This document shows positions 1-64,000 of a stretch of DNA of 64,000 nucleotides, one piece after another. The stretch comes from an uncultured delta proteobacterium (GTDB taxonomy: Bacteria > Myxococcota_A > Polyangia > Palsa-1104): positions 32,001-96,000 of the forward strand of contig CAWAWS010000006.1 in NCBI GenBank assembly GCA_963785725.1, read 5' to 3'. How positions within the stretch are numbered: position 1 is the stretch's first letter; every line of letters starts with the position of its first letter. The notes beneath the pieces were generated by a model. The model was not told the DNA's origin, ran no database searches, and worked only from the letters and a program-made list of their open reading frames with translations. Made by a program: the position numbers and the translations under genes.

Positions 1-298
1 GCCTTCGCCGTGGTTGTCGGCGCGCATGATGAACGTGAGGTACTTGACGGTGACGACCATCGTCAGCGCCCAGAAGATGAGCGACAGGACGCCGTAGACG
101 TTCTCGGGCGACGCGCGGCACGCCGTGCTCGCTCGAGACGCACTCCTTGAGCGTGTAGAGCGGGCTCGTGCCGATGTCGCCGAAGACGACGCCGAGCGCG
201 CCCAGCGCCAACATGCGCAGTTGGCTGCCGTGCACCGTATGCGGATGCGAATGCGCTGCTGAGGAATCGGCCGTCGCGGGCGGGGCGGACGTGGACAT
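1..298 (-). CDS. kup: Kup-family potassium uptake transporter, N-terminal part (runs off the window; +1 frameshift near 115)
   Basis: Manual translation gives MSTSAPPA...[24 protein letters not shown] and, after a frameshift, [35 protein letters not shown]. Both are Kup signatures. Confidence 0.93.
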
Positions 299-311
299 GG
301 GTGGCGGCAGC

Positions 312-2021
312 TTACTTGTTCGTGGCCTTCGGTGCGAGTGACGGCGGCCGCGGTAACAGGAAGTTCACAGCCAGCGCCGCGACGACGACGACGACACAGC
401 CGACGACGTTGTACCAAAGGTAGGTCCAGCTCGTGAGCCAGAACGTCGCGAAGACGCAGACTTGCCCGATGAGCGTGGCGATGAACACCGGCGTGGCGCG
501 GATGAATTTGGCGAAGAAGGCGATGAGGAAGACGCCCAACATCGGGCCGTAAAAGAGCGAGCCCAAGATGTTGACGGCCTGGATGAGGTTGTCGAGCTGC
601 GCGGCGAAAGCGGCGAAGGCGACGGCGAGCAGGCCCCAAAAGACGGTGAACCATTTGGCGGCGTTCAGGTAGGTGCGATCTTCGCGGTTGGGCTGCCACA
701 AGCGGTAGAAGTCGACGACGCTGGTGGAGCCGAGCGAGTTGAGCGCGCTGGCCGTCGCCGACATGGCCGCGCAGACGATGACGGCGAGCAAGAGGCCGAT
801 GAGGCCGCTCGGAAATTGGCTCATGACGAAGCCGATGAAGATGTAATCCTGATCCTTGATGTCGCTGCCGCGCGTCTCCGCGAGCAGCTTCTTGGCGCGC
901 GTGCGCACGGCGTCGGTGGCCGCGCCGCCGGCGCGCAATTCGTCGGCGGCGCTGGCTTTGCGCGCGTCGTCGGCGGTGGCGAGCGCGCTCGCGTAATGGT
1001 CGACCGCGAGCCGGCGCTGCGCGAAGGCCGCATCCCAGTCGGCGTCGAGCCGGCGCGCGTCGGCGGCGCGCGGCCCCGTGTGCGCGCGCTGCCATTCGCC
1101 TTGGTTGAAGAAGAGCGGCGGCTGGTGAAAGAGATAGAACACGAAGAGCAAGACGCCGACGAACAGGATCATGAACTGCATCGGCAGCTTCAAGATGCCG
1201 TTGAACACGAGGCCCAGGCGCGACTCCGTCAGCGACGCGCCGCCGAGATAGCGCTGCACCTGCGACTGATCGGTGCCGAAGTAGGCGAGCGCGACGAAGA
1301 GGCCGCCGGTCATGCCCGACCAGAACGTGTAGCGCCGGTCGAAGCGCCAGGCGTAGTCGACGATCTTCATCTTCCCGAGCGCGCCCGCCAAGTGCACGGC
1401 GTGGTCGAGCGAGAGATCCGCCGGCAATTGCCGGCGAATGAAGAAGAACGCCAGCGCCATGCCGGCGAGCATCACGATCATCTGGAACGTCTGCGTGCGG
1501 CTGACGACGCGCGTGCCGCCGGACACGGTGTACACGATCGTCACCGAGCCGATGACGAGGTTCGTCCACTGCAGCGGCCAGCCGAGCACGGTCGACAGCA
1601 CGATCGCCGGCGCGTAGATCGACACGCCCGCCGCCAAGCTGCGCGAGACGAGGAACAGGATCGCCGTCAATTGCCGCGTCTTGCGATCGAAGCGCTGCTC
1701 CAAGAATTCGTAGGCGGTGTAGACCTTCAAGCGATAGTAGAGCGGCAAGAAGAACGCCGACAGGATCACCATCGCGACCGGCAGGCCGAAGTAGAACTGC
1801 AGAAAGCCCATGCCGTCTTCGAACGCTTGGCCGGGCATCGATAGGAAGGTGATGGCGCTCGCTTGCGTGGCCATGATCGAGAGGCCGATCGTCCACCAGC
1901 GCAGATCGCGGCCGCCGCGCAGGTAGACGTCGCTCGTCTTGGCGCCGCGATCGCGCCAGCTGCCGTAGCCGACGATGGCGGCGATGGTGCCGACGAGCAC
2001 GATCCAGTCGAGTAACTTCAT
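312..2021 (-). CDS. Sodium:solute symporter (SSS) family protein
   Basis: Multi-TM protein with [25 protein letters not shown] and [13 protein letters not shown]. Start placed at MKLLDW (2021), preceded by GGAG. The longer ORF start at 2111 lies inside a repeat unit. Confidence 0.92.
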
Positions 2022-2203
2022 CGAGTCTCCTGCGGAGCTCGATGAGGAGGATGGTCGATCCGCTGGCCCTACGGGCCGGACGCTCACATTCGCTCGCTGG
2101 CGCTCGCTCATCGAGTCTCCTGCGGAGCTCGATGAGGGGATGGTCGATCCGCTGGCCCTACGGGCCGGACGCTCACATTCGCTCGCTGGCGCTCGCTCAT
2201 CGA
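2018..2203. repeat. Tandem duplication of an 89/90-bp intergenic unit bounded by TCGATGA (minus strand)
   Basis: 2019-2108 and 2109-2197 are identical except for one extra base near 2048. Each unit contains the hairpins GGCCC-GTA-GGGCC and TCATCGAGCTCC-GCA-GGAG(A)CTCGATGA. Confidence 0.97.
2108..2200 (-). CDS. Junction mini-[33 protein letters not shown] (30 aa), ATGA-coupled at both ends
   Basis: Its ATG overlaps the upstream TGA (2197-2199) and its TGA overlaps the ATG at 2111. Translation is not demonstrated. Confidence 0.45.
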
Positions 2204-2331
2204 TAGAGCCAGGTGACGGCCGACAAGATCGCGATCAGGACGGCGAGCGTGCCCAAGACGAACGCGTACATGCCGCGCCAGCTGCGAAAGAACGGCGGCT
2301 TGTCGTTCTCGGCCAGTGGCTCAGTGGCCAT
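2197..2331 (-). CDS. Small single-TM protein (44 aa) between the PIG-L and SSS genes
   Basis: [44 protein letters not shown]. It overlaps the PIG-L 3' end. Small membrane partners commonly precede SSS genes. Absent from the ORF track. Confidence 0.8.
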   Translation of the reverse strand: MATEPLAENDKPPFFRSWRGMYAFVLGTLAVLIAILSAVTWLYR

Positions 2332-4855
2332 AGGAAATCAGGTTCGAAAAGAGCCGGTAGGCGCCGGGAATTCCCGCCGGCAGCTGCCGGAAGAAGCCGA
2401 GACCGGTGTAGATGAACGCGCCTTTGCCGTGCTTGGCGATGATGAGCGAGCCCAGCGCCGGCTTCTCGTCCTTGTCGTGCATGCTCAGCGGCGCCACGAA
2501 ATGCGCCGCGTCCCAGCCTTCGGCGAAGTAGAGGCCGCGCTCCTGCACCCAGCCGACCCAGTCGCGCGCGCCGAGCGGATTGGGCGTGTGCAGCACCGGA
2601 TGGTCCTTGGCGACGTCGACGCTCGCGTTCTCGTCGGTGACGCGGGTCTGCGAGATCGTGAACGCATACGGCCCGATGACCGGCACGTCGGACAGCCAAT
2701 TCTTCGTGTTGTACTGCACGAGCAAGGTCCCGCCCGCGGCCACGTAATCCATGAGCCGCTTGTGCACGACCTCCAGGCGCGGATTGACGTTGAACGCGCG
2801 CACGCCGACGACGATGGTCTCGAAGCGCGCCAACGAATCGTGCGCCAGCGCTTCGTCGTCGAGCAGCGTCACGTCGTAGCCGACTTGCCGCAGCGCCGCC
2901 GGCACGTCGTCGCCGGCGCCGGGAATGTAGCCGAGATGCGTGCGCGTCCGATGCAGCTCGAGGCGCACGACCTTGACCTCCGTCGCCGGCAAGATCGTCT
3001 GAATCGGAATGTGCGGATACTCGATGCGCGTCAAGGCATGCAGCGGCTGCGGCGACTGCCCATCGAGCGCGACCGTAAAATGAATGAGCGCGCTCGCGTC
3101 GGTCGTCTTGGCCGGCGGCTTGACGTGAAAGGCCAGCTCGGTCTCGACGCCGCGGCTCGCCAGCTCGACGCGCGCCGAGCCCGGCTCGACGGTCCAGCCC
3201 GCGGGCACGACCGGCGTAATCGTCGCTTTGATCGCGCCCGCCGTCTGCGCGCGCACCGTCAGCTTGAGCGCCTTGCCCTGCGCGTCGGGAAACATGAGCA
3301 GCGGCGCGCGCGGATTGGCCGTCAGCGGCGGCAAGATCTCGAGCGGCCGCACGCGCTCGCCCGCCACCGGATCGGTCCATTTGTAAGCGACCGGCCGCGT
3401 CACCGTAAACGGCACATTGCCGACGGTAAACTGAAACTCGGCCGCGATCGGCGCCGGCTCTTCCGGCCGTCCGATGAGCGTCTGCTCGCTGACCGTCCAA
3501 TGGCCCGGCGACGGCGGCTCGGCCAGCCAATAGGGCGTCGTCAGCCGCTCCGGCGTCTTCGCCGTCGCCGGCTGCGTCCACGGCTGATTCGTCGGCAGCG
3601 GCTTGTCGACGCCGATCGTCCGCTCGCCCAGCCGCACGCTGCGCAACGTCAACGCCGCGTGCGAACGATTGAGCGCGGTCAACGTCAGCTTCACGTCGCC
3701 GCTCGCCGGCGCCGACGACTCGCCCGCGCTGGCGTCGACGTAGAGCCCGGCGCAGGCCGCGATGACGTCGCCGATTTCGGCGCGCTTGGCCGCCTTCCAC
3801 GGCGAATCCGCGAGCGCGTCGAGCGCCGCCGCCGCCTGCGCCAACAGCGGCACGCTCGCCGCCGGATCGCTCGACTTCCACTCGGCGCGCGCCTGCGCCA
3901 GCAGCTTCTGCAGCTTGTCACTGCCGGCGACGCGCGCCCACGTCAGGTTCACGCCGTCGAAGATCGAGCCCGACGTCATCGGCGCGCCGGCCAGCAGCTT
4001 GAAATATTCGTTGGCCGGTCCGCGCTGCGGCGCCGCGCCGAAGCCTTGGCTCTTGTGCATGCTGCGGCTCGTCGCCGCCATCTCGCCGTACGACACGCCC
4101 AGCGACGGGTTGTAGCCGCCGACATCGAGCTTGGCGTAGCTCGATAGATCTTCGCCCGCCGGCACGCCGCCGAAGAAGCCGCGATTCCACACGATGCGCT
4201 TGGCCTGCCACGGCGATACGCCCAGCTTTTGCCACTCGGGGTGATAGCTCTCGTCCGCCGCCAGCTTGAACGCCGCCAGCGCCAGCTGCGCCGACGCGGT
4301 GTGATGGCCGTGCGTGTCGCGACCGTCGGGCGCGAAGCGCGTCACGATGACGTCCGGCTGAAAACGCCGCACCGCCCACACGACGTCGGCCAAGATCGTG
4401 TCGCGATCCCAGATGCTCAGCGTCTCTTCCGGCGTCTTCGAGTAGCCGAAGTCGCGGGCGCGCGAGAACAGCTGCTCGCCGCCGTCGACGCCGCGCGCCG
4501 CCAACAGCTCCTGCGTGCGAATGACGCCGAGCAGCGGCTGCAGCTCACCGCCGATCAAATTCTGCCCGCCTTCACCGCGCGTCAGCGACAAATAGGCCGT
4601 GCGCACCAGCTTGCCGTTGCGCAGCCAGCTCAGCATGCGCGTGTTCTCGTCGTCGGGATGGGCCGCGACGTAGAGCACGTTGCCGACGACGCCGAGCCGC
4701 TCGACGGCGCGCTCGAGCTCGCCCGCGTTCGGCTGCCGGAAGGGCGCGGCCTCGGCGCTCATGCCGATCCCCAAGACCACGACGCAGCAACCGACGAGCG
4801 CGCAGCCCAACGCGCTCCCTCTCGCAAGCAGGGTGGTACCTGACGGAGCGCGCAT
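2321..4855 (-). CDS. Large exported PIG-L/LmbE-family deacetylase with beta-sandwich and C-terminal class I glutamine amidotransferase-like domains
   Basis: Zn motifs AAHPDDE and HGHH, TRGEGGQN, RARDFGYSK; hydrophobic signal segment; C-terminal GYIPGAGD...LMDYVAAGGTLLVQYN. Confidence 0.9.
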   Translation of the reverse strand: MRAPSGTTLLARGSALGCALVGCCVVVLGIGMSAEAAPFRQPNAGELERAVERLGVVGNVLYVAAHPDDENTRMLSWLRNGKLVRTAYLSLTRGEGGQNLIGGELQPLLGVIRTQELLAARGVDGGEQLFSRARDFGYSKTPEETLSIWDRDTILADVVWAVRRFQPDVIVTRFAPDGRDTHGHHTASAQLALAAFKLAADESYHPEWQKLGVSPWQAKRIVWNRGFFGGVPAGEDLSSYAKLDVGGYNPSLGVSYGEMAATSRSMHKSQGFGAAPQRGPANEYFKLLAGAPMTSGSIFDGVNLTWARVAGSDKLQKLLAQARAEWKSSDPAASVPLLAQAAAALDALADSPWKAAKRAEIGDVIAACAGLYVDASAGESSAPASGDVKLTLTALNRSHAALTLRSVRLGERTIGVDKPLPTNQPWTQPATAKTPERLTTPYWLAEPPSPGHWTVSEQTLIGRPEEPAPIAAEFQFTVGNVPFTVTRPVAYKWTDPVAGERVRPLEILPPLTANPRAPLLMFPDAQGKALKLTVRAQTAGAIKATITPVVPAGWTVEPGSARVELASRGVETELAFHVKPPAKTTDASALIHFTVALDGQSPQPLHALTRIEYPHIPIQTILPATEVKVVRLELHRTRTHLGYIPGAGDDVPAALRQVGYDVTLLDDEALAHDSLARFETIVVGVRAFNVNPRLEVVHKRLMDYVAAGGTLLVQYNTKNWLSDVPVIGPYAFTISQTRVTDENASVDVAKDHPVLHTPNPLGARDWVGWVQERGLYFAEGWDAAHFVAPLSMHDKDEKPALGSLIIAKHGKGAFIYTGLGFFRQLPAGIPGAYRLFSNLISYGH

Positions 4856-5142
4856 TCTGGCGTACCTTTCTTAGGCAGTGGCTTAGCGGGTGGCAAAGCG
4901 GAGATGGCCGACACTGATACCCGTCGTATCGCGATGGTCGCTTCAACGCCAGTCGATCTCGCGTTCGATCGAATGGCGCCGAGCGCGCGGTGAGCGCGTC
5001 GACGTGAAACACCGCAGCCGCGTAAAGGGTTGCCACAAAATGATCGTCGCGCGGGCGGAATATCGGATCGGCGGACGCAGTTTGTCGTTCGTGATCAACT
5101 GCGCCATTGGCAAGCGGCAAAGCCGTATTAAATAGACGAGCC

Positions 5143-6742
5143 GTGGCTGCCACCTTTTACGCGTCTTATCTCGCCGCCGGCATGAACGGCGGCGCGCTCT
5201 ATCCCGTCGGCTTCGGCGCGCGCGACGAACGCGTGACGCGCACGCGCGCCGCGGCGCAGCGTCCGCTCGCGCCCGGCATCCTCGCGCGGCTGCGCGCCGA
5301 CAACGAGCCGCTCGGCCCGAGCGACGCGGCGCGCCGCAACCTGGACGCGCTGGCGCAGCCGAACGTCGCGGTCGTCGTCACCGGCCAGCAAGTCGGCCTC
5401 TGTCTCGGCCCGCTCTACAGCATCTTCAAGGCGGCGACGGCGATCCGCGTCGCGCGCCAGCTGGAGGCGGAGTCGGGGGTCCGCTGCGTGCCGCTGTTTT
5501 GGCTGCAGACCGAAGATCAAGACTTCGACGAGATCGCCGCCTGTACGGTGCCGCGCCCCGACGGCGAGCTCATGACCTTGCGGCTCGACGACGATCCGCA
5601 ATTGGCGCGCGTTCCCGTGGCCGAGCGGCGCATCGGCCCGGGCCTGTCGCCGCAGCTCGACGCGCTCGCCGACGCGCTCGAGGCGCTGCCGTTCGCCGGC
5701 GAAACCATGGCTCTCTTGCGCGATCACTATCGACCGGGCCATTCGCCGGCGCGCGCGTTCGCCGGCGTCTTGACCGCGATCTTCGCCGACGACGGCCTGG
5801 TCGTGCTCGACCCGCGCAACGAAGTCGTGGCCGGCTTGGCCGCGCCCTTCATGCGCGCCGCCATCGTCGATCACGCGGCCATCGACGCGCTCTTGAGCCG
5901 AACGCGCCGCCGCGCTCGACGCCGCCGGCTTCGCCGAGCAGGTGCGCACGCGGCCGGGCTCGCCCTTGTGCTTCTTCCATCCCGCCGGCGCGCGCGGTCC
6001 GCGCCAGCGGCTGACCCACTGTAGCGGCGGCTTCGCCGTCGACGGCAGCGGCGAAGTCGTGACGGAGGCCGAGCTGCTGGCGACGCTGGCGCGCGATCCC
6101 TTGCGCTTCAGCTCGTCGGCGCTCTTGCGTCCGCTCGTGCAAGACACGATCTTGCCGACGGCGGCCTATGTCGGCGGTCCGGCCGAGGTCAGCTACTTCG
6201 CGCAGCTGGCGCCGCTCTACGCGCACTTCGGCATGACGCCGCCGATGCAAGCGCCGCGCGCGCGCTTTCGCTTACTCCCGCCGCATGTTCGCACGCTGTT
6301 GCAGACGCTCGGCCTGGCGGCGGCCGAGGTCGAAGGCGAGCGCGAGCCGCTGCTCGCGCGCCTGGCGCAACCGGCAGGCGAGCGCGCGCAGGCGCCGTCG
6401 CCGGCGTGGCTGACCGAGCTCGAGGCGCGCCTCGACGACTTCGCCGCGTCGCCCGACTTCACGCCCGCCCTGCGCAAGCCGCTCGAACGCACGCGCGCCG
6501 CCATCCACAAGAACTTCGGCCACCTCGTGCGCGCGCATCGCCATCAGCTGGCGACGCGCGACGCGACCTTGGCCGCGCGCGTCGATCGCCTGCGCCGCTG
6601 GATCTTTCCCGGCGGCGTGCCGCAGGAGCGCGTGCACGCGGCGCCGTATTACCTCGCGCTCGTCGGGCCGGCGGCGCTCGGTCGCGCGCTCGTCGCCGCC
6701 GTCGATCCGGCGCAGCCGCAAACCCGAGATTTGGCGCTATGA
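5143..6742 (+). CDS. bshC: Bacillithiol biosynthesis cysteine-adding enzyme BshC (+1 frameshift near 5896)
   Basis: VVTGQQVGL..GPLYSIFKA and VPLFWLQTEDQDFDEI in ORF 5107-6024; LRPLVQDTILPTAAYVGGPAEVSYFAQL and PQERV in ORF 5942-6742. Start approximate (GTG). Confidence 0.9.
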
Positions 6743-7851
6743 CGTCGATGAAGATCGGCATCACCTGCTTTCCCACCTTCGGCGGCAGCGGCATCATCGC
6801 CACCGAGATCGGCTTGCAGCTGGCGCGCCGCGGTCACGAGGTGCACTTCGTCTGCACGGCCATGCCCTGGCGCTTCGACGACGTGGCGCCCAACGTCCAC
6901 TTTCACGCCGTCGAGCAGCTGCAATATCCGCTCTTCGATCACAGCCCGTATACGCTGGCGCTGACCTCGAAGCTGGTGGCGGTGAGCGACGCCGTCGGGC
7001 TCGACCTCTTGCACGTGCACTACGCGATCCCGCACGCGGCGAGCGCCTACTTGGCGCGACAGATCTTGGGCCCGCGCGCGCCGAAGATCATCACGACGCT
7101 GCACGGCACCGACATCACCGTCGTCGGCAGCGATCCGTCGTTCCTGCCGATCACGCGCTTCGCCATCGAGCAGTCGGACGGCGTGACCGTGCCGTCGGAG
7201 GATCTCAAGCGCTCGACCCATTCGTTGCTCGGCGTCGACGCCAACAAGGCCATCGAGGTCATCCCCAACTTCGTCGACACCGAGATGTATCGGCCGGCGC
7301 CGCGCGATCGGCAGCGCCCGCCGACGGTGGTGCACAACTCCAACTTCCGGCCGCTCAAGCGCGTCGACGACGTGGTGCGCGTGTTCGCGCAGGTGCGGCG
7401 CGCCTGCGACTGCCGGCTCGTCCTCATCGGCGACGGCCCCGAGCGCGACCGCGTCGAGCGGCTGGTGCACGAGCTCGGCCTCGGCGGCGACGTGCGCTTC
7501 TTGGGCGAGCAGCTGCACGTGGCGCCGATCCTGCGCGAGTGCGACGTGTTCCTCTTGCCCAGCGTCACCGAGAGCTTCGGACTGGCGGCGCTGGAGGCGC
7601 TGGCGAGCGGCGTTCCCGTCGTGGCCACGCGTGCCGGCGGTCTGCCCGAGGTCGTGCACGAAGGCGAGAACGGCCTGCTCGCCGCCGTCGGCGACGTCGA
7701 CGCGATGGCCGCCGCCGTCTTGCGCCTCTTGACCGACGCGCCGCTGCACGCGCGCATGGCGGCCGCGGCCCGCGCCGGCGCCGAAGCGCACTATCGCCGC
7801 GACCCGCTGGTCCAGCGCTACGAAGACTATTACCGCCGCGTTCTCGGCTGA
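6739..7851 (+). CDS. bshA: N-acetyl-alpha-D-glucosaminyl L-malate synthase BshA (GT4)
   Basis: MKIGITCFPTFGGSGIIATE, HVHYAIPHA, TTLHGTDIT, SNFRPLKR, ESFGLAALEA. ATGA overlap with bshC; alternative start 6748. Confidence 0.95.
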   Translation: MTSMKIGITCFPTFGGSGIIATEIGLQLARRGHEVHFVCTAMPWRFDDVAPNVHFHAVEQLQYPLFDHSPYTLALTSKLVAVSDAVGLDLLHVHYAIPHAASAYLARQILGPRAPKIITTLHGTDITVVGSDPSFLPITRFAIEQSDGVTVPSEDLKRSTHSLLGVDANKAIEVIPNFVDTEMYRPAPRDRQRPPTVVHNSNFRPLKRVDDVVRVFAQVRRACDCRLVLIGDGPERDRVERLVHELGLGGDVRFLGEQLHVAPILRECDVFLLPSVTESFGLAALEALASGVPVVATRAGGLPEVVHEGENGLLAAVGDVDAMAAAVLRLLTDAPLHARMAAAARAGAEAHYRRDPLVQRYEDYYRRVLG

Positions 7852-7924
7852 TCGACGAACGGAAGCGCGCGGCCGCTCGCAGCGCGCGCGTGAGGGGCGA
7901 CGCCGCCGCTAAGTCAACGCCTGT

Positions 7925-8785
7925 TTACTTGGACTTCCAGTCGTTCAGCGCCTTCTTGACGTCGTCCTTGCCGCCGTATTTGTCGGCCGGCAGCGCCGAG
8001 CCCAGCTGATCGGCCTTCTGCGCCAGCGGCAGCGCCTGCTTGTAGTTGCCCTTGGCCGCCAACAGCTGCGCCTTGGTCCAATCGTTGTTCCACACTTCAC
8101 CGATGGCGATCGAGCGATCGACGAGCTCGAGGCCGGCGTCGTAATCCTTCTTCTGCTCGAGCATGTAGCGCGCCGCCTGGTTGAACGGCGACCACGCCGT
8201 GTCCTCGGCCGTCTTGACGATCGCCGCCACCTGCGCGTCCGTGCCCAGCTTCACCGGCAACGCGATGCGCACCCGCTCCCATTCGAGCACCAGCGCGACC
8301 GCGTTCTGCACCGCGAAGTCGTCGAACGAGTAGGCGAGCCGCTCCTTGTGCGCGATCGGGATCGGCTTGACGTCGACGCGAACCAGATCCTGGTCCGCCT
8401 TGTAGGCGAACGCGCCCGGCTGCACCGGATCCTTGTTGACGATGAAGGTCCAATTGCCCTGCTTTTGCGGGATGACGAAGATCGAGTAGCTGCCGGCCGG
8501 CACCTTCGTCGTGCCGATGGTGACCTCGCGGCTCACCGTCAGCTTCGTCGACAAGTTGGCGCCGGCGCGCCAGACCTGCCCGTATTGCACGACGTTGCCC
8601 CAGATCTTGCGGCCGTTGACGCGCGGGCTCGAGTAATCGACCGTCAGCTCGGTCAGCCCGACCGTCTGCGACACTTTGGCGAACGGGCTCGCGCGCGGCA
8701 GATCGATCTGCTGCGCCTGCGCCACGCCGTTCATACAGATCGCGCTCAGCGCGACCGCGAATACCGACGACAACAGAGTCTTCAT
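7925..8785 (-). CDS. Exported DUF2911-family protein with C-terminal TPR-like helices
   Basis: Signal peptide followed by PRASP..VSQTVGLT..VDYSSP, WRAGAN and GSYSIF; GAGGAGG RBS. Confidence 0.85.
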   Translation of the reverse strand: MKTLLSSVFAVALSAICMNGVAQAQQIDLPRASPFAKVSQTVGLTELTVDYSSPRVNGRKIWGNVVQYGQVWRAGANLSTKLTVSREVTIGTTKVPAGSYSIFVIPQKQGNWTFIVNKDPVQPGAFAYKADQDLVRVDVKPIPIAHKERLAYSFDDFAVQNAVALVLEWERVRIALPVKLGTDAQVAAIVKTAEDTAWSPFNQAARYMLEQKKDYDAGLELVDRSIAIGEVWNNDWTKAQLLAAKGNYKQALPLAQKADQLGSALPADKYGGKDDVKKALNDWKSK

Positions 8786-8985
8786 GGGCAAATTCCTCCT
8801 CGGGAAAGCCAAACGACACAAGTCAGGCGTGAACAGAAAACCGGAGCGCGGCGGCGAGTTCGCGCCATTCGTGCACGCGCCGGTCGGCTCTGCGTTTACC
8901 GCCGCCGGCGCGTCGCCGCAAGGGCCGCCGAAGGCCGTTGTCGCGGCGACGAAAGTATGAAATCCTCGTGTGCGGACAGCTCCGC

Positions 8986-11900
8986 GTGGCACACGACAAC
9001 ATCGCCGAGGCGCCGTTTCTCGGCTCCAGTCGCTTCGCCATCCAGCGCCGGCTCGGCATGGGCGGCATGGGCGTCGTCTATCAAGCGTTCGACCGCGAGC
9101 GCAACCAAGTGGTCGCGCTCAAGACCTTGCGCGACATGGACGCGGCGACGGTGGTGCGCTTCAAGCGCGAGTTCCGCGCGCTCGCCGACGTCAGCCATCC
9201 CAACCTCGTGTCGCTGTACGAGCTGGTGGCGATCGAGACGCACATCTTCTTCACGATGGAGCTGGTGCCGGGCGTGTCGTTCTTACGCTGGGCGCGCGGC
9301 GGCGGCGAGGACGATCCCGATCCGCTCGACGGCGACACGGTCGAATTGTCGGAGATCGTCGTCGACGCGCCCGAGACCGACTCGACCGAGCCCGGCAAGC
9401 GCGGCCACTTGACGCCGCGACCGCGGCCGGCGCGCCCGAGAGCGGCGCCGGTCTCGTCGGCGCCGCCGGCGCAGCTCGATCTGGCGCGCCTGCGTCCGTC
9501 GCTGATGCAGCTGGCCGAGGGCGTGGCCGCGCTGCACGCGTTCGGCATGCTGCACCGCGATCTCAAGCCGTCGAACGTCATCGTGACCCGCGACGGGCGC
9601 GTCAAGATCCTCGACTTCGGCTTGGTGACCGACCTGACGGGCGAGGCCGGCGTCGAGGACGCGCTCGTCGGCACGGCCGCGTACATGTCGCCCGAGCAGG
9701 GCGCGCGCCTGGCGCTGACGCCGGCCAGCGACTGGTACGCCGTCGGCGTCATGTTGTACGAGGCGCTGACCGGCCGCTTGCCCTTCGTCGGCTCGTCGAC
9801 GGACGTGCTCATGGACAAGCAGCAGTTCGAGCCGCCGTCGCCGCGCGAGCTCGTGTCCGACGCGCCGCAAGATTCTGACGGCGCTGTGCGTCGAGCTCTT
9901 GCGCCGCGATCCGTCGCTGCGTCCGCTCGGTCGCGAGGTCTTGCGCCGGCTCGGCTCGGGCACGGCGGCGATTCGCACGGCGACCGGGCGCTCGTCGTCC
10001 CGCTCGAGCGTGTTCGTCGGCCGCGAGGCGCACTCGGACGCGCTGGAAGCGGCGCTCGCCGAAGTCCGCCGCGGCAAAGCCGTGGTCGAGTTCGTGCACG
10101 GCACGTCGGGCATGGGCAAGAGCGCGCTCGTGCGCCGCTTCTTGGACGCGCTCGAGGAGGACAAAGCCGCCGTCGTCTTGACCGGCCGCTGCTACGAGCG
10201 CGAGTCGGTGCCGTACAAAGCGGTCGACAGCCTCGTCGACGGGCTGAGCCAATATTTGTCGCGTCTGCCGCGGCTCGACTGCGAAGGGCTGATGCCGCGT
10301 GACGTGCGCGCGCTGGCCCGTGTTTTCCCGGTCTTGCGCCAAGTGGAAGCGGTGACGGCGGCGCCGCGGCGCGCCGCCGATCCGACCGACAAACAGGAGC
10401 TGCGCCGGCGCGCCTTCGAGGCCTTGCGCGAGCTGTTGGCGCGGCTGGCCGATCGCAGCCCGCTCGTCCTCTCCATCGACGACGTGCAGTGGGGCGACGT
10501 CGACTCGGCCGTACTCTTGGCGGCGCTCTTGCGTCCACCGGATGCGCCGGCGCTGCTCTTGGTCGCCACGCATCGCAGCGAGGACACGACCGAGTCGACG
10601 TTCTTGCGCGCCTTCAAGGCCGAGCTGGCCCGCCAAGGCAACGACGTGCGCGACCTGCCCGTGGGACCGCTTGCGCCCGACGACGCGCGGCAATTGGCGC
10701 TCATGCTGCTGCACGCCAACGGCGCGCAGGCCGAGGCGCAGGCCGAACGCATCGCCGAGGAGGCCGCGGGCAGCCCCTTCTTCATCGACGAGCTGGCGCG
10801 TCACGTCCGCGAAGGCGAGCCGGCGACGCCGGAGATGATTCTCGCTCGACGAGGTGCTGCGCGCGCGCCTGCGCCGCCTGCCCGACGACGCGCGCCGCCT
10901 GCTCGCCGCCGTCGCCGTCGCCGGCCGACCGCTGCCGCTGGCCGTCGCCGAGCGCGCCGCCGAGCTCAACGATCAGTCGGCGCTGGCGCTGCTCAAGGCC
11001 GGCAGCCTGGTGCGGGCGCGCGGCGCGTCGGAGGCGCCGCTCGTCGAGTGCTGGCACGATCGCATCCGCGAGACGGCGCTGGCGCTGCTCGATGCCGGGC
11101 AGCTGCGCTGGTTCCACCTGCGCTTGGCCATCGCGCTGGCGTCGACGCCGCAGCCGGACGCCGAGGCGCTCGCCAACCACTTCTTGGGCGCGGGCGAGAT
11201 CGAGCGCGCCGCCGAGTTCGCCGCCGACGCCGCCGCGCGCGCCGAGGAGACGCTGGCGTTCGAGCGCGCCGCGCAGCTCTATCGCTTCGCGCTCGAGCTG
11301 AGGCCCCCCAAGACGATCGATCGCGCCGTCGAGCGCGCGCTGCAGGTTCGCCTCGGCGACGCGCTGTCCAACGCCGGGCGCGGCGCGGAGGCGGCGTCGT
11401 CGTACATCGATGCCGCCGCCGGCGCGACCGCGGCCGAGACGCTCGATCTGCATCGCCGCTCGGCGCAGGAGCTCTTGCGCGCCGGCCACATCCGCGAAGG
11501 CGTGCTGGCGCTGCAAGACGTGCTCGCTCACGTCGGCATGAAGCTGGCCAAGACGCCGGCGGCGGCCGTGGCTTCGCTGCTCTTTAGGCGCGCGCGGATT
11601 CGACTGCGTGGCCTCAACTGGCGCGAGCGCGACGTCACCCAAGTGCCCGCCGATCAGCTGACCCGCGTCGACGTCGCCTACACGCTGACGTCGGGCTTGG
11701 GGATGGTCGACATGGTGCGCGCCGCCGACTTTCAGGCGCGGCAGCTGCAATTGGCGCTCGACGCCGGCGAGCCGCACCGCATCGTGCGTGCGCTCGCCGC
11801 CGAGGCCGCGTTCTTGTCGACGGGCGGCGTCGCCGCCGCCGGGCGCAGCGCCGCCGTGCTCGTGCGCGTGCACGCGCTGGCCAAGCGGCTGGCGACGGCC

Positions 11901-12809
11901 GAAGCCGAAGCCTACGCCGTCGGCGCCTCCGGCATCGTCGCCTTTCAGGAGGGCCGCTTCGGCGAGGCGCGCATCCACTGCGCCAAATCCGAGGAGATCT
12001 TGCGCGATCGCTGCACCGGCCACGTCTGGGAGCGCACGACGGCGCTCATCTTCACGCTGTTCGCCTCGGCGCTGCTCGGGCGCGTGCGCGAGCTGTGCGT
12101 GCGGCTGCCGTCGGTGCAAAAGGAGGCGCTCGAACGCGGCGATCTGTACTCGTTCACGAGCTTGCAGGCGGCGATCGGCTATTACCCGGGCTTGTGCGCG
12201 GGCGAGCCGGAGCGGGCGCGGCAAGAGCTGCACGACGGCATGCGTCGCTGGAACGTCAACGACCAGGTGCAGCTGCAGCACTTCAATGCGCTCATGTCCG
12301 AGAACATCATCGACTTGTACGCCGGCGACCCGGTCAAGGCCTGGCAGCGCATCGACGAGGGCTGGCGCCGCTTCGATCGCGCGCTGCTCTTGCGCGGCGA
12401 GACGCTGCTCGTGAGCTCGTTGATGGCGCGCGGCACCGCGGCGCTGGCGTCGAGCGCCGTCGCCGGCCGGCACGAGCTGTTGCCGCAGGCCGAGCGCGAC
12501 ATCAAGCGGCTCGGGCGCATCCCGGCGCCCTATACGCAGGCGCTGTCGCGGCAGCTCGCGGCGTCGTTGACGCTGTGCCGCGGCGACTTGGCGCGCGCCG
12601 TCGTCGATCTCGTCGACGCCGAAGCGGCCGTGCGCGGCATCGGCATGGAGCTGCACGGCGCGGCGTTGCGCTGGCGGCGCGGCCAGGTCGTCGGCGGTGA
12701 CGAAGGGGCAACCTTGCAGTCCGAGGCCGAGGCCTGGTTCTCGAGCCAAGGCTTCGTCAGCCCGGCGCGCATGGCCGACACGCTGGTGCCTGCGCCCGCG
12801 CCCAGGTGA
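8986..12809 (+). CDS. Ser/Thr protein kinase fused to an AAA/STAND-type ATPase and a helical repeat region (+1 frameshifts near 9874 and 10840)
   Basis: LGMGGMGVVY, VALK, HRDLKPSN, DFG; FVGRE, Walker A GTSGMGKS, Walker B IDDVQWGD; HDRIRE. Three consecutive ORFs join into one gene. Confidence 0.88.
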
Positions 12810-12916
12810 GGCAGTCCCACCCACCTAATGGCTCATTCGCCGTCGCGGTTTAGTGAAATGGAGTAGTTACGCGGCAAATGTGAGCGGCACGTGGCGTGCT
12901 TTGGCGACTATCGTCT

Positions 12917-14133
12917 ATGTCGCGCCGCAAGAGTCTCTGGCGACGGGTCATCATGGTCGGGGCCGCGCTGCTCGCGGCTTCGGTCGGCGCCGGCGCGCTG
13001 GCGATTCGGCCGGTCGACCCGATCGATTGGCGGCCGCAGCTGTGGGAGCTGGCGCCGCACGTCGAAGCCGGCCACGTCGTGCAGCCGCTCGTCGACGGCG
13101 GGCGCGCGCAGCTGACCCTCGACGCCGCGCTGCAGGCCGACGCCGAGCGCCTCCTGTCCGACGCCGACGCGGTGCATGGCGCGGCGGTCGTCGTCGACGT
13201 GGCCGACGGGCGCGTGTTGGCGCTGGCCGGCCGCTCGCGCGCGACGCCCGGTCGCAACGACTTGCGCCTGCCGCTCGGCGCGTGGGCGCCGGCGGCGTCG
13301 GTGTTCAAGCTGGTGACGACGGCGGCGCTGCTCGATGCCGGCGTCAAGCCCGACACCAAAGTCTGCTATCACGCGGGCACGCACAGCATCGAAGCCGACA
13401 ACTTGGAAGAGCAGCCGGGTCTCGACGATCGCTGCCGCAATCTCGCCTACGGCCTGGCCAAGTCGCAGAATGCGATCATCGGCCGACTGGCGCACGACTT
13501 CCTCGATCCGCAGACGCTCGACGAGCACGCCCGGGCGCTCGGCTTCGGCGCGGCGCCGGCGTTCGCGCTGCCGGCGGCGCCGTCGGCGCTGGCGATTCCC
13601 ACGGAGCCGCTGGCGTTCGCACGCACCGCCGCCGGCTTTTGGCACACGACGCTGTCGCCGCTGCATGGCGCGCTCTTGGCGGCGACGATCGCGCGCGGCG
13701 GCGAGATGCCGGCGTTGCGTTGGGTCGAGCGCGTCACCGACGGCGGTGGTCGCGAGCAGCCGCTGCCGGCGCTGGCGCCGCCGCACCGCGCGATGAACGC
13801 CGAGACCGCGGCCACGCTCGGGCGCATGATGATCAACACGACCGAGTGGGGCTCGGCCACGCGCGCGTTCCACGACGGCAAGCGGCGCATCCTCGGTCAC
13901 GTTCGCGTCGCCGGCAAGACGGGCACGCTCAATGGCGACGATCCGGCGCTGGCCTATTCGTGGTTCGTCGGCTTCGCGCCTGCCGATGCGCCGCGCGTCG
14001 CGTTCGCCGTCTTGCTCGCGCGCGGCGACGAGAGCGAGGTCAAGGCAGCGGCCGTCGCGCGCGCTCTCGTCGGATCTCTGGCTCGGTCAGTCGGCGACGC
14101 CGGCCGCGTCGCGGCTCGCTTCGCGTTAGTTAG
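12917..14133 (+). CDS. Penicillin-binding transpeptidase-domain protein (3' end uncertain)
   Basis: Catalytic motifs SVFK, SQN and KTG; N-terminal TM anchor. The ORF track runs on to 14269 into the convergent gene, so a late frameshift is likely. Confidence 0.82.
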
Positions 14134-15248
14134 CTCGGGCGGCGCAGCGCGCGAGAGAGGTCGCGCAGCGCGAACGGGAAGCGGACGAGCCCGACGGACA
14201 GGAGCGGCACCCACAAGCTGCCCCAATACGTATCGAACGGCTTGCCGACGATGCAGAAGGCGAGCATGAAGCCGAGGAGCGTCCAGCCCATGCGCGTGGC
14301 GCCGGGATTGCGCCAGCCGGCGTAGCCCAAAAGCGCGCACGGGATGACGAAGGCGGCGACGACGCGCGGCAAGAGCAGGCCGTAGGCGTCGAAGCTCAGC
14401 ATCGACACGAGGAAACGCGGGCCGCCGAACACGAGCCAGCTGCGCGAGGGCGCCGTGAAGTCGGCCGGTCCGAGGTGCTGCGCGACGACGTGAAAATGCA
14501 GCGCCATGAGGCCCGTCCAGGCGGCGACGGCGACGATCCAGGCGAGCGCTTCGGCCGAGCGGCGCGCGTGCAGCGCCAGCAGAAACGCGACGCCGCAAGG
14601 CAGGAGCGCGTGCTCGCGAAACGCCAGCGCCACCAGCAGCGCCAGGAATCCGAGCGGCCAACGATCGCGCGCGTACAGCGTCGCCGACAAGATGATGAAG
14701 CTGCCGGCCCACACTTCCTGAAAGACGACGGCGTCGGCGCCGAAGGGCAGGGCGCCCGCGTGCAAGGCCACGACCGCCAACGCCGCCCGCTCGCTGAAGG
14801 CGCCGCGCAGCCACACGAACGAGAGCACGATCGTCGTCAGCGCCAGCGCGACCAGCCACGCGCTCGGCCACGGCAGCCGCGCCAGCACGAACGCGTAGGT
14901 CGGCTCGCGCCAGTTGAAGACCGGCCGCGTCGGATAGTCGCGCGCGCGCAGCTCGGCGCCGGTCGCGTCGTAGTAATTCTGCCCGCCACGGACGCGCGCG
15001 ATGATCGCTTCGTAGAGCGCGCTGTCGGAGTGGCCGGGCGTCGCTAGGGCCGTGTGATTCTGCAGCCGCGCCGGCGTCGGACCGGCCACGCAGTAGACGA
15101 ACCAGCCGCAGACGACGACGAACGCGGTCGCGATGGCCAGCGCGCGCCGCTGCGACAGCGCCAGGAAGCGCGAGCCGTTCGCCGTCGCCAGCTCGTCATT
15201 CGATCGCGCGTTGGGCGGCGGGCTTTGCAGTTGATCGACGCGTTCCAA
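14130..15248 (-). CDS. Polytopic membrane protein, possibly a GT-C-type glycosyltransferase
   Basis: One TM, then a loop with DSALY and YPTRPVFNWREP, then many TM segments. Start approximate; the family call rests on topology only. Confidence 0.55.
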   Translation of the reverse strand: MERVDQLQSPPPNARSNDELATANGSRFLALSQRRALAIATAFVVVCGWFVYCVAGPTPARLQNHTALATPGHSDSALYEAIIARVRGGQNYYDATGAELRARDYPTRPVFNWREPTYAFVLARLPWPSAWLVALALTTIVLSFVWLRGAFSERAALAVVALHAGALPFGADAVVFQEVWAGSFIILSATLYARDRWPLGFLALLVALAFREHALLPCGVAFLLALHARRSAEALAWIVAVAAWTGLMALHFHVVAQHLGPADFTAPSRSWLVFGGPRFLVSMLSFDAYGLLLPRVVAAFVIPCALLGYAGWRNPGATRMGWTLLGFMLAFCIVGKPFDTYWGSLWVPLLSVGLVRFPFALRDLSRALRRPS

Positions 15249-15325
15249 TATGTTGCACTTTAACCCGCAGCGACGCGCCAGCGGCCGATCATCGAGCGTT
15301 CGTCGCGGGCGACGTCGCGCTCTTG

Positions 15326-16603
15326 ATGGAGAACCCCACGCCACCCGATCCGCGATCCGCGACCGCCGGCGCCGTCGACTCGCCGGCGCGGCAGCTGACG
15401 AAGAAGATCCTGTTGACGCTCTCGTTCGCGCTCGTGCTCGGCCTCGGCCGCGCCATCTTCGATCCGCGCGCGCGGGCGGCCGGCGTCTTCTTCGACTTCG
15501 GGCTCCTGGCGACCTTCGTCTTGAACGCGCTCATCGCGCAGTCGCCGCGGCAGGTTCGGCAGACGGCGGGCTTGGCGATCGTCCTCCTCGTCGTGCAGCT
15601 CGCCGTCTATCGCGCGCCGCCGCACGATTCCATGCAGGCGCTGGCCGTCGCGGCGCGCCTGTTCGGGCTGACCAGCCTGTTCATGATGCTGCTGGCCGGC
15701 CTGCGCGCCCGCGACGCCGCGCTCGAGCCGGCGATGCGCCGCCTCTTGCTCGGTCTTTTGCCGACGTTTTTCATCGTGCTGGCGAGCTTCGGCGCCACGC
15801 TGTCGGTGCTGCTGCATCCGGTTGTCTGGGACGGGCTGCTGTACGCGTGGGAAGCCACGCTCGGCACGCCGCCCAGCTTCGTCGCCGGTCAGCTGTTCGC
15901 GCGCGTGCCCGTGCTGTCCGCGGTGTGCCAGCTGGTCTATCTGTTGGCGCCGGTCGGCCTGGCGCTGGTGTTCGGCGCGCAGCGACGGAGCGGGCGGCCG
16001 CCGGTGATCGACGTCGGCGCCGCGCTGATCGTGACGACCATCGTCGGCTTCTGCATCTACCAGCTGTTTCCGGCGAGCGGTCCCGCGTACGTGTTCGGCG
16101 CCGCCTACCCGTGGCATCCGCCGGCGGCGGCGATGGTGGCGCTGAAACAGGCGCTGCCACAGCCGGCGCCGCGCAACTGCGTGCCGTCGCTGCATACGGC
16201 GTGGGCGCTCCTGCTCGTGTGGCACAGCCGCGGTCGCGCGCCGTGGCTGCGCGTGGCGACGGGCGCGTTTCTCGCGTTGACGCTGCTGGCGACGATGGGC
16301 CTCGGCGAGCACTACCTGCCCGATCTCGTCATCGCCGTGCCGTTCACGGCGGCGACGCAGGCGCTGGTGGCGCCGCCGTCGCCGGCGCGCTGGCCGGTGC
16401 TGCTCGTCGGCGCGGGCGTCACGCTCGTGTGGCTCGTGCTCTTGGCGACGGGCGCGCTGCTCGTGCATCCGTCGGCGGTCGTCTCGGGCGCGCTGGCGTT
16501 GGCGACGATCGCGCTCGGCGTGACGCTGTCGCGGCGCTTGTGGCGCGCCAGCGCTGCCGTCGCTGAGGCGGCTTTCGCGACAGCCGCGCCGGAGCCATGC
16601 TAG
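15326..16603 (+). CDS. PAP2-superfamily membrane protein (AUR1/inositol phosphorylceramide synthase-like)
   Basis: [20 protein letters not shown] and LGEHYLPDL within a multi-TM protein. Confidence 0.8.
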
Positions 16604-16614
16604 CTTCCAAAATC

Positions 16615-17568
16615 ATGTCGCAGAAGAAGATCGAAGACGTCGTCATCATTGGCTCCGGTCCCGCCGGACACACGGCCGCCATCTACGCGGCGCGCGCCAA
16701 CCTGAACCCTGTCATGTTCGAAGGCTTCATGGCCGGAGGCGTCGCCGCCGGCGGCCAGCTGACCACGACCACCGACGTGGAAAACTACCCCGGCTTCCCC
16801 GAAGGCATCGACGGGACGAAGCTCACCGAGCACTTCCGCGCGCAGTCGGCGCGCTTCGGCACGCGCATCATTACCGAGACCGTCGATCGCCTCGACCTGT
16901 CGGAGCGGCCGTTCAAGCTGCGCACGGTCTCGCACGAGATGGAGGCCAAGACGCTCATCATCGCCACCGGCGCCACCGCGCGCCGCCTCGCCATCCCCGG
17001 CGAAGAGAAGCTGTGGCAGCTCGGCATCAGCGCCTGCGCCGTGTGCGACGGCGCGCTGCCGATCTATCGCCAGAAGGTGCTGATGGTCATCGGCGGCGGC
17101 GACACGGCCGTCGAAGAGGCGTCGCACCTGACGAAGTTCGGCTCCAAGGTCATCGTCGTCCATCGTCGCGACAAGCTGCGCGCCTCGCACATCATGCAAA
17201 AGCGGCTGCTCGAGAACCCCAAAGTGGAGATGATTTGGGATTCGGTGGCCGAAGAGGCGCTCGGCGACAAAGTGCTGACCAGCGTGCGAATCCGCAATTT
17301 GAAGACGGACAAGACGCACATCGTGCACGCGGGCGGGCTCTTTTACGCGATCGGGCACGAGCCCAACACGTCGTTCCTCGAGCGGCAGGTCAAGCTCGAC
17401 GAGCAGGGCTATATCGTCACGCACCCGGGCACGACGCAGACGTCGGTCAAGGGCGTGTTCGCCGCCGGCGACGTGCAGGACAAGCACTGGCGGCAGGCGA
17501 TTACGGCCGCCGGCACCGGCTGCATGGCCGCGCTCGAGGCCGAGCGCTTCTTGGTCGAGCACGGCTGA
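16615..17568 (+). CDS. trxB: Thioredoxin-disulfide reductase
   Basis: [56 protein letters not shown]. Confidence 0.97.
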
Positions 17569-17643
17569 GTAGCGGGATTACGCCGCATCGCGGCGTAAGA
17601 AGTGCCTCTCGACGTGTGGCGCGCATCAGCTAAGATGCGCGCC

Positions 17644-19607
17644 ATGCGTAGCTCTATATTTTCTTTGCTTGCCGGCCTTCTCATTTTCGCGTCCGGTTGC
17701 AGCAACAAAGCCCATAGCGTCACCGACGGCGGCGCGCCGCCCGAAGCGGCGCCCGGCTGCAACCCCGTCATCGGCGACGACTGCCTGACGCCGTTCCCGT
17801 CGAGCTTCTACGAAGTGGCGGACACGACGACGAAGACCGGCCTACGCGTCAAGATCGGCCCCACCACGCTGCCGCAGCAGTCCGACGGCAACCAGATCCT
17901 GCCCGATCGCATGAACCAGAAGGACGGCTTTTCGCCGTCGATGCCGTTCATCGTCTACTTCAAGGCAGAGCGTCGACCCGATCGAACCTGCCCACCAACG
18001 ACACGCTGGCCGCGTCGGTGACGGCGACGTCGACCGTGCAGGTCATCAAGGCCGACGACGGCGACGCGCGTCCCGGTCATGGCCGAGCTCGACGCCAACG
18101 CGGGCCCGGTCGGCTCGGGCGATCGTCAGGGGCTGCATCGTGCGGCCGATGACGCGGCTTCTGCCGAACACGCGCTACATCATCGCCATCCTCGGGCTCA
18201 AGGACACCACGGGCGCCGCGATCATTCCCGCGCCCTTCAAGGCGCTGCGCGACGGCACGACGCTGTCGCAGTCGCTCATGCCGGTGAAGGCGAATTATGA
18301 CGACATCTTCGCCAAGCTGACCGCGGCCGGCGTCGATCGCACCAACCTGACGGTCGCGTGGGACGTCACGACGGCCAGCGACGAGACGGCGACCTCGCAT
18401 TTGACCGGCATGGTGGCCAACGCCTTCGCGCTCGAGGCCGCCGGCTCGCTCGGCTACACCATCACGACGCCGGGCACGCCGACGACGACGGGCGACCTCT
18501 ACCAGGAGATCCTCGCCACGGTAAAGACGCCGCAATACCTGCTCGACAACACCGGCAAGTCGAACCTCGGCTTCGGCGCCGACGGTCAGCCGGTGCAGAA
18601 CGGCACCGTCGACACGCCGATCGTCATCCACATTCCGCAGTGCGTGACCGATCCCAACACGAAGTTCCCGATTCCGACGGTCGTCTTCGGTCACGGCCTC
18701 TTCGGCAGCGCGCTGGAGACGCTGCAGTCGCCCGTCTTCGAGGCCATGTCGAACACGCGCTGCGCCATCTACATCGGCACCGACTGGATCGGCTTGTCGT
18801 CGAGCGACATCACCAACGTCATCAACATCGTCTCCGGCGATCTCAACAACGTCTACGTCATCACCGATCGCCTGCAGCAGGCGCACGTCAACATCAACAC
18901 CATGACGCGCGTCTTCGCCAACGAGATCGTCAAAGACCCGATCATGCAGGTCAACGGCGTCCCGATCACCGACGGCAAGGAGATCTACTACTTCGGCGTC
19001 TCGATGGGCGGCATCGAGGGCGTCACCTTCATGGGCATCAACCCCGACATCACGCGCGGCGTGCTCAACGTGCCCGGCGCCGAGTGGTCGCTGCTCATGT
19101 ATCGCTCGACCGACTTCGCGATGTTGAAGGTGCTGTTGAGCGCGACGTTCTCCGATTCGCTCGACGCGCAGGTGGCCATCGCCGCGACGCAGCCGGAGTG
19201 GGATTACACCGATCCGGCGACCTTCGCGCCGCACGTCATCGCCGCGCCGCTGCCGGGCGTGCCGGCCAAGCAGTCTGCTCCTGCAGATGTCGATCGGCGA
19301 CGCCGAGGTGACCAACCTGTCGACGGAGCTGCTGGCGCGCACCATCGGCGTCTCCGGCTTCGACCTCGAGTTCCCGGTCTACGGCGTGCCGGTGGCGGCG
19401 GCGCCGCTCGATTCGGCGTACACGCAGTGGGATTCGCATCCGTCGACGCTGCCGCCGACGACCGACACGGCGCTGGAGAAGGACAACGGCGCGCACGAGG
19501 CCGTCTTCAACGCGCCGCTCGCGCAGCAGCAGATCAACGCCTTCATCACGCCCACGGGCCAGGCGACGTCGGTCTGCACCGGCGGCATCTGCAACATCTC
19601 GCAATGA
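17644..19607 (+). CDS. Lipoprotein with an alpha/beta-hydrolase (lipase/esterase-like) domain; several frameshifts (about 17965-18135 and 19272)
   Basis: Lipobox ASGC, CLTPFPS and DGFSP N-terminal motifs, VFGHGLFG, nucleophile elbow GVSMGG, C-terminal Asp (GDAEV) and His (GAHE). Confidence 0.75.
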
Positions 19608-19651
19608 GCGAGCGTGAGCGAGCGAACGTGAGCGGAGCATCGCCCCAATGA
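19604..19651 (+). CDS. Junction mini-ORF MSERERANVSGASPQ (15 aa), ATGA-coupled at both ends; dispersed copy of the 2.1-kb repeat core
   Basis: The first 31 nt match the unit at 2200 with 3 mismatches; bounded by the direct repeat CAATGAG. Confidence 0.45.
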   Translation: MSERERANVSGASPQ

Positions 19652-20070
19652 GTGACGACGTTGCGCTGCTGGCCACGATCAATCAGCTGGACGGCTGGGC
19701 CCGCGAGATGGGCGTCGTCGTCACCGTGGCCAGCGCCGACGAGGTCGTGGCCTACTTCGACGTCGCGCCCAAGCATCTGCAGGCCTACGGCATCGTTCAC
19801 GGCGGCGTGCACTGCGGCGTCGTCGAGACGGTGACGTCGATCGGCGCGGCGATGGTGGCGATGGCGCGCGGGCAAAAAGTCGTCGGCCTCGAGAACAGCA
19901 CGTCGTTCATTCGCGGCGTGCGGTCGGGGCGGCTGACGGCGACGTCGAAGCCGGTGACGCGCGGCCGCAAGACGCAAGTGTGGGAAGCGTGGATTCGCGA
20001 CGAGGCCGGGCAGCTCGTCGCCGAAGGCAAAGTGCGCCTGCTCTGCCTCGACGAGCAGCAGGTCTTGTAG
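19648..20070 (+). CDS. PaaI-family (hotdog) thioesterase
   Basis: HLQAYGIVHGG..CGVVET, VGLENSTSFIR, GRKTQVWE. Confidence 0.92.
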   Translation: MSDDVALLATINQLDGWAREMGVVVTVASADEVVAYFDVAPKHLQAYGIVHGGVHCGVVETVTSIGAAMVAMARGQKVVGLENSTSFIRGVRSGRLTATSKPVTRGRKTQVWEAWIRDEAGQLVAEGKVRLLCLDEQQVL

Positions 20071-20077
20071 CCGCGAC

Positions 20078-21862
20078 ATGCGTTTCGCCCCCGCTGCCGT
20101 CGACGTTTTCACGCGCGCCGACGGCTGCGTCATCGCGCGCTCGCCGGTGCCGCTGGCCGAGCCGCCGCGCCATCTCTCCCTGAAGTTGCAAGAGTGGGCC
20201 GCGCGCACGCCGGAGCGGCCGTTTGTCGCCGAGCGCGCCGACCGCGAGACGCCGGGCGCGCGTGGCTGGCGCGTCGTGTCGTGGGCGGCCGCGCTGGCGA
20301 CGGTCGAGCGGCTGGGCCAGGCGCTGCTCGATCGCGGTCTCTCGGCGGAGCGGCCGCTGGTCATTCTGTCCGACAACGGCGTCGATCACGCGCTGCTGGC
20401 GCTGGCGGCGATGCACGTCGGCGTGCCCGTGGCGCCGCTGTCGCCGGCGTATGCGCTGCAGTCGCGCGACTTCGCCAAGCTGCGCGCCATCGTCGAGCTG
20501 CTGACGCCGGGGCTCGTCTTCGCCGAGGATGGCGCGGCTTTTTCGCCGGCGTTCGCGGCGCTGGGGCTGCCGGCGGACGCGTTCGTCGTCGCTCGCCACG
20601 CGCCGCCGGGCGCGACCGAGCTCGGCGCGCTCTCGACGACGACGCCGGGCGCGACGATGCGCGCCGCGCGCGATGCCGTCGGACCGGAGACGATCGCGAA
20701 GGTGCTGTTCACCTCGGGCTCGACGGGGCAGCCCAAAGGCGTCATCAACACGCAGCGCATGCTGACGGCGAACCAGGAGATGCTCGTCGCCGGCTGGCCG
20801 TTCTTGCGTGCGCGGCCGCCGATCGTCGTCGATTGGCTGCCGTGGAGCCACACCTTCGGCGGCAATCACAACTTCAACCTCGTGCTCTTTGCACGGCGGC
20901 ACGCTCTACGTCGACGACGGCAAGCCGGCGCCGGCGCGCATCGAGCGCACGCTGCAGGCGCTGGCCGACGTCGCGCCGACGCTCTACTTCAACGTGCCGC
21001 GCGGCTTCGACGTGCTGCTGCCGCAGCTCGAGCGCGATCACGCGCTCTGTGCGCGCGTTTCTTCGCAGCTCGACCTCCTGTTCTACGCGGCGGCGGCGCT
21101 GCCCGAGCCCTTGTGGCAGCGACTGACGGCGCTCGTGCGCGCGCATGGCCGCGACGATGCCGTTCGTGTCGGCGTGGGGCTCGACCGAGACGTCGCCGCT
21201 GGCGACGCAGGTGCATTTCGCGTCGGCGGGCGCCGGCAACATCGGGCTGCCGCCGCCCGGCGTCGAGCTGAAGCTGGTGCCGACGGGCGACAAGCTGGAG
21301 ATGCGCGTGCGCGGCCCGCAACGTCACGCCCGGCTATCTGGCGCGCGCCCGAGCTCGACGCGCGCCGCCTTCGACGACGAGGGCTACTACAAGACCGGCG
21401 ACGCCATGCGCTGGCACGACGCCGCCGATCCGCGCCGCGGCCTCGTCTTCGACGGTCGCGCTCGCCGAGGACTTCAAGCTCACGTCGGGCTCGTGGGTGC
21501 GCGTCGGCGCGCTCAGGCTGGGCCTGCTCGCGGCCGCGGCGCCGCTGCTGCAAGACGCCGTCATCGCCGGCCACGATCGCGAATTCGTCGCCGTGCTGCT
21601 CTTCCTCGACGGCGCCGCCTGCGTCGGCGACTGGCGTGCCACGCTCGTCGACAAGCTGCGCGCCTACAACCGCGCCGTCGGTCAGCCGAGCTTGTGCGTG
21701 CGGCGCGCGATCGTCGCCGACGCGCCGCCGTCGATCGACGCCGGCGAGATCACCGATAAGGGCTACTTGAACCAGCGCGCCATCCTCAGCCGCCGCGCCG
21801 ACGTCATCGCCCGCTTATACGGCAGCGACGACGCCGACGTGCTCGTCATCGATCTGCCGTAA
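20078..21862 (+). CDS. fcs: Feruloyl-CoA synthase-like acyl-CoA ligase (multiple frameshifts, about 20890-21460)
   Basis: [47 protein letters not shown] and [12 protein letters not shown] spread across consecutive frames. Confidence 0.85.
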
Positions 21863-23608
21863 TCACGTCCCCGCGCGGTGCGCGCCGTTGCCGCGCACCA
21901 TCGGCAGGTAGCGCGGCTTCCAGAAGTGCGCGCGCACGTACTTCTCGGCCGTCTCCGCCGTCAGCTTCGTCGCCTGCGCCACGCCGTCCGCGAACGCCTG
22001 CCGGATGACCTCGACCGCCACGCGCACCGACACCTCGTTCAATTCGTCGACGGGCGGATAGATCTTGCCCGTCGCCAAATGCAGCTCCTGCGCGTACTTC
22101 GCCAGCGCGTAAGCCGCCGCCAACACCATGTTGTCGGTGATGACGCGCGCCTCGGAGCAGATCGCGCCGAAGCCGAGCCCGGGGAAGATGAAGGCGTTGT
22201 TGCCCTGGCCGATGACGTGCGTCTTGCCCTTGTGCACGACGTCGCTGAACGGGCTGCCGGTGGCGACGATCGCCTTGCCGTCGGTCCACTCGATCAGCTC
22301 CTCGGGCAGCGCCTCGCAGCTCGACGTCGGATTCGACAACGGGAAGATGATCGGCCGCTCTGAGATCGCCGCCATCGCCCGCGCCACCGGCTCGGTGAAC
22401 GCGCGCGCCTGCCCCGACAAGCCGAGCAGCGCCGTCGCCTTGGCGTTCGTCACCGTCTCCAAGAGCGACGGAATCTTGTCGCCGAGCTGCCAGCCCTCGA
22501 GCAGCGCCGCATCCTGCGCGTAGTCCTTCTTGTAATCCTCCATCGGCCGATCGCTCGTGAGCAGCCCCTTGGAATCGAGCACGAGCACGCGCGTCTTGGC
22601 TTCGGCTTGCGACAGGCCGTCGCGCACCATGCCCTGCCGAATCGCCCAGGCCACGCCGATGCCGCCGGCGCCGGCGCCGTGGATGACGACGCGCTGGTCG
22701 CGCAAGCGCTCGCCGCGCATGCGACAGGCGTTGACGAGCCCGGCCAGCGCCACCGCGCCCGTGCCTTGGATGTCGTCGTTGAACGACGGCTGCTGCTCGC
22801 GATAACGCGCCAACACCGCGAACGCCGCGTCCTTCGCCAAGTCTTCCCACTGGATGACCGCGCGCGGATAGCGATCCTTGACGGCGGCCACGAACTTGTC
22901 GAGGAAGTCGAAGTAGGCGTTGCCGCGCAAGCGACGCTGGCGCACGCCGAGATAGAACGGGTCGGCGATGAGGTCCGTGCGATCCGTGCCCACGTCGAGC
23001 GCCACCGGCATCGTGTGGAACGGGCTGACGCCGCCGCCGACGGTGTAGAGCGCCAATTTGCCGATGGGAATGGCCAAGCCGCCCCAGCCTTGATCGCCGA
23101 TGCCCAAGATGGCGCTCGAGTCGGTGGCGACGATCATGCGCACGTCGTTCCAGGTGTAATTCTGGAGGGCCTGCCGCGCGCGATCGATGTTCAGCATCGA
23201 CAACGACATCCCACGCGCGCTCTGGTACAAGAAGTTGAACTGCTGCACCGCCTCACCGACGGTCGGCGTGTAGACGATGGGCAGCATCTCCGTCAGATAC
23301 TTCTCGAGCAGCGCGTAGAACAGCACTTCGTTGCGCTCTTGCAGCTGGCGCAAGAACTGATATTTCGCGATCGGCGACGGCTCGCGGCGAAAGCCACCGA
23401 ACACGCGCTCGAGCTGCTGCTCCATCGTGTTCACTTGCGGCGGCAAGAGCCCGTCGACGCCGAGCGCGACGCGCTCCTCGGGCGAGAACGCCGTGCCCTT
23501 GTTCGTCAGCACCAAGCGCAGGAGCGCGATGCCTTCGAGATAAACTTCCATGTATTCGCGGCCGAGGTCGTCGCGCTTGATGTCGAAGTAGTCGCAGAGC
23601 TGCGCCAT
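21863..23608 (-). CDS. maeA: NAD-dependent malic enzyme
   Basis: NKGTAF, PIVYTPTVG, ILGIGD, FNDDIQGT, GAGAGG, LSNPT, GQGNNAFIFPG. Confidence 0.95.
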   Translation of the reverse strand: MAQLCDYFDIKRDDLGREYMEVYLEGIALLRLVLTNKGTAFSPEERVALGVDGLLPPQVNTMEQQLERVFGGFRREPSPIAKYQFLRQLQERNEVLFYALLEKYLTEMLPIVYTPTVGEAVQQFNFLYQSARGMSLSMLNIDRARQALQNYTWNDVRMIVATDSSAILGIGDQGWGGLAIPIGKLALYTVGGGVSPFHTMPVALDVGTDRTDLIADPFYLGVRQRRLRGNAYFDFLDKFVAAVKDRYPRAVIQWEDLAKDAAFAVLARYREQQPSFNDDIQGTGAVALAGLVNACRMRGERLRDQRVVIHGAGAGGIGVAWAIRQGMVRDGLSQAEAKTRVLVLDSKGLLTSDRPMEDYKKDYAQDAALLEGWQLGDKIPSLLETVTNAKATALLGLSGQARAFTEPVARAMAAISERPIIFPLSNPTSSCEALPEELIEWTDGKAIVATGSPFSDVVHKGKTHVIGQGNNAFIFPGLGFGAICSEARVITDNMVLAAAYALAKYAQELHLATGKIYPPVDELNEVSVRVAVEVIRQAFADGVAQATKLTAETAEKYVRAHFWKPRYLPMVRGNGAHRAGT

Positions 23609-23670
23609 GCGCGCATCATAAGGTCAGTGACGCATGGCGCCAACAGTTACGGGCTTGAATTTGCGCGTGC

Positions 23671-24960
23671 CTACTTCGTGCAGCCGATGGTCGCGGAGTC
23701 GATGATCAGCTCGTCGAGCCAGAAGTCGCGCGCCGAGTGCGAAAGCCCGTCGCCGCCGATGTCGACGAAGACGCCGGCCTTGGCCACGCCGCTGAACGAC
23801 TGCGTCGCGCTCGTGAAGCTGGTGGCGGCATTGTTGGCGACGGTGACGACGCTCTTGGTGTTGTTGACGTCGACTTCCCACTCGACGCAGTTCCAGGCGT
23901 TGAGCGTCAAGGGCGGCGTCAGTGAATCGGTGTATTCGGTGCCGGCGATGAGGTTGTGAATCGAGAAGCCGAGGTTGAGCGTCTCGAGGCGGACGCTGTT
24001 GAAGGCGCCGCTGTTCTGTCCCGCGAACAAGAACTCGGTGCGATCGGTCGTCGGGAAGCCGGTGGGCAGAAAGACGAAGGCGCGGATGAAGAAGTGCGTC
24101 GCCGCTGCGCCGCTGAAGGTCGCGGTCTCGTCGAGCGCGATGGTGGTCTCGGTCGTGCCGCCGTTGGCGTGGATGTGCAGCGCGTTGCTGCCGCGGAAAA
24201 CGTGCGTGTTGTCGACGCTGACGGTGGCGTTGGTCGCCGTCGCCGGCTCGAGCAGCAGGTTCTGATAGGTGTTCGCCAGCGACGCCGAGGCGCTCTCGAA
24301 GCCGTTGCAGAAGAGCACACCGGCTTGCGACGCGTTGGGGCAGTTCGACGCGGCGATGCCCATGTCCGGCGGCAGCGGCGTCATGTCGCGCGGCACGCCC
24401 GACAGATCCGAGTTTGGCGGAATCGTCATGTCGGTCACGCTGTTGCCGCCGCCGCCGCCGCCACCACCGCCGCCGCCGGCCGCGCCGTCGGTTTGGCAGA
24501 CGTCGCCGACGCCGTCGCCGAGCGTGCTCGTCTGCAGCGGATTGGGCGTCGTCGGGCAGTTGTCGAGGTCGTCGGGCACGTCGTCGTTGTCGCTGTCGGT
24601 GTAGCTGCTCGAGATGACGATCTTGGCCGTGACCGCCTGCTTGGGCACGAGGATGATGGCGACGCCGCCAAGCTCATGACCGCTGGCGGCGCCGTCGCCG
24701 ACGGCCACGATGTGCAGCGTCTCCGCCGTATCGGGCAGGCCGTTGACCGTCAAACGGCCGGGCAGCTTGACGTTGGTGATCGTCGTGGTGGCGATCTCGC
24801 CGTGTGGATCGAAGACGTTGATGACGACGTGATCGGGCGCCGTCTTCGAGGTGCTGCTGACGTCGACGAGGACGGTCGTGGTGCCGCTACTGCCGCCGCC
24901 GCAGCCAGCTCCGAAGCGACAGAGCGCGGCCGCGAGGAGAATGACGGACGCCCGTGTCAT
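23671..24960 (-). CDS. Lipoprotein with a thrombospondin type 3 repeat, poly-Gly linker and C-terminal beta-jelly-roll-like domain
   Basis: GAGC lipobox, DSDNDDVPDDLDNCP..NP.Q..GDGVGDVC, G12 tract, FCNGFE...WNCVEW...FWLDEL. Confidence 0.75.
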   Translation of the reverse strand: MTRASVILLAAALCRFGAGCGGGSSGTTTVLVDVSSTSKTAPDHVVINVFDPHGEIATTTITNVKLPGRLTVNGLPDTAETLHIVAVGDGAASGHELGGVAIILVPKQAVTAKIVISSSYTDSDNDDVPDDLDNCPTTPNPLQTSTLGDGVGDVCQTDGAAGGGGGGGGGGGNSVTDMTIPPNSDLSGVPRDMTPLPPDMGIAASNCPNASQAGVLFCNGFESASASLANTYQNLLLEPATATNATVSVDNTHVFRGSNALHIHANGGTTETTIALDETATFSGAAATHFFIRAFVFLPTGFPTTDRTEFLFAGQNSGAFNSVRLETLNLGFSIHNLIAGTEYTDSLTPPLTLNAWNCVEWEVDVNNTKSVVTVANNAATSFTSATQSFSGVAKAGVFVDIGGDGLSHSARDFWLDELIIDSATIGCTK

Positions 24961-26651
24961 GGCGTCGAGAACGGATCCTTGACGACGCTCGACAGCGAAT
25001 GGCGCGCGTGCGGCGTATCGGCGTGCAGCTTGAGCAGCGACACCTTCAGCGCCAGGTCGACGTCACCGGCGACGACGCGGCTCCACGGCTTCGTCCCCGG
25101 CGCGCGCACGACGAGGTGGCGCGTCCCCGAGGCGCGCGGCACGGCGACGTCGAGCGGCAGCGTGCCCACGAGCTTGCCGTCGAGCAGCGCTTCGGCGCCG
25201 GGCGTGCCCGAGATCGACAGCTGCACGCGCTCGATGGCCGCCGGCGCGGCCGGCGTGGACGGCATCGGCGAGGCCGCGGCCTGCAGCTCGCGCTGGGCCG
25301 ACGGCGCCACTTGCAGCGTCGGCGGCGACGCCAAGCCGCGCATGGCGTTGTCGCGCGCGATCTGCGCCGCGCTGGGCGCGCTCGCCGCGGCGGCGACTTC
25401 TTGCGCCGGCAAGGGCGGCGGCGCGTCGTGCGGCCGCAGCATCAGCAACAGCCCGACCATGGCGAAGCCGACCGCTGCGCCCGCGGCGACGATGCCGAGC
25501 TGCCGGCGCGAGCGCACCTTCCACCACGAGCGCGACTCCACGTGGCGCGTCAAGCGCAGCGGCACCTGCGTCGCCGCCTGCTGCGCGCCCGGCGCCGTCA
25601 GCGTCGGCACGATCATGCGCGCCGGCACCGGACCCAGCCGCTCCAAGAACGCGCGCAGCTCGGCGCCGTCGCCGTTGACCGCGCGCGAAATCGGCGTCAG
25701 ATCGGCGAGCAGCTCGTCGCAGCTGGCGTAGCGATCGTTGGGATCGCGCGCCAGCATCTTCAAGACCACGCCGTCGAGCTCGGGCGGAATCTCGGGCACG
25801 ACCAGCGACGGCGGCGCCACGCGCGCTTCGCGAATGAGCCGCATCGTCTCGAAGTCGGACTGCCCGCGAAACAGCCGCTGCATCGTCAAGCACTCGTGAA
25901 ACACGATGCCGAGCGCGAACAGATCCGAGCGGCGATCGACCGGCAGACCATCGGCCTGCTCGGGCGAGAGGTAACTGATCTTGCCTTTGAGCGTGCCCGT
26001 CGTCGTGTGCTCGTCGCGGACGTGCGCCGCGGCCTTGGCGATGCCGAAGTCGAGCAGCTTCACCTCGCCGAGCGGCGTCACCATGATGTTCGACGGGCTG
26101 ATGTCGCGATGCACGATCTCGAGCGGCCGGCCATCGGCGTCGGTGAGCGCGTGCGCGTAGGCGAGGGCGCGCGCCACTTCGGTCACGAGATGGCAGGCGG
26201 CGCCGACGGGCAGCTTGAGCTTGCGGCCGGCGATCGTCTTCATCAGCTGCAGCAGGTCGGTCCCGTCGACGTGCTCCATCGCCAGGAAGTATTCGCCGTC
26301 GACCTCGCCGAACTCGTGCACCTGCACGATGGCCGGATGGCGCAGCATGGCCACGAGGCGCGCTTCCGTCGCCAGCATGTTCACGAAGCTCGCCTGCTGC
26401 GCGTACTCGGCCAGGATGCGCTTGATGACGACGGTGCGCGAGAAGCCGCGCGGTCCGGCGATGACGGCGCGCGAGACGACGGCCATGCCGCCGCGACCGA
26501 GATCGTCGAGCAGCACGTAGCGCCCGAACGGCCGGCCGCCCGTCGCCGCCAGCTCGCCCATCGCCTGCTCGATGGCGGCGGCTTCGCGGCCGCTCTGCGA
26601 CACCGACGTGGTGCCGACCATGCTCACTTGCGACTCGCGCAGGCGCGCCAT
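24957..26651 (-). CDS. Membrane-anchored Ser/Thr protein kinase with a C-terminal PEGA-like domain
   Basis: GRGGMA, HRDISPSN, DFG, LKGKISYLSPEQ, TM helix, TPGAEALLDGKLVGTLPL. Confidence 0.93.
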   Translation of the reverse strand: MARLRESQVSMVGTTSVSQSGREAAAIEQAMGELAATGGRPFGRYVLLDDLGRGGMAVVSRAVIAGPRGFSRTVVIKRILAEYAQQASFVNMLATEARLVAMLRHPAIVQVHEFGEVDGEYFLAMEHVDGTDLLQLMKTIAGRKLKLPVGAACHLVTEVARALAYAHALTDADGRPLEIVHRDISPSNIMVTPLGEVKLLDFGIAKAAAHVRDEHTTTGTLKGKISYLSPEQADGLPVDRRSDLFALGIVFHECLTMQRLFRGQSDFETMRLIREARVAPPSLVVPEIPPELDGVVLKMLARDPNDRYASCDELLADLTPISRAVNGDGAELRAFLERLGPVPARMIVPTLTAPGAQQAATQVPLRLTRHVESRSWWKVRSRRQLGIVAAGAAVGFAMVGLLLMLRPHDAPPPLPAQEVAAAASAPSAAQIARDNAMRGLASPPTLQVAPSAQRELQAAASPMPSTPAAPAAIERVQLSISGTPGAEALLDGKLVGTLPLDVAVPRASGTRHLVVRAPGTKPWSRVVAGDVDLALKVSLLKLHADTPHARHSLSSVVKDPFSTP

Positions 26652-26652
26652 C

Positions 26653-27312
26653 TCAGTTGGTCCCGTGCACGGTCAGCGTGCCCCAATTGCTCGGGCCCGA
26701 GTCGCGCGTCAACAAGACTCCGAGCACGATGGCGCCGCCCACGACTACGATGCCGCCGACCACGCCGAGCGCGATGGCCGCCTTGTGCGACTTCTTCTCG
26801 GGCGCTGGCGCCTCGGCCGTGAGCGCGGTCGTCGCGGCCGGCATCGCCTCGGCCGGCACGGGCTGCGGCGCCGGCGCGGTCTCGGCTTGCTCGGCCGGCT
26901 TCTCCGGCACCGGCGCCGGCGTTTCCACGGGCAGCTTCTCGGGCTTGGCGGCCAGCGAATGCTGCAGGTCGCGGATGCGCTGCAGCACTTCGGCGCGCTC
27001 GGGCGCGTTCGGCTTCTCGGTCAGGTATTTCTGGTAATACTCGACGGCCATCGTGCGGTGATCGGCCAATGCGGCTACACGACCGATATTGTACAAGAAT
27101 AGCGGGACTGGCTTGTATTCGTAACCAGTTTGAAATTCGCGAATGGCGTCGTCGTACTCTTTCATGTCGAGATGGACGGTGCCCAGCTTGTAGTGCGCGC
27201 GCGAGCGTTGCTCGAGCTCGGCGGGAGTCCCTGCCGTCGGTGGTTGTCCGAACGCCGCGCCCTCCAAAAGCAGGCACAAGACGCCGGCGACTAGCCGTCG
27301 CATCGTCAACAT
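26653..27312 (-). CDS. Exported TPR protein with a C-terminal TM segment
   Basis: Signal peptide; AHYKLG..YDDAIREFQTGY..PLFLYNIGR..AVEYYQKYL; Pro/Ala linker. Start is 27312 or 27303. Confidence 0.85.
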   Translation of the reverse strand: MLTMRRLVAGVLCLLLEGAAFGQPPTAGTPAELEQRSRAHYKLGTVHLDMKEYDDAIREFQTGYEYKPVPLFLYNIGRVAALADHRTMAVEYYQKYLTEKPNAPERAEVLQRIRDLQHSLAAKPEKLPVETPAPVPEKPAEQAETAPAPQPVPAEAMPAATTALTAEAPAPEKKSHKAAIALGVVGGIVVVGGAIVLGVLLTRDSGPSNWGTLTVHGTN

Positions 27313-27872
27313 TTTTGCACGCATGCCCGAGAGCCACAAGTCAAAATGCCTTCCAATCCATTCTTTAAATAATCGATTTCCTACGCTTCAATACACCGCC
27401 GTACGTCTGCCAATGTTGCGAAAGTATGACCAATTACAGGCGTTTCGCGTTCGCCGTCGAGGCTGTATTCGGTGTGAGACGATATCCGACTGTAAGTGCC
27501 GCGCATGATTCCGGCGAGGCCAGGGCGTGCGTCCGGCGGCGTCAGCGTCTGCATCGTGCCCGGCTGTAGAGCAACAAGCGTTCCACGCCCGCGGCGGGCG
27601 GGCGGACGGGTGGCAGCGGGCGGAAGCCCACGCCGGACGCGGAGATCGAGCGCCGGACGGAGCGGCAGCTCAGGCGAAGCCATCGCAAGTGGCGCACCAA
27701 CGCCCACCCGGCCTGGGGCTGCGGGTCTCGGGGCATTTGCTCGATGAGTCGAGGCTCCGGGTGTCCACCTGCAGTTGACAGCTCGGCCTGTGTAAGCGCG
27801 ATTGCGTTCGGCTGCGCAGCTGCTGGGACTACGCGGCGCCGAATGTTCGCGAACGAACGTCAGCGTCGGTCG

Positions 27873-29027
27873 TCAGGGCGTCTGATTGCGCAGGATGAAG
27901 ATTTGCTGGCCGCTGGCGACGACGACGTCGGGGCGGCCGTCGCTGTCGACGTCGCCGAGCGCGAACGCCTGCGGCAGGATGCGCGGCGCCGTCTCGACCG
28001 CGAAGATGACGGGCACGTCGAACGTGCCGTCGCCGCGGCCGACGAGGACGGTCAAGAGCTTGCCGTTGGCGTCGAGGATGAAGGCGTCGAGGCGGCCATC
28101 GCGATCGACGTCGCCGAGCACGATCGCGCCGGCGCCGCCTTGCGTGCCGGTCGGGTAGGTCTGCGCGTAGCGGAAGGTGCCGCCGCCGGTGTTGATGAGC
28201 ACCTGCAGGCCGTTGGCGGCGCCGGGCACGACGAGGTCGGGCTTGCCGTCGCTGTCGAGGTCGCCGGCGGCGATGACGCTCTGTGCGGCGACGGGATATT
28301 GCGTCGGATTGACGACGAAGCTGCCATTGCCGTTGCCCTGCAAGATGGCGACGGAGGGCTGACCTTGGCTGGCGTTCAAGACGGCCAAGTCGCGCTTGCC
28401 GTCGCCGTCGAAGTCGGCGGCGGAGATGACCGACGCCGCCGCCAGCGCGGTCTTTTGCACGAGGCCGCTGCCGGTGATGAGGACGATGATGTCGGGGCTG
28501 GCGCTGATGATGGCGTCGGGCCGGCCGTCGCCGTCGACGTCGCTGGCGAGCACGCCCGTCGACGGCACCGTCGAGACGGCGGTGTGCACGTCCTGGAACT
28601 CCGAGCCGGTGCCGTTGTTGGTGAGGATGTCGATGCCGGTGGCGCTCAGGAAAATGTCGGGTTTGCCGTCGCCGCTGAAGTCGGCCATGACGGGACCGAA
28701 GCCGATGAAGCTGCCGACGGCGCTGGTGGGCGTGAAGACGCTGTTGCCGTTGCCGATCAGGACTTCGTAGCCGGTGCAGCCTTGCGTGCAGGTGATGATG
28801 GCGTCGAGCTTGCCGTCGCCGTTGACGTCGGCGAGCGCGATCTCGTCGACGGCGTTGCCGCCCGCGGGCACGGCCGGCAAGTTGACGGCGGTGGGCGGCC
28901 CGAAGGCGACGCCGCCACCGCCGACGCGGCCGCCGTCGTTGCCGCCGGGAATGTCGAACGGCCCGCTCGTGCAGCCGACGCTCAGCGCCAACAAGCCGCC
29001 CCCGATCCACAGTCCGCGTCGCCGCAT
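27873..29027 (-). CDS. FG-GAP/VCBS repeat lipoprotein
   Basis: SVGC lipobox and seven D(V/F/L)xxDG(K/R)xD repeats. Confidence 0.9.
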   Translation of the reverse strand: MRRRGLWIGGGLLALSVGCTSGPFDIPGGNDGGRVGGGGVAFGPPTAVNLPAVPAGGNAVDEIALADVNGDGKLDAIITCTQGCTGYEVLIGNGNSVFTPTSAVGSFIGFGPVMADFSGDGKPDIFLSATGIDILTNNGTGSEFQDVHTAVSTVPSTGVLASDVDGDGRPDAIISASPDIIVLITGSGLVQKTALAAASVISAADFDGDGKRDLAVLNASQGQPSVAILQGNGNGSFVVNPTQYPVAAQSVIAAGDLDSDGKPDLVVPGAANGLQVLINTGGGTFRYAQTYPTGTQGGAGAIVLGDVDRDGRLDAFILDANGKLLTVLVGRGDGTFDVPVIFAVETAPRILPQAFALGDVDSDGRPDVVVASGQQIFILRNQTP

Positions 29028-29064
29028 GGCTCTCCGAGTGTAGTCGATGATGGTGCGGCGCGCG

Positions 29065-32000
29065 TCAGCCGTTGAGCGGCACGGCCGCCGGCGGCACGTG
29101 CTGCTTCTTGGAGCGGAAGCGATCGAGGAACAGATACGTCACCGGCGTCGTGAACAGCGTCAGCATCTGCGACAGCATGAGGCCGCCGACGATGGCCACG
29201 CCGAGCGGTTGGCGCATCTCGGCGCCCGTGCCCGTGCCGAGCGCGAGCGGCAGGCCGCCGAGTAGCGCGGCCATCGTCGTCATCAGAATCGGCCGGAAAC
29301 GCAAGAGGCAGGCCTGATAGATCGACTCCTCGGGCGCCGCGCCTTCTCGTTCCGCCTCGAGCGCGAAGTCAATCATCATGATCGCGTTCTTCTTGACGAT
29401 GCCGATGAGCAAAATGATTCCGACGATGCCGATGATCGACAGATCCATGTTGAACAGGAGCAAGGCCAAGAGCGCGCCGACGCCGGCCGAGGGCAACGTC
29501 GACAGAATCGTGATCGGGTGAATGTAGCTCTCGTAGAGCATGCCGAGCACGATGTAGACGGTGATGAGCGCGGCGATGATCAGCCACTTCTCCGACGACA
29601 GCGAGTCTTTGTAGGCCTGGGCCGTGCCGGTGAAGTCGCCGCGCACGCTCGCCGGCAAGCCCATCTGGCTCTCGGCCTCGTGAATCGCCGCCACCGCTTG
29701 TGACAGCGAGACGCCCGGCGCGGCGTTGAACGACAACGTCACGCCCGGAAACTGCCCTTGGTGGTTGATCGACAGCGGCGTCACCGACGGCGTGATCGAC
29801 GCGATCGCGCTCAGCGGCACCTGCGTTCCCGCCGGCGTCTTCACGTACAGCGCCGCCAGCGCCTCCGGTCCGCGCGCCAGCTCCGGCTTCATCTCGAGCA
29901 CGACGCGATACTGATTGACGGCCGTGAACGACGTCGCCACTTGGCGCTGCCCGAAGGCGTCGTAGATCGTGTTGTCGACGTCGCGCATGCTGATGCCGAG
30001 CCGCGCGGCGCTGTCGCGGTCGACGTTGACGTCGAGCTCGAGCCCGGCGGTCTGCTGATCGGTGTTCACGTCCTGCAGCAGCTTGATCTTGCGCATCGAC
30101 GCCAGCATCTTCGGCGCCCACTTCAAGAGCTCGTCCAGGTCGGCGTCTTGCAGCGTGTACTGATACTGCGAGCGCGCCAGACGACCGCCCAAGCGCACGT
30201 CCTGCACCGACTGCAGGAACAGCTGGATGCCTTGCACCTTGGCCAGCTTGGGACGCAGCCGGTTGATGATCTCGTCGGCGGTCGCTTTACGCTGCGGCTT
30301 CTGCTTGAGCGCGATGAACATCGTGCCCGTGTTGCCGGTGCCGCCGCCGCCCGAGCCGATGAACGACACGACGTTCTCGACGTCGGGATCCTGCTCGACG
30401 ATGTGCTCGACCGCTTGCTGTCGCGCCTTCATCGCCGGGAACGAAATGTCCTGCGGCGCGTCGGTAAAGCCGGTCAGCATGCCCGTGTCCTGCTGCGGAA
30501 ACAGGCCGAAGTTCATGAAGAACTTGAGCAGGATGACGACCAGCGCCACCGTCGCCACGGTCACGAAGCCGATGAGCACGCGATGGCGCAGCACGAAGCG
30601 CAGCATGCGACCGTAGCCGTTCTGCAGCGCCACGAAGCCGGACTCGAGCGTGCGATCCATCCAGCCGCGCGGGCCGTGATGTTGGTGCGCGAGCATCTTG
30701 GCGCACATCGTCGGCGTCAACGTCAGCGACACGAGCGCGGACACGCCGATGGCGATCGACAAGGTGACGGCGAACTCGCGGAACAGTCGACCGATGATGC
30801 CGCCCATCAGCAAGATCGGGATGAAGACGGCGAGCAGCGAGATCGTGATGCTGACGATGGTGAAGCCGATCTGCTTGGCGCCCAAGATCGCCGCTTCGAG
30901 CGGCTTCTTGCCCTCTTCGATGAAGCGCTGCACGTTCTCGGTCACGACGATGGCGTCATCGACGACGAAGCCGGTCGAGATCGTCAGCGCCATCAGCGAC
31001 AAGTTGTCGAGCGAATAGCCGAGCAGATACATGACGGCGAAGGTGGCGACCAGCGACAGCGGCACCGCCACCGACGGAATCACCGTCGCCCACACGCTGC
31101 GCAAGAAGAGGAAGACGACGAGCACGACCAGCGCCACCGAGATGACCAGCGACATCTCGACGTCGACGACCGAGGCGCGAATCGTCTGCGAGCGATCGAG
31201 CGCCACCGAGACGTCGATGGCCGGCGAGATCTCGTGCGCCAGCTCGGGCACGATCTTTTTGACGCGCTCGATGACGTCGATGATGTTGGCGCCCGGCTGC
31301 CGGCGAATGATGAGCATGACCGTGCGATCGCCGTTTTCCCAGCCGGCGACGCGCTCGTTCTCGACCGAGTCGACGACGCGCGACACGTCCGACAGCTTCA
31401 CGGCCGCGCCGTTCTGATAGCTGACGACGACGTCCTTCCAATCGTTGGCGTTGAGCAGCTGATCGTTGGCGGTGATCGGCTGCGCTTTGTCGGCGCCGCC
31501 GAAGCCGCCTTTGGGCGAGTTGGACGTCAAGACGCCGAGCGCGGTGCGAATGTCCTCGAGGCTCGATGTTGGAGCCGGCGAGCGCCGCCGGATCGGCCTG
31601 CACGCGCACCGCCGGCTGCTGTCCGCCGCCGACGAACACCTGACCGACGCCGGTGACCTGCGAGATCTTCTGCGCGAAGATGGTGTTGCCGATGTCGAAG
31701 ATCTGCGACAGCGGCACCGTCTTCGACTTCATGGCGTAGATCAAGATCGGCGAGTCGGCCGGGTTGACCTTGCGATAGTTCGGGCGCGTCGGCAGGTTCG
31801 GCGGCAAGTCGCCGCCGGCGGCGTTGATGGCCGCCTGCACGTCGCGCGCGGCCGAGTCGACGTCGCGGTCGAGATCGAACTGCAGCGTGATCGACGTGTT
31901 GCCGAGCGTCGACGCCGACGTCATCTCGACGAGGCCGGCGATGCGGCCGAAGCGCCGCTCGAGCGGCGTCGCCACCGATGACGCCATCGTCTGCGGCGAG

Positions 32001-32161
32001 GCGCCGGGCAGCGCGGCCGAGATGTTGATGGTCGGGAAGTCGACGCGCGGCAGCGGCGCCACCGGCAGCTGCGTAAACGCCGCGCCGCCGGCGATCATGA
32101 GCGCGAAGGCGAGCAGAAACGTCGCCACCGGCCGCCGAATGAACGGCTCTGAGATGCTCAT
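29065..32161 (-). CDS. mdtC: RND efflux permease, MdtC-like (+1 frameshift near 31565)
   Basis: MSISEPFIRRPVAT, YRKVNPADSP, GFVVDDAIV, GIVKKNAIMMIDFAL, RFRPILMTT. Confidence 0.9.
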
Positions 32162-32187
32162 CGCGGCACCTTCGACGTGCCGCTCAC
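32158..32187 (-). CDS. Junction mini-ORF (GTG)SGTSKVPR, 9 aa, spanning a hairpin between mdtB and mdtC
   Basis: GTGA overlap with the mdtB stop, ATGA overlap with the mdtC start, inverted repeat GCGGCAC-N7-GTGCCGC. Confidence 0.35.
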   Translation of the reverse strand: MSGTSKVPR

Positions 32188-35100
32188 GGCGTCACGACAG
32201 GCGCAGCCGGCTCGCCTTCGGGCGTCGTGCCGCTCGATGACGACGACTCGGTGGCGCGCTTCCCCTTTTTGCCGAGGCGCGTGAGCTTGTCCATGTACAA
32301 ATAGATGACCGGCGTCGTGTACAGCGTCAGGATCTGCGACAACAACAGGCCGCCGACGATGGTGATGCCGAGCGGACGGCGCAGCTCCGCGCCCGTGCCG
32401 GTGCCGAGCGCGAGCGGGACGGCGCCGAGGAGCGCGGCCATCGTCGTCATCATGATCGGCCGGAAACGCAAGAGGCAGGCCTGAAAGATCGACTTCTCGG
32501 GCGACATCTTCTCGACGCGCTCGGCCTCCAACGCGAAGTCGATCATCATGATGGCGTTCTTCTTGACGATGCCGACGAGCAGGACGACGCCGATGAGCGC
32601 GATGACGTCGAACTCCGCGTGGCAGACGATGAGCGCGAGCAGCGCGCCGACGCCGGCCGACGGCAAGGTCGACAAGATCGTCAGCGGGTGAATGTAGCTC
32701 TCGTACAAGACGCCGAGCACGATGTAGACCGTCAACAGCGCCGCCAACAGCAGCACCGGCTCCGACGCCAGCGAATCGCGGAACGCCGAGGCCGCGCCCT
32801 GGAAGTCGCCGTGAATGCCCGGCGGCTCGTCGATCTCGAGCATCGCCTGGTTGATGGCGTCGACGGCTTCGCCGAGCGAGATGCCGTTGTTGGTGTTGAA
32901 CGACAGCGTCACCGACGGAAATTGCCCTTGATGGCTGAGCTGCAGCGCGGTCGCCTTGTTCTCGTAGTGCGCGAACGTCGACAGCGGCACGGCGTTGCCC
33001 GTCGTCGAGGTGACGTAGATCTTGTCGAGCGCGTCGGGCGACTGCTGATACTCGGGCTTGACCTCGAGAATGACGCGATAAAGGTTCAGCTGCGTGAAGA
33101 TCGTCGAGACGATGCGCTGCCCGAACGCGTCATACAGCGTGTCGTCGATCGCCTGCGGGCTGACGCCGAGCCGCGACGCCGTGTCGCGATCGATCGTCAG
33201 CGCCAGCGACAGGCCGCCCATCTGCTGATCGGACGCGACGTCGACGAGCGCCGGCAGCGTCTTCAGCTTCGCCAGGATCTTGGGCGCCCACTGGTTGAGC
33301 TCGTCGGGATCGGCGTCTTCGATCGTGTATTGGTACTGCGTTCGCGACAGCCGATTGTCCATCTGTAAGTCCTGCACCGGCTGCATGTAGAGCGTGATGC
33401 CTTGCACCGACTGCACCTTCTGCTGCAGCCGCTTGATGATCGTCGTCGCGTCGTCGGACCGGTTCTCGCGGGGCTTGAGCGCGATCGAGAAGCGGCCCGA
33501 GTTCGTCGTCACGTTCGTGCCGTCGGCGCCGATGAACGACGCCACCGTCGCCACGTCCGGGTCGGCCATGATGATCTGGGCCAGCGCCTGCTGCCGCTCC
33601 ATCATGCGGCTGAAGCAGACGTCGGGCGCCGCCTCGGACACGCCGGTGATGAGGCCGGTGTCCTCGATGGGGAAGAATCCTTTGGGCACGATGTAAGCGA
33701 GCAGGCCGGTGAAGGCGACGGTCGCCAAGGTCGCGATGAGCGTCGTGCGGCGATGGCGCAGGCACCAGCCGAGCGTGCGCTCGTAGAAGCGCGTCGTGGC
33801 GTCGAAGCCGCCTTCGAAGGCGCGCGCGAACGCGCCCGGATGCTCCTCGGCGTGCGGCTTGAGCAGCCAGCCGGCCATCATCGCCGTCAGCGTGAGCGAC
33901 AGGATCGCCGAGACGATGATGGCGATCGACAAGGTGACGGCGAACTCGCGGAACAGTCGACCGATGAGGCCGCCCATGAAGAGCAGCGGAATCAACACGG
34001 CGACGAGCGAGATCGTGAGCGACATGATGGTGAAGCCGATCTGCCCGGCGCCTTTGAGCGCGGCCTCGAACGGCCGCTCGCCCTCTTCGACATAGCGCGC
34101 GATGTTCTCGACCATGACGATGGCGTCGTCGACCACGAAGCCGGTCGAGATGGTCAGCGCCATGAGCGACAGGTTGTTCAGCGAGAAGCCGCACAGGTGC
34201 ATGATGCCGAAGGTCGCGATGAGCGACAGCGGCACGGCGACGCCCGGGATGATCGTGGCGCGCCAGCTGCGCAAGAAGACGTAGATGACGCCGACGACCA
34301 GGAACACCGTCAGCACCAGCGTGAACTGCACGTCCTTGACCGACGCGCGCACGGTCTCGGTGCGATCGGTCAGGATCTGCACGTCGATTCCTTGCGGCAT
34401 CGAGGCCGACAAGGCCGGCAACAGCTTCTTGATGCCGTCGGTGACGGCGATGATGTTGGCGCCCGGCTGGCGCTGGATGTTGATGATGACCGCGCGCTTC
34501 AGCGTGCGCGCCGGTGTCGCCGGCGTCGCTTCGGCCGAGCCGGCCCAGCCGGCGAGCTGCTGATTCTCGACGCCGTCGACCGCATTGGCGATGTCCGACA
34601 GCCGAATCGGCGCGCCGTTCTTGTAAGCGATGACGAGCGTCTTGAAGCTGTTGGCCTTGTCGAGCTGATCGTTCGTGGCCAGCGTGTAGTCCTGCCGCGG
34701 CCCGTCGACGTTGCCTTTGGGCGCGTTGACGTTGGCGGCGGCGAGCGCGAGCCGCACGTCCTCGAGCGCCAACCCCGTGCCCGCGAGCGCCAGCGGATCG
34801 ACCTGCACGCGCACCGCCGGCTTCTGCCCGCCGTTGATCGACACGAGGCCGACGCCCGAGACTTGCGCGATCTTCTGCGCCAGCACCGAGTCCGCGTAGT
34901 CGTCGACCTGCGACAAGGGCAGCGTGTCCGAGCTCACCGCCAAGGTCAGCACCGGCGTATCGGCCGGGTTCGACTTCGAGTAGGTCGGCGGCGCCGGCAG
35001 CGTCGGCGGCAGCAGGTTCGACGCGGCGTTGATGGCCGCCTGCACGTCCTGCTCGGCGGCGTCGATGTTGCGATCGAGCGAGAACTGCAGCGTCACCTGC

Positions 35101-35366
35101 GACGACGCGAAGCTCGAGATCGACGTCATCTGCGTCAACGACGGCATCTGCCCGAACTGACGCTCGAGCGGCGTCGTCACCGCCGAAGCCATCGTCTCGG
35201 GCGACGCGCCCGGCAAGGTCGTGGCGACGACGATGGTCGGGTAGTCGACCTGCGGCAGCGCCGCGACCGGCAGCTGCTGGTAGCCGACCATACCGGCCAG
35301 CGCCACGCCGATCATGAGCAGCGTGGTGGCGACCGGGCGCCGAATGAAAGGCGCCGAGATACTCAT
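32184..35366 (-). CDS. mdtB: RND efflux permease, MdtB-like
   Basis: 1060 aa; ALPQVDYPTI, ERQFGQMP, YSKSNPADTP, GFVVDDAIV. Confidence 0.93.
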   Translation of the reverse strand: MSISAPFIRRPVATTLLMIGVALAGMVGYQQLPVAALPQVDYPTIVVATTLPGASPETMASAVTTPLERQFGQMPSLTQMTSISSFASSQVTLQFSLDRNIDAAEQDVQAAINAASNLLPPTLPAPPTYSKSNPADTPVLTLAVSSDTLPLSQVDDYADSVLAQKIAQVSGVGLVSINGGQKPAVRVQVDPLALAGTGLALEDVRLALAAANVNAPKGNVDGPRQDYTLATNDQLDKANSFKTLVIAYKNGAPIRLSDIANAVDGVENQQLAGWAGSAEATPATPARTLKRAVIINIQRQPGANIIAVTDGIKKLLPALSASMPQGIDVQILTDRTETVRASVKDVQFTLVLTVFLVVGVIYVFLRSWRATIIPGVAVPLSLIATFGIMHLCGFSLNNLSLMALTISTGFVVDDAIVMVENIARYVEEGERPFEAALKGAGQIGFTIMSLTISLVAVLIPLLFMGGLIGRLFREFAVTLSIAIIVSAILSLTLTAMMAGWLLKPHAEEHPGAFARAFEGGFDATTRFYERTLGWCLRHRRTTLIATLATVAFTGLLAYIVPKGFFPIEDTGLITGVSEAAPDVCFSRMMERQQALAQIIMADPDVATVASFIGADGTNVTTNSGRFSIALKPRENRSDDATTIIKRLQQKVQSVQGITLYMQPVQDLQMDNRLSRTQYQYTIEDADPDELNQWAPKILAKLKTLPALVDVASDQQMGGLSLALTIDRDTASRLGVSPQAIDDTLYDAFGQRIVSTIFTQLNLYRVILEVKPEYQQSPDALDKIYVTSTTGNAVPLSTFAHYENKATALQLSHQGQFPSVTLSFNTNNGISLGEAVDAINQAMLEIDEPPGIHGDFQGAASAFRDSLASEPVLLLAALLTVYIVLGVLYESYIHPLTILSTLPSAGVGALLALIVCHAEFDVIALIGVVLLVGIVKKNAIMMIDFALEAERVEKMSPEKSIFQACLLRFRPIMMTTMAALLGAVPLALGTGTGAELRRPLGITIVGGLLLSQILTLYTTPVIYLYMDKLTRLGKKGKRATESSSSSGTTPEGEPAAPVVTP

Positions 35367-35416
35367 CGACTCACTCCTGCGACTCCCGACAAATTCCGTC
35401 GATCAGCGACGCTCAC
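35363..35416 (-). CDS. Junction mini-ORF (GTG)SVADRRNLSGVAGVSR, 17 aa, between mdtA and mdtB
   Basis: GTGA overlap with the mdtA stop, ATGA overlap with the mdtB start, no internal stop. Confidence 0.35.
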   Translation of the reverse strand: MSVADRRNLSGVAGVSR

Positions 35417-36678
35417 TGGCCGCCTCCGCCGGGCGCGGTCGCCGGCGCCACGCCATCGGCCGGCTTCTTGTGCCCTCTGCCATCATGCACCTTGCCGTCG
35501 GGCTTGGTCGGCGTGTCACCCATGGCCGCCGTCGCCGCGTGCGCGTTGACGGTGACGCCCGGACGCAGCTGATTCTGCCCCTCGGTCACGATCTGCTCGC
35601 CCGGCGCGATGCCCTTGTCGATGACCGCCACATCCGCCGTCGTCAACGCCACCGTCACGTTGCGCTGCTCGGCCTTGCCGTCTTGCACGACGTAGACGAA
35701 CGTGCCGTTCGGTCCGCGCTGCACCGCCGCCGGCGAAATCACGATCGCGTTCGGCCGCGTCTCGAGCAAGAGGCGCGCCTTGACGAACTGATTGGGCCAC
35801 AGCAAATGCTGCGGATTCGGCACTTGGCACTTGAGCTTCAGCGTCGCCGTCGCCTGGTTGATCTGATTGTCGACGACCGCCAGCTTGCCCACGCCGAGCC
35901 GCGTCGCTCCGTCGCGGCTCCACGCCTCGACGGTGACCTCGCCCTTGCGCATCGCCGTCATGACGCGATCGAGATCATCCTCGGGCAGCGTCACGAACAC
36001 CGCCGCCGGATCGAGCTGCGTCAGGACGACGAGCCCGTTGACGTCGGTGGCGTGCACGAGGTTGCCGGCGTCGACCTGACGCACGCCGACGATGCCGTCG
36101 AGCGGCGCGCGCACCGCCGCGTAATCGAGGTTGAGCTTGGCGCTCTCGATCGCCGCCTTGTCCGTCGTCACCGCGCCTTCCGACTGGCCGACCAGCGACG
36201 CCTGATCGTCGACCTGCTGCTGCGCGATCAATTTCTGCTGCACGAGCGCGCGATAACGCTCCAAGTTCAGCTTCGTGTCGGCCAGCGACGCCGCGTCTTT
36301 GGCCAGCGCGCCCTCCGCCTGGTGCAGCTGCACCGTATATGGCCGCGGATCGATCTGCGCCAGCATCTCGCCCTTTTTGACCGTCTGTCCCTCTTTGAAG
36401 AACACCTTGTCGAGGCGGCCGTCGATCTGCGAGTGCACGATCACCTGCTGCCACGCCGAGACGCTGCCCAGGCCCTCGAGCCACAGCGGCACGTTCTGCG
36501 TCGTCGCCGGCGCGATCGTGACCGACACCGCGCGCGGCGCCTTGGCTTTGTCGGCCTCGGCCTTGGCCTTGGCGGCGTTCCCCAAGTGTCGATAGGTGGC
36601 GAAGGCGGCGATGCAGACGGCCGCGATGACGATGTACACCCAGGCCTTGCTGGATGATTTTGACGAGCTGGTCTCCAT
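35413..36678 (-). CDS. mdtA: RND periplasmic adaptor, MdtA-like
   Basis: N-terminal TM, FKEGQTVKKG..LAQIDPRPY, RAPLDGIVG.RQVDAGN, LWPNQFV; GAGGAG RBS. Confidence 0.93.
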   Translation of the reverse strand: METSSSKSSSKAWVYIVIAAVCIAAFATYRHLGNAAKAKAEADKAKAPRAVSVTIAPATTQNVPLWLEGLGSVSAWQQVIVHSQIDGRLDKVFFKEGQTVKKGEMLAQIDPRPYTVQLHQAEGALAKDAASLADTKLNLERYRALVQQKLIAQQQVDDQASLVGQSEGAVTTDKAAIESAKLNLDYAAVRAPLDGIVGVRQVDAGNLVHATDVNGLVVLTQLDPAAVFVTLPEDDLDRVMTAMRKGEVTVEAWSRDGATRLGVGKLAVVDNQINQATATLKLKCQVPNPQHLLWPNQFVKARLLLETRPNAIVISPAAVQRGPNGTFVYVVQDGKAEQRNVTVALTTADVAVIDKGIAPGEQIVTEGQNQLRPGVTVNAHAATAAMGDTPTKPDGKVHDGRGHKKPADGVAPATAPGGGGQ

Positions 36679-36704
36679 TTTCTCCTCGGACTGCCGCCTG
36701 ACAC

Positions 36705-36720
36705 AGCAATCGCCGCGCCA
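36705..36720 (-). promoter_or_regulatory. Sigma54 (-24/-12) promoter for mdtABC
   Basis: TGGCGCG-GCGA-TTGCT matches TGGCACG-N4-TTGCW with exact spacing, 26 nt upstream of the mdtA ATG. Confidence 0.8.
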
Positions 36721-36760
36721 CGGTAAGTGCTACCGCGACGTGGGTTTGCGCCGGTTCCGG

Positions 36761-36797
36761 CTGTATTCAAGCGATACAGGTGTCCTGATTGCCAACA
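36761..36797. promoter_or_regulatory. Candidate enhancer: two tandem TGT-N11-ACA boxes
   Basis: CTGTATTCAAGCGATACAG (36761-36779) and TGTCCTGATTGCCAACA (36781-36797), upstream of the sigma54 site. Confidence 0.55.
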
Positions 36798-36868
36798 ATC
36801 GCAAGCCCCTTTGATGGCGCGCGACGGCGAAATGTTGCCGGTCCACCTCTTGCTTGGCAAGCGCCGAC

Positions 36869-38254
36869 GTGGCAATCACTCCATTCATACGCCACCGCTT
36901 GGTCACCATCGCCTTTCTGGGCCTCGTTACGTCGGCCCTGGCGCTGTTCGCGCTCTATCGCGCGGTCAGCACGACGGTCGCCCTGCGCGTGCAGCGCGCC
37001 CAAGATCTCGTGGGCAACGAAGTCGACCGGCTCGCCAAGCTGCCGCCGACGACCGACTCCTTGGCGGCGCCGCCGTCGAGCACGTACGTCGGTCTGCGCG
37101 GCGGCTGGATGCAGTCACCGGCCGGCGCCGCGTCCGAGCCCGGCCTGCCGCCGGCGTGGGTCCCGTCGGTCGCTGACGTCGTCGGCCGCGCCGAAGCCAC
37201 GCACACCCGCGTCGAAGGCGTCGTCACCCGCTACGAGACCGGCCAGCTCGTCACCGCCGCCGCGCCGGCACCCGGCGGCGTCGCCTGGGCCGCTTACGTC
37301 GTCCTCCCGTTTTCGTCGCTCGAGACCTGGAAATGGGTCATCACTGCACTGGCCTTGTCCGCTGCCTTATTGGTGTTCACCGCCATCGCCACGACGCTGT
37401 CCTTCCGTCGCTCCGCCGGCGAGTTGAACGAGACCTTGACGCTCTTGGGCGGCGATCTGACGACGAAAGTGCCGCAGCCGAAGGTGCTCGAGCTCACCGG
37501 CATCGCCGACGGGATTCGCTCGTTGGCGGCGCAGCTGTTGACGTCGCGCGAGGCGACCGATCGCCTCGGGCGCGAGCTGGCGCAGCAGGAGCGGCTGGCG
37601 GCGCTGGGACGGGTCGCGGCCGGTGTCGCGCATGAAGTGCGCAACCCGCTGGCATCGATCAAGCTGCGGCTCGATCTGACGACCTCGGCGCACGCCTTGC
37701 CGGAGTCGGCCAAGAAGTCGATCGCCGCGGCCGCGGACGAGATCGCGCGCCTCGACCGGCTGGTGAGCGATCTGCTGCTCGTGGCCGGCAACAAGATCGG
37801 GCCGCGGCGCGCGCTCGACGTGGCCGAGCTCGTGCGCATGCGCGCCGAAGCGCTGGCGCCGTGGGCCGCGACGCGCCAAGTGAAGCTGCACGCCGTCGGA
37901 CAAGGCCGCGCCGACGCCGATCCCGAGTCGGTGGCGCGCGCGCTCGACAATTTGATGCGCAACGCCGTCGAAGCGTCGCCGGCCGACGCGCCGGTCGAGG
38001 TCGTCGTGCGGGCGCGCGAAGGTCGCGTCGACGTCGTCGTCGCCGATCGGGGCGCAGGCGTGGCGGAGTCGCGCGTGGGCGAGCTGTTCGAGCCGTTCTT
38101 CACGACGAAAGCCGAGGGCACCGGGCTCGGCCTGGCCATCTCGCGCGCCATCGCGCGCGCTCACGGAGGCGACTTGACCTACGCCCGCGGCGACGAAGTC
38201 ACGTCGTTCTGCCTGTCGCTGCCCGAGCGCGCCCCGCGCGCCGAGGCCGCATGA
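36869..38254 (+). CDS. Membrane sensor histidine kinase
   Basis: Two TM helices, AHEVRNPL, NLMRNAVEA, DRGAG, FEPFFTTK, GTGLGL. Start approximate. Confidence 0.93.
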   Translation: MAITPFIRHRLVTIAFLGLVTSALALFALYRAVSTTVALRVQRAQDLVGNEVDRLAKLPPTTDSLAAPPSSTYVGLRGGWMQSPAGAASEPGLPPAWVPSVADVVGRAEATHTRVEGVVTRYETGQLVTAAAPAPGGVAWAAYVVLPFSSLETWKWVITALALSAALLVFTAIATTLSFRRSAGELNETLTLLGGDLTTKVPQPKVLELTGIADGIRSLAAQLLTSREATDRLGRELAQQERLAALGRVAAGVAHEVRNPLASIKLRLDLTTSAHALPESAKKSIAAAADEIARLDRLVSDLLLVAGNKIGPRRALDVAELVRMRAEALAPWAATRQVKLHAVGQGRADADPESVARALDNLMRNAVEASPADAPVEVVVRAREGRVDVVVADRGAGVAESRVGELFEPFFTTKAEGTGLGLAISRAIARAHGGDLTYARGDEVTSFCLSLPERAPRAEAA

Positions 38255-38343
38255 ACCCGCGCGCCGCGCGCCGAGGCCGCATGAACCCGCGCATTGCGCG
38301 CCGAGGCCGCATGATCCGCGCACTGCGCGCCGAGGGAATATGA
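38228..38343 (+). repeat. Tandem 29-30-bp repeats copying the kinase 3' end; they encode a 30-aa ATGA-coupled mini-ORF (38251-38343)
   Basis: GCGCGCCGAGGCCGCATGA three times plus a variant ending GAGGGAATATGA; reads MNPRAARRGRMNPRIARRGRMIRALRAEGI. Confidence 0.9.
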
Positions 38344-39684
38344 CCGCCGTCCTCATCGTCGAAGACGAGCCAGGCCTGCGCGAAGGCCTCGTCGGCGCCG
38401 TCGAGACGCTCGGCTACGTCGCCGTGCCGGCGGCGGGGCTCGGCGAAGCGCGGCAGCGCCTCGGCCGCGAGCAGATCGACTGCGTCCTGCTCGACATTCG
38501 CCTGCGCGACGGCGACGGCCTCGAGCTCTTGCGCGAGCTGCGCAGCGGCGCTCATCGCGACGTGCCCGTCATCATCGCCACCGCTTACGGCGACTCCGAG
38601 CGCACCATTCGCGCCATGCGTGACGGCGCCTTCGACTATCTGACGAAGCCGTTCGACTTCCCGCTCTTGCTCGCCACCGTCAGCCGCGCGGTCAAGCAGC
38701 GCGCGCTGGCGGCCGCGCTGGCGCCGCCGGCGCCGGCCGCGGCGCGCGGCGGGCTCGTCGGCGCGTCGACGGCGATGCTCGGCATCTGGAAGCTCATCGG
38801 ACGCGCCGCAGCGTCGGACGCGCCCGTCCTCATCACCGGCGAAACCGGCACCGGCAAGGAACTGGTCGCGCGCGCCGTTCACGATTATTCGGCGCGCGCC
38901 AAAGAGCCGTTCGTTGCCGTCAATGTCGCGGCGCTGCCGGCGACGCTGCTGGAGTCGGAGCTGTTCGGCCACGAGCGCGGCGCCTTCACCGGCGCGGCCG
39001 CGCGGCGCGCCGGACGCATCGAAGCCGCCGGCGCCGGCACGCTCTTCCTCGACGAGATCGGCGACGTCGAGCCGGCCATGCAGTCGAAGCTCTTGCGCGT
39101 CCTGTCCGACGGCAGCTACGAGCGCGTGGGCGGCGACGAGCCGCTGACGGCGCGCGCGCGCATCGTCTCGGCGACGCACAAGCCGGTGCGCCCGGGCGAG
39201 CCCGGCTGCGTCCTGCGCGAAGATCTCTATTATCGCCTGGCGGTCATCGAGATCGAAGTGCCGCCACTGCGCGCGCGCAAGAGCGACATCCCGCTGCTCG
39301 TCGCCCACGCGCTGTCGGGCACGGCCGCGCGCGCCGTCTCCGAAGAGGCCATGGCGCGGCTGCTCGACCTATCGCTGGCCCGGCAACGTGCGCGAGCTCA
39401 TCCACGTCATTCAGCGCGCGGCGGCGCTGTGCGGCGGCGAGATCATCGACGTCTCGAACTTGCCCGAGCCGGTGCGCGTCGAGCGCGACACGCCGTCGCC
39501 GGCCGAAGCCGAAGGGCTGTCGCTGCGCGAGGCGCTGGCGGCGCTCGAAAAGCGCATGATCGTGCGCGCGCTCGAACGCGCCAACGGCAACCGCTCGGAG
39601 GCCGCCCGCCAGCTCGGCATCGGCCGCCCGCAGCTCTACGCCAAGCTCGACGAGCACGGCTTGGGCGGCGACAAGGAAAGCTGA
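38340..39684 (+). CDS. NtrC-family sigma54-dependent response regulator (+1 frameshift near 39369)
   Basis: Receiver domain, GETGTGKE, ESELFGHERGAFTGA, LFLDEIG, WPGNVREL, Fis-type HTH. Confidence 0.93.
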
Positions 39685-39767
39685 ACCGCCGAACCGCGCG
39701 TCAGTGAAGGAACGTTGCTAGCCGCGCGTTTGTTGTGGCGTTTGGCGGCGCGACATACAGTCGCAGC

Positions 39768-40367
39768 ATGCACATCCTGGCGCGTTCCATCGTCCTTCTG
39801 CTGGTGACCGCGGGCGCAGCGTCCGCCGACGAGACCATCTGCAAGGAGCTGCGCGAGCGCGGCTACGACGCCTGCTATCGGCAAAACGACACGGCGCGCA
39901 CCGAATGCGCCGACCGCTGCGGCCGCTGCGGCGAAGAGACCGTCAGCTGCTACAGCTACTGCGAGCACTTCTGCGACGCCAGCTCGCCCGAAGGCTGCGG
40001 CTTCGACTTGAACGCCTGTGTCTCGCGCTGCGGCCATCACTGCCACGAGCCCGCCTGCGAGGACAACCCCGCCTGTCGCAGCGCGTGGTGCGGCAAGGAC
40101 GCCGTCAAACAGTGCACCGACACCTGCCAAGCCGAGTACGCCGCGCAAGCGAGCTGCCGCGCCAACTGGTGCGGCGACGGCAAGGCGCGCAACGACTGCA
40201 TGAACGGCTGCGCCAAGAGCCGCGGCGCCGCCGACAGCTGCCGCAAGAGCTGGTGCGGCGACGGCAAGCCGGCGCAGCAGTGCTATCACGACGCCGACGT
40301 CACCGAGGATCAATGCCGCAAGCAGGCCGACGCCGGCTACAAAGCGTGCATGAGCAGCAAGAAGTAA
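39768..40367 (+). CDS. Secreted cysteine-rich protein (199 aa, 26 Cys)
   Basis: Signal peptide ending ASA-DE; three CRxxWCG repeats; uniform TGC codon use. Confidence 0.85.
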   Translation: MHILARSIVLLLVTAGAASADETICKELRERGYDACYRQNDTARTECADRCGRCGEETVSCYSYCEHFCDASSPEGCGFDLNACVSRCGHHCHEPACEDNPACRSAWCGKDAVKQCTDTCQAEYAAQASCRANWCGDGKARNDCMNGCAKSRGAADSCRKSWCGDGKPAQQCYHDADVTEDQCRKQADAGYKACMSSKK

Positions 40368-40412
40368 ACGACCGTTTACTTCTGCGGCGCCGGCTCAGTC
40401 GCGAAGTAAACG
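40361..40412. terminator. Inverted-repeat element between convergent genes (possible terminator or 3' stabiliser)
   Basis: GAAGTAAACG (40361-70), CGTTTACTTC (40373-82), GAAGTAAACG (40403-12). No U-tract. Confidence 0.45.
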
Positions 40413-40421
40413 CGCGCTGAC

Positions 40422-42366
<1,945 letters not shown>

Positions 42367-42377
<11 letters not shown>

Positions 42378-42765
42378 CGTCCATCTCCTTGCTGCCGTCG
42401 ATATAACGCCGAACCTCGTTCACGAAGCTGGCCACCTGAATGGGCTTCGACATGTAACCGCTGCACCCGCCGGCGAGGAAGCGTTCGCGATCACCACGCA
42501 TCGCGTGCGCCGTGAGCGCGATCACCGGCAGCCCCTTCCATGCCGGCTTGCGCCGCAGCTCGCTCACGAGGTCGAGCCCGTCGATTCCCGGCAAGTCGAT
42601 GTCCATCAGCACCAGCGCCGGCACTTCCCGCGACAGCGCCGTGCGCGCCTCGAACGCGTTGCGCGCGCAGTCGACGGTGAAGCCGGCCTCCTCGAGCAGA
42701 AACTGCGCCAGCTCGAGGTTCTGCTCGTTGTCCTCGATGAGCAATAGGCGAGTGCCGTCAGACAT
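42367..42765 (-). CDS. Single-domain response regulator (DivK-like)
   Basis: IEDN, LMDIDLPGIDG, ALTAHAMRGDRE, SKPI. Confidence 0.93.
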
Positions 42766-44896
42766 GACCGACCTCCGCGCGCCGCAAGAGATCTTGCAGC
42801 GCATGCACCAGTTGCTGCGACGTCGCCACGCCATTGCTCTTCTGCAAGAGCGCGCCGATCTTGCCGTGCAGCCGCCCGCGTTCGTCGAGCGACAGATCTT
42901 TGTTCGTCAGCACCAAGATCGGCACGTGCGCCGTCTTCTCGTCCGCTTTCAACGCCGCCGCCACGTCGAAGCCGTCCATGCCGCGCATCATCAAGTCGAG
43001 GATGACGAGGTCGGGCGGTTGGCTCGACGCCCGCTTGACGCCGTCGGGCCCGTCCAGCGCGTGCTCGAGCGTGTAGCCGACCGGCGCCAAGGTCGCGTCG
43101 AGCATGTCGTGCAGCTCGGGATCGTCGTCGATGATGAGCAGGCGCGCCGTCGGCGTCGGCAAGAGCGCGCGCACACGACGCGCCAACACGCCGCCGTCCA
43201 CCGGCTTCGTGAAGTAGTCGTCGGCGCCGAGCGCGAGGCCGAGGTCGCGATTGTCGGCCATGATCGACACGATGATGACCGGCAGCTCGCGCAGCTGCGG
43301 ATCGGCTTTGAGCCGCCGCAAGACCTCCCAGCCATCGATGCCCGGCAAGACCAGATCGAGCGTCATCGCCGAGGGTTTGAGCGCGCGCGCCAACGTCAGC
43401 GCCTCTTCGCCGGTGCGCGCGCGCAGACAACGAAATCCGGCGCGCCCCAAATCGGCCGCGATCTTGTCGTAGCCCGTCGAATCATCCTCGACGATGAGCA
43501 CGCGCGGGCGGTGATCTTGCGACGTCATCATGTGCGGCAAGGGCGGCATCGTCACCTCGCCGTCGCCGCCGAACTGCCGCGGAATGAGCACGCTGAAGGT
43601 CGCGCCTTCGCCCAGCCGCGACGTCAACCCGACCATCCCGTAGTGCAGCTCGACGATGCTCTTGACCAGCGCCAGGCCGAGGCCGGTGCCTTGATGCTCG
43701 CGCGTCGAGGTGCCGTCCAGCTGCCGAAATTCCTCCCAAATGAGCTGATGATCTTTGGGGTCGATGCCCGGCCCACGATCGCGCACCGACAGCTCGATGG
43801 CGTCGACTTTGAGCGGGCTGTGGCGCGCGCGCAGATAATTCAGCGTCACCATCACCAGCGACTTGTCGGGCGAGAACTTCACCGCGTTCGACAACAAGTT
43901 GTAGAGGATCTGTTTGAAGCGAATCGGATCCGCCTCCAGCTGCGGCAGATCCGGCGGCGCGTCGACGTGAAACTCGATGCCGCGCTCGCGCGCCTGGCCG
44001 GTCATGATGTTGATGACGCCTTCGACCACCGACAGCGGCGAGAACGCCTCGACGTGCAGCTCGAGCTTGCCGGCCTCGACCTTCGACAAGTCGAGGATGT
44101 CGTTGATGAGCCCGAGCAGATGCGTCCCCGACGTGTGAATGTTGTCGAGAAACTTGAGCTGCTTGCCTTCCAGCTTGTCCTGCAGCCGCGAGCGCAGAAT
44201 CTCCGAGAAGCCGATGATCGAGTTGAGCGGCGTGCGCAATTCGTGGCTCATGTTGGCCAAGAACTGCGACTTCAGCCGATCGGCCTCGCGAATCTTCACG
44301 TTCGCTTCCGCCAGCGCCTGCGTGCGTTCGTCGAGCGCGTGCGACAGCCGCGTCAGCTCCGCCACTTTGCGCGACTCTTCTTCCTTCAGCTCGCTGATGT
44401 AGTGGCGCTGCCGCTTGAGCTGCGCGATGCCGCTCAAGCTGAAGTAGAAGGGCACGTACAAGAGCAGCATGCGCGCGAGCGCGTCGATGAAGTGCGCCGG
44501 CAGCTGTCCGAGCAGTCCGAGCACGACCATGTAGGCGAGGCTGGAGACGATGGCCACGATGAGGGCCGACACCGTCCCGCCCATGAACGCGGCGGCCAGC
44601 ATGTTGCTCAGGTACCAGATGTACCAAGGGCTCGTGATGCCGCCCGATAAGTAGACGGCGAACGAAATGAACAGCATGTCGAAGGCGACCGGCAGCCACG
44701 ACCGCGGCCCGGTCGCGGTGACGACGTCGCGGCCGGTGCGCAACACGAGGCTCGATAGACCGACCGAGACCAGGCTCGCCGCGTAGAGCACCATGAGACT
44801 GCGCCACGTGAGATCGAGGCAGCCGAGCGGCTTGAGGATCATGGCCAGGATCGCGCCCGCGGTATACGACGCCAAGCGGCTGCGCTGCAGCCTCAT
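42758..44896 (-). CDS. Hybrid membrane histidine kinase with two C-terminal receiver domains
   Basis: About 6 TM helices, FLANMSHELRTPLN, NLLSNAVKF, GTGLGL, two REC domains. Start at 44896 approximate. Confidence 0.93.
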   Translation of the reverse strand: MRLQRSRLASYTAGAILAMILKPLGCLDLTWRSLMVLYAASLVSVGLSSLVLRTGRDVVTATGPRSWLPVAFDMLFISFAVYLSGGITSPWYIWYLSNMLAAAFMGGTVSALIVAIVSSLAYMVVLGLLGQLPAHFIDALARMLLLYVPFYFSLSGIAQLKRQRHYISELKEEESRKVAELTRLSHALDERTQALAEANVKIREADRLKSQFLANMSHELRTPLNSIIGFSEILRSRLQDKLEGKQLKFLDNIHTSGTHLLGLINDILDLSKVEAGKLELHVEAFSPLSVVEGVINIMTGQARERGIEFHVDAPPDLPQLEADPIRFKQILYNLLSNAVKFSPDKSLVMVTLNYLRARHSPLKVDAIELSVRDRGPGIDPKDHQLIWEEFRQLDGTSTREHQGTGLGLALVKSIVELHYGMVGLTSRLGEGATFSVLIPRQFGGDGEVTMPPLPHMMTSQDHRPRVLIVEDDSTGYDKIAADLGRAGFRCLRARTGEEALTLARALKPSAMTLDLVLPGIDGWEVLRRLKADPQLRELPVIIVSIMADNRDLGLALGADDYFTKPVDGGVLARRVRALLPTPTARLLIIDDDPELHDMLDATLAPVGYTLEHALDGPDGVKRASSQPPDLVILDLMMRGMDGFDVAAALKADEKTAHVPILVLTNKDLSLDERGRLHGKIGALLQKSNGVATSQQLVHALQDLLRRAEVGHV

Positions 44897-45066
44897 GTTG
44901 CGCCGAACGGGTCCCAGATCGACCGCCAACGGGGCACCCCCAGGCCCTCGATTGTACACCTAACGTCGATGCTGGAAACTGCGCTGGGGCCTACAGTTCG
45001 GCGGACAAAGCGGAGGCGGGCGCGCGACGATCGGGTGGCGATCGTCGAATTCAGTCGGGAATTGGC

Positions 45067-45618
45067 TCAGCCGCTCCAGCTGACCGTCCAGCTGCATTCG
45101 TTGCCGCCGAGGCCGCGACAGACGACGTGACGGACGTCGGGCTCGCGATCGGTGGCGAGCAGGACGCTCTCGAGGATGTAGCCGGTGCAGATGCCGCAGA
45201 TTTCGCGCGTGCGCAGCGGGAAGCCGCGCAAGCTCACGGCGGCGGACGTCGGGCCGACGAGCTGGACTTTGACCTCGCCGGCGTCGAACGCGTTCTTCCA
45301 CATGACGGCCATCCAGCGCATCGTGCCTTCGGCGTCACCGCGACGGAGCTGCGCCGAGTAGAGGCCGGTCAAGTCCATGCGCGCCGTGCCGCGGCCCATG
45401 AGCTGCCAGGCGTTGTCGCCGGGACCGCTCGGCGCCAGCAGCGTCGTGATGGCGCGGATGAGCTCGACGTGATCCTCGAGCGGATACCACGTCGACGCCA
45501 GCACGCGCTCGTCGAGGTACTTGTGCAGCCGCGGCGGCAGGAGCTCGCGCGCCCGTTCGCGTTGACCGCGAAGCACCTTGACCGCATTGAGCAGCTGCGA
45601 GCCTTTGGCGTGGGCCAT
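45067..45618 (-). CDS. Myxobacterial DUF2378/V4R-like protein
   Basis: AKGSQL, VLASTWYPLE, C-terminal CRGLGGNECSWTVSW. Confidence 0.6.
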   Translation of the reverse strand: MAHAKGSQLLNAVKVLRGQRERARELLPPRLHKYLDERVLASTWYPLEDHVELIRAITTLLAPSGPGDNAWQLMGRGTARMDLTGLYSAQLRRGDAEGTMRWMAVMWKNAFDAGEVKVQLVGPTSAAVSLRGFPLRTREICGICTGYILESVLLATDREPDVRHVVCRGLGGNECSWTVSWSG

Positions 45619-45687
45619 GTTCCCCCGCGCTCGATTGTCGCGCCGAAAAACGCGCTCGACAAGCGCCACGTGGCGTCGCAGCCGCGA

Positions 45688-46860
45688 CTACATCATCGGC
45701 GACGTGCAATCGGAGAGGCCGAGCGACGTGCACATCTCGGTCGCGAACTGCTGCGCCGGCCCCGCTTTTTGAATGCTCCACAGCATGAGCCCGGCCGCGT
45801 TCGCCGACTTGACGGCCGCGCCCAGCGTGTCGATCTCGGCCGTCGTCTCCACGTGACCACCCCACGCCTCGGGCGGCACCTCGATGCCCATCGCGATCGG
45901 CCCCTTGAAGTAATGCTGATAGGCCGCCAGCGCCTGCTCGGGGCTGTAGGCGTCGCTGGCGTCGTAAGACATGACGTTGATCCAGTCGATGGCGGCCGAA
46001 GCGTCGGCGTCGTGCAAGAGCGCGAGGCACAAGCCGGTCGACGCGCTGCCGAGCGGCGGCGCGGTCGCCCAATCGTCTTCACCGTAGGCGCCGACGCTCC
46101 AGCCGGCGATCGAGAGCAGCTTCGGTCGCGGCAGAGCGGCGCGCATGGCTTTGACGACGCTCACGTACTCGGCGTCCGACGGGCACGAGACCGTGCCGTT
46201 GGCGACCATGCAGTTGGGCGTGCCCGGCTCGTAGTCGATGTCGACGCCGTCGAGGCCGAAGTCGTTGACGAGCGCCGCCACTTTCGCGGGCTGAAAGCCG
46301 GCCCAGTTGTAGAGCGTCGCGCCGCCGACCGAGATCATGATCTTCGTCGCGGGGTGCGCGGCGTGCAGCGCGGTGATGGCGTCCTTCAGGGTCGGGCCGT
46401 CATAGGGCACGTCGAGGAACGTGGTGCCGTAGATGTTCAAGCTGCCGGCGACGTAGGTCGTGTCCGGCTGCATGAAGGCGAGGTTGACGACGTTGACGTA
46501 CGACGGCAGCTTGGCGAGCACGGTGTCGGCGCCGCTCGTCGCGTAGCTGTCGGACCAGCTCTGGTAGTAGCCGACGAAGAGGCCGCTCAGCGCGCTGCCG
46601 CCGCCGCCGCCCGACGACGAGCCGCCGCCGCCGGCGTTGCCGCCGCCACCGCCGCTGGCAACGCCGCCGCCGCCCGACGACGAGCCGCCAGCCGCGCCGC
46701 TGCCGCCGCCCGACGACGATGAGCCGCCTGCGGCGCCGCTGCCGCCGCCCGACGATGACGAGCCGCCGCCCGCGCCGTGACCGCCGAGCATGCCGCCCGA
46801 CGACGAGCAGCCGGCCAAAGCCGCGCCGAGCACGAAGAGCCGACCCCAAGTCCGCATCAT
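45688..46860 (-). CDS. GH18 chitinase-like lipoprotein with a Gly/Ser linker
   Basis: LAGC lipobox, VGYYQSW, ISVGG, catalytic DGVDIDYE, VMSYD, GLMLWS. Confidence 0.9.
   Translation of the reverse strand: MMRTWGRLFVLGAALAGCSSSGGMLGGHGAGGGSSSSGGGSGAAGGSSSSGGGSGAAGGSSSGGGGVASGGGGGNAGGGGSSSGGGGGSALSGLFVGYYQSWSDSYATSGADTVLAKLPSYVNVVNLAFMQPDTTYVAGSLNIYGTTFLDVPYDGPTLKDAITALHAAHPATKIMISVGGATLYNWAGFQPAKVAALVNDFGLDGVDIDYEPGTPNCMVANGTVSCPSDAEYVSVVKAMRAALPRPKLLSIAGWSVGAYGEDDWATAPPLGSASTGLCLALLHDADASAAIDWINVMSYDASDAYSPEQALAAYQHYFKGPIAMGIEVPPEAWGGHVETTAEIDTLGAAVKSANAAGLMLWSIQKAGPAQQFATEMCTSLGLSDCTSPMM
46597..46790 (-). repeat. Coding Gly/Ser tandem repeats (GGSSSSGGGSGAA)
   Basis: Roughly 39-nt units in the GH18 linker. 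Confidence 0.8.
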
Positions 46861-46873
46861 GAGCGCGCGTAAT

Positions 46874-46889
46874 TGCAGCTCGAATGCCA
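46874..46889 (-). promoter_or_regulatory. Candidate sigma54 promoter for the GH18 gene
   Basis: TGGCATT-CGAG-CTGCA with exact GG/GC spacing, 13 nt before the ATG. Confidence 0.55.
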
Positions 46890-46990
46890 GCGGCCAATTG
46901 CGCGGCATTGCTGGCGAACGCTGACAGCGACGGGGCGATCGTGGAAACTGGCGGTAGTCGGCCGGAGTGTGCGCTCCCGGCGTGCGCGAA

Positions 46991-47480
46991 TTACAGGTGG
47001 CCCTTGTCGGCGATGGTCGGGCTGGCGTCGTCGCCGCCGGCTTCCGCGTCGTTGCCGTCGAAGCGCAGCTGCTGCACGCGCGGTCGCTCGGGCTTCGACA
47101 TCTTCGCCGGCGGCTCGGGATACAAATAGACGAAGCCGACGCCCGTCGTCGTCGTGTCGACGTGCAGCGACACGCGATAGGTGTGTCCGCCGACGAAGCG
47201 CGCGCGATCGAACGTCACGAGGCCGCCGTTCATCGCCAGCGTCCACGTGCGCGACGGCGAGCCCGGCGTCACGTCGAAGACCTCGGCGACACCGCTGTCG
47301 GCGGCGCGCAGCTCGAGCCGCCAGCCCGAGGCCGAGTGCGTGCACGGCGACGGCGGTCTTGCCCTTTTGCGCGACGGCGACGTGCACCGAGCGGGCGTTG
47401 AGCGCCTTGAGCGCCGGCTCCGCATGCGCGGTTCCGACTACGAAAGCGAGCACAAAGGATGCGAGCAGCGCCTGGTACAT
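46991..47480 (-). CDS. Exported hypothetical protein (frameshift near 47340)
   Basis: Signal peptide MYQALLASFVLAFVVGTAHA-EP after GGGAG; continues in the frame ending ...PTIADKGHL. Confidence 0.6.
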
Positions 47481-47562
47481 CGGCTCTCCCTGTACGACAT
47501 GTAGCGCATATCACACCGTATACGACGGCGGGAACAGGAATCGATCGTCACCGACGGCAGAA

Positions 47563-47793
47563 TCAGCGGCGAATGCGGGCGAGGACGGCGCGGGCGGTGC
47601 TCGACAGGCCCTCCGGGTCGAGCGCGGCTTCGAGCGTGCGCGAACGGGCGGCGCGATCGAACGCTTCGGCGCGGCCGGCGTCGTCGAGGTCGCGCCAGGC
47701 CGGATGCGCTTGCGCGCGGCCGTCGCGCGGGTCGCGATCGCGATAGGCGCCGGCCACTTGCTCGACGAGCGCGTCGCGTTCGGCTTCCGTCAT
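47563..47793 (-). CDS. Small hypothetical protein (76 aa)
   Basis: ATGA overlap with the sigma-like gene; HPAWRDLD, LEAALDPEGLSSTARAVL. Confidence 0.75.
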   Translation of the reverse strand: MTEAERDALVEQVAGAYRDRDPRDGRAQAHPAWRDLDDAGRAEAFDRAARSRTLEAALDPEGLSSTARAVLARIRR

Positions 47794-48371
47794 GACAGCT
47801 CCGCGGCGACGTCGACGCCGCGTTTACGCAGGCAGTCGGCGAGCAGCTTGCGCGCCCGTCCGACGTTTTGCAGGAAGGTGTTCAGCTGCATGTTCGCGCG
47901 CGTCGCCAGCTCGCGGTCGGGCGCGCCGCCGGCCGCGTCGAGCCGCGCATGCAGCGCCGCCGCCGGCTGCGCCGGAAGCGCCGCGCGACAGTCGACGATG
48001 AGGCGGCGTAACAGCGGATCGGGCGCGTGCGGCGTGGCCGGCGCCGCGTCGGCGAGCGCGCGCTCGATGCCGTCGAGCTCGGCCGGCCCATACGACGACG
48101 TCCGCGCGCGGCGCAGCTCGTCGAGCGCCAGGTTGCGCACGATGCGCGCGCCCAGTCGCAAGAGCGCGTTCGGCTTGCCGTCGGGCACGCAGCGCGGCGC
48201 CACTTGCCAGACGCGCAAGAGCGCCTCTTGCAGCAGCGCTTCACCGTCGAGACGCGTCGCCAGCGGCCGCAGCGTGGCGCGCAACGAGGCCTCGGCGCCG
48301 GCGACCCAACGCGCGAACGCATCGGGATCGCCGGCGCCGATCGCCGCCAGCTCGTGGTCGAGATCGAGCAT
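47790..48371 (-). CDS. ECF sigma factor-like protein (193 aa)
   Basis: GDPDAFARW, EALLQEALLRVW, RNLALDELRR (region 2-like); ELATR...RARKLLADCL (region 4-like); TGATG overlap with the vWA gene. Confidence 0.7.
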   Translation of the reverse strand: MLDLDHELAAIGAGDPDAFARWVAGAEASLRATLRPLATRLDGEALLQEALLRVWQVAPRCVPDGKPNALLRLGARIVRNLALDELRRARTSSYGPAELDGIERALADAAPATPHAPDPLLRRLIVDCRAALPAQPAAALHARLDAAGGAPDRELATRANMQLNTFLQNVGRARKLLADCLRKRGVDVAAELS

Positions 48372-50716
48372 CAGACCTCGATCACCAGGTCGCCCACTTC
48401 GATCGTCTCGGCTTGCGTCAGGTCGTCGTCGAGCGTCAGCACGAGCCGCACCGTCTGGCCGCCTGCGATGCGGCCGCCGCGCGTGGTCTGCGCGGCCTCG
48501 ATCGTCGCCCGCACGCGACCGCCCGCACCGACGACGAACGCCTCCGTGCCCGGCGCCCAGTCGAGCTCGTCGACGACGTCGAATTCGACGATCCAGGCGC
48601 GGCCTCTTTGCCGCTTGATGCGACCGCGTAGACGCGACGAGGCCGGCTCCTTGTCCGCGGCCGGCGTCACGTGACCGAGCGGCGGCACCGACTTCTTGGC
48701 CGGCTCGAACAGGCCGCGCACGCGGCTCACCAGGCTGGGCGACTTCGGCGCCGCCGGCTTTCCCGTCGGTGCCGGTGGCGGCGGTGCGGCGCCGCCCGCG
48801 GCGGGCATCATCGGCGCCATGGCCGACCGCGTTCGCTCCATCATGGGCGCGCCGAAGGACGCGGCGGACAGACCGCTCGAGCGCAGACCGAGACCGTCGA
48901 CGGAGACGCCGAACGGCAGCGACTGCGGGATGCGCTCCTGGCGCGACGGCGACCGCGGATCGACCGCCGGCTCGTCGCCGATCGCCACCCACGACGTCAG
49001 TCGCGTCGCGATCTGGAACGTCAGGCCCAGCTGCTCGACCGAGGCGTCGATCGACTCAGCCGCTTCACCGGCGCACAGCCGGGTCTCGAGGTCGGCGACG
49101 GCTTCGCGGCCGAACAGCGTCACCAACGCGCCGTTGCCGTCGCCCGCTGCCGTCGCTGCGACCGTCAAACGCTGCTCCCACGCGCCGTCCTGCGTGCGAC
49201 CGCGGGCGACGAGCTCGCCACCCGCCGCCGAAAGCTCGAGCGCGACGAGCGCCGGCGCGCCCGCGAACAGATCGGGCAGTCGCGACGGCGCATGCGCCAC
49301 CAGCGCCGAGCCGCTCAGCTGCACGTCGACGACGAGCGGCGCCGTCGTGCGGGCCACGATGCGCGCCGCCGCGCGCTCCGGATCTTCGCCGATGCCGACG
49401 ATGACCTCGACGCCGCGGCCGGCGCGCGCCGCCGCTTCCGTCAGCGAGCGATTGACCGCCGAGCCGACGCCGACCGTGTGCAGCCGCGACGACGCCGGCA
49501 GCCGATGCAAGATCTCGTGCACGATCTCGCGCTCGAAGCCGATGGCGCCGTCGCTGACGAGCACGATCTGGCGTTGCGCGTCAGCTCGCAGCGGCTGTAA
49601 GGCTTCGACGATGCCGGCGCGCATCTCGGTGCCGCCGCTCGCCTTCAACGCCGCCAGCCACTTCTGCGCCGCCGCGCGCGTCGCGGCGGTCGCCGGCTGC
49701 GCCGTCTTCTGCCAGCGCCGCGGCTGGGACGAGAACTCGATCATGTCGAGCGAATCTTCGTCGCGCAGCGTGGCAATGAGCGCACCCAAGACGCGTCGCG
49801 CCTGCGCCAACGGCTCGCCGCCCATCGAGCCCGACGTGTCGATGAGCAGGCACACGTCGCGCGGCACCGAGCGCGCCTGCGACGTCTTCGCCGGCGGCAC
49901 CATCGTCATGAGGCCGAAGGCGCGCGGCGCAAGCGCGCTCGTCGCCGCCGGCCGCGCGACGGCGAGCGTCACGCCCGTCGCCGGCGCGGCCACGGCCCAG
50001 CGCACGACGAGGTCGCGGTCGAGCGCCACGCCGCCGTCGGCCGCCAGCGTCACCGCGCCGTCGGCGCCGATCGTCAACGCGTGCGACGGCGACTGCGGCT
50101 GGTGCCCGTCGGCCAGGCGATCGCCGATCGTCAGCTGCAGCTGCGCGCGCGCCGGCAGCGGCCCATCGGCGACGACGTCGTGCGTAAGCAGCGCCGCGTC
50201 CGCGACACGCCCGGTCACGCCTTGATAACGCGGCATCGCCACCGTCGGGAAACGCCACTCCCACGCGCCTTCGCCGTCGATCCAGCCGAGCTTTTGATCG
50301 ACCACGATCTCGGCCACGATCGTCGCGCGCGGCGGAATGTTGCCCAATTCCTGCGTGAACAGCGCCGTGCGCTCCTGATCGAGCAGCGCCGCCGTATGTC
50401 CGGTCGCGATCGCCTCTTCGTAGCGCTCGCGCGCCGCCTGCCGCCGATCGATCTCGCCCACGATCCGCTTGTCGCCGGCCACAAAAGCGAACGCCGACAC
50501 CGCGCTGTCCGCGGGCAGCGGCAGCCGATAGCTGACCGCCAGCGGCTCGTCATGCGGGTTCGTAAACTGTTGCGTCAGCGTCACCCGCGCCAAGCCCGCT
50601 TGCGCGCTCGCCTTCACCGTCGTACCCACGAGCGGCAAGACGCGCCCGTCCAGGCTCACCAAGCTGCCGCCTGCGCTCTCGTTGACGTCCGTCAGCCGCA
50701 TCGCCGGTCGATTCAT
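48371..50716 (-). CDS. VIT plus von Willebrand factor A domain protein
   Basis: VIT (QQFTNP..YRLPLP..FTQELGNIPP), MIDAS DTSGS, GGTE, LVSDG; GAGGAG RBS. Confidence 0.9.
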   Translation of the reverse strand: MNRPAMRLTDVNESAGGSLVSLDGRVLPLVGTTVKASAQAGLARVTLTQQFTNPHDEPLAVSYRLPLPADSAVSAFAFVAGDKRIVGEIDRRQAARERYEEAIATGHTAALLDQERTALFTQELGNIPPRATIVAEIVVDQKLGWIDGEGAWEWRFPTVAMPRYQGVTGRVADAALLTHDVVADGPLPARAQLQLTIGDRLADGHQPQSPSHALTIGADGAVTLAADGGVALDRDLVVRWAVAAPATGVTLAVARPAATSALAPRAFGLMTMVPPAKTSQARSVPRDVCLLIDTSGSMGGEPLAQARRVLGALIATLRDEDSLDMIEFSSQPRRWQKTAQPATAATRAAAQKWLAALKASGGTEMRAGIVEALQPLRADAQRQIVLVSDGAIGFEREIVHEILHRLPASSRLHTVGVGSAVNRSLTEAAARAGRGVEVIVGIGEDPERAAARIVARTTAPLVVDVQLSGSALVAHAPSRLPDLFAGAPALVALELSAAGGELVARGRTQDGAWEQRLTVAATAAGDGNGALVTLFGREAVADLETRLCAGEAAESIDASVEQLGLTFQIATRLTSWVAIGDEPAVDPRSPSRQERIPQSLPFGVSVDGLGLRSSGLSAASFGAPMMERTRSAMAPMMPAAGGAAPPPPAPTGKPAAPKSPSLVSRVRGLFEPAKKSVPPLGHVTPAADKEPASSRLRGRIKRQRGRAWIVEFDVVDELDWAPGTEAFVVGAGGRVRATIEAAQTTRGGRIAGGQTVRLVLTLDDDLTQAETIEVGDLVIEV

Positions 50717-50822
50717 TTGACTACTCCTCGTTGGGGTTGCATAGGTCCAACGGGCCAGCCGCCGCTTTTGTGACATTCGATTTTTTCCCCCGTCTTGTGG
50801 CATACATGCCGCCGAGGTGAAC

Positions 50823-52551
50823 ATGCAGGTGCAGAACTGGAGCGACCGCTTATTGCGTCGCTCCCGCCGCTCCGTCCCCGCCGGATTGCGTACCCCGCCG
50901 CAGCTCTCGGGCGGCTACCCGCTGGTCGGCCACTCCGTCGAATTCATCCGCACGACCATCGGTCTGCTCGAGCGCGCGCGCCGCGAGCAGGGCGAGGTCG
51001 CGGCGTTTCAGGTGTTCAACCGCCGCATGGTGGCGATGTTCGGTCCCGAGGCGCACGAGGCCGTGTTCCGCGCGCCCGATTCGATCTTGTCGCCGTCGGA
51101 AGCCTACAAGATCATGACGCCGGTCTTCGGCAAGGACATCGTCTACGACGCGCCGCCCGAGAAGATGGCGGAGCAGCTGAAGATGCTGTTGCCGGCGCTC
51201 AAGGACAAGCGCATGCGCACCTACGGCGAAGCGGTCGTCGCCGAGACCGAGGCCAGCGTGCAGAAGTGGGGCGAGTCGGGCGTCGTCGACTTCGTCGACT
51301 TCTGCCGCGTGCTCACCAACTTCACGTCGTCGCGCTGCCTGCTCGGCGCCGAGTTTCGCGAAGGCATGACCGAGGAGTTCGCCGCCGTCTATCACGACCT
51401 CGAAAAGGGCGTGACGCCTCTGGCGTACATCAACGCGCACTTGCCGATCCCGTCGTTCCGCAAGCGCGACAAAGCGCGCGTGCGCATGGTCGAGATGATC
51501 ACGAAGATCATCGACGCGCGTCGCCGCGAGAAGCGCGACGGGCGAGGACTTCTTGCAGACGCTGATGGAGTCGCGTTACGCCGACGGCCGCGGCCTCAGC
51601 GAGAACGAGATCACCGGCATGCTGCTCGCCGGCATGTTCGCCGGCCATCACACGTCCTCGGTGACGACGGCCTGGACGCTCATCGAGCTCTTGCGCACGC
51701 CCGAGTACAAAGAGCGCGTGCTCGGCGAGATCGACAGCGTCTTCGGCGACGGCAAGCGCGTGTCGCACGCGGCCTTGCGCGAGCTGACGCTGACGGAGAA
51801 CGCGGTCAAAGAGTCGCTGCGCCTGCATCCGCCGCTGTTCATGCTCGTGCGCGTCGTCAAGCAGGACTTCACGTACAAGAATTACTTCATCGAGAAGGGC
51901 ACCTGGATCGTCATCTCGCCGACGGTGTCGCACCAAATTCCCGAGGTGTTCGCCGAGCCGATGCGGTTCGATCCCGATCGCTTCTTGCCGCCGCGTGAAG
52001 AGGACAAGCGCGATTTCTCGTATATCGCGTTCGGCGGCGGGCGCCACAAGTGCCTCGGCAACGCGTTCGCGATCTTGCAGATCAAGGCGATCATCGCGCT
52101 GCTGCTCGGTCAATACGAGCTGGAGCTCGTCGGCGATCCGGTCGAGAGCGACTTTCATGGGCTCGTCATCGGACCGAAGGAGCCCTGCCGCATTCGCTAT
52201 CGGCGGCGGGCGCAGCCGTCGGTGACGATGGCCGTGGCGCGCGATCTGGCGCAGATGGCGTCGGCCGAAGCGATGAACGCGGCCGCCGCCGGCCACGACG
52301 CGCACGGCAGCAACGGCACGAACGGTAGCGCCGCCAAGCCGGCGATGAAGAAGCTCAAGATCACGCTCGATCGCGACTTGTGCCAAGGCCACGCCGTGTG
52401 CGTCGGCGAAGCGCCCGACGTCTTCCGCCTCGGCGCCGACGGCAAAGTCGAGCTCGCCCTCGACGGCGACTTGCCGCTCGCGCAATACGGCCAAGTCCAC
52501 GCCGCCGAGCAGTACTGCCCGACCCGCACCATCAAGCTCAATTACGAATAG
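50823..52551 (+). CDS. cyp51: Sterol 14-alpha-demethylase CYP51 fused to a C-terminal ferredoxin (+1 frameshift near 51537)
   Basis: AYKIMTPVFGKDIVYD, FAGHHTSS, ESLR, heme motif FGGGRHKCLG; Ala-rich linker; CQGHAVC...CP ferredoxin. Confidence 0.9.
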
Positions 52552-52652
52552 CGCGCTGCCTGCTGTTGGGGGCGCGCGTGGCTGCCGAGCGCGTGCGCCC
52601 GCGATAAACCATTGATCGGCGTGCCCGACTACACGATGGCAGTCGCGACGGA

Positions 52653-52695
52653 GCGATGCGCGCCTGCGTCCACCGGACGCCCAGGCGCGCATCGC
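52653..52695. other. Long GC-rich hairpin between convergent genes
   Basis: GCGATGCGCGCCTG / CAGGCGCGCATCGC (14 bp perfect) enclosing CGTCC-ACC-GGACG. Confidence 0.7.
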
Positions 52696-52845
52696 CAGTG
52701 GTAAACCGCTCGCGCCCGTCGTCGCCGACTAAACGGTGTCCACCGTCCGGCGCTGCGGTGCCTGCTCACATACCAAAACGTATGCTGCGCCGGCTCCTCG
52801 TTCCGTCCTTGTCTCTCGCTTGTCTCCCAACCCAGGCGCCCCCGT

Positions 52846-53895
52846 TTAGTGCCGCATGAGCGCCGCGCCCCAGTGGAAGCCGGCGCCCAGCGCGACGAAG
52901 CAGACCAAGTCGCCTTTGGCGATGCGGCCGTTGTGCCGGCACTCGTGGTACGCGATGGGGATCGTCGCGGCGGTCGTGTTGCCGTAGCGCTGGATGTTGT
53001 TGTAGACGCGATCGTCAGGCAGCCCGAGCGCCTTTTGCACGGCTTCGTTCAGGCGCAGGTTCGCCTGGTGCGCCAAGAGCAGCGTCACGTCGTCGAGCAC
53101 AAGGCCGTTGCGCCGTAGGACTTCGTGGACGACCTCGGGCAGCTTCGCCAGCGCGTGGCGAAAGACGCGCGGCCCGTCCATCTCGGGAATGTGCCGCCCC
53201 TCGCGGACCATCACCTCGGTGATGTACGGCCGCCACTTGAACCCCGACGGCACATACAGCTTCTCCGCGAACTGCCCGTCGGAGTGCATGACGCTGTCGA
53301 CGAGGCCGTGCGGCGCGTCGTCGCGCCCGAGCACGACCGCGCCGGCGGCGTCCCCGAAGAGCACGGTGCGATCGCGATAGCGCGTGTTGAACTCGCGCTC
53401 CTCGTCGCTGACTTTGGCGCTCGAGGTCCCGAAGACGACGCCGTGATCTTTCCACGGCATGAACCCGGAGTGCACTTCGGAGCCGACGAGCAGCAGCTTC
53501 TTGGCGACGCCCGCTTTCAACAGCGCATCGGCGACCTGTAAGCCGTAGATGAAGCCGGCGCACTGCTGGCGAATGTCGAGCGTCGGCACGGTGGGAAGGC
53601 CGAGCTTGTGCTGCAAGAGCACGCCCGAGCCGGGGAAGTAGTAGTCGGGCGTCATCGTGGCGAAGATGACGTAGTCGATGTCGCGCACGTCGAGCTGCGC
53701 GTCGGCGATGGCGGCACGCGCGGCGCGCACGCCCAAGTCGGACGTCGACGTGCCCTCCGCCACGTAGTGACGCGTGTTGATTCCGGTGCGCTCGCGGATC
53801 CAGTCGTCGGAAGTGTCGCAGACGCGACCGAGGTCGTCGTTCTTCACTTCGTGCTCGCCGAGCGCCATGCCCGAGCCGAGCGCAATCGTTCCCAT
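52846..53895 (-). CDS. fabH: 3-oxoacyl-ACP synthase III (FabH) family protein
   Basis: WIRERTGI, QQCAGF, LFGDAAGA, HQAN, YGNT, GAGFHWG. Confidence 0.9.
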   Translation of the reverse strand: MGTIALGSGMALGEHEVKNDDLGRVCDTSDDWIRERTGINTRHYVAEGTSTSDLGVRAARAAIADAQLDVRDIDYVIFATMTPDYYFPGSGVLLQHKLGLPTVPTLDIRQQCAGFIYGLQVADALLKAGVAKKLLLVGSEVHSGFMPWKDHGVVFGTSSAKVSDEEREFNTRYRDRTVLFGDAAGAVVLGRDDAPHGLVDSVMHSDGQFAEKLYVPSGFKWRPYITEVMVREGRHIPEMDGPRVFRHALAKLPEVVHEVLRRNGLVLDDVTLLLAHQANLRLNEAVQKALGLPDDRVYNNIQRYGNTTAATIPIAYHECRHNGRIAKGDLVCFVALGAGFHWGAALMRH

Positions 53896-54042
53896 GCGGA
53901 CGTTCTAAGCGGTTTGCCGTCGAGAATCCATCACGCGCCGCGTCGGCATTTGACCGTTCGGTTAGGAGCGCGCGATTGTTTCGTGCCGTTTACGAATGCG
54001 TCGCTGCGCGGAAATACAGGAACGCGTGTAGAAGGGGAACGC

Positions 54043-55611
<1,569 letters not shown>

Positions 55612-55684
55612 GCGGCGAAGTCTATACGAGAAAAGCGGCCCCTGTTATAGTTGGAAAAGCACCTGGAGTGCGCGGAGGGGCACA

Positions 55685-56531
55685 ATGGAAGGCGATACGG
55701 CGGAGCGTGGTACGGCCTGGCTAGGCTATGCGTTGCAAGAGGGAATCAAGCATGGGCTGACCGACGCGCGCGAAATTCTGGCGCACGCCACGCCCGAGGT
55801 GCTCGTCGCGCAGCTGCCGCGCGATCTGACGACGCTGCTCATCGCCGGCTCATTGAAGACCGGTCGCTTGACGCCCGAGAGCGTGATGGAAGTGGCGCCA
55901 CCGATGATCATGGCCGAGCACCTCGAGGCCAACATCTTGTGGAGCTGCTTGTCGGACGCGGCGGAAGCGGCGAACCTCGTCGCGGCCGGCGGCTCGGCGT
56001 CGTCGGCGGGACGGCGCTGGATGGGCGACATTCTCGGTCGCGCCATCACCGATGGCTTGATGACGCCCGACGACGTCGTGCGCAACGTGCCGCCGGCGGA
56101 GTGGGTCAGAGACGCGCCGCCGCAGGTCGTGTCCGAGATGTTGGCGGCCGGTCTGTCGAAGGGCACGTTCGACGCGAAGTTGGCGTTGGTGCACTTGACG
56201 CCGGAGCTGTTGGCGGAGCATTTGTCGCCGCCGCTCGTCTGGAAATGCATCGCCGAAGCGGTGGCGAAGAACTTCCACTTGGGCGACGTCGACAGCCACG
56301 CGACCGACACGTTGGCGCGCGCGGCGGCGTCGATGAGCGCGTCGAAGCTGGAGGCGATGGTCGTGCGCCAGTCGCCGATTCGTCGCGCGCAAGCTGCCCG
56401 ACAGCGACAGCTGGGAAGCGGCGTCCTTGTCCGATGACGCCGTCGAGGAAGAGGTCATCGAAGAGACCGACGCCGGTCAGCTGCCGCCCGCGCCGCCGAA
56501 GAAGAAAGCGGCCGCCTCGCCGAATCGCTAG
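55685..56531 (+). CDS. Hypothetical helical protein with an internal duplication (frameshift near 56380)
   Basis: GGAGGGG RBS; two related ~85-aa halves; acidic/Lys tail in the shifted frame ending at TAG 56531. Confidence 0.7.
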
Positions 56532-57538
56532 TCCCGCCTGTTCTTCCCGCTCTTGGGTCGCACGAAATAATCCCAGACGACGCGCGTGAGGTCGGCGATG
56601 AGCCGCTCTTTGGCGGCCGTCGGACCGCCGGCGTCGCTGACGTAAACCGCGAGCGCGACGTGCTCGCCCGACGGCAGCGTGATGACGCCGACGTCGTTGA
56701 CGCAGGCCGCTTCGGCGTCGCCGATGCCGTCGCAGGTGCCGGTGCGATCGGCCACGGCGACGCCGGCCGGCACACCCGCGCGGATGCGTCCGCGGCCGCT
56801 CCGATTGCGCGCCAGCTCCTGTCGCAGGAAGTCCAGCGCCGCCGCGCTCAGCAGATCTTGGCGCCACAGCCGTTCGATGATCTTCGTCATCATGAGCGGC
56901 TGCCCGTGATCGCGCGGATCGCGCAGGAACGCCGCCAGCGCCCGCTGATGCTGCAGGACGCGCACGTTCTGCTTCAGCACGATCAGCTTGCGCGGATCGC
57001 GATCGTCGGGCGCCGGGTAGGGCAGGCCATGCGCGTCGAGGCTCATCTCGGTCTCGTCGCGATCGATCGAAATGCCGGTGAAGCCGAGCGCCGTCAGCGT
57101 CGCTTGCACGCGCGCCGCCCCGCCGCACAGTCGCATGAGCGCATTGGCGGCGCTGTTGTCGCTCTCCTCCAGCATCACCGTCACGAGCTCGCGCAGTGTC
57201 GACGAGCCGCCCATCGGCAAGCGGTCGTTCAGCGCGCTCGGGCCGGGCCACAGATCGCGCACTTCGACACGGACCTGGCTGTCGAGCCCGGGCAGCAGCT
57301 GCTGGTCGACGAGGCGCATGACGACGATCGCCAGCGGCAGCTTGAACGTGCTCGCCAGCGGAAACGAGCGCGTCGCGTTCAGCCCCGCCGTCTCGTGCCG
57401 CTCGAGCTGCTCGACGTAGATGCCGACCGACGAGGGCGCGCCTTTGACGATCGCCTTCAGCTGGTCATCGAGCGGCGACGCGAGCGCCGAGTTCGCCAGC
57501 AGGACGAGCGCGCCCGCCGTGAGCGCGATGCGCAGCAT
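56528..57538 (-). CDS. Class A beta-lactamase family serine hydrolase
   Basis: Signal peptide; STFK, SDN, DRDE, DRTG, NDVG. Confidence 0.88.
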   Translation of the reverse strand: MLRIALTAGALVLLANSALASPLDDQLKAIVKGAPSSVGIYVEQLERHETAGLNATRSFPLASTFKLPLAIVVMRLVDQQLLPGLDSQVRVEVRDLWPGPSALNDRLPMGGSSTLRELVTVMLEESDNSAANALMRLCGGAARVQATLTALGFTGISIDRDETEMSLDAHGLPYPAPDDRDPRKLIVLKQNVRVLQHQRALAAFLRDPRDHGQPLMMTKIIERLWRQDLLSAAALDFLRQELARNRSGRGRIRAGVPAGVAVADRTGTCDGIGDAEAACVNDVGVITLPSGEHVALAVYVSDAGGPTAAKERLIADLTRVVWDYFVRPKSGKNRRD

Positions 57539-57547
57539 GGGCGCTCC

Positions 57548-58456
57548 TCAGCGCGCCATCGAGCCGACGTAATTGCGGCCGGTGTCGGGCAAGATGACGA
57601 CGACGCGCGCGCCCGGCTGCCAGCCGCCGTCCTTGGCGTAGGCGAGCGCGCCGGCGAGCGCGGCGCCGGCCGAGCCACCGGCGAGGATGCCCTCTTCGCG
57701 CGCCAGCCGCGCCATCGCCACCAACGAATGCATGTCGAGCACCGCGCGCTGCGCGTCGAGCTCCGGGCAGGCGAACGACGCCGGCGGACCATCGGGCGCG
57801 ATGCCCTCGAGCTTCGACTCGCCGCCCTCGTCCCCGACGGGAATCACGCGCAGTAAGCGCAGCTCGGGGTTGCGCTCGCGCAGCGCGCGGCCGATGCCGG
57901 CGAGCGTGCCGCCGGTGCCGCAGGCGGCGACGAGCGCGTCGACCCGGCCCTCGAGATCGTCCCAAATCTCGCGCGCCGTCGTCAGGCCATGCGACTCGGG
58001 ATTGTCGGGGTTGTGAAATTGATCGGGACGAAACGCCCGTCGCTCACGCGCCAACGCTTCGGCGACCTCGATGTAGTCTTCCTCAGGCGTGCACACGCGG
58101 ATCTCGGCGCCGAGCGTGCGCACGACGGCCAGCTTGTCCGGCGACGTCCCGTTGGGCACGACGACGATACAGCGATAGCCGCGCACCGCCGCCACCATCG
58201 CCAAGCCGACGCCGGTGTTACCCGCCGACGCCTCGACGATCGTGCCGCCCGGACGCAAGAGGCCGCGCCTCTCGGCCATGTCGCACAAGTGCAGCGCCAG
58301 TCGATCCTTCGACGAGCCGCCTGGATTGCACGCCTCTACCTTTCCATACAGCTCGACCGGTAGCTCACGTCCGACGCGACCGAGACGGACCAGCGGTGTC
58401 CGCCCGATGGCGTCGAGGATCGACGAGTAGTGCGCCACGTCTTGATGCTCGCGCAC
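57548..58456 (-). CDS. PLP-dependent cysteine synthase/cystathionine beta-synthase family protein
   Basis: IGRTPLV, NPGGSSKDR, EASAGNTG, GTGGT, ILPDTGRNY. Confidence 0.92.
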   Translation of the reverse strand: MREHQDVAHYSSILDAIGRTPLVRLGRVGRELPVELYGKVEACNPGGSSKDRLALHLCDMAERRGLLRPGGTIVEASAGNTGVGLAMVAAVRGYRCIVVVPNGTSPDKLAVVRTLGAEIRVCTPEEDYIEVAEALARERRAFRPDQFHNPDNPESHGLTTAREIWDDLEGRVDALVAACGTGGTLAGIGRALRERNPELRLLRVIPVGDEGGESKLEGIAPDGPPASFACPELDAQRAVLDMHSLVAMARLAREEGILAGGSAGAALAGALAYAKDGGWQPGARVVVILPDTGRNYVGSMAR

Positions 58457-58687
58457 GCCGTCTCGTTACGCAAGCCTCCGCCTCACGGCGCGACGAAGCG
58501 CGAGCCTCGCCGGACTTCACGCTCGCATGCGGTGACGTTGCGGCTGCCGGCCGATCGTGCGTCGCGCGGCGCTCAGTCGATCGCGCGTGTGGCGTCCTTG
58601 CTGATGCGCTCGCGATGTTTCGGCCAAGTTGCCTCACACGATAAAATCGCCGATCGAGAAATCGGGCACTTGCGTTCGACTACGCGC

Positions 58688-58712
58688 GGGCACGACGTCT
58701 GCAGAGACGTCG
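58688..58712 (+). promoter_or_regulatory. Candidate sigma54 promoter overlapped by a palindrome
   Basis: GGGCACG-ACGT-CTGCA (58688-58703); inverted repeat CGACGTCT-GCAG-AGACGTCG (58693-58712). Confidence 0.45.
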
Positions 58713-58763
58713 CTCGCTTTCTAACGCACCAAACTGCACCACACCCAAAACGGAGATACTCCC

Positions 58764-58949
58764 ATGAAGAAGACTCTGCTCGGTTTCGTTGCCGCCGCCA
58801 CGCTCCTCTCGTTCGCCGCCCCGGTCTTCGCGGCTGACGACGCCGCCCCCGCCGAGAAGCCGGCCAAGAAGAGCAAGAAGAAGGGCAAGAAGGGCGATGA
58901 CGCCGCCCCGGCCGCCGACGGCGCCGCTGCCGACGCCCCCAAGAAGTAA
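58764..58949 (+). CDS. Small secreted Lys/Ala/Asp-rich peptide (61 aa)
   Basis: GGAG RBS, signal peptide ending VFA-AD, strongly biased codons, own terminator. Confidence 0.88.
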   Translation: MKKTLLGFVAAATLLSFAAPVFAADDAAPAEKPAKKSKKKGKKGDDAAPAADGAAADAPKK

Positions 58950-58967
58950 TTTTCTTTCACGTTTTCG

Positions 58968-59008
58968 GAAACCCCCTCACGGCTCGTCCGTGTGGGGGTT
59001 TTCTTTTT
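58968..59008 (+). terminator. Rho-independent terminator
   Basis: Stem GAAACCCCCTCACGG-N5-CCGTGTGGGGGTTTT followed by CTTTTT. Confidence 0.88.
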
Positions 59009-59017
59009 CCGGACTAC

Positions 59018-59290
59018 TTATTTATTCTTGCCGAGTCGGCCGAACATGATGCTGACGATGATGAGGGCGACGCCGGCGACGCGCAGCGCCGAGTTTCCGG
59101 CCGGCCCGAGCGTGCGCCGCCACGACGGCAAGACGTAAGACAGCGCCAGCGCCGCCAGCAGCGCGACGCCGAGCGCCGTCGACAGCCGCGCCGCCAGCCG
59201 AAAGCGGGCCTCGTCGCTGCCGAGAAACGACCTGCCCGGCGTACGCTGTACGCGCAGTCGCTTCTTGCGCTTCTTTCGCGGGCTCGTCAT
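59018..59290 (-). CDS. Small membrane protein with a basic N-terminus and two TM helices
   Basis: MTSPRKKRKKR..., two hydrophobic segments. Confidence 0.65.
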   Translation of the reverse strand: MTSPRKKRKKRLRVQRTPGRSFLGSDEARFRLAARLSTALGVALLAALALSYVLPSWRRTLGPAGNSALRVAGVALIIVSIMFGRLGKNK

Positions 59291-59310
59291 CGGCGCTACT
59301 GCCGCAGATG

Positions 59311-59892
59311 CTACGCGTTGTCGTCGAGCAGAGCCAGGAGCTGATGCACCATGCGCGCGGTCGCGCCCCAAATACGGTGCGGCTCCCAGCGATATTCGTG
59401 CATGTCGTAGGTGATGCCGAGGAACGTCCGCGAGCCGTTGGCCGAATAACGCCGCGGATCTGCCAGCTCCGCCACCTCGGTGTAGAAAATGCTCGCCACC
59501 TCGCCCGGGCTCGGCGTCAGCATCAACGGCCCGCGCAGCCGCGCCACGACGGGCGTGATGACGAAGCGCGTCGGCGTCGGCACGTCGTCGAGCTGGCCGA
59601 GCACTTCGACGTCGGTCGGCGCCACGCCCAATTCCTCACTGGTTTCACGCACCGCCGTCGCCGCCGAGTCGGTGTCGCCGTCGTCGCGCTTGCCGCCGGG
59701 GAAGGCGATCTGACCCGCGTGCGTCGACAGATCGTGGCGCCGCTCGGTGAACAGCAGCCGATCGGGCTTGCCCGCTTCGGTCACGAGCGGCACGAGCACG
59801 GCCGCGGGCGCGAAGCCATCCAGCGTCAGCTGCAGCCGCGGTCGCGCCAAGAGCCTCGTTCGCAGCCGGTCGGGATCGAAGGTCGTCGTCAT
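59311..59892 (-). CDS. CoA pyrophosphatase (NudL-like Nudix hydrolase)
   Basis: AAVLVPL, HAGQIAFPGG, AVRETSEELG, IWGATA. Confidence 0.92.
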   Translation of the reverse strand: MTTTFDPDRLRTRLLARPRLQLTLDGFAPAAVLVPLVTEAGKPDRLLFTERRHDLSTHAGQIAFPGGKRDDGDTDSAATAVRETSEELGVAPTDVEVLGQLDDVPTPTRFVITPVVARLRGPLMLTPSPGEVASIFYTEVAELADPRRYSANGSRTFLGITYDMHEYRWEPHRIWGATARMVHQLLALLDDNA

Positions 59893-61268
59893 GGCTGTTC
59901 CGCCGGGATCATCTTGCCCGGGTTCAGCAGATCATCGGGATCGAAGACGCGCTTTAACTGCCGCTGAATCCGCAGCAGCGACGGCGCTTGCTCCCACGGC
60001 ACGTACTTCATCTTCAGTAGGCCCACGCCGTGCTCGCCGGCCAGCGAGCCGCGCAGCGCCAACGTCGCGCGCATGATGGCGTCGATGGCGGCGTGCGCGC
60101 GGTCGGGCACGAGCTCGTCGTCGACGAGCAGGTTGATGTGCAAGTTGCCGTCGCCGGCATGGCCGTAGGTGGCGATAGGCACGTTGGCGTCGGCGGCAAT
60201 GGCGTCGATGCGGCGCAACATCTCGGGGATCGCGCCGCGCGGTACGACGACATCTTCCGCCAGCTTGTGCCGATGCGCCTCTTTCAGCGACGGATTGGCC
60301 CGCCGTCGCGTGTCCCACAAGGCGCGCCGCTGCGCTTCGTCCTGCGCGACGGTGACGTCGAGCGCGCCCGCCTCTTCGCAGGCCTGCGCACAACGCAAGA
60401 GCGCGGCGTCCAAGCCCTCGGGCTCGCCGTCGAGCTCGCACAACAGCGCCGCGCCGGCGTCGACGGGAAAACGATAAGGCGCGCGCGGCCGTAAGTGTTC
60501 GATGGTCGCGCGATCGAGCAGCTCGAGCGCCCGCGGTCGCGCGCCCAAGTGGATCGCGCGCGTCACGGCGTTGCCCGCGGCGAAGGGATCGGCGAACGTC
60601 GCCAAGAGCGTCGCGACCGCCGGCGGCTTCGGCAGCAGCTTCAAGGTCAGCTCGGTGGCGACGGCGAACGTGCCTTCGGAGCCGACGACGGCCGCGGTCA
60701 CGTCGTAGCCGACGACGCCTTTTTGCGTCCGCCGTCCCGCGCGCAAGACCTCGCCGCCCATGCGCACGCACTCCATGCCGAGCACGTACTCGCGCGTGAC
60801 GCCGTACTTGAACGCGCGCGGCCCACCGGCGTTCTCGGCTACGTTGCCGCCGAGCGTGCATGACGCCAGCGACGCCGGATCGGGCGGGTAAAAGAGGCCG
60901 GCCGCTTCCACCGCCGCCTGCAGGTCGCCGGTCACGACTCCAGGTTCCACCACGGCGACGAGATCGTCGGTATCGATCTCGTAAATCTTCGTCATCGGCT
61001 CGGTGGACAGGACGATCCCACCGCGCGCGGGCAGGCAGCCGCCGGTCATGCCCGTGCCGGCGCCGCGCGGCGTGACCGGCAGGCGATGCTCGCGCGCCAA
61101 CGTCAGGACGAGCTCGACGTCGGCGCGCGTCTCCGCCAGCACGGCGCACTCGGCCGGAAACCGGCCGAGGCCCGATTCGTCGACGAGAAAGCGCTCGAGC
61201 CGCTCGTCGTCGCGGATGACTTTGTGGGGACCGAGCTCTCTAGCCAGCAGCTCGAAGACGTCGATCAA
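59889..61268 (-). CDS. FAD-linked oxidase, GlcD/D-2-hydroxyacid dehydrogenase-like
   Basis: PRGAGTG, YPPDPAS, NAGGPRAFKYGVT, GSEGT, GHAGDGNLH, GEHGVG, LNPGK. Start approximate (TTG). Confidence 0.9.
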   Translation of the reverse strand: MIDVFELLARELGPHKVIRDDERLERFLVDESGLGRFPAECAVLAETRADVELVLTLAREHRLPVTPRGAGTGMTGGCLPARGGIVLSTEPMTKIYEIDTDDLVAVVEPGVVTGDLQAAVEAAGLFYPPDPASLASCTLGGNVAENAGGPRAFKYGVTREYVLGMECVRMGGEVLRAGRRTQKGVVGYDVTAAVVGSEGTFAVATELTLKLLPKPPAVATLLATFADPFAAGNAVTRAIHLGARPRALELLDRATIEHLRPRAPYRFPVDAGAALLCELDGEPEGLDAALLRCAQACEEAGALDVTVAQDEAQRRALWDTRRRANPSLKEAHRHKLAEDVVVPRGAIPEMLRRIDAIAADANVPIATYGHAGDGNLHINLLVDDELVPDRAHAAIDAIMRATLALRGSLAGEHGVGLLKMKYVPWEQAPSLLRIQRQLKRVFDPDDLLNPGKMIPAEQP

Positions 61269-61284
61269 AGGCCGGGCAGCTACC

Positions 61285-61656
61285 TTACGTGCTGAAGCTC
61301 GAGCCGCAGCCGCACGTCGACTTGACGTTCGGGTTCGAGAACTTGAAGCCCGCGCCCTGCAAACCCTCGACATAGTCAACCTGGGTGCCGGCGAGGTACT
61401 GCAGCGACATCTGATCGACCACGAGCTTGACGCCGTGCGAATCGAACACGCGGTCCATCTCGGTGACCTGATCGAAGTAGAGGTCGTACGCGAAGCCCGA
61501 GCAGCCGCCACCGACCACGCGCAGGCGCAGGCCGTAGTTGGCCTCGATCGCTTCCGCCGCCTGAATTTCGCGCACCTTCTCGGCTGCCTTCTCGGTCAAT
61601 CCGAGCATCGGCTCGTCGTCGGTGGTAATCGTCGGCTGCTGAACCTGAGTGTCCAT
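61285..61656 (-). CDS. A-type Fe-S carrier (ErpA/IscA, HesB family)
   Basis: GGGCSGF.Y, NPN..STCGCGSSF; AAGGAG RBS. Confidence 0.95.
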   Translation of the reverse strand: MDTQVQQPTITTDDEPMLGLTEKAAEKVREIQAAEAIEANYGLRLRVVGGGCSGFAYDLYFDQVTEMDRVFDSHGVKLVVDQMSLQYLAGTQVDYVEGLQGAGFKFSNPNVKSTCGCGSSFST

Positions 61657-61673
61657 TGCTTCTCCTTGTCGTT

Positions 61674-62189
61674 CTACGAATTCGCCGCGTTCACAGCCTG
61701 CCGACCCTTGGTCCACAGACGCTTGAGCCAGCCACGCTCGCTCTCCATTTTCTTCTGGATCGCGAGCAAACCTTCGATGAGCGCCTCCGGACGCGGCGGA
61801 CAACCGGGGACGTACACGTCGACAGGGATGACTTGATCGATGCCTTTGAGCACCGAATACGAGAGTTGAAAGAGGCCACCGCAGTTCGAGCAGCTGCCCA
61901 TCGACAGCACGTACTTCGGCTCGGCCATCTGGTCGTACAGCATCTTGATGCGCGTGGCCATCTTATAGGTGACCGTGCCGGCGACGATGATGAGGTCGGC
62001 GTGGCGCGGCGTGGCGCGCGGAGCCGAGCCGAAACGCTCGAGATCGCCGCGCGGACCGCCCGTTTGCATGAGCTCGATGGCGCAGCAAGCGGTCCCAAAG
62101 AGCAGATACCAGGTCGAATTCTTGCGGCCCCAGTTGAGGAGATCCTCGACTCGGGTGAGTAAAACGCCGCCTGTATCGCCTGTTTTCAT
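61674..62189 (-). CDS. nuoB: NADH-quinone oxidoreductase subunit B
   Basis: [42 protein letters not shown]. Confidence 0.95.
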
Positions 62190-62272
62190 CGGTCTACAGA
62201 TGGATGAGAGTCTGCAAGCCAAGTATTCGTTTCGCGAGCCGGGCTGTCAAGGACTGTGCTAAGAGAAATTTC

Positions 62273-62647
62273 GTGGGGAAACCGCTATTTATTTGGAAGA
62301 AGACCTGCTCGAATTGCCGCAAGGCGCGCGCCTTCTTGACCGATTTGGTCCCGGCCGGCACATTCGACGAGCGCGAGCTGAATTCGAGCCCTATGTCTAC
62401 GGAAGAGCTCGACTTGCTCATCGGACAGCATGACTACAAGCTGTTCTTGAACACGCGCAACGAGCTCTATCGCGAGCACAAGATGAAAGAGCGGCCGCCG
62501 ACGCGCGCCGAAGCCGTGAAGCTGATGGCGCGTCAGCCGAATCTCATCAAGCGGCCGCTCTTGGTGCGCGGCCAGCGCGTGGTTTACGGGTTCGACGAGG
62601 ACGAGTTCAAGGCGATCTTGGCCGCGGACCGAAAGACGAAGGATTGA
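62273..62647 (+). CDS. ArsC/Spx/MgsR family protein
   Basis: CSNCRKA, LNTR, PNLIKRPL, GFDE. Start approximate. Confidence 0.88.
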   Translation: MGKPLFIWKKTCSNCRKARAFLTDLVPAGTFDERELNSSPMSTEELDLLIGQHDYKLFLNTRNELYREHKMKERPPTRAEAVKLMARQPNLIKRPLLVRGQRVVYGFDEDEFKAILAADRKTKD

Positions 62648-62648
62648 G

Positions 62649-63809
62649 ATGCCGAATTTTCAGCAGTATTTGAAGCAGGTCAAATCGGAAATTCGTGAAG
62701 TCTCCGTCGACGAAGTGAACGCCCAAAAGACGGCGACGCCGGCGACGCTGATCGACGTGCGCGAGAACGACGAGTATGTCGACGGCTACATTCCGGGCGC
62801 GACCTGGATTCCGCGCGGCAAGCTCGAGCTGCGCATCGAAGACGTCGTGCCCGATCGCGACCAGGACATCGTCCTTTATTGCGCCGGCGGCAATCGCTCG
62901 GCGTTGGCGGCCAAGGCGTTGAAGGAGCTCGGCTACACCCACGTCTCGTCGCTGGCCGGCGGTTACGGCGCGTGGAAGAAGGCGAACCTGCCGACGACCA
63001 AGCCGTTCATCTTCACGCCCGAGCAGAAGTCGCGTTATTCGCGCCATTTGATGCTGCCCGAAGTCGGCGAAGTGGGACAGGCCAAGCTGCTGCAAGCGAA
63101 GGTTTTGCTGCTCGGCGCCGGCGGTCTGGGCGCGCCGGCGGCGTTGTACTTGGCGGCGGCGGGCGTCGGCACCATCGGTCTCGTCGACGACGACGTGGTC
63201 GACGAGTCGAACCTGCAGCGCCAGGTCATTCACAGCACGAAGACCGTAGGCATGCCCAAGGTCGAGTCGGCGAAGCTGACGATCAACGGGCTCAATCCCG
63301 ACGTCAAAGTGCGCACGCATCAGCTGCGCTTGTCGTCGGAGAACGTGCTCGACGTCATCAAAGACTACGATCTCATCGTCGACGGCACCGACAATTTCCA
63401 GACGCGCTATCTGTTGAACGACGCGTCGCTGATCCTGAAGAAGCCGGTGGTGAACGCGTCGATCTTCCAGTTCGAAGGTCAAGTGACGGTGTTCAAGCCG
63501 TTCGAAGGGCCGTGCTATCGCTGCTTGTATCCCGAGCCGCCGCCGCCGGGCATGGCGCCGTCGTGCAACGAAGCGGGCGTGCTCGGCGTGTTGCCGGGCG
63601 TCATCGGCGTCCTGCAGGCGACCGAAGCGGTGAAGCTGATCTTGGGCATCGGCAAGCCGCTCATCGGTCGGCTCATGCAGTATGACGCGATGAACATGAA
63701 GTTCCGCGAGTTCAAGCTGCCGCGCGATCCGAAGTGCGTCGTCTGCAGCGAGCCGGGCAAGAAGATCGAGCTCATCGACTACGAAGCCTTCTGCAGCATC
63801 GCGCGCTAG
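62649..63809 (+). CDS. moeB: MoeB/ThiF-family adenylyltransferase with an N-terminal rhodanese domain
   Basis: Rhodanese (IDVRE, YCAGGNRS), then RYSRH, GAGGLG, SNLQRQ, CYRC, SCNEAGV, CVVC. Confidence 0.93.
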   Translation: MPNFQQYLKQVKSEIREVSVDEVNAQKTATPATLIDVRENDEYVDGYIPGATWIPRGKLELRIEDVVPDRDQDIVLYCAGGNRSALAAKALKELGYTHVSSLAGGYGAWKKANLPTTKPFIFTPEQKSRYSRHLMLPEVGEVGQAKLLQAKVLLLGAGGLGAPAALYLAAAGVGTIGLVDDDVVDESNLQRQVIHSTKTVGMPKVESAKLTINGLNPDVKVRTHQLRLSSENVLDVIKDYDLIVDGTDNFQTRYLLNDASLILKKPVVNASIFQFEGQVTVFKPFEGPCYRCLYPEPPPPGMAPSCNEAGVLGVLPGVIGVLQATEAVKLILGIGKPLIGRLMQYDAMNMKFREFKLPRDPKCVVCSEPGKKIELIDYEAFCSIAR

Positions 63810-63844
63810 CTCGCGTCTTTTTGGTAATCGTATAAAACGGTTCG

Positions 63845-64000
63845 ATGTTGCCGATTGCGGCGTCGCTGGCGGAGATCGCGCGGCTGGGCGAGCTTCTGCG
63901 TGCGTTCGCGGCCGCGGATGACGAAGGCTTCGGCGCGCTGTTCGACCCGCTGGCACCGCGGGTCGCCGTGGCCGGCGTCGCCGCGCGCTTCGCTCGGCCG
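63845..64000 (+). CDS. Hypothetical protein, N-terminal fragment
   Basis: Open frame MLPIAASLAEIARLGELL... to the window end, with an AT-rich -10-like element just upstream. Confidence 0.5.
   Translation, partial: MLPIAASLAEIARLGELLRAFAAADDEGFGALFDPLAPRVAVAGVAARFARP

Follow-up and report, generated by a model that had tools for sequence, protein, structure and literature searches.

Genes and mini-ORFs at five junctions

The window (the whole 64,000-nt stretch of DNA that was analysed, to which all positions refer) contains five gene junctions, J1 to J5, each filled by a mini-ORF. The junction coordinates were checked by sequence reads and against the ORF table, and the flanking genes were assigned by a Pfam scan. 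We write d for the start-to-start distance. The features are as follows:

312..2021, minus strand: sodium:solute symporter (SSF) gene, downstream of J1 (Pfam)
2022..2111, minus strand: J1 unit 2, family copy of 90 nt with one extra base, d = 90
2200-2108, minus strand: J1 mini-ORF, 30 codons, its ATG (2200-2198) lying on the TGA (2199-2197) of the 44-codon ORF
2112..2200, minus strand: J1 unit 1, family copy of 89 nt (nhmmer E 2.4e-19; sequence, Tandem Repeats Finder and fold)
2197..2331, minus strand: small ORF of 44 codons, upstream of J1
19604..19651, plus strand: J2, truncated family copy, 15 codons, d = 44, ATGA at both ends
19648..20070, plus strand: 4HBT thioesterase gene, downstream of J2 (Pfam)
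32158..32187, minus strand: J3 insert between two RND genes, 26 nt, 9-codon relay ORF, GTGA then ATGA
32184..35366, minus strand: RND transporter gene (ACR_tran), between J4 and J3 (Pfam)
35363..35416, minus strand: J4 insert between HlyD-type and RND genes, 50 nt, 17-codon relay ORF, GTGA then ATGA
35413..36678, minus strand: HlyD-type membrane fusion gene, upstream of J4 (Pfam)
36854..38254, plus strand: histidine kinase gene, upstream of J5 (Pfam)
38228..38343, plus strand: J5 tandem array, 30-nt unit x3.6, taking in the kinase/regulator ATGA overlap
38340..39707, plus strand: sigma-54-dependent response regulator gene, downstream of J5 (Pfam)

At J1 the mini-ORF ends on a TGA (2110-2108) that shares bases with the ATG at 2111-2109, the start of unit 2. 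Read from this second ATG, the frame continues into the symporter ATG at 2021, a 30-codon extension. Because unit 2 is 90 nt long, it is an in-frame fusion to the symporter and not a relay. The small ORF is found at the same position ahead of the symporter gene in the loci of relatives too. Promoter-like and terminator-like sites were looked for at J1 and none was found. Two tandem periods are called by Tandem Repeats Finder, one of 89 nt (x2.1) at 2018-2203 and one of 30 nt (x3.6) at 38228-38335.

The other junctions carry less of the repeat, or none of it. J2, which lies between an unnamed gene and the thioesterase gene, is cut short after the initial 32 nt of the element and matches profile positions 2-33 with E 4.8e-07 in the window. 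The J3 insert has a GGCAC...GTGCC hairpin and an AAGGTG directly ahead of the ATG (fold z = -2.0). It resembles the 3' module of the family, with a profile E of 11 that is not significant and leaves membership unproven. The gene that follows J3, outside the Pfam scan, is judged to be a second RND-type gene by its N-terminal sequence. At J4 the mini-ORF aligns end to end with profile positions 26-96 at a weak E of 0.27, and it is possibly an internally deleted or decayed family copy. The J5 relay ORF (38251-38343, plus strand) has 30 codons and ATGA at both ends, and the array does not match the family profile. Judged by its sequence, J5 arose outside the repeat family, from an ATGA overlap amplified locally in tandem 30-nt units.

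The original prediction had described five mini-ORFs with stop/start overlaps at both ends, start-to-start distances of 89, 44, 26, 50 and 89 (all 3n-1, which equals 3n+2) and a second J1 unit leading into the symporter (SSS) gene. All coordinates matched the sequence and the ORF table, the distances for J1 to J5 were reproduced from the sequence, and the second unit is the in-frame unit 2. The same prediction had treated the five junctions as one candidate system, and this we had to give up, with J1 and J2 being family copies, J5 a local duplication and J3 without a significant match. The origins of the five are mixed: a dispersed family supplied at least two (J1, J2), J4 is a possible remnant and J5 arose locally.

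A dispersed repeat family

The core motif of the family occurs three times in the window, compared to an expected 0.04. In the 8.9-Mb genome from which the window comes (Polyangia), nhmmer finds 46 copies at 38 loci, with units of 74-98 nt. Tandem arrangements of two or three copies occur at 6 of the 38 loci, and one syntenic site has two copies in the related genome G005 and one here. BLAST detects copies in 7 of 30 related genomes. A covariance model finds matches in 4 of 141 class-level genomes (G000, which is the genome studied here, G003, G032 and G139), two of which fall in other families. The exact core sequence is found in database records from Polyangia bacterium.

Most copies sit where a relay could work. 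A complete relay into a coding-like gene is found at 27 of 38 loci here and at 30 of 45 in relatives. Of the 27, a coding upstream gene ends on the element at 22, and the remaining 5 are at the starts of first genes. The loci not scored as complete (11 of 38 here, 15 of 45 in relatives) include decayed copies, in-frame fusions and cases that fail the strict coding test.

Rfam covariance models run against window positions 1900-2400 give no match at E up to 1, and the idea of a known RNA family was dropped. Phage carriage was also rejected, as a degenerate core pattern has no match in viral contigs. Two weak profile matches in the window (27840-27871 and 55427-55469) lie away from gene junctions and were taken as chance. 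A search of the literature on myxobacterial and Myxococcota repeats, on MIRU-like elements and on start-codon repeats and coupling found no account of the family.

Empty and filled sites in relatives

The orthologous junctions of relatives are mostly plain overlaps. Among 13 relatives the symporter junction (J1) is a direct NTGA overlap in 11, a TAA followed by an ATG in one and a 17-nt relay in one. The junctions orthologous to J3 are direct RTGA overlaps. Those orthologous to J4 are direct GTGA overlaps in four relatives and a 17-nt relay in G004, and those orthologous to J5 are direct GTGA overlaps in all four relatives. The comparison also works in the other direction. Where relatives carry an insert, at 21 syntenic sites, the genome studied here has 11 empty RTGA overlaps and 4 filled sites; the others are two short relays (d = 11 and 23), three empty sites without overlap and one other insert. 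Since the orthologous junctions are mostly plain RTGA overlaps, the DNA was inserted at the overlap. The proposals that DNA is added at stop/start overlaps and kept only if the frame is restored, and that relatives should show direct overlaps, are thus borne out: plain RTGA is seen at J1, J3, J4 and J5, and variants and remnants stay at 3n+2.

The element is bordered by TGA or RTGA on both sides. At one site (L039) the 3' copy reads ATGA and the empty site GTGA, and both a duplication and an end carried by the element fit. A long target-site duplication is not the rule, as a 3' repeat of the upstream flank, 15 nt long, is seen in a single copy (C39:156634). That the third hairpin derives from the target sequence was rejected too, since its 3' arm at L044 is unlike the sequence upstream of the empty site. 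Terminal inverted repeats of the MITE kind were looked for by eye in alignment A1, where the 5' GCGAGCG... has no inverted match in the 3' ...GGTGCnCCn. The inverted repeats of the element are its internal hairpins.

The reading frame is kept, the peptide is not

We anchored 64 copies, 30 here and 34 in relatives. In 56 of them d equals 3n+2 (26 of 30 here, 30 of 34 in relatives), for lengths of 74-98 nt. Of 12 distinct length classes, 9 are at 3n+2 (p = 0.004). Family copies share descent, and binomial p-values overstate the evidence. The frame that starts at the RTG is free of stops in 60 of 64 copies (29 of 30 here, 31 of 34 in relatives), whereas the third frame is stop-free in just 13 of 30 and 18 of 34. 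Length variants and decayed remnants stay at 3n+2, with d = 11, 17, 23, 26, 44, 50, 65 and 74-98. A 2-nt difference in the second hairpin is compensated elsewhere, and d remains 3n+2.

The exceptions form a small group. Six anchored copies, one of them decayed, have d = 0 mod 3, and no others could continue into the next gene in the same frame. A distance of 90 is found for J1 unit 2 and for three copies that end in ACGAGC or ACGAAC rather than RTGAGC; d = 90 copies thus have no stop/start overlap at the anchored position.

Could the mini-ORFs code for a functional small peptide? The first ten codons (M/V-S-E-R-x-R-A-N-V-S) are common to most copies, which would favour this explanation. Past codon 10, however, the frames of the two subfamilies differ (VRPVGPADR in one, EARRARGS in the other), as the second hairpin is read in different frames, and the tails are different in every copy. 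Columns that vary coincide with hairpin loops and paired bases instead of third codon positions, and variability is flat over the codon positions (0.435, 0.43 and 0.471). The peptides read from the J2, J3 and J4 remnants are unrelated. Going by these alignments, the mini-ORF peptide is not conserved in the family, and we consider a peptide function very improbable.

A more basic concern is chance, as the cases were selected by eye and a GC-rich genome has many open frames and ATGA starts. A 30-codon frame is calculated to be open about half the time at this GC content. For a genome-wide control, gene ends were called with a crude GC3-based method, with GC1 > GC2 as a further condition (6,408 ends; without this condition there are 12,284, antisense shadow frames counted in). 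Outside the family, 66 of 531 gene ends with RTGA have a short relay of 2-20 codons. Relay-like paths occur as well at ends that lack a start codon, but only in 102 of 2824 cases (Fisher p = 4e-14). This is an excess of about 3.5-fold (odds ratio 3.8). Distances of 2 mod 3 outnumber those of 1 mod 3 by 66 to 17 at RTGA ends, compared to 102 to 86 at other ends (p = 7e-5). The genome-wide comparison of gap lengths with a control, which had been suggested as a check, hence turns out positive, and the frame agreement is beyond chance both inside and outside the family. Together with the existence of a repeat family, the empty sites and the frame rule in 56 of 64 copies, the control rejects chance, to which we give almost no weight.

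Three hairpins, the last on the downstream start codon

On the sense strand the element has three covarying hairpins, the last of which pairs the downstream start codon. In an alignment that was itself fitted to the structure, 92.5% of the cells are paired, compared to 81.5% in shuffles. Changes on both sides of a pair occur in 223 cells of this fitted alignment and in 60 in shuffles, none of 500 shuffles reaching 223; slid controls give at most 44. Compensatory change is found in 13 of 13 pairs of the third hairpin, and covariation extends to the start codon, whose first base changes together with the base it pairs with (CG 28, UA 21, UG 8). The G-U pairs suit the sense strand only: one pair is UG in 72 of 85 sequences, and another is GU in 18. 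Of the 64 copies, 57 have a Shine-Dalgarno-like motif and 59 have the start codon in paired form. Folding z-scores are modest (-1.5 to -3.8).

These hairpins raise the question whether the repeat acts purely through its RNA or DNA structure, for instance by binding a protein, marking a processing site or stabilising mRNA as a REP would, its open frame being incidental. The covariation, the strand-specific G-U pairs and a conservation that tracks nucleotides and structure rather than codons all agree with this explanation. Yet structure alone gives no reason for length steps of three, for the offset 2-nt hairpin difference or for stop/start overlaps at both ends, and there is no Rfam match. We therefore regard it as unlikely.

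A second alternative is that usefulness to the host maintains the element. Its third hairpin would hide the ribosome binding site and start of the downstream gene, which would be made only by relayed ribosomes, giving strict coupling or a tunable ratio. In favour of this, the hairpin that pairs the start codon is maintained by compensatory changes, and its mean predicted energy is -20.2 kcal/mol compared to -12.2 in shuffles. In addition, the 5' 57 nt of the element are at least 90% alike among non-orthologous copies from different species. On the other hand, most orthologous junctions in relatives do without the element, copies decay into short remnants, and the flanking genes are functionally unrelated. 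Usefulness to the host is possible, but we would not bet on it. This alternative overlaps with the explanation we prefer, and the sole difference is the benefit to the host.

A proposed ribosome relay

The explanation we prefer, to which we assign a probability of about 75%, is that at least two of the five junctions carry a 74-98-nt interspersed repeat inserted exactly at RTGA overlaps and start codons, and that its stop-free 3n+2 mini-ORF is likely translated, handing ribosomes on to the downstream gene. Because the repeat sits on stop/start overlaps with an open 3n+2 frame, ribosomes are likely passed to the next gene. The relay function itself, translation of the mini-ORF followed by reinitiation, we infer from frame conservation.

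In this relay, a ribosome would halt at the TGA within the first hairpin, restart at the overlapping RTG and read 25-32 codons. In doing so it would melt the third hairpin, which otherwise would pair the Shine-Dalgarno-like AGGTG/GGAG and the downstream RTG. It would then stop at the TGA that overlaps the downstream RTG and restart there. An element built as a relay would do little harm to an operon, and we propose that the insert persists for this reason. Later indels would survive only when they keep the frame, which would account for lengths that rise in 3-nt steps and for short remnants that are in frame. J4 may be such a remnant, and J3 could be one, though it has no significant match to the family. 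J5 would be a separate event of the same kind, in which slippage amplified a 30-nt piece holding the ATGA overlap.

A further and quite speculative proposal is that of a start-codon-homing cassette. Sequence-specific machinery would read the conserved 5' module and place the element at RTGA, and the three-hairpin RNA would make translation of the invaded gene wholly dependent on the relay. Such a portable coupling module would have an origin independent of MIRUs, in another phylum, and might be co-opted to set protein ratios. We consider this doubtful.

Relation to known repeats

The design is already known: it is the one proposed for MIRUs (mycobacterial interspersed repetitive units; Supply et al. 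1997, as cited in PMC12548453 and PMC3184786). There, MIRUs are units of 40-100 bp, present in tens of copies at start codons or between operon genes, often between kinase and regulator genes. Their internal ORF overlaps the genes on either side by 4 nt and is coupled to them in this way. Direct repeats of four nucleotides, empty and filled sites and tandem copy-number variation are described there as well, and the means of spread is given as unknown (PMC12548453, PMC3184786). The notion of a relay repeat that we started from matches this design, the translation of the mini-ORFs being inferred here.

Measured against this description of MIRUs, our family agrees in unit size and number (74-98 nt, 46 copies at 38 loci), in sense orientation at starts or between operon genes (27 of 38 loci here), and in an ORF that overlaps the upstream stop and the downstream start (d = 3n+2 in 56 of 64, frame open in 60 of 64). 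It also agrees in its empty and filled sites with RTGA on either side (11 of 21 empty; 12 of 13 relatives without the J1 insert) and in its tandem arrays. It differs in its host, which is a member of the Polyangia (Myxococcota) and not Mycobacterium; the likeness is one of design. The accessible MIRU text holds no structural analysis comparable to that of our three covarying hairpins, the last pairing the downstream start. By analogy with what these sources describe, we class our family as MIRU-like in the way it works, and do not count it among the mycobacterial units themselves.

A MIRU-VNTR array sits in the senX3-regX3 intercistronic region. J5 is like this array in being a short-unit tandem array with a coupled mini-ORF at a kinase/regulator junction. 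It is unlike it in that its unit arose by duplication of the junction in place, without a match to the family profile.

Other known repeats share single features. REPs, BIMEs and REPINs are likewise short GC-rich hairpin-forming repeats within operons, but REPs lie outside reading frames and have no coupled ORF. The Y1 (RAYT) transposase domain PF01797 has no match in the genome studied here, which is 88% complete, while the control matched in six named genomes; within the limit set by this completeness, IS200/IS605 or RAYT-type mobilisation was dropped as a likely route. Rickettsia palindromic elements also survive by an open reading frame; they insert inside genes as in-frame fusions, whereas our family sits between genes with an overlap at each end (PMC10969869). 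Finally, in synthetic bicistronic designs a short leader ORF whose stop overlaps the target start delivers ribosomes and overrides RNA structure (PMC12548453). These designs are engineered, whereas our family is a natural dispersed repeat.

Implications

Our results suggest that the MIRU design is no mycobacterial oddity: a repeat that lands on start codons can carry a throw-away frame that keeps coupling. Length variants, remnants and empty and filled sites provide dozens of natural replicates, in which selection at operon junctions keeps the frame and not the peptide. The same junction variants are a ready set for testing termination-reinitiation and the sequestration of start codons. For annotation they are a warning not to take such gaps for non-coding spacers, or for genuine genes of small proteins.

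Five filled gene junctions

The window belongs to a Polyangia genome (G000; 8,894,787 bases in 47 contigs, 67.9% G+C). Five of its junctions are filled by a relay, a mini-ORF that opens on the upstream stop codon (RTGA) and closes on the start of the next gene or, at junction 1, of a second repeat unit. Sequence reads and the ORF table agree with the original prediction in the positions, lengths and overlaps of all five. The neighbouring genes were named with Pfam, except the one after junction 3.

2108-2200 (-): junction 1, small ORF followed by an SSF symporter gene
19604-19651 (+): junction 2, unnamed gene followed by a 4HBT thioesterase gene
32158-32187 (-): junction 3, followed by what looks like a second RND transporter gene, judged by its N-terminal sequence
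35363-35416 (-): junction 4, HlyD-type gene followed by an ACR_tran gene
38251-38343 (+): junction 5, histidine kinase gene followed by a sigma-54 response regulator gene

Two of the junctions are tandem repeats (Tandem Repeats Finder). Junction 1 lies in 2.1 copies of an 89-nt unit (2018-2203). Unit 1 is 89 nt long and closes in an ATGA overlap. Unit 2 is 90 nt long, which puts its ATG (2111) and the symporter ATG (2021) in the same frame, and it leads into the symporter gene as originally claimed. No promoter-like or terminator-like site was found at this junction. At junction 5 a 30-nt piece that holds the ATGA has been amplified locally (3.6 copies, 38228-38335). The last of these units is 29 nt long, which brings the final TGA in frame.

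Some neighbouring sequences are irregular. In the gene upstream of junction 2 (18050-19607, +) the coding signal (GC3 > 0.9) switches frame near 19250, a sign of a frameshift, an assembly error or a pseudogene; by coincidence the first frame continues without a stop across the mini-ORF, up to 19651. The second RND-type gene (29065-32161, -) is spread over two ORFs that overlap but differ in frame (30956-32161 and 29065-31530), suggesting a frameshift within 30956-31530. GC-rich arrays with periods of 21 nt and 39 nt at 46571-46786 (Tandem Repeats Finder scores up to 169) are unrelated to the repeat family of the junctions.

An interspersed repeat family

The motif GAGCGAGCGAAYGTGAGCG is common to junctions 1 and 2 and occurs three times in the window versus 0.04 times expected. 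A profile made from genome matches finds 46 copies of the repeat at 38 loci in G000, six of which are tandem arrays of two or three copies. A typical copy starts with RTGAGCGAGCG, is 74-98 nt long and is followed by RTGAGC. Junction 2 retains the first 32 nt of the element, and the rest is gone (profile E 4.8e-07 within the window). Profile positions 26-96 span the junction 4 mini-ORF exactly, a weak match (E = 0.27). Junction 3 has no significant match (E = 11); its layout of a hairpin, AAGGTG and ATGAGC is like the third module of the element.

By BLAST the family is present in 7 of 30 related genomes (all four of the same genus, plus three other genera of the same family); 16 genomes from two sister families gave no hit. 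A covariance model matches 4 of 141 genomes, G000 included, and reaches two other families of the class; one genome (G032) has 10 matches. Public records with the exact core bear the title Polyangia bacterium. Neither Rfam nor viral contigs gave a match to the family.

The family includes two subfamilies whose second hairpins differ in length by 2 nt, a difference compensated elsewhere in the unit. G000 has 23 copies with the longer form and seven with the shorter, while all 10 copies in the related genome G002 have the shorter. Such differences between genomes fit a spread after the species diverged. At one orthologous junction (C12:16095-16178 in G000, L032:1460-1557 in the relative G004) the copies have different second-hairpin forms, suggesting that the site took up an insert more than once or that one copy displaced another. 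A stretch of 44 nt, its length counted by eye, precedes the thioesterase start in G002 (locus L069); it begins with GTGAGCG and holds GATCGACGG and the palindrome CCATGGGCCCATGAGC. It looks like a differently decayed family copy, with the 44-nt spacing of junction 2.

Empty and filled sites

The search of orthologous junctions for empty direct-overlap alleles, proposed originally, did find plain overlaps. The junction upstream of the symporter gene is a direct NTGA overlap in 11 of 13 relatives; of the other two, one has TAA and then ATG and one a 17-nt relay. Among 21 sites that are filled in relatives and syntenic in G000, 11 are empty RTGA overlaps in G000, four are filled in both, two carry short non-family relays (start-to-start distances, d, of 11 and 23), three are empty without overlap and one has another insert. 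The other junctions look similar in relatives. At junction 5, 4/4 relatives show a direct GTGA overlap. At junction 3, five loci show a direct RTGA overlap and one has TAG and a spacer. At junction 4, four relatives show a direct GTGA overlap, and G004 has a 17-nt relay.

At locus L039 the empty allele is GTGAcc; in the filled allele GTGA is followed by the element, whose last bases are ATGA, and then by cc. This places the insert inside RTGA or immediately behind it. Judged by these alleles, the history of the family at the junctions is one of insertion, not deletion.

GC follows 163 of 675 plain RTGA overlaps genome-wide (24%). By contrast, G directly follows the 3' RTGA in 48 of 64 element copies. 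This suggests either that RTGAGC is preferred as a target or that these bases must pair with the GCTCAY arm of hairpin 3. A junction with a family copy in another relative (G001, L010) has instead a 496-nt gap in G000 (C7:361517-362014), filled by other tandem repeats with units such as GGCGCGGGGTTCGCG.

The frame rule

We anchored copies by profile positions and not by frame. The distance d from 5' RTG to 3' RTG is 3n+2 in 26/30 copies in G000 and 30/34 in relatives. The 3n+2 lengths are 74, 77, 80, 83, 86, 89, 92, 95 and 98; the exceptions are 87, 88 and 90. Counted by copies the excess has p = 4e-19, which is overstated because the copies are related; counted by length classes (9/12) it has p = 0.004. 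In two-unit arrays with off-frame inner spacing (87 + 86 and 78 + 74 nt) the sums are still 3n+2. The copies with d = 90 are junction 1 unit 2 and three that end in ACGAGC or ACGAAC in place of RTGAGC. One of these three runs in frame into the ATG of the next gene, and another meets an ATGA relay 8 nt on.

The RTG frame is free of stops in 29/30 copies in G000 and 31/34 in relatives. The upstream-stop frame is never open, and the third frame is open in 13/30 and 18/34. Variability is flat across codon positions (0.435, 0.43 and 0.471; first 31 columns), with a loop and a paired base as the columns that vary. Past codon 10 the reading frame differs between the subfamilies (VRPVGPADR in one, EARRARGS in the other). 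The mini-ORF of the element is, by its pattern of variation, very probably not a peptide gene.

RNA structure

RNAalifold predicts three hairpins from 30 copies. Hairpin 1 takes in the 5' RTGA, hairpin 2 is GGCCC-GTA-GGGCC, and the 3' arm of hairpin 3 bears an AGGTG/GGAG motif and the downstream RTGAGC. In 85 model-aligned copies 92.5% of cells are paired, versus 81.5% in shuffles, and 223 cells have changes on both sides, versus 60.1 (0/500 shuffles as high; slid controls at most 44); the alignment was fitted to the structure, which biases these pair counts in its favour. In the same alignment all 13 pairs of hairpin 3 have a compensatory change, and G-U pairs are consistent with the sense strand. 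Covariation with the pairing partner is seen both at the first base of the downstream start codon (CG 28, UA 21, UG 8) and at the 5' start base (GC 43, AU 22, unpaired 17). An SD-like motif lies 4-16 nt 5' of the 3' RTG in 57/64 copies, and in 59/64 the predicted fold pairs the start codon. Folding z-scores of whole units are modest (-1.5 to -3.8).

Placement and genome-wide relays

In a complete chain, a coding-like upstream gene ends, or a bare ribosome-binding site starts, on the RTGA of the element, and the RTG frame has no stop until a TGA overlapping the start codon of a coding-like gene downstream. This holds at 27/38 loci in G000 (22 with an upstream gene, five at first-gene start codons) and at 30/45 loci in relatives (21 and nine). 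At the remaining loci the copy is truncated, is interrupted by an early stop or continues in frame into the following gene, or the locus failed the strict coding test.

Three copies (C16:457304-457392, C26:162375-162460 and C37:63421-63458 in G000) and the junction 5 array (window 38228-38343) seem to lie directly 5' of response-regulator genes, called by eye from the first codons past the element, with a Pfam check of the junction 5 regulator only. The first MIRU to be described lies between senX3 and regX3, in the same setting.

The original prediction also proposed testing length modulo 3 genome-wide. A crude caller (GC3 >= 0.8 and GC1 > GC2) gave 6,408 gene ends, and the three possible paths were traced from each. 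Outside the family, short relays of 2-20 codons whose closing RTGA opens a coding-like gene occur at 66/531 RTGA ends versus 102/2824 other ends (p = 4e-14). The expected excess appeared: 3n+2 and 3n+1 paths number 66 versus 17 at RTGA ends and 102 versus 86 at others (p = 7e-5). By eye, some of these non-family relays are like family remnants and others like ordinary SD spacers.

Likeness to MIRUs

Our literature searches turned up no account of such a repeat family in Myxococcota. Excerpts of two reviews describe MIRUs as mobile, inserting at start codons, with an ORF coupled at -4 nt (PMC12548453), and as units of 40-100 bp, present in 40-50 copies, with tetranucleotide direct repeats, sites found both empty and filled, and ORFs that overlap the neighbouring genes (PMC3184786). 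The Polyangia family has every feature given in these excerpts, a likeness in design. The proposed insertion or duplication at stop/start overlaps, with retention in frame, is supported by the empty sites and the 3n+2 rule. The analysis thus finds a repeat family resembling MIRUs and, at one junction, a duplication, with putative translation of the mini-ORFs.
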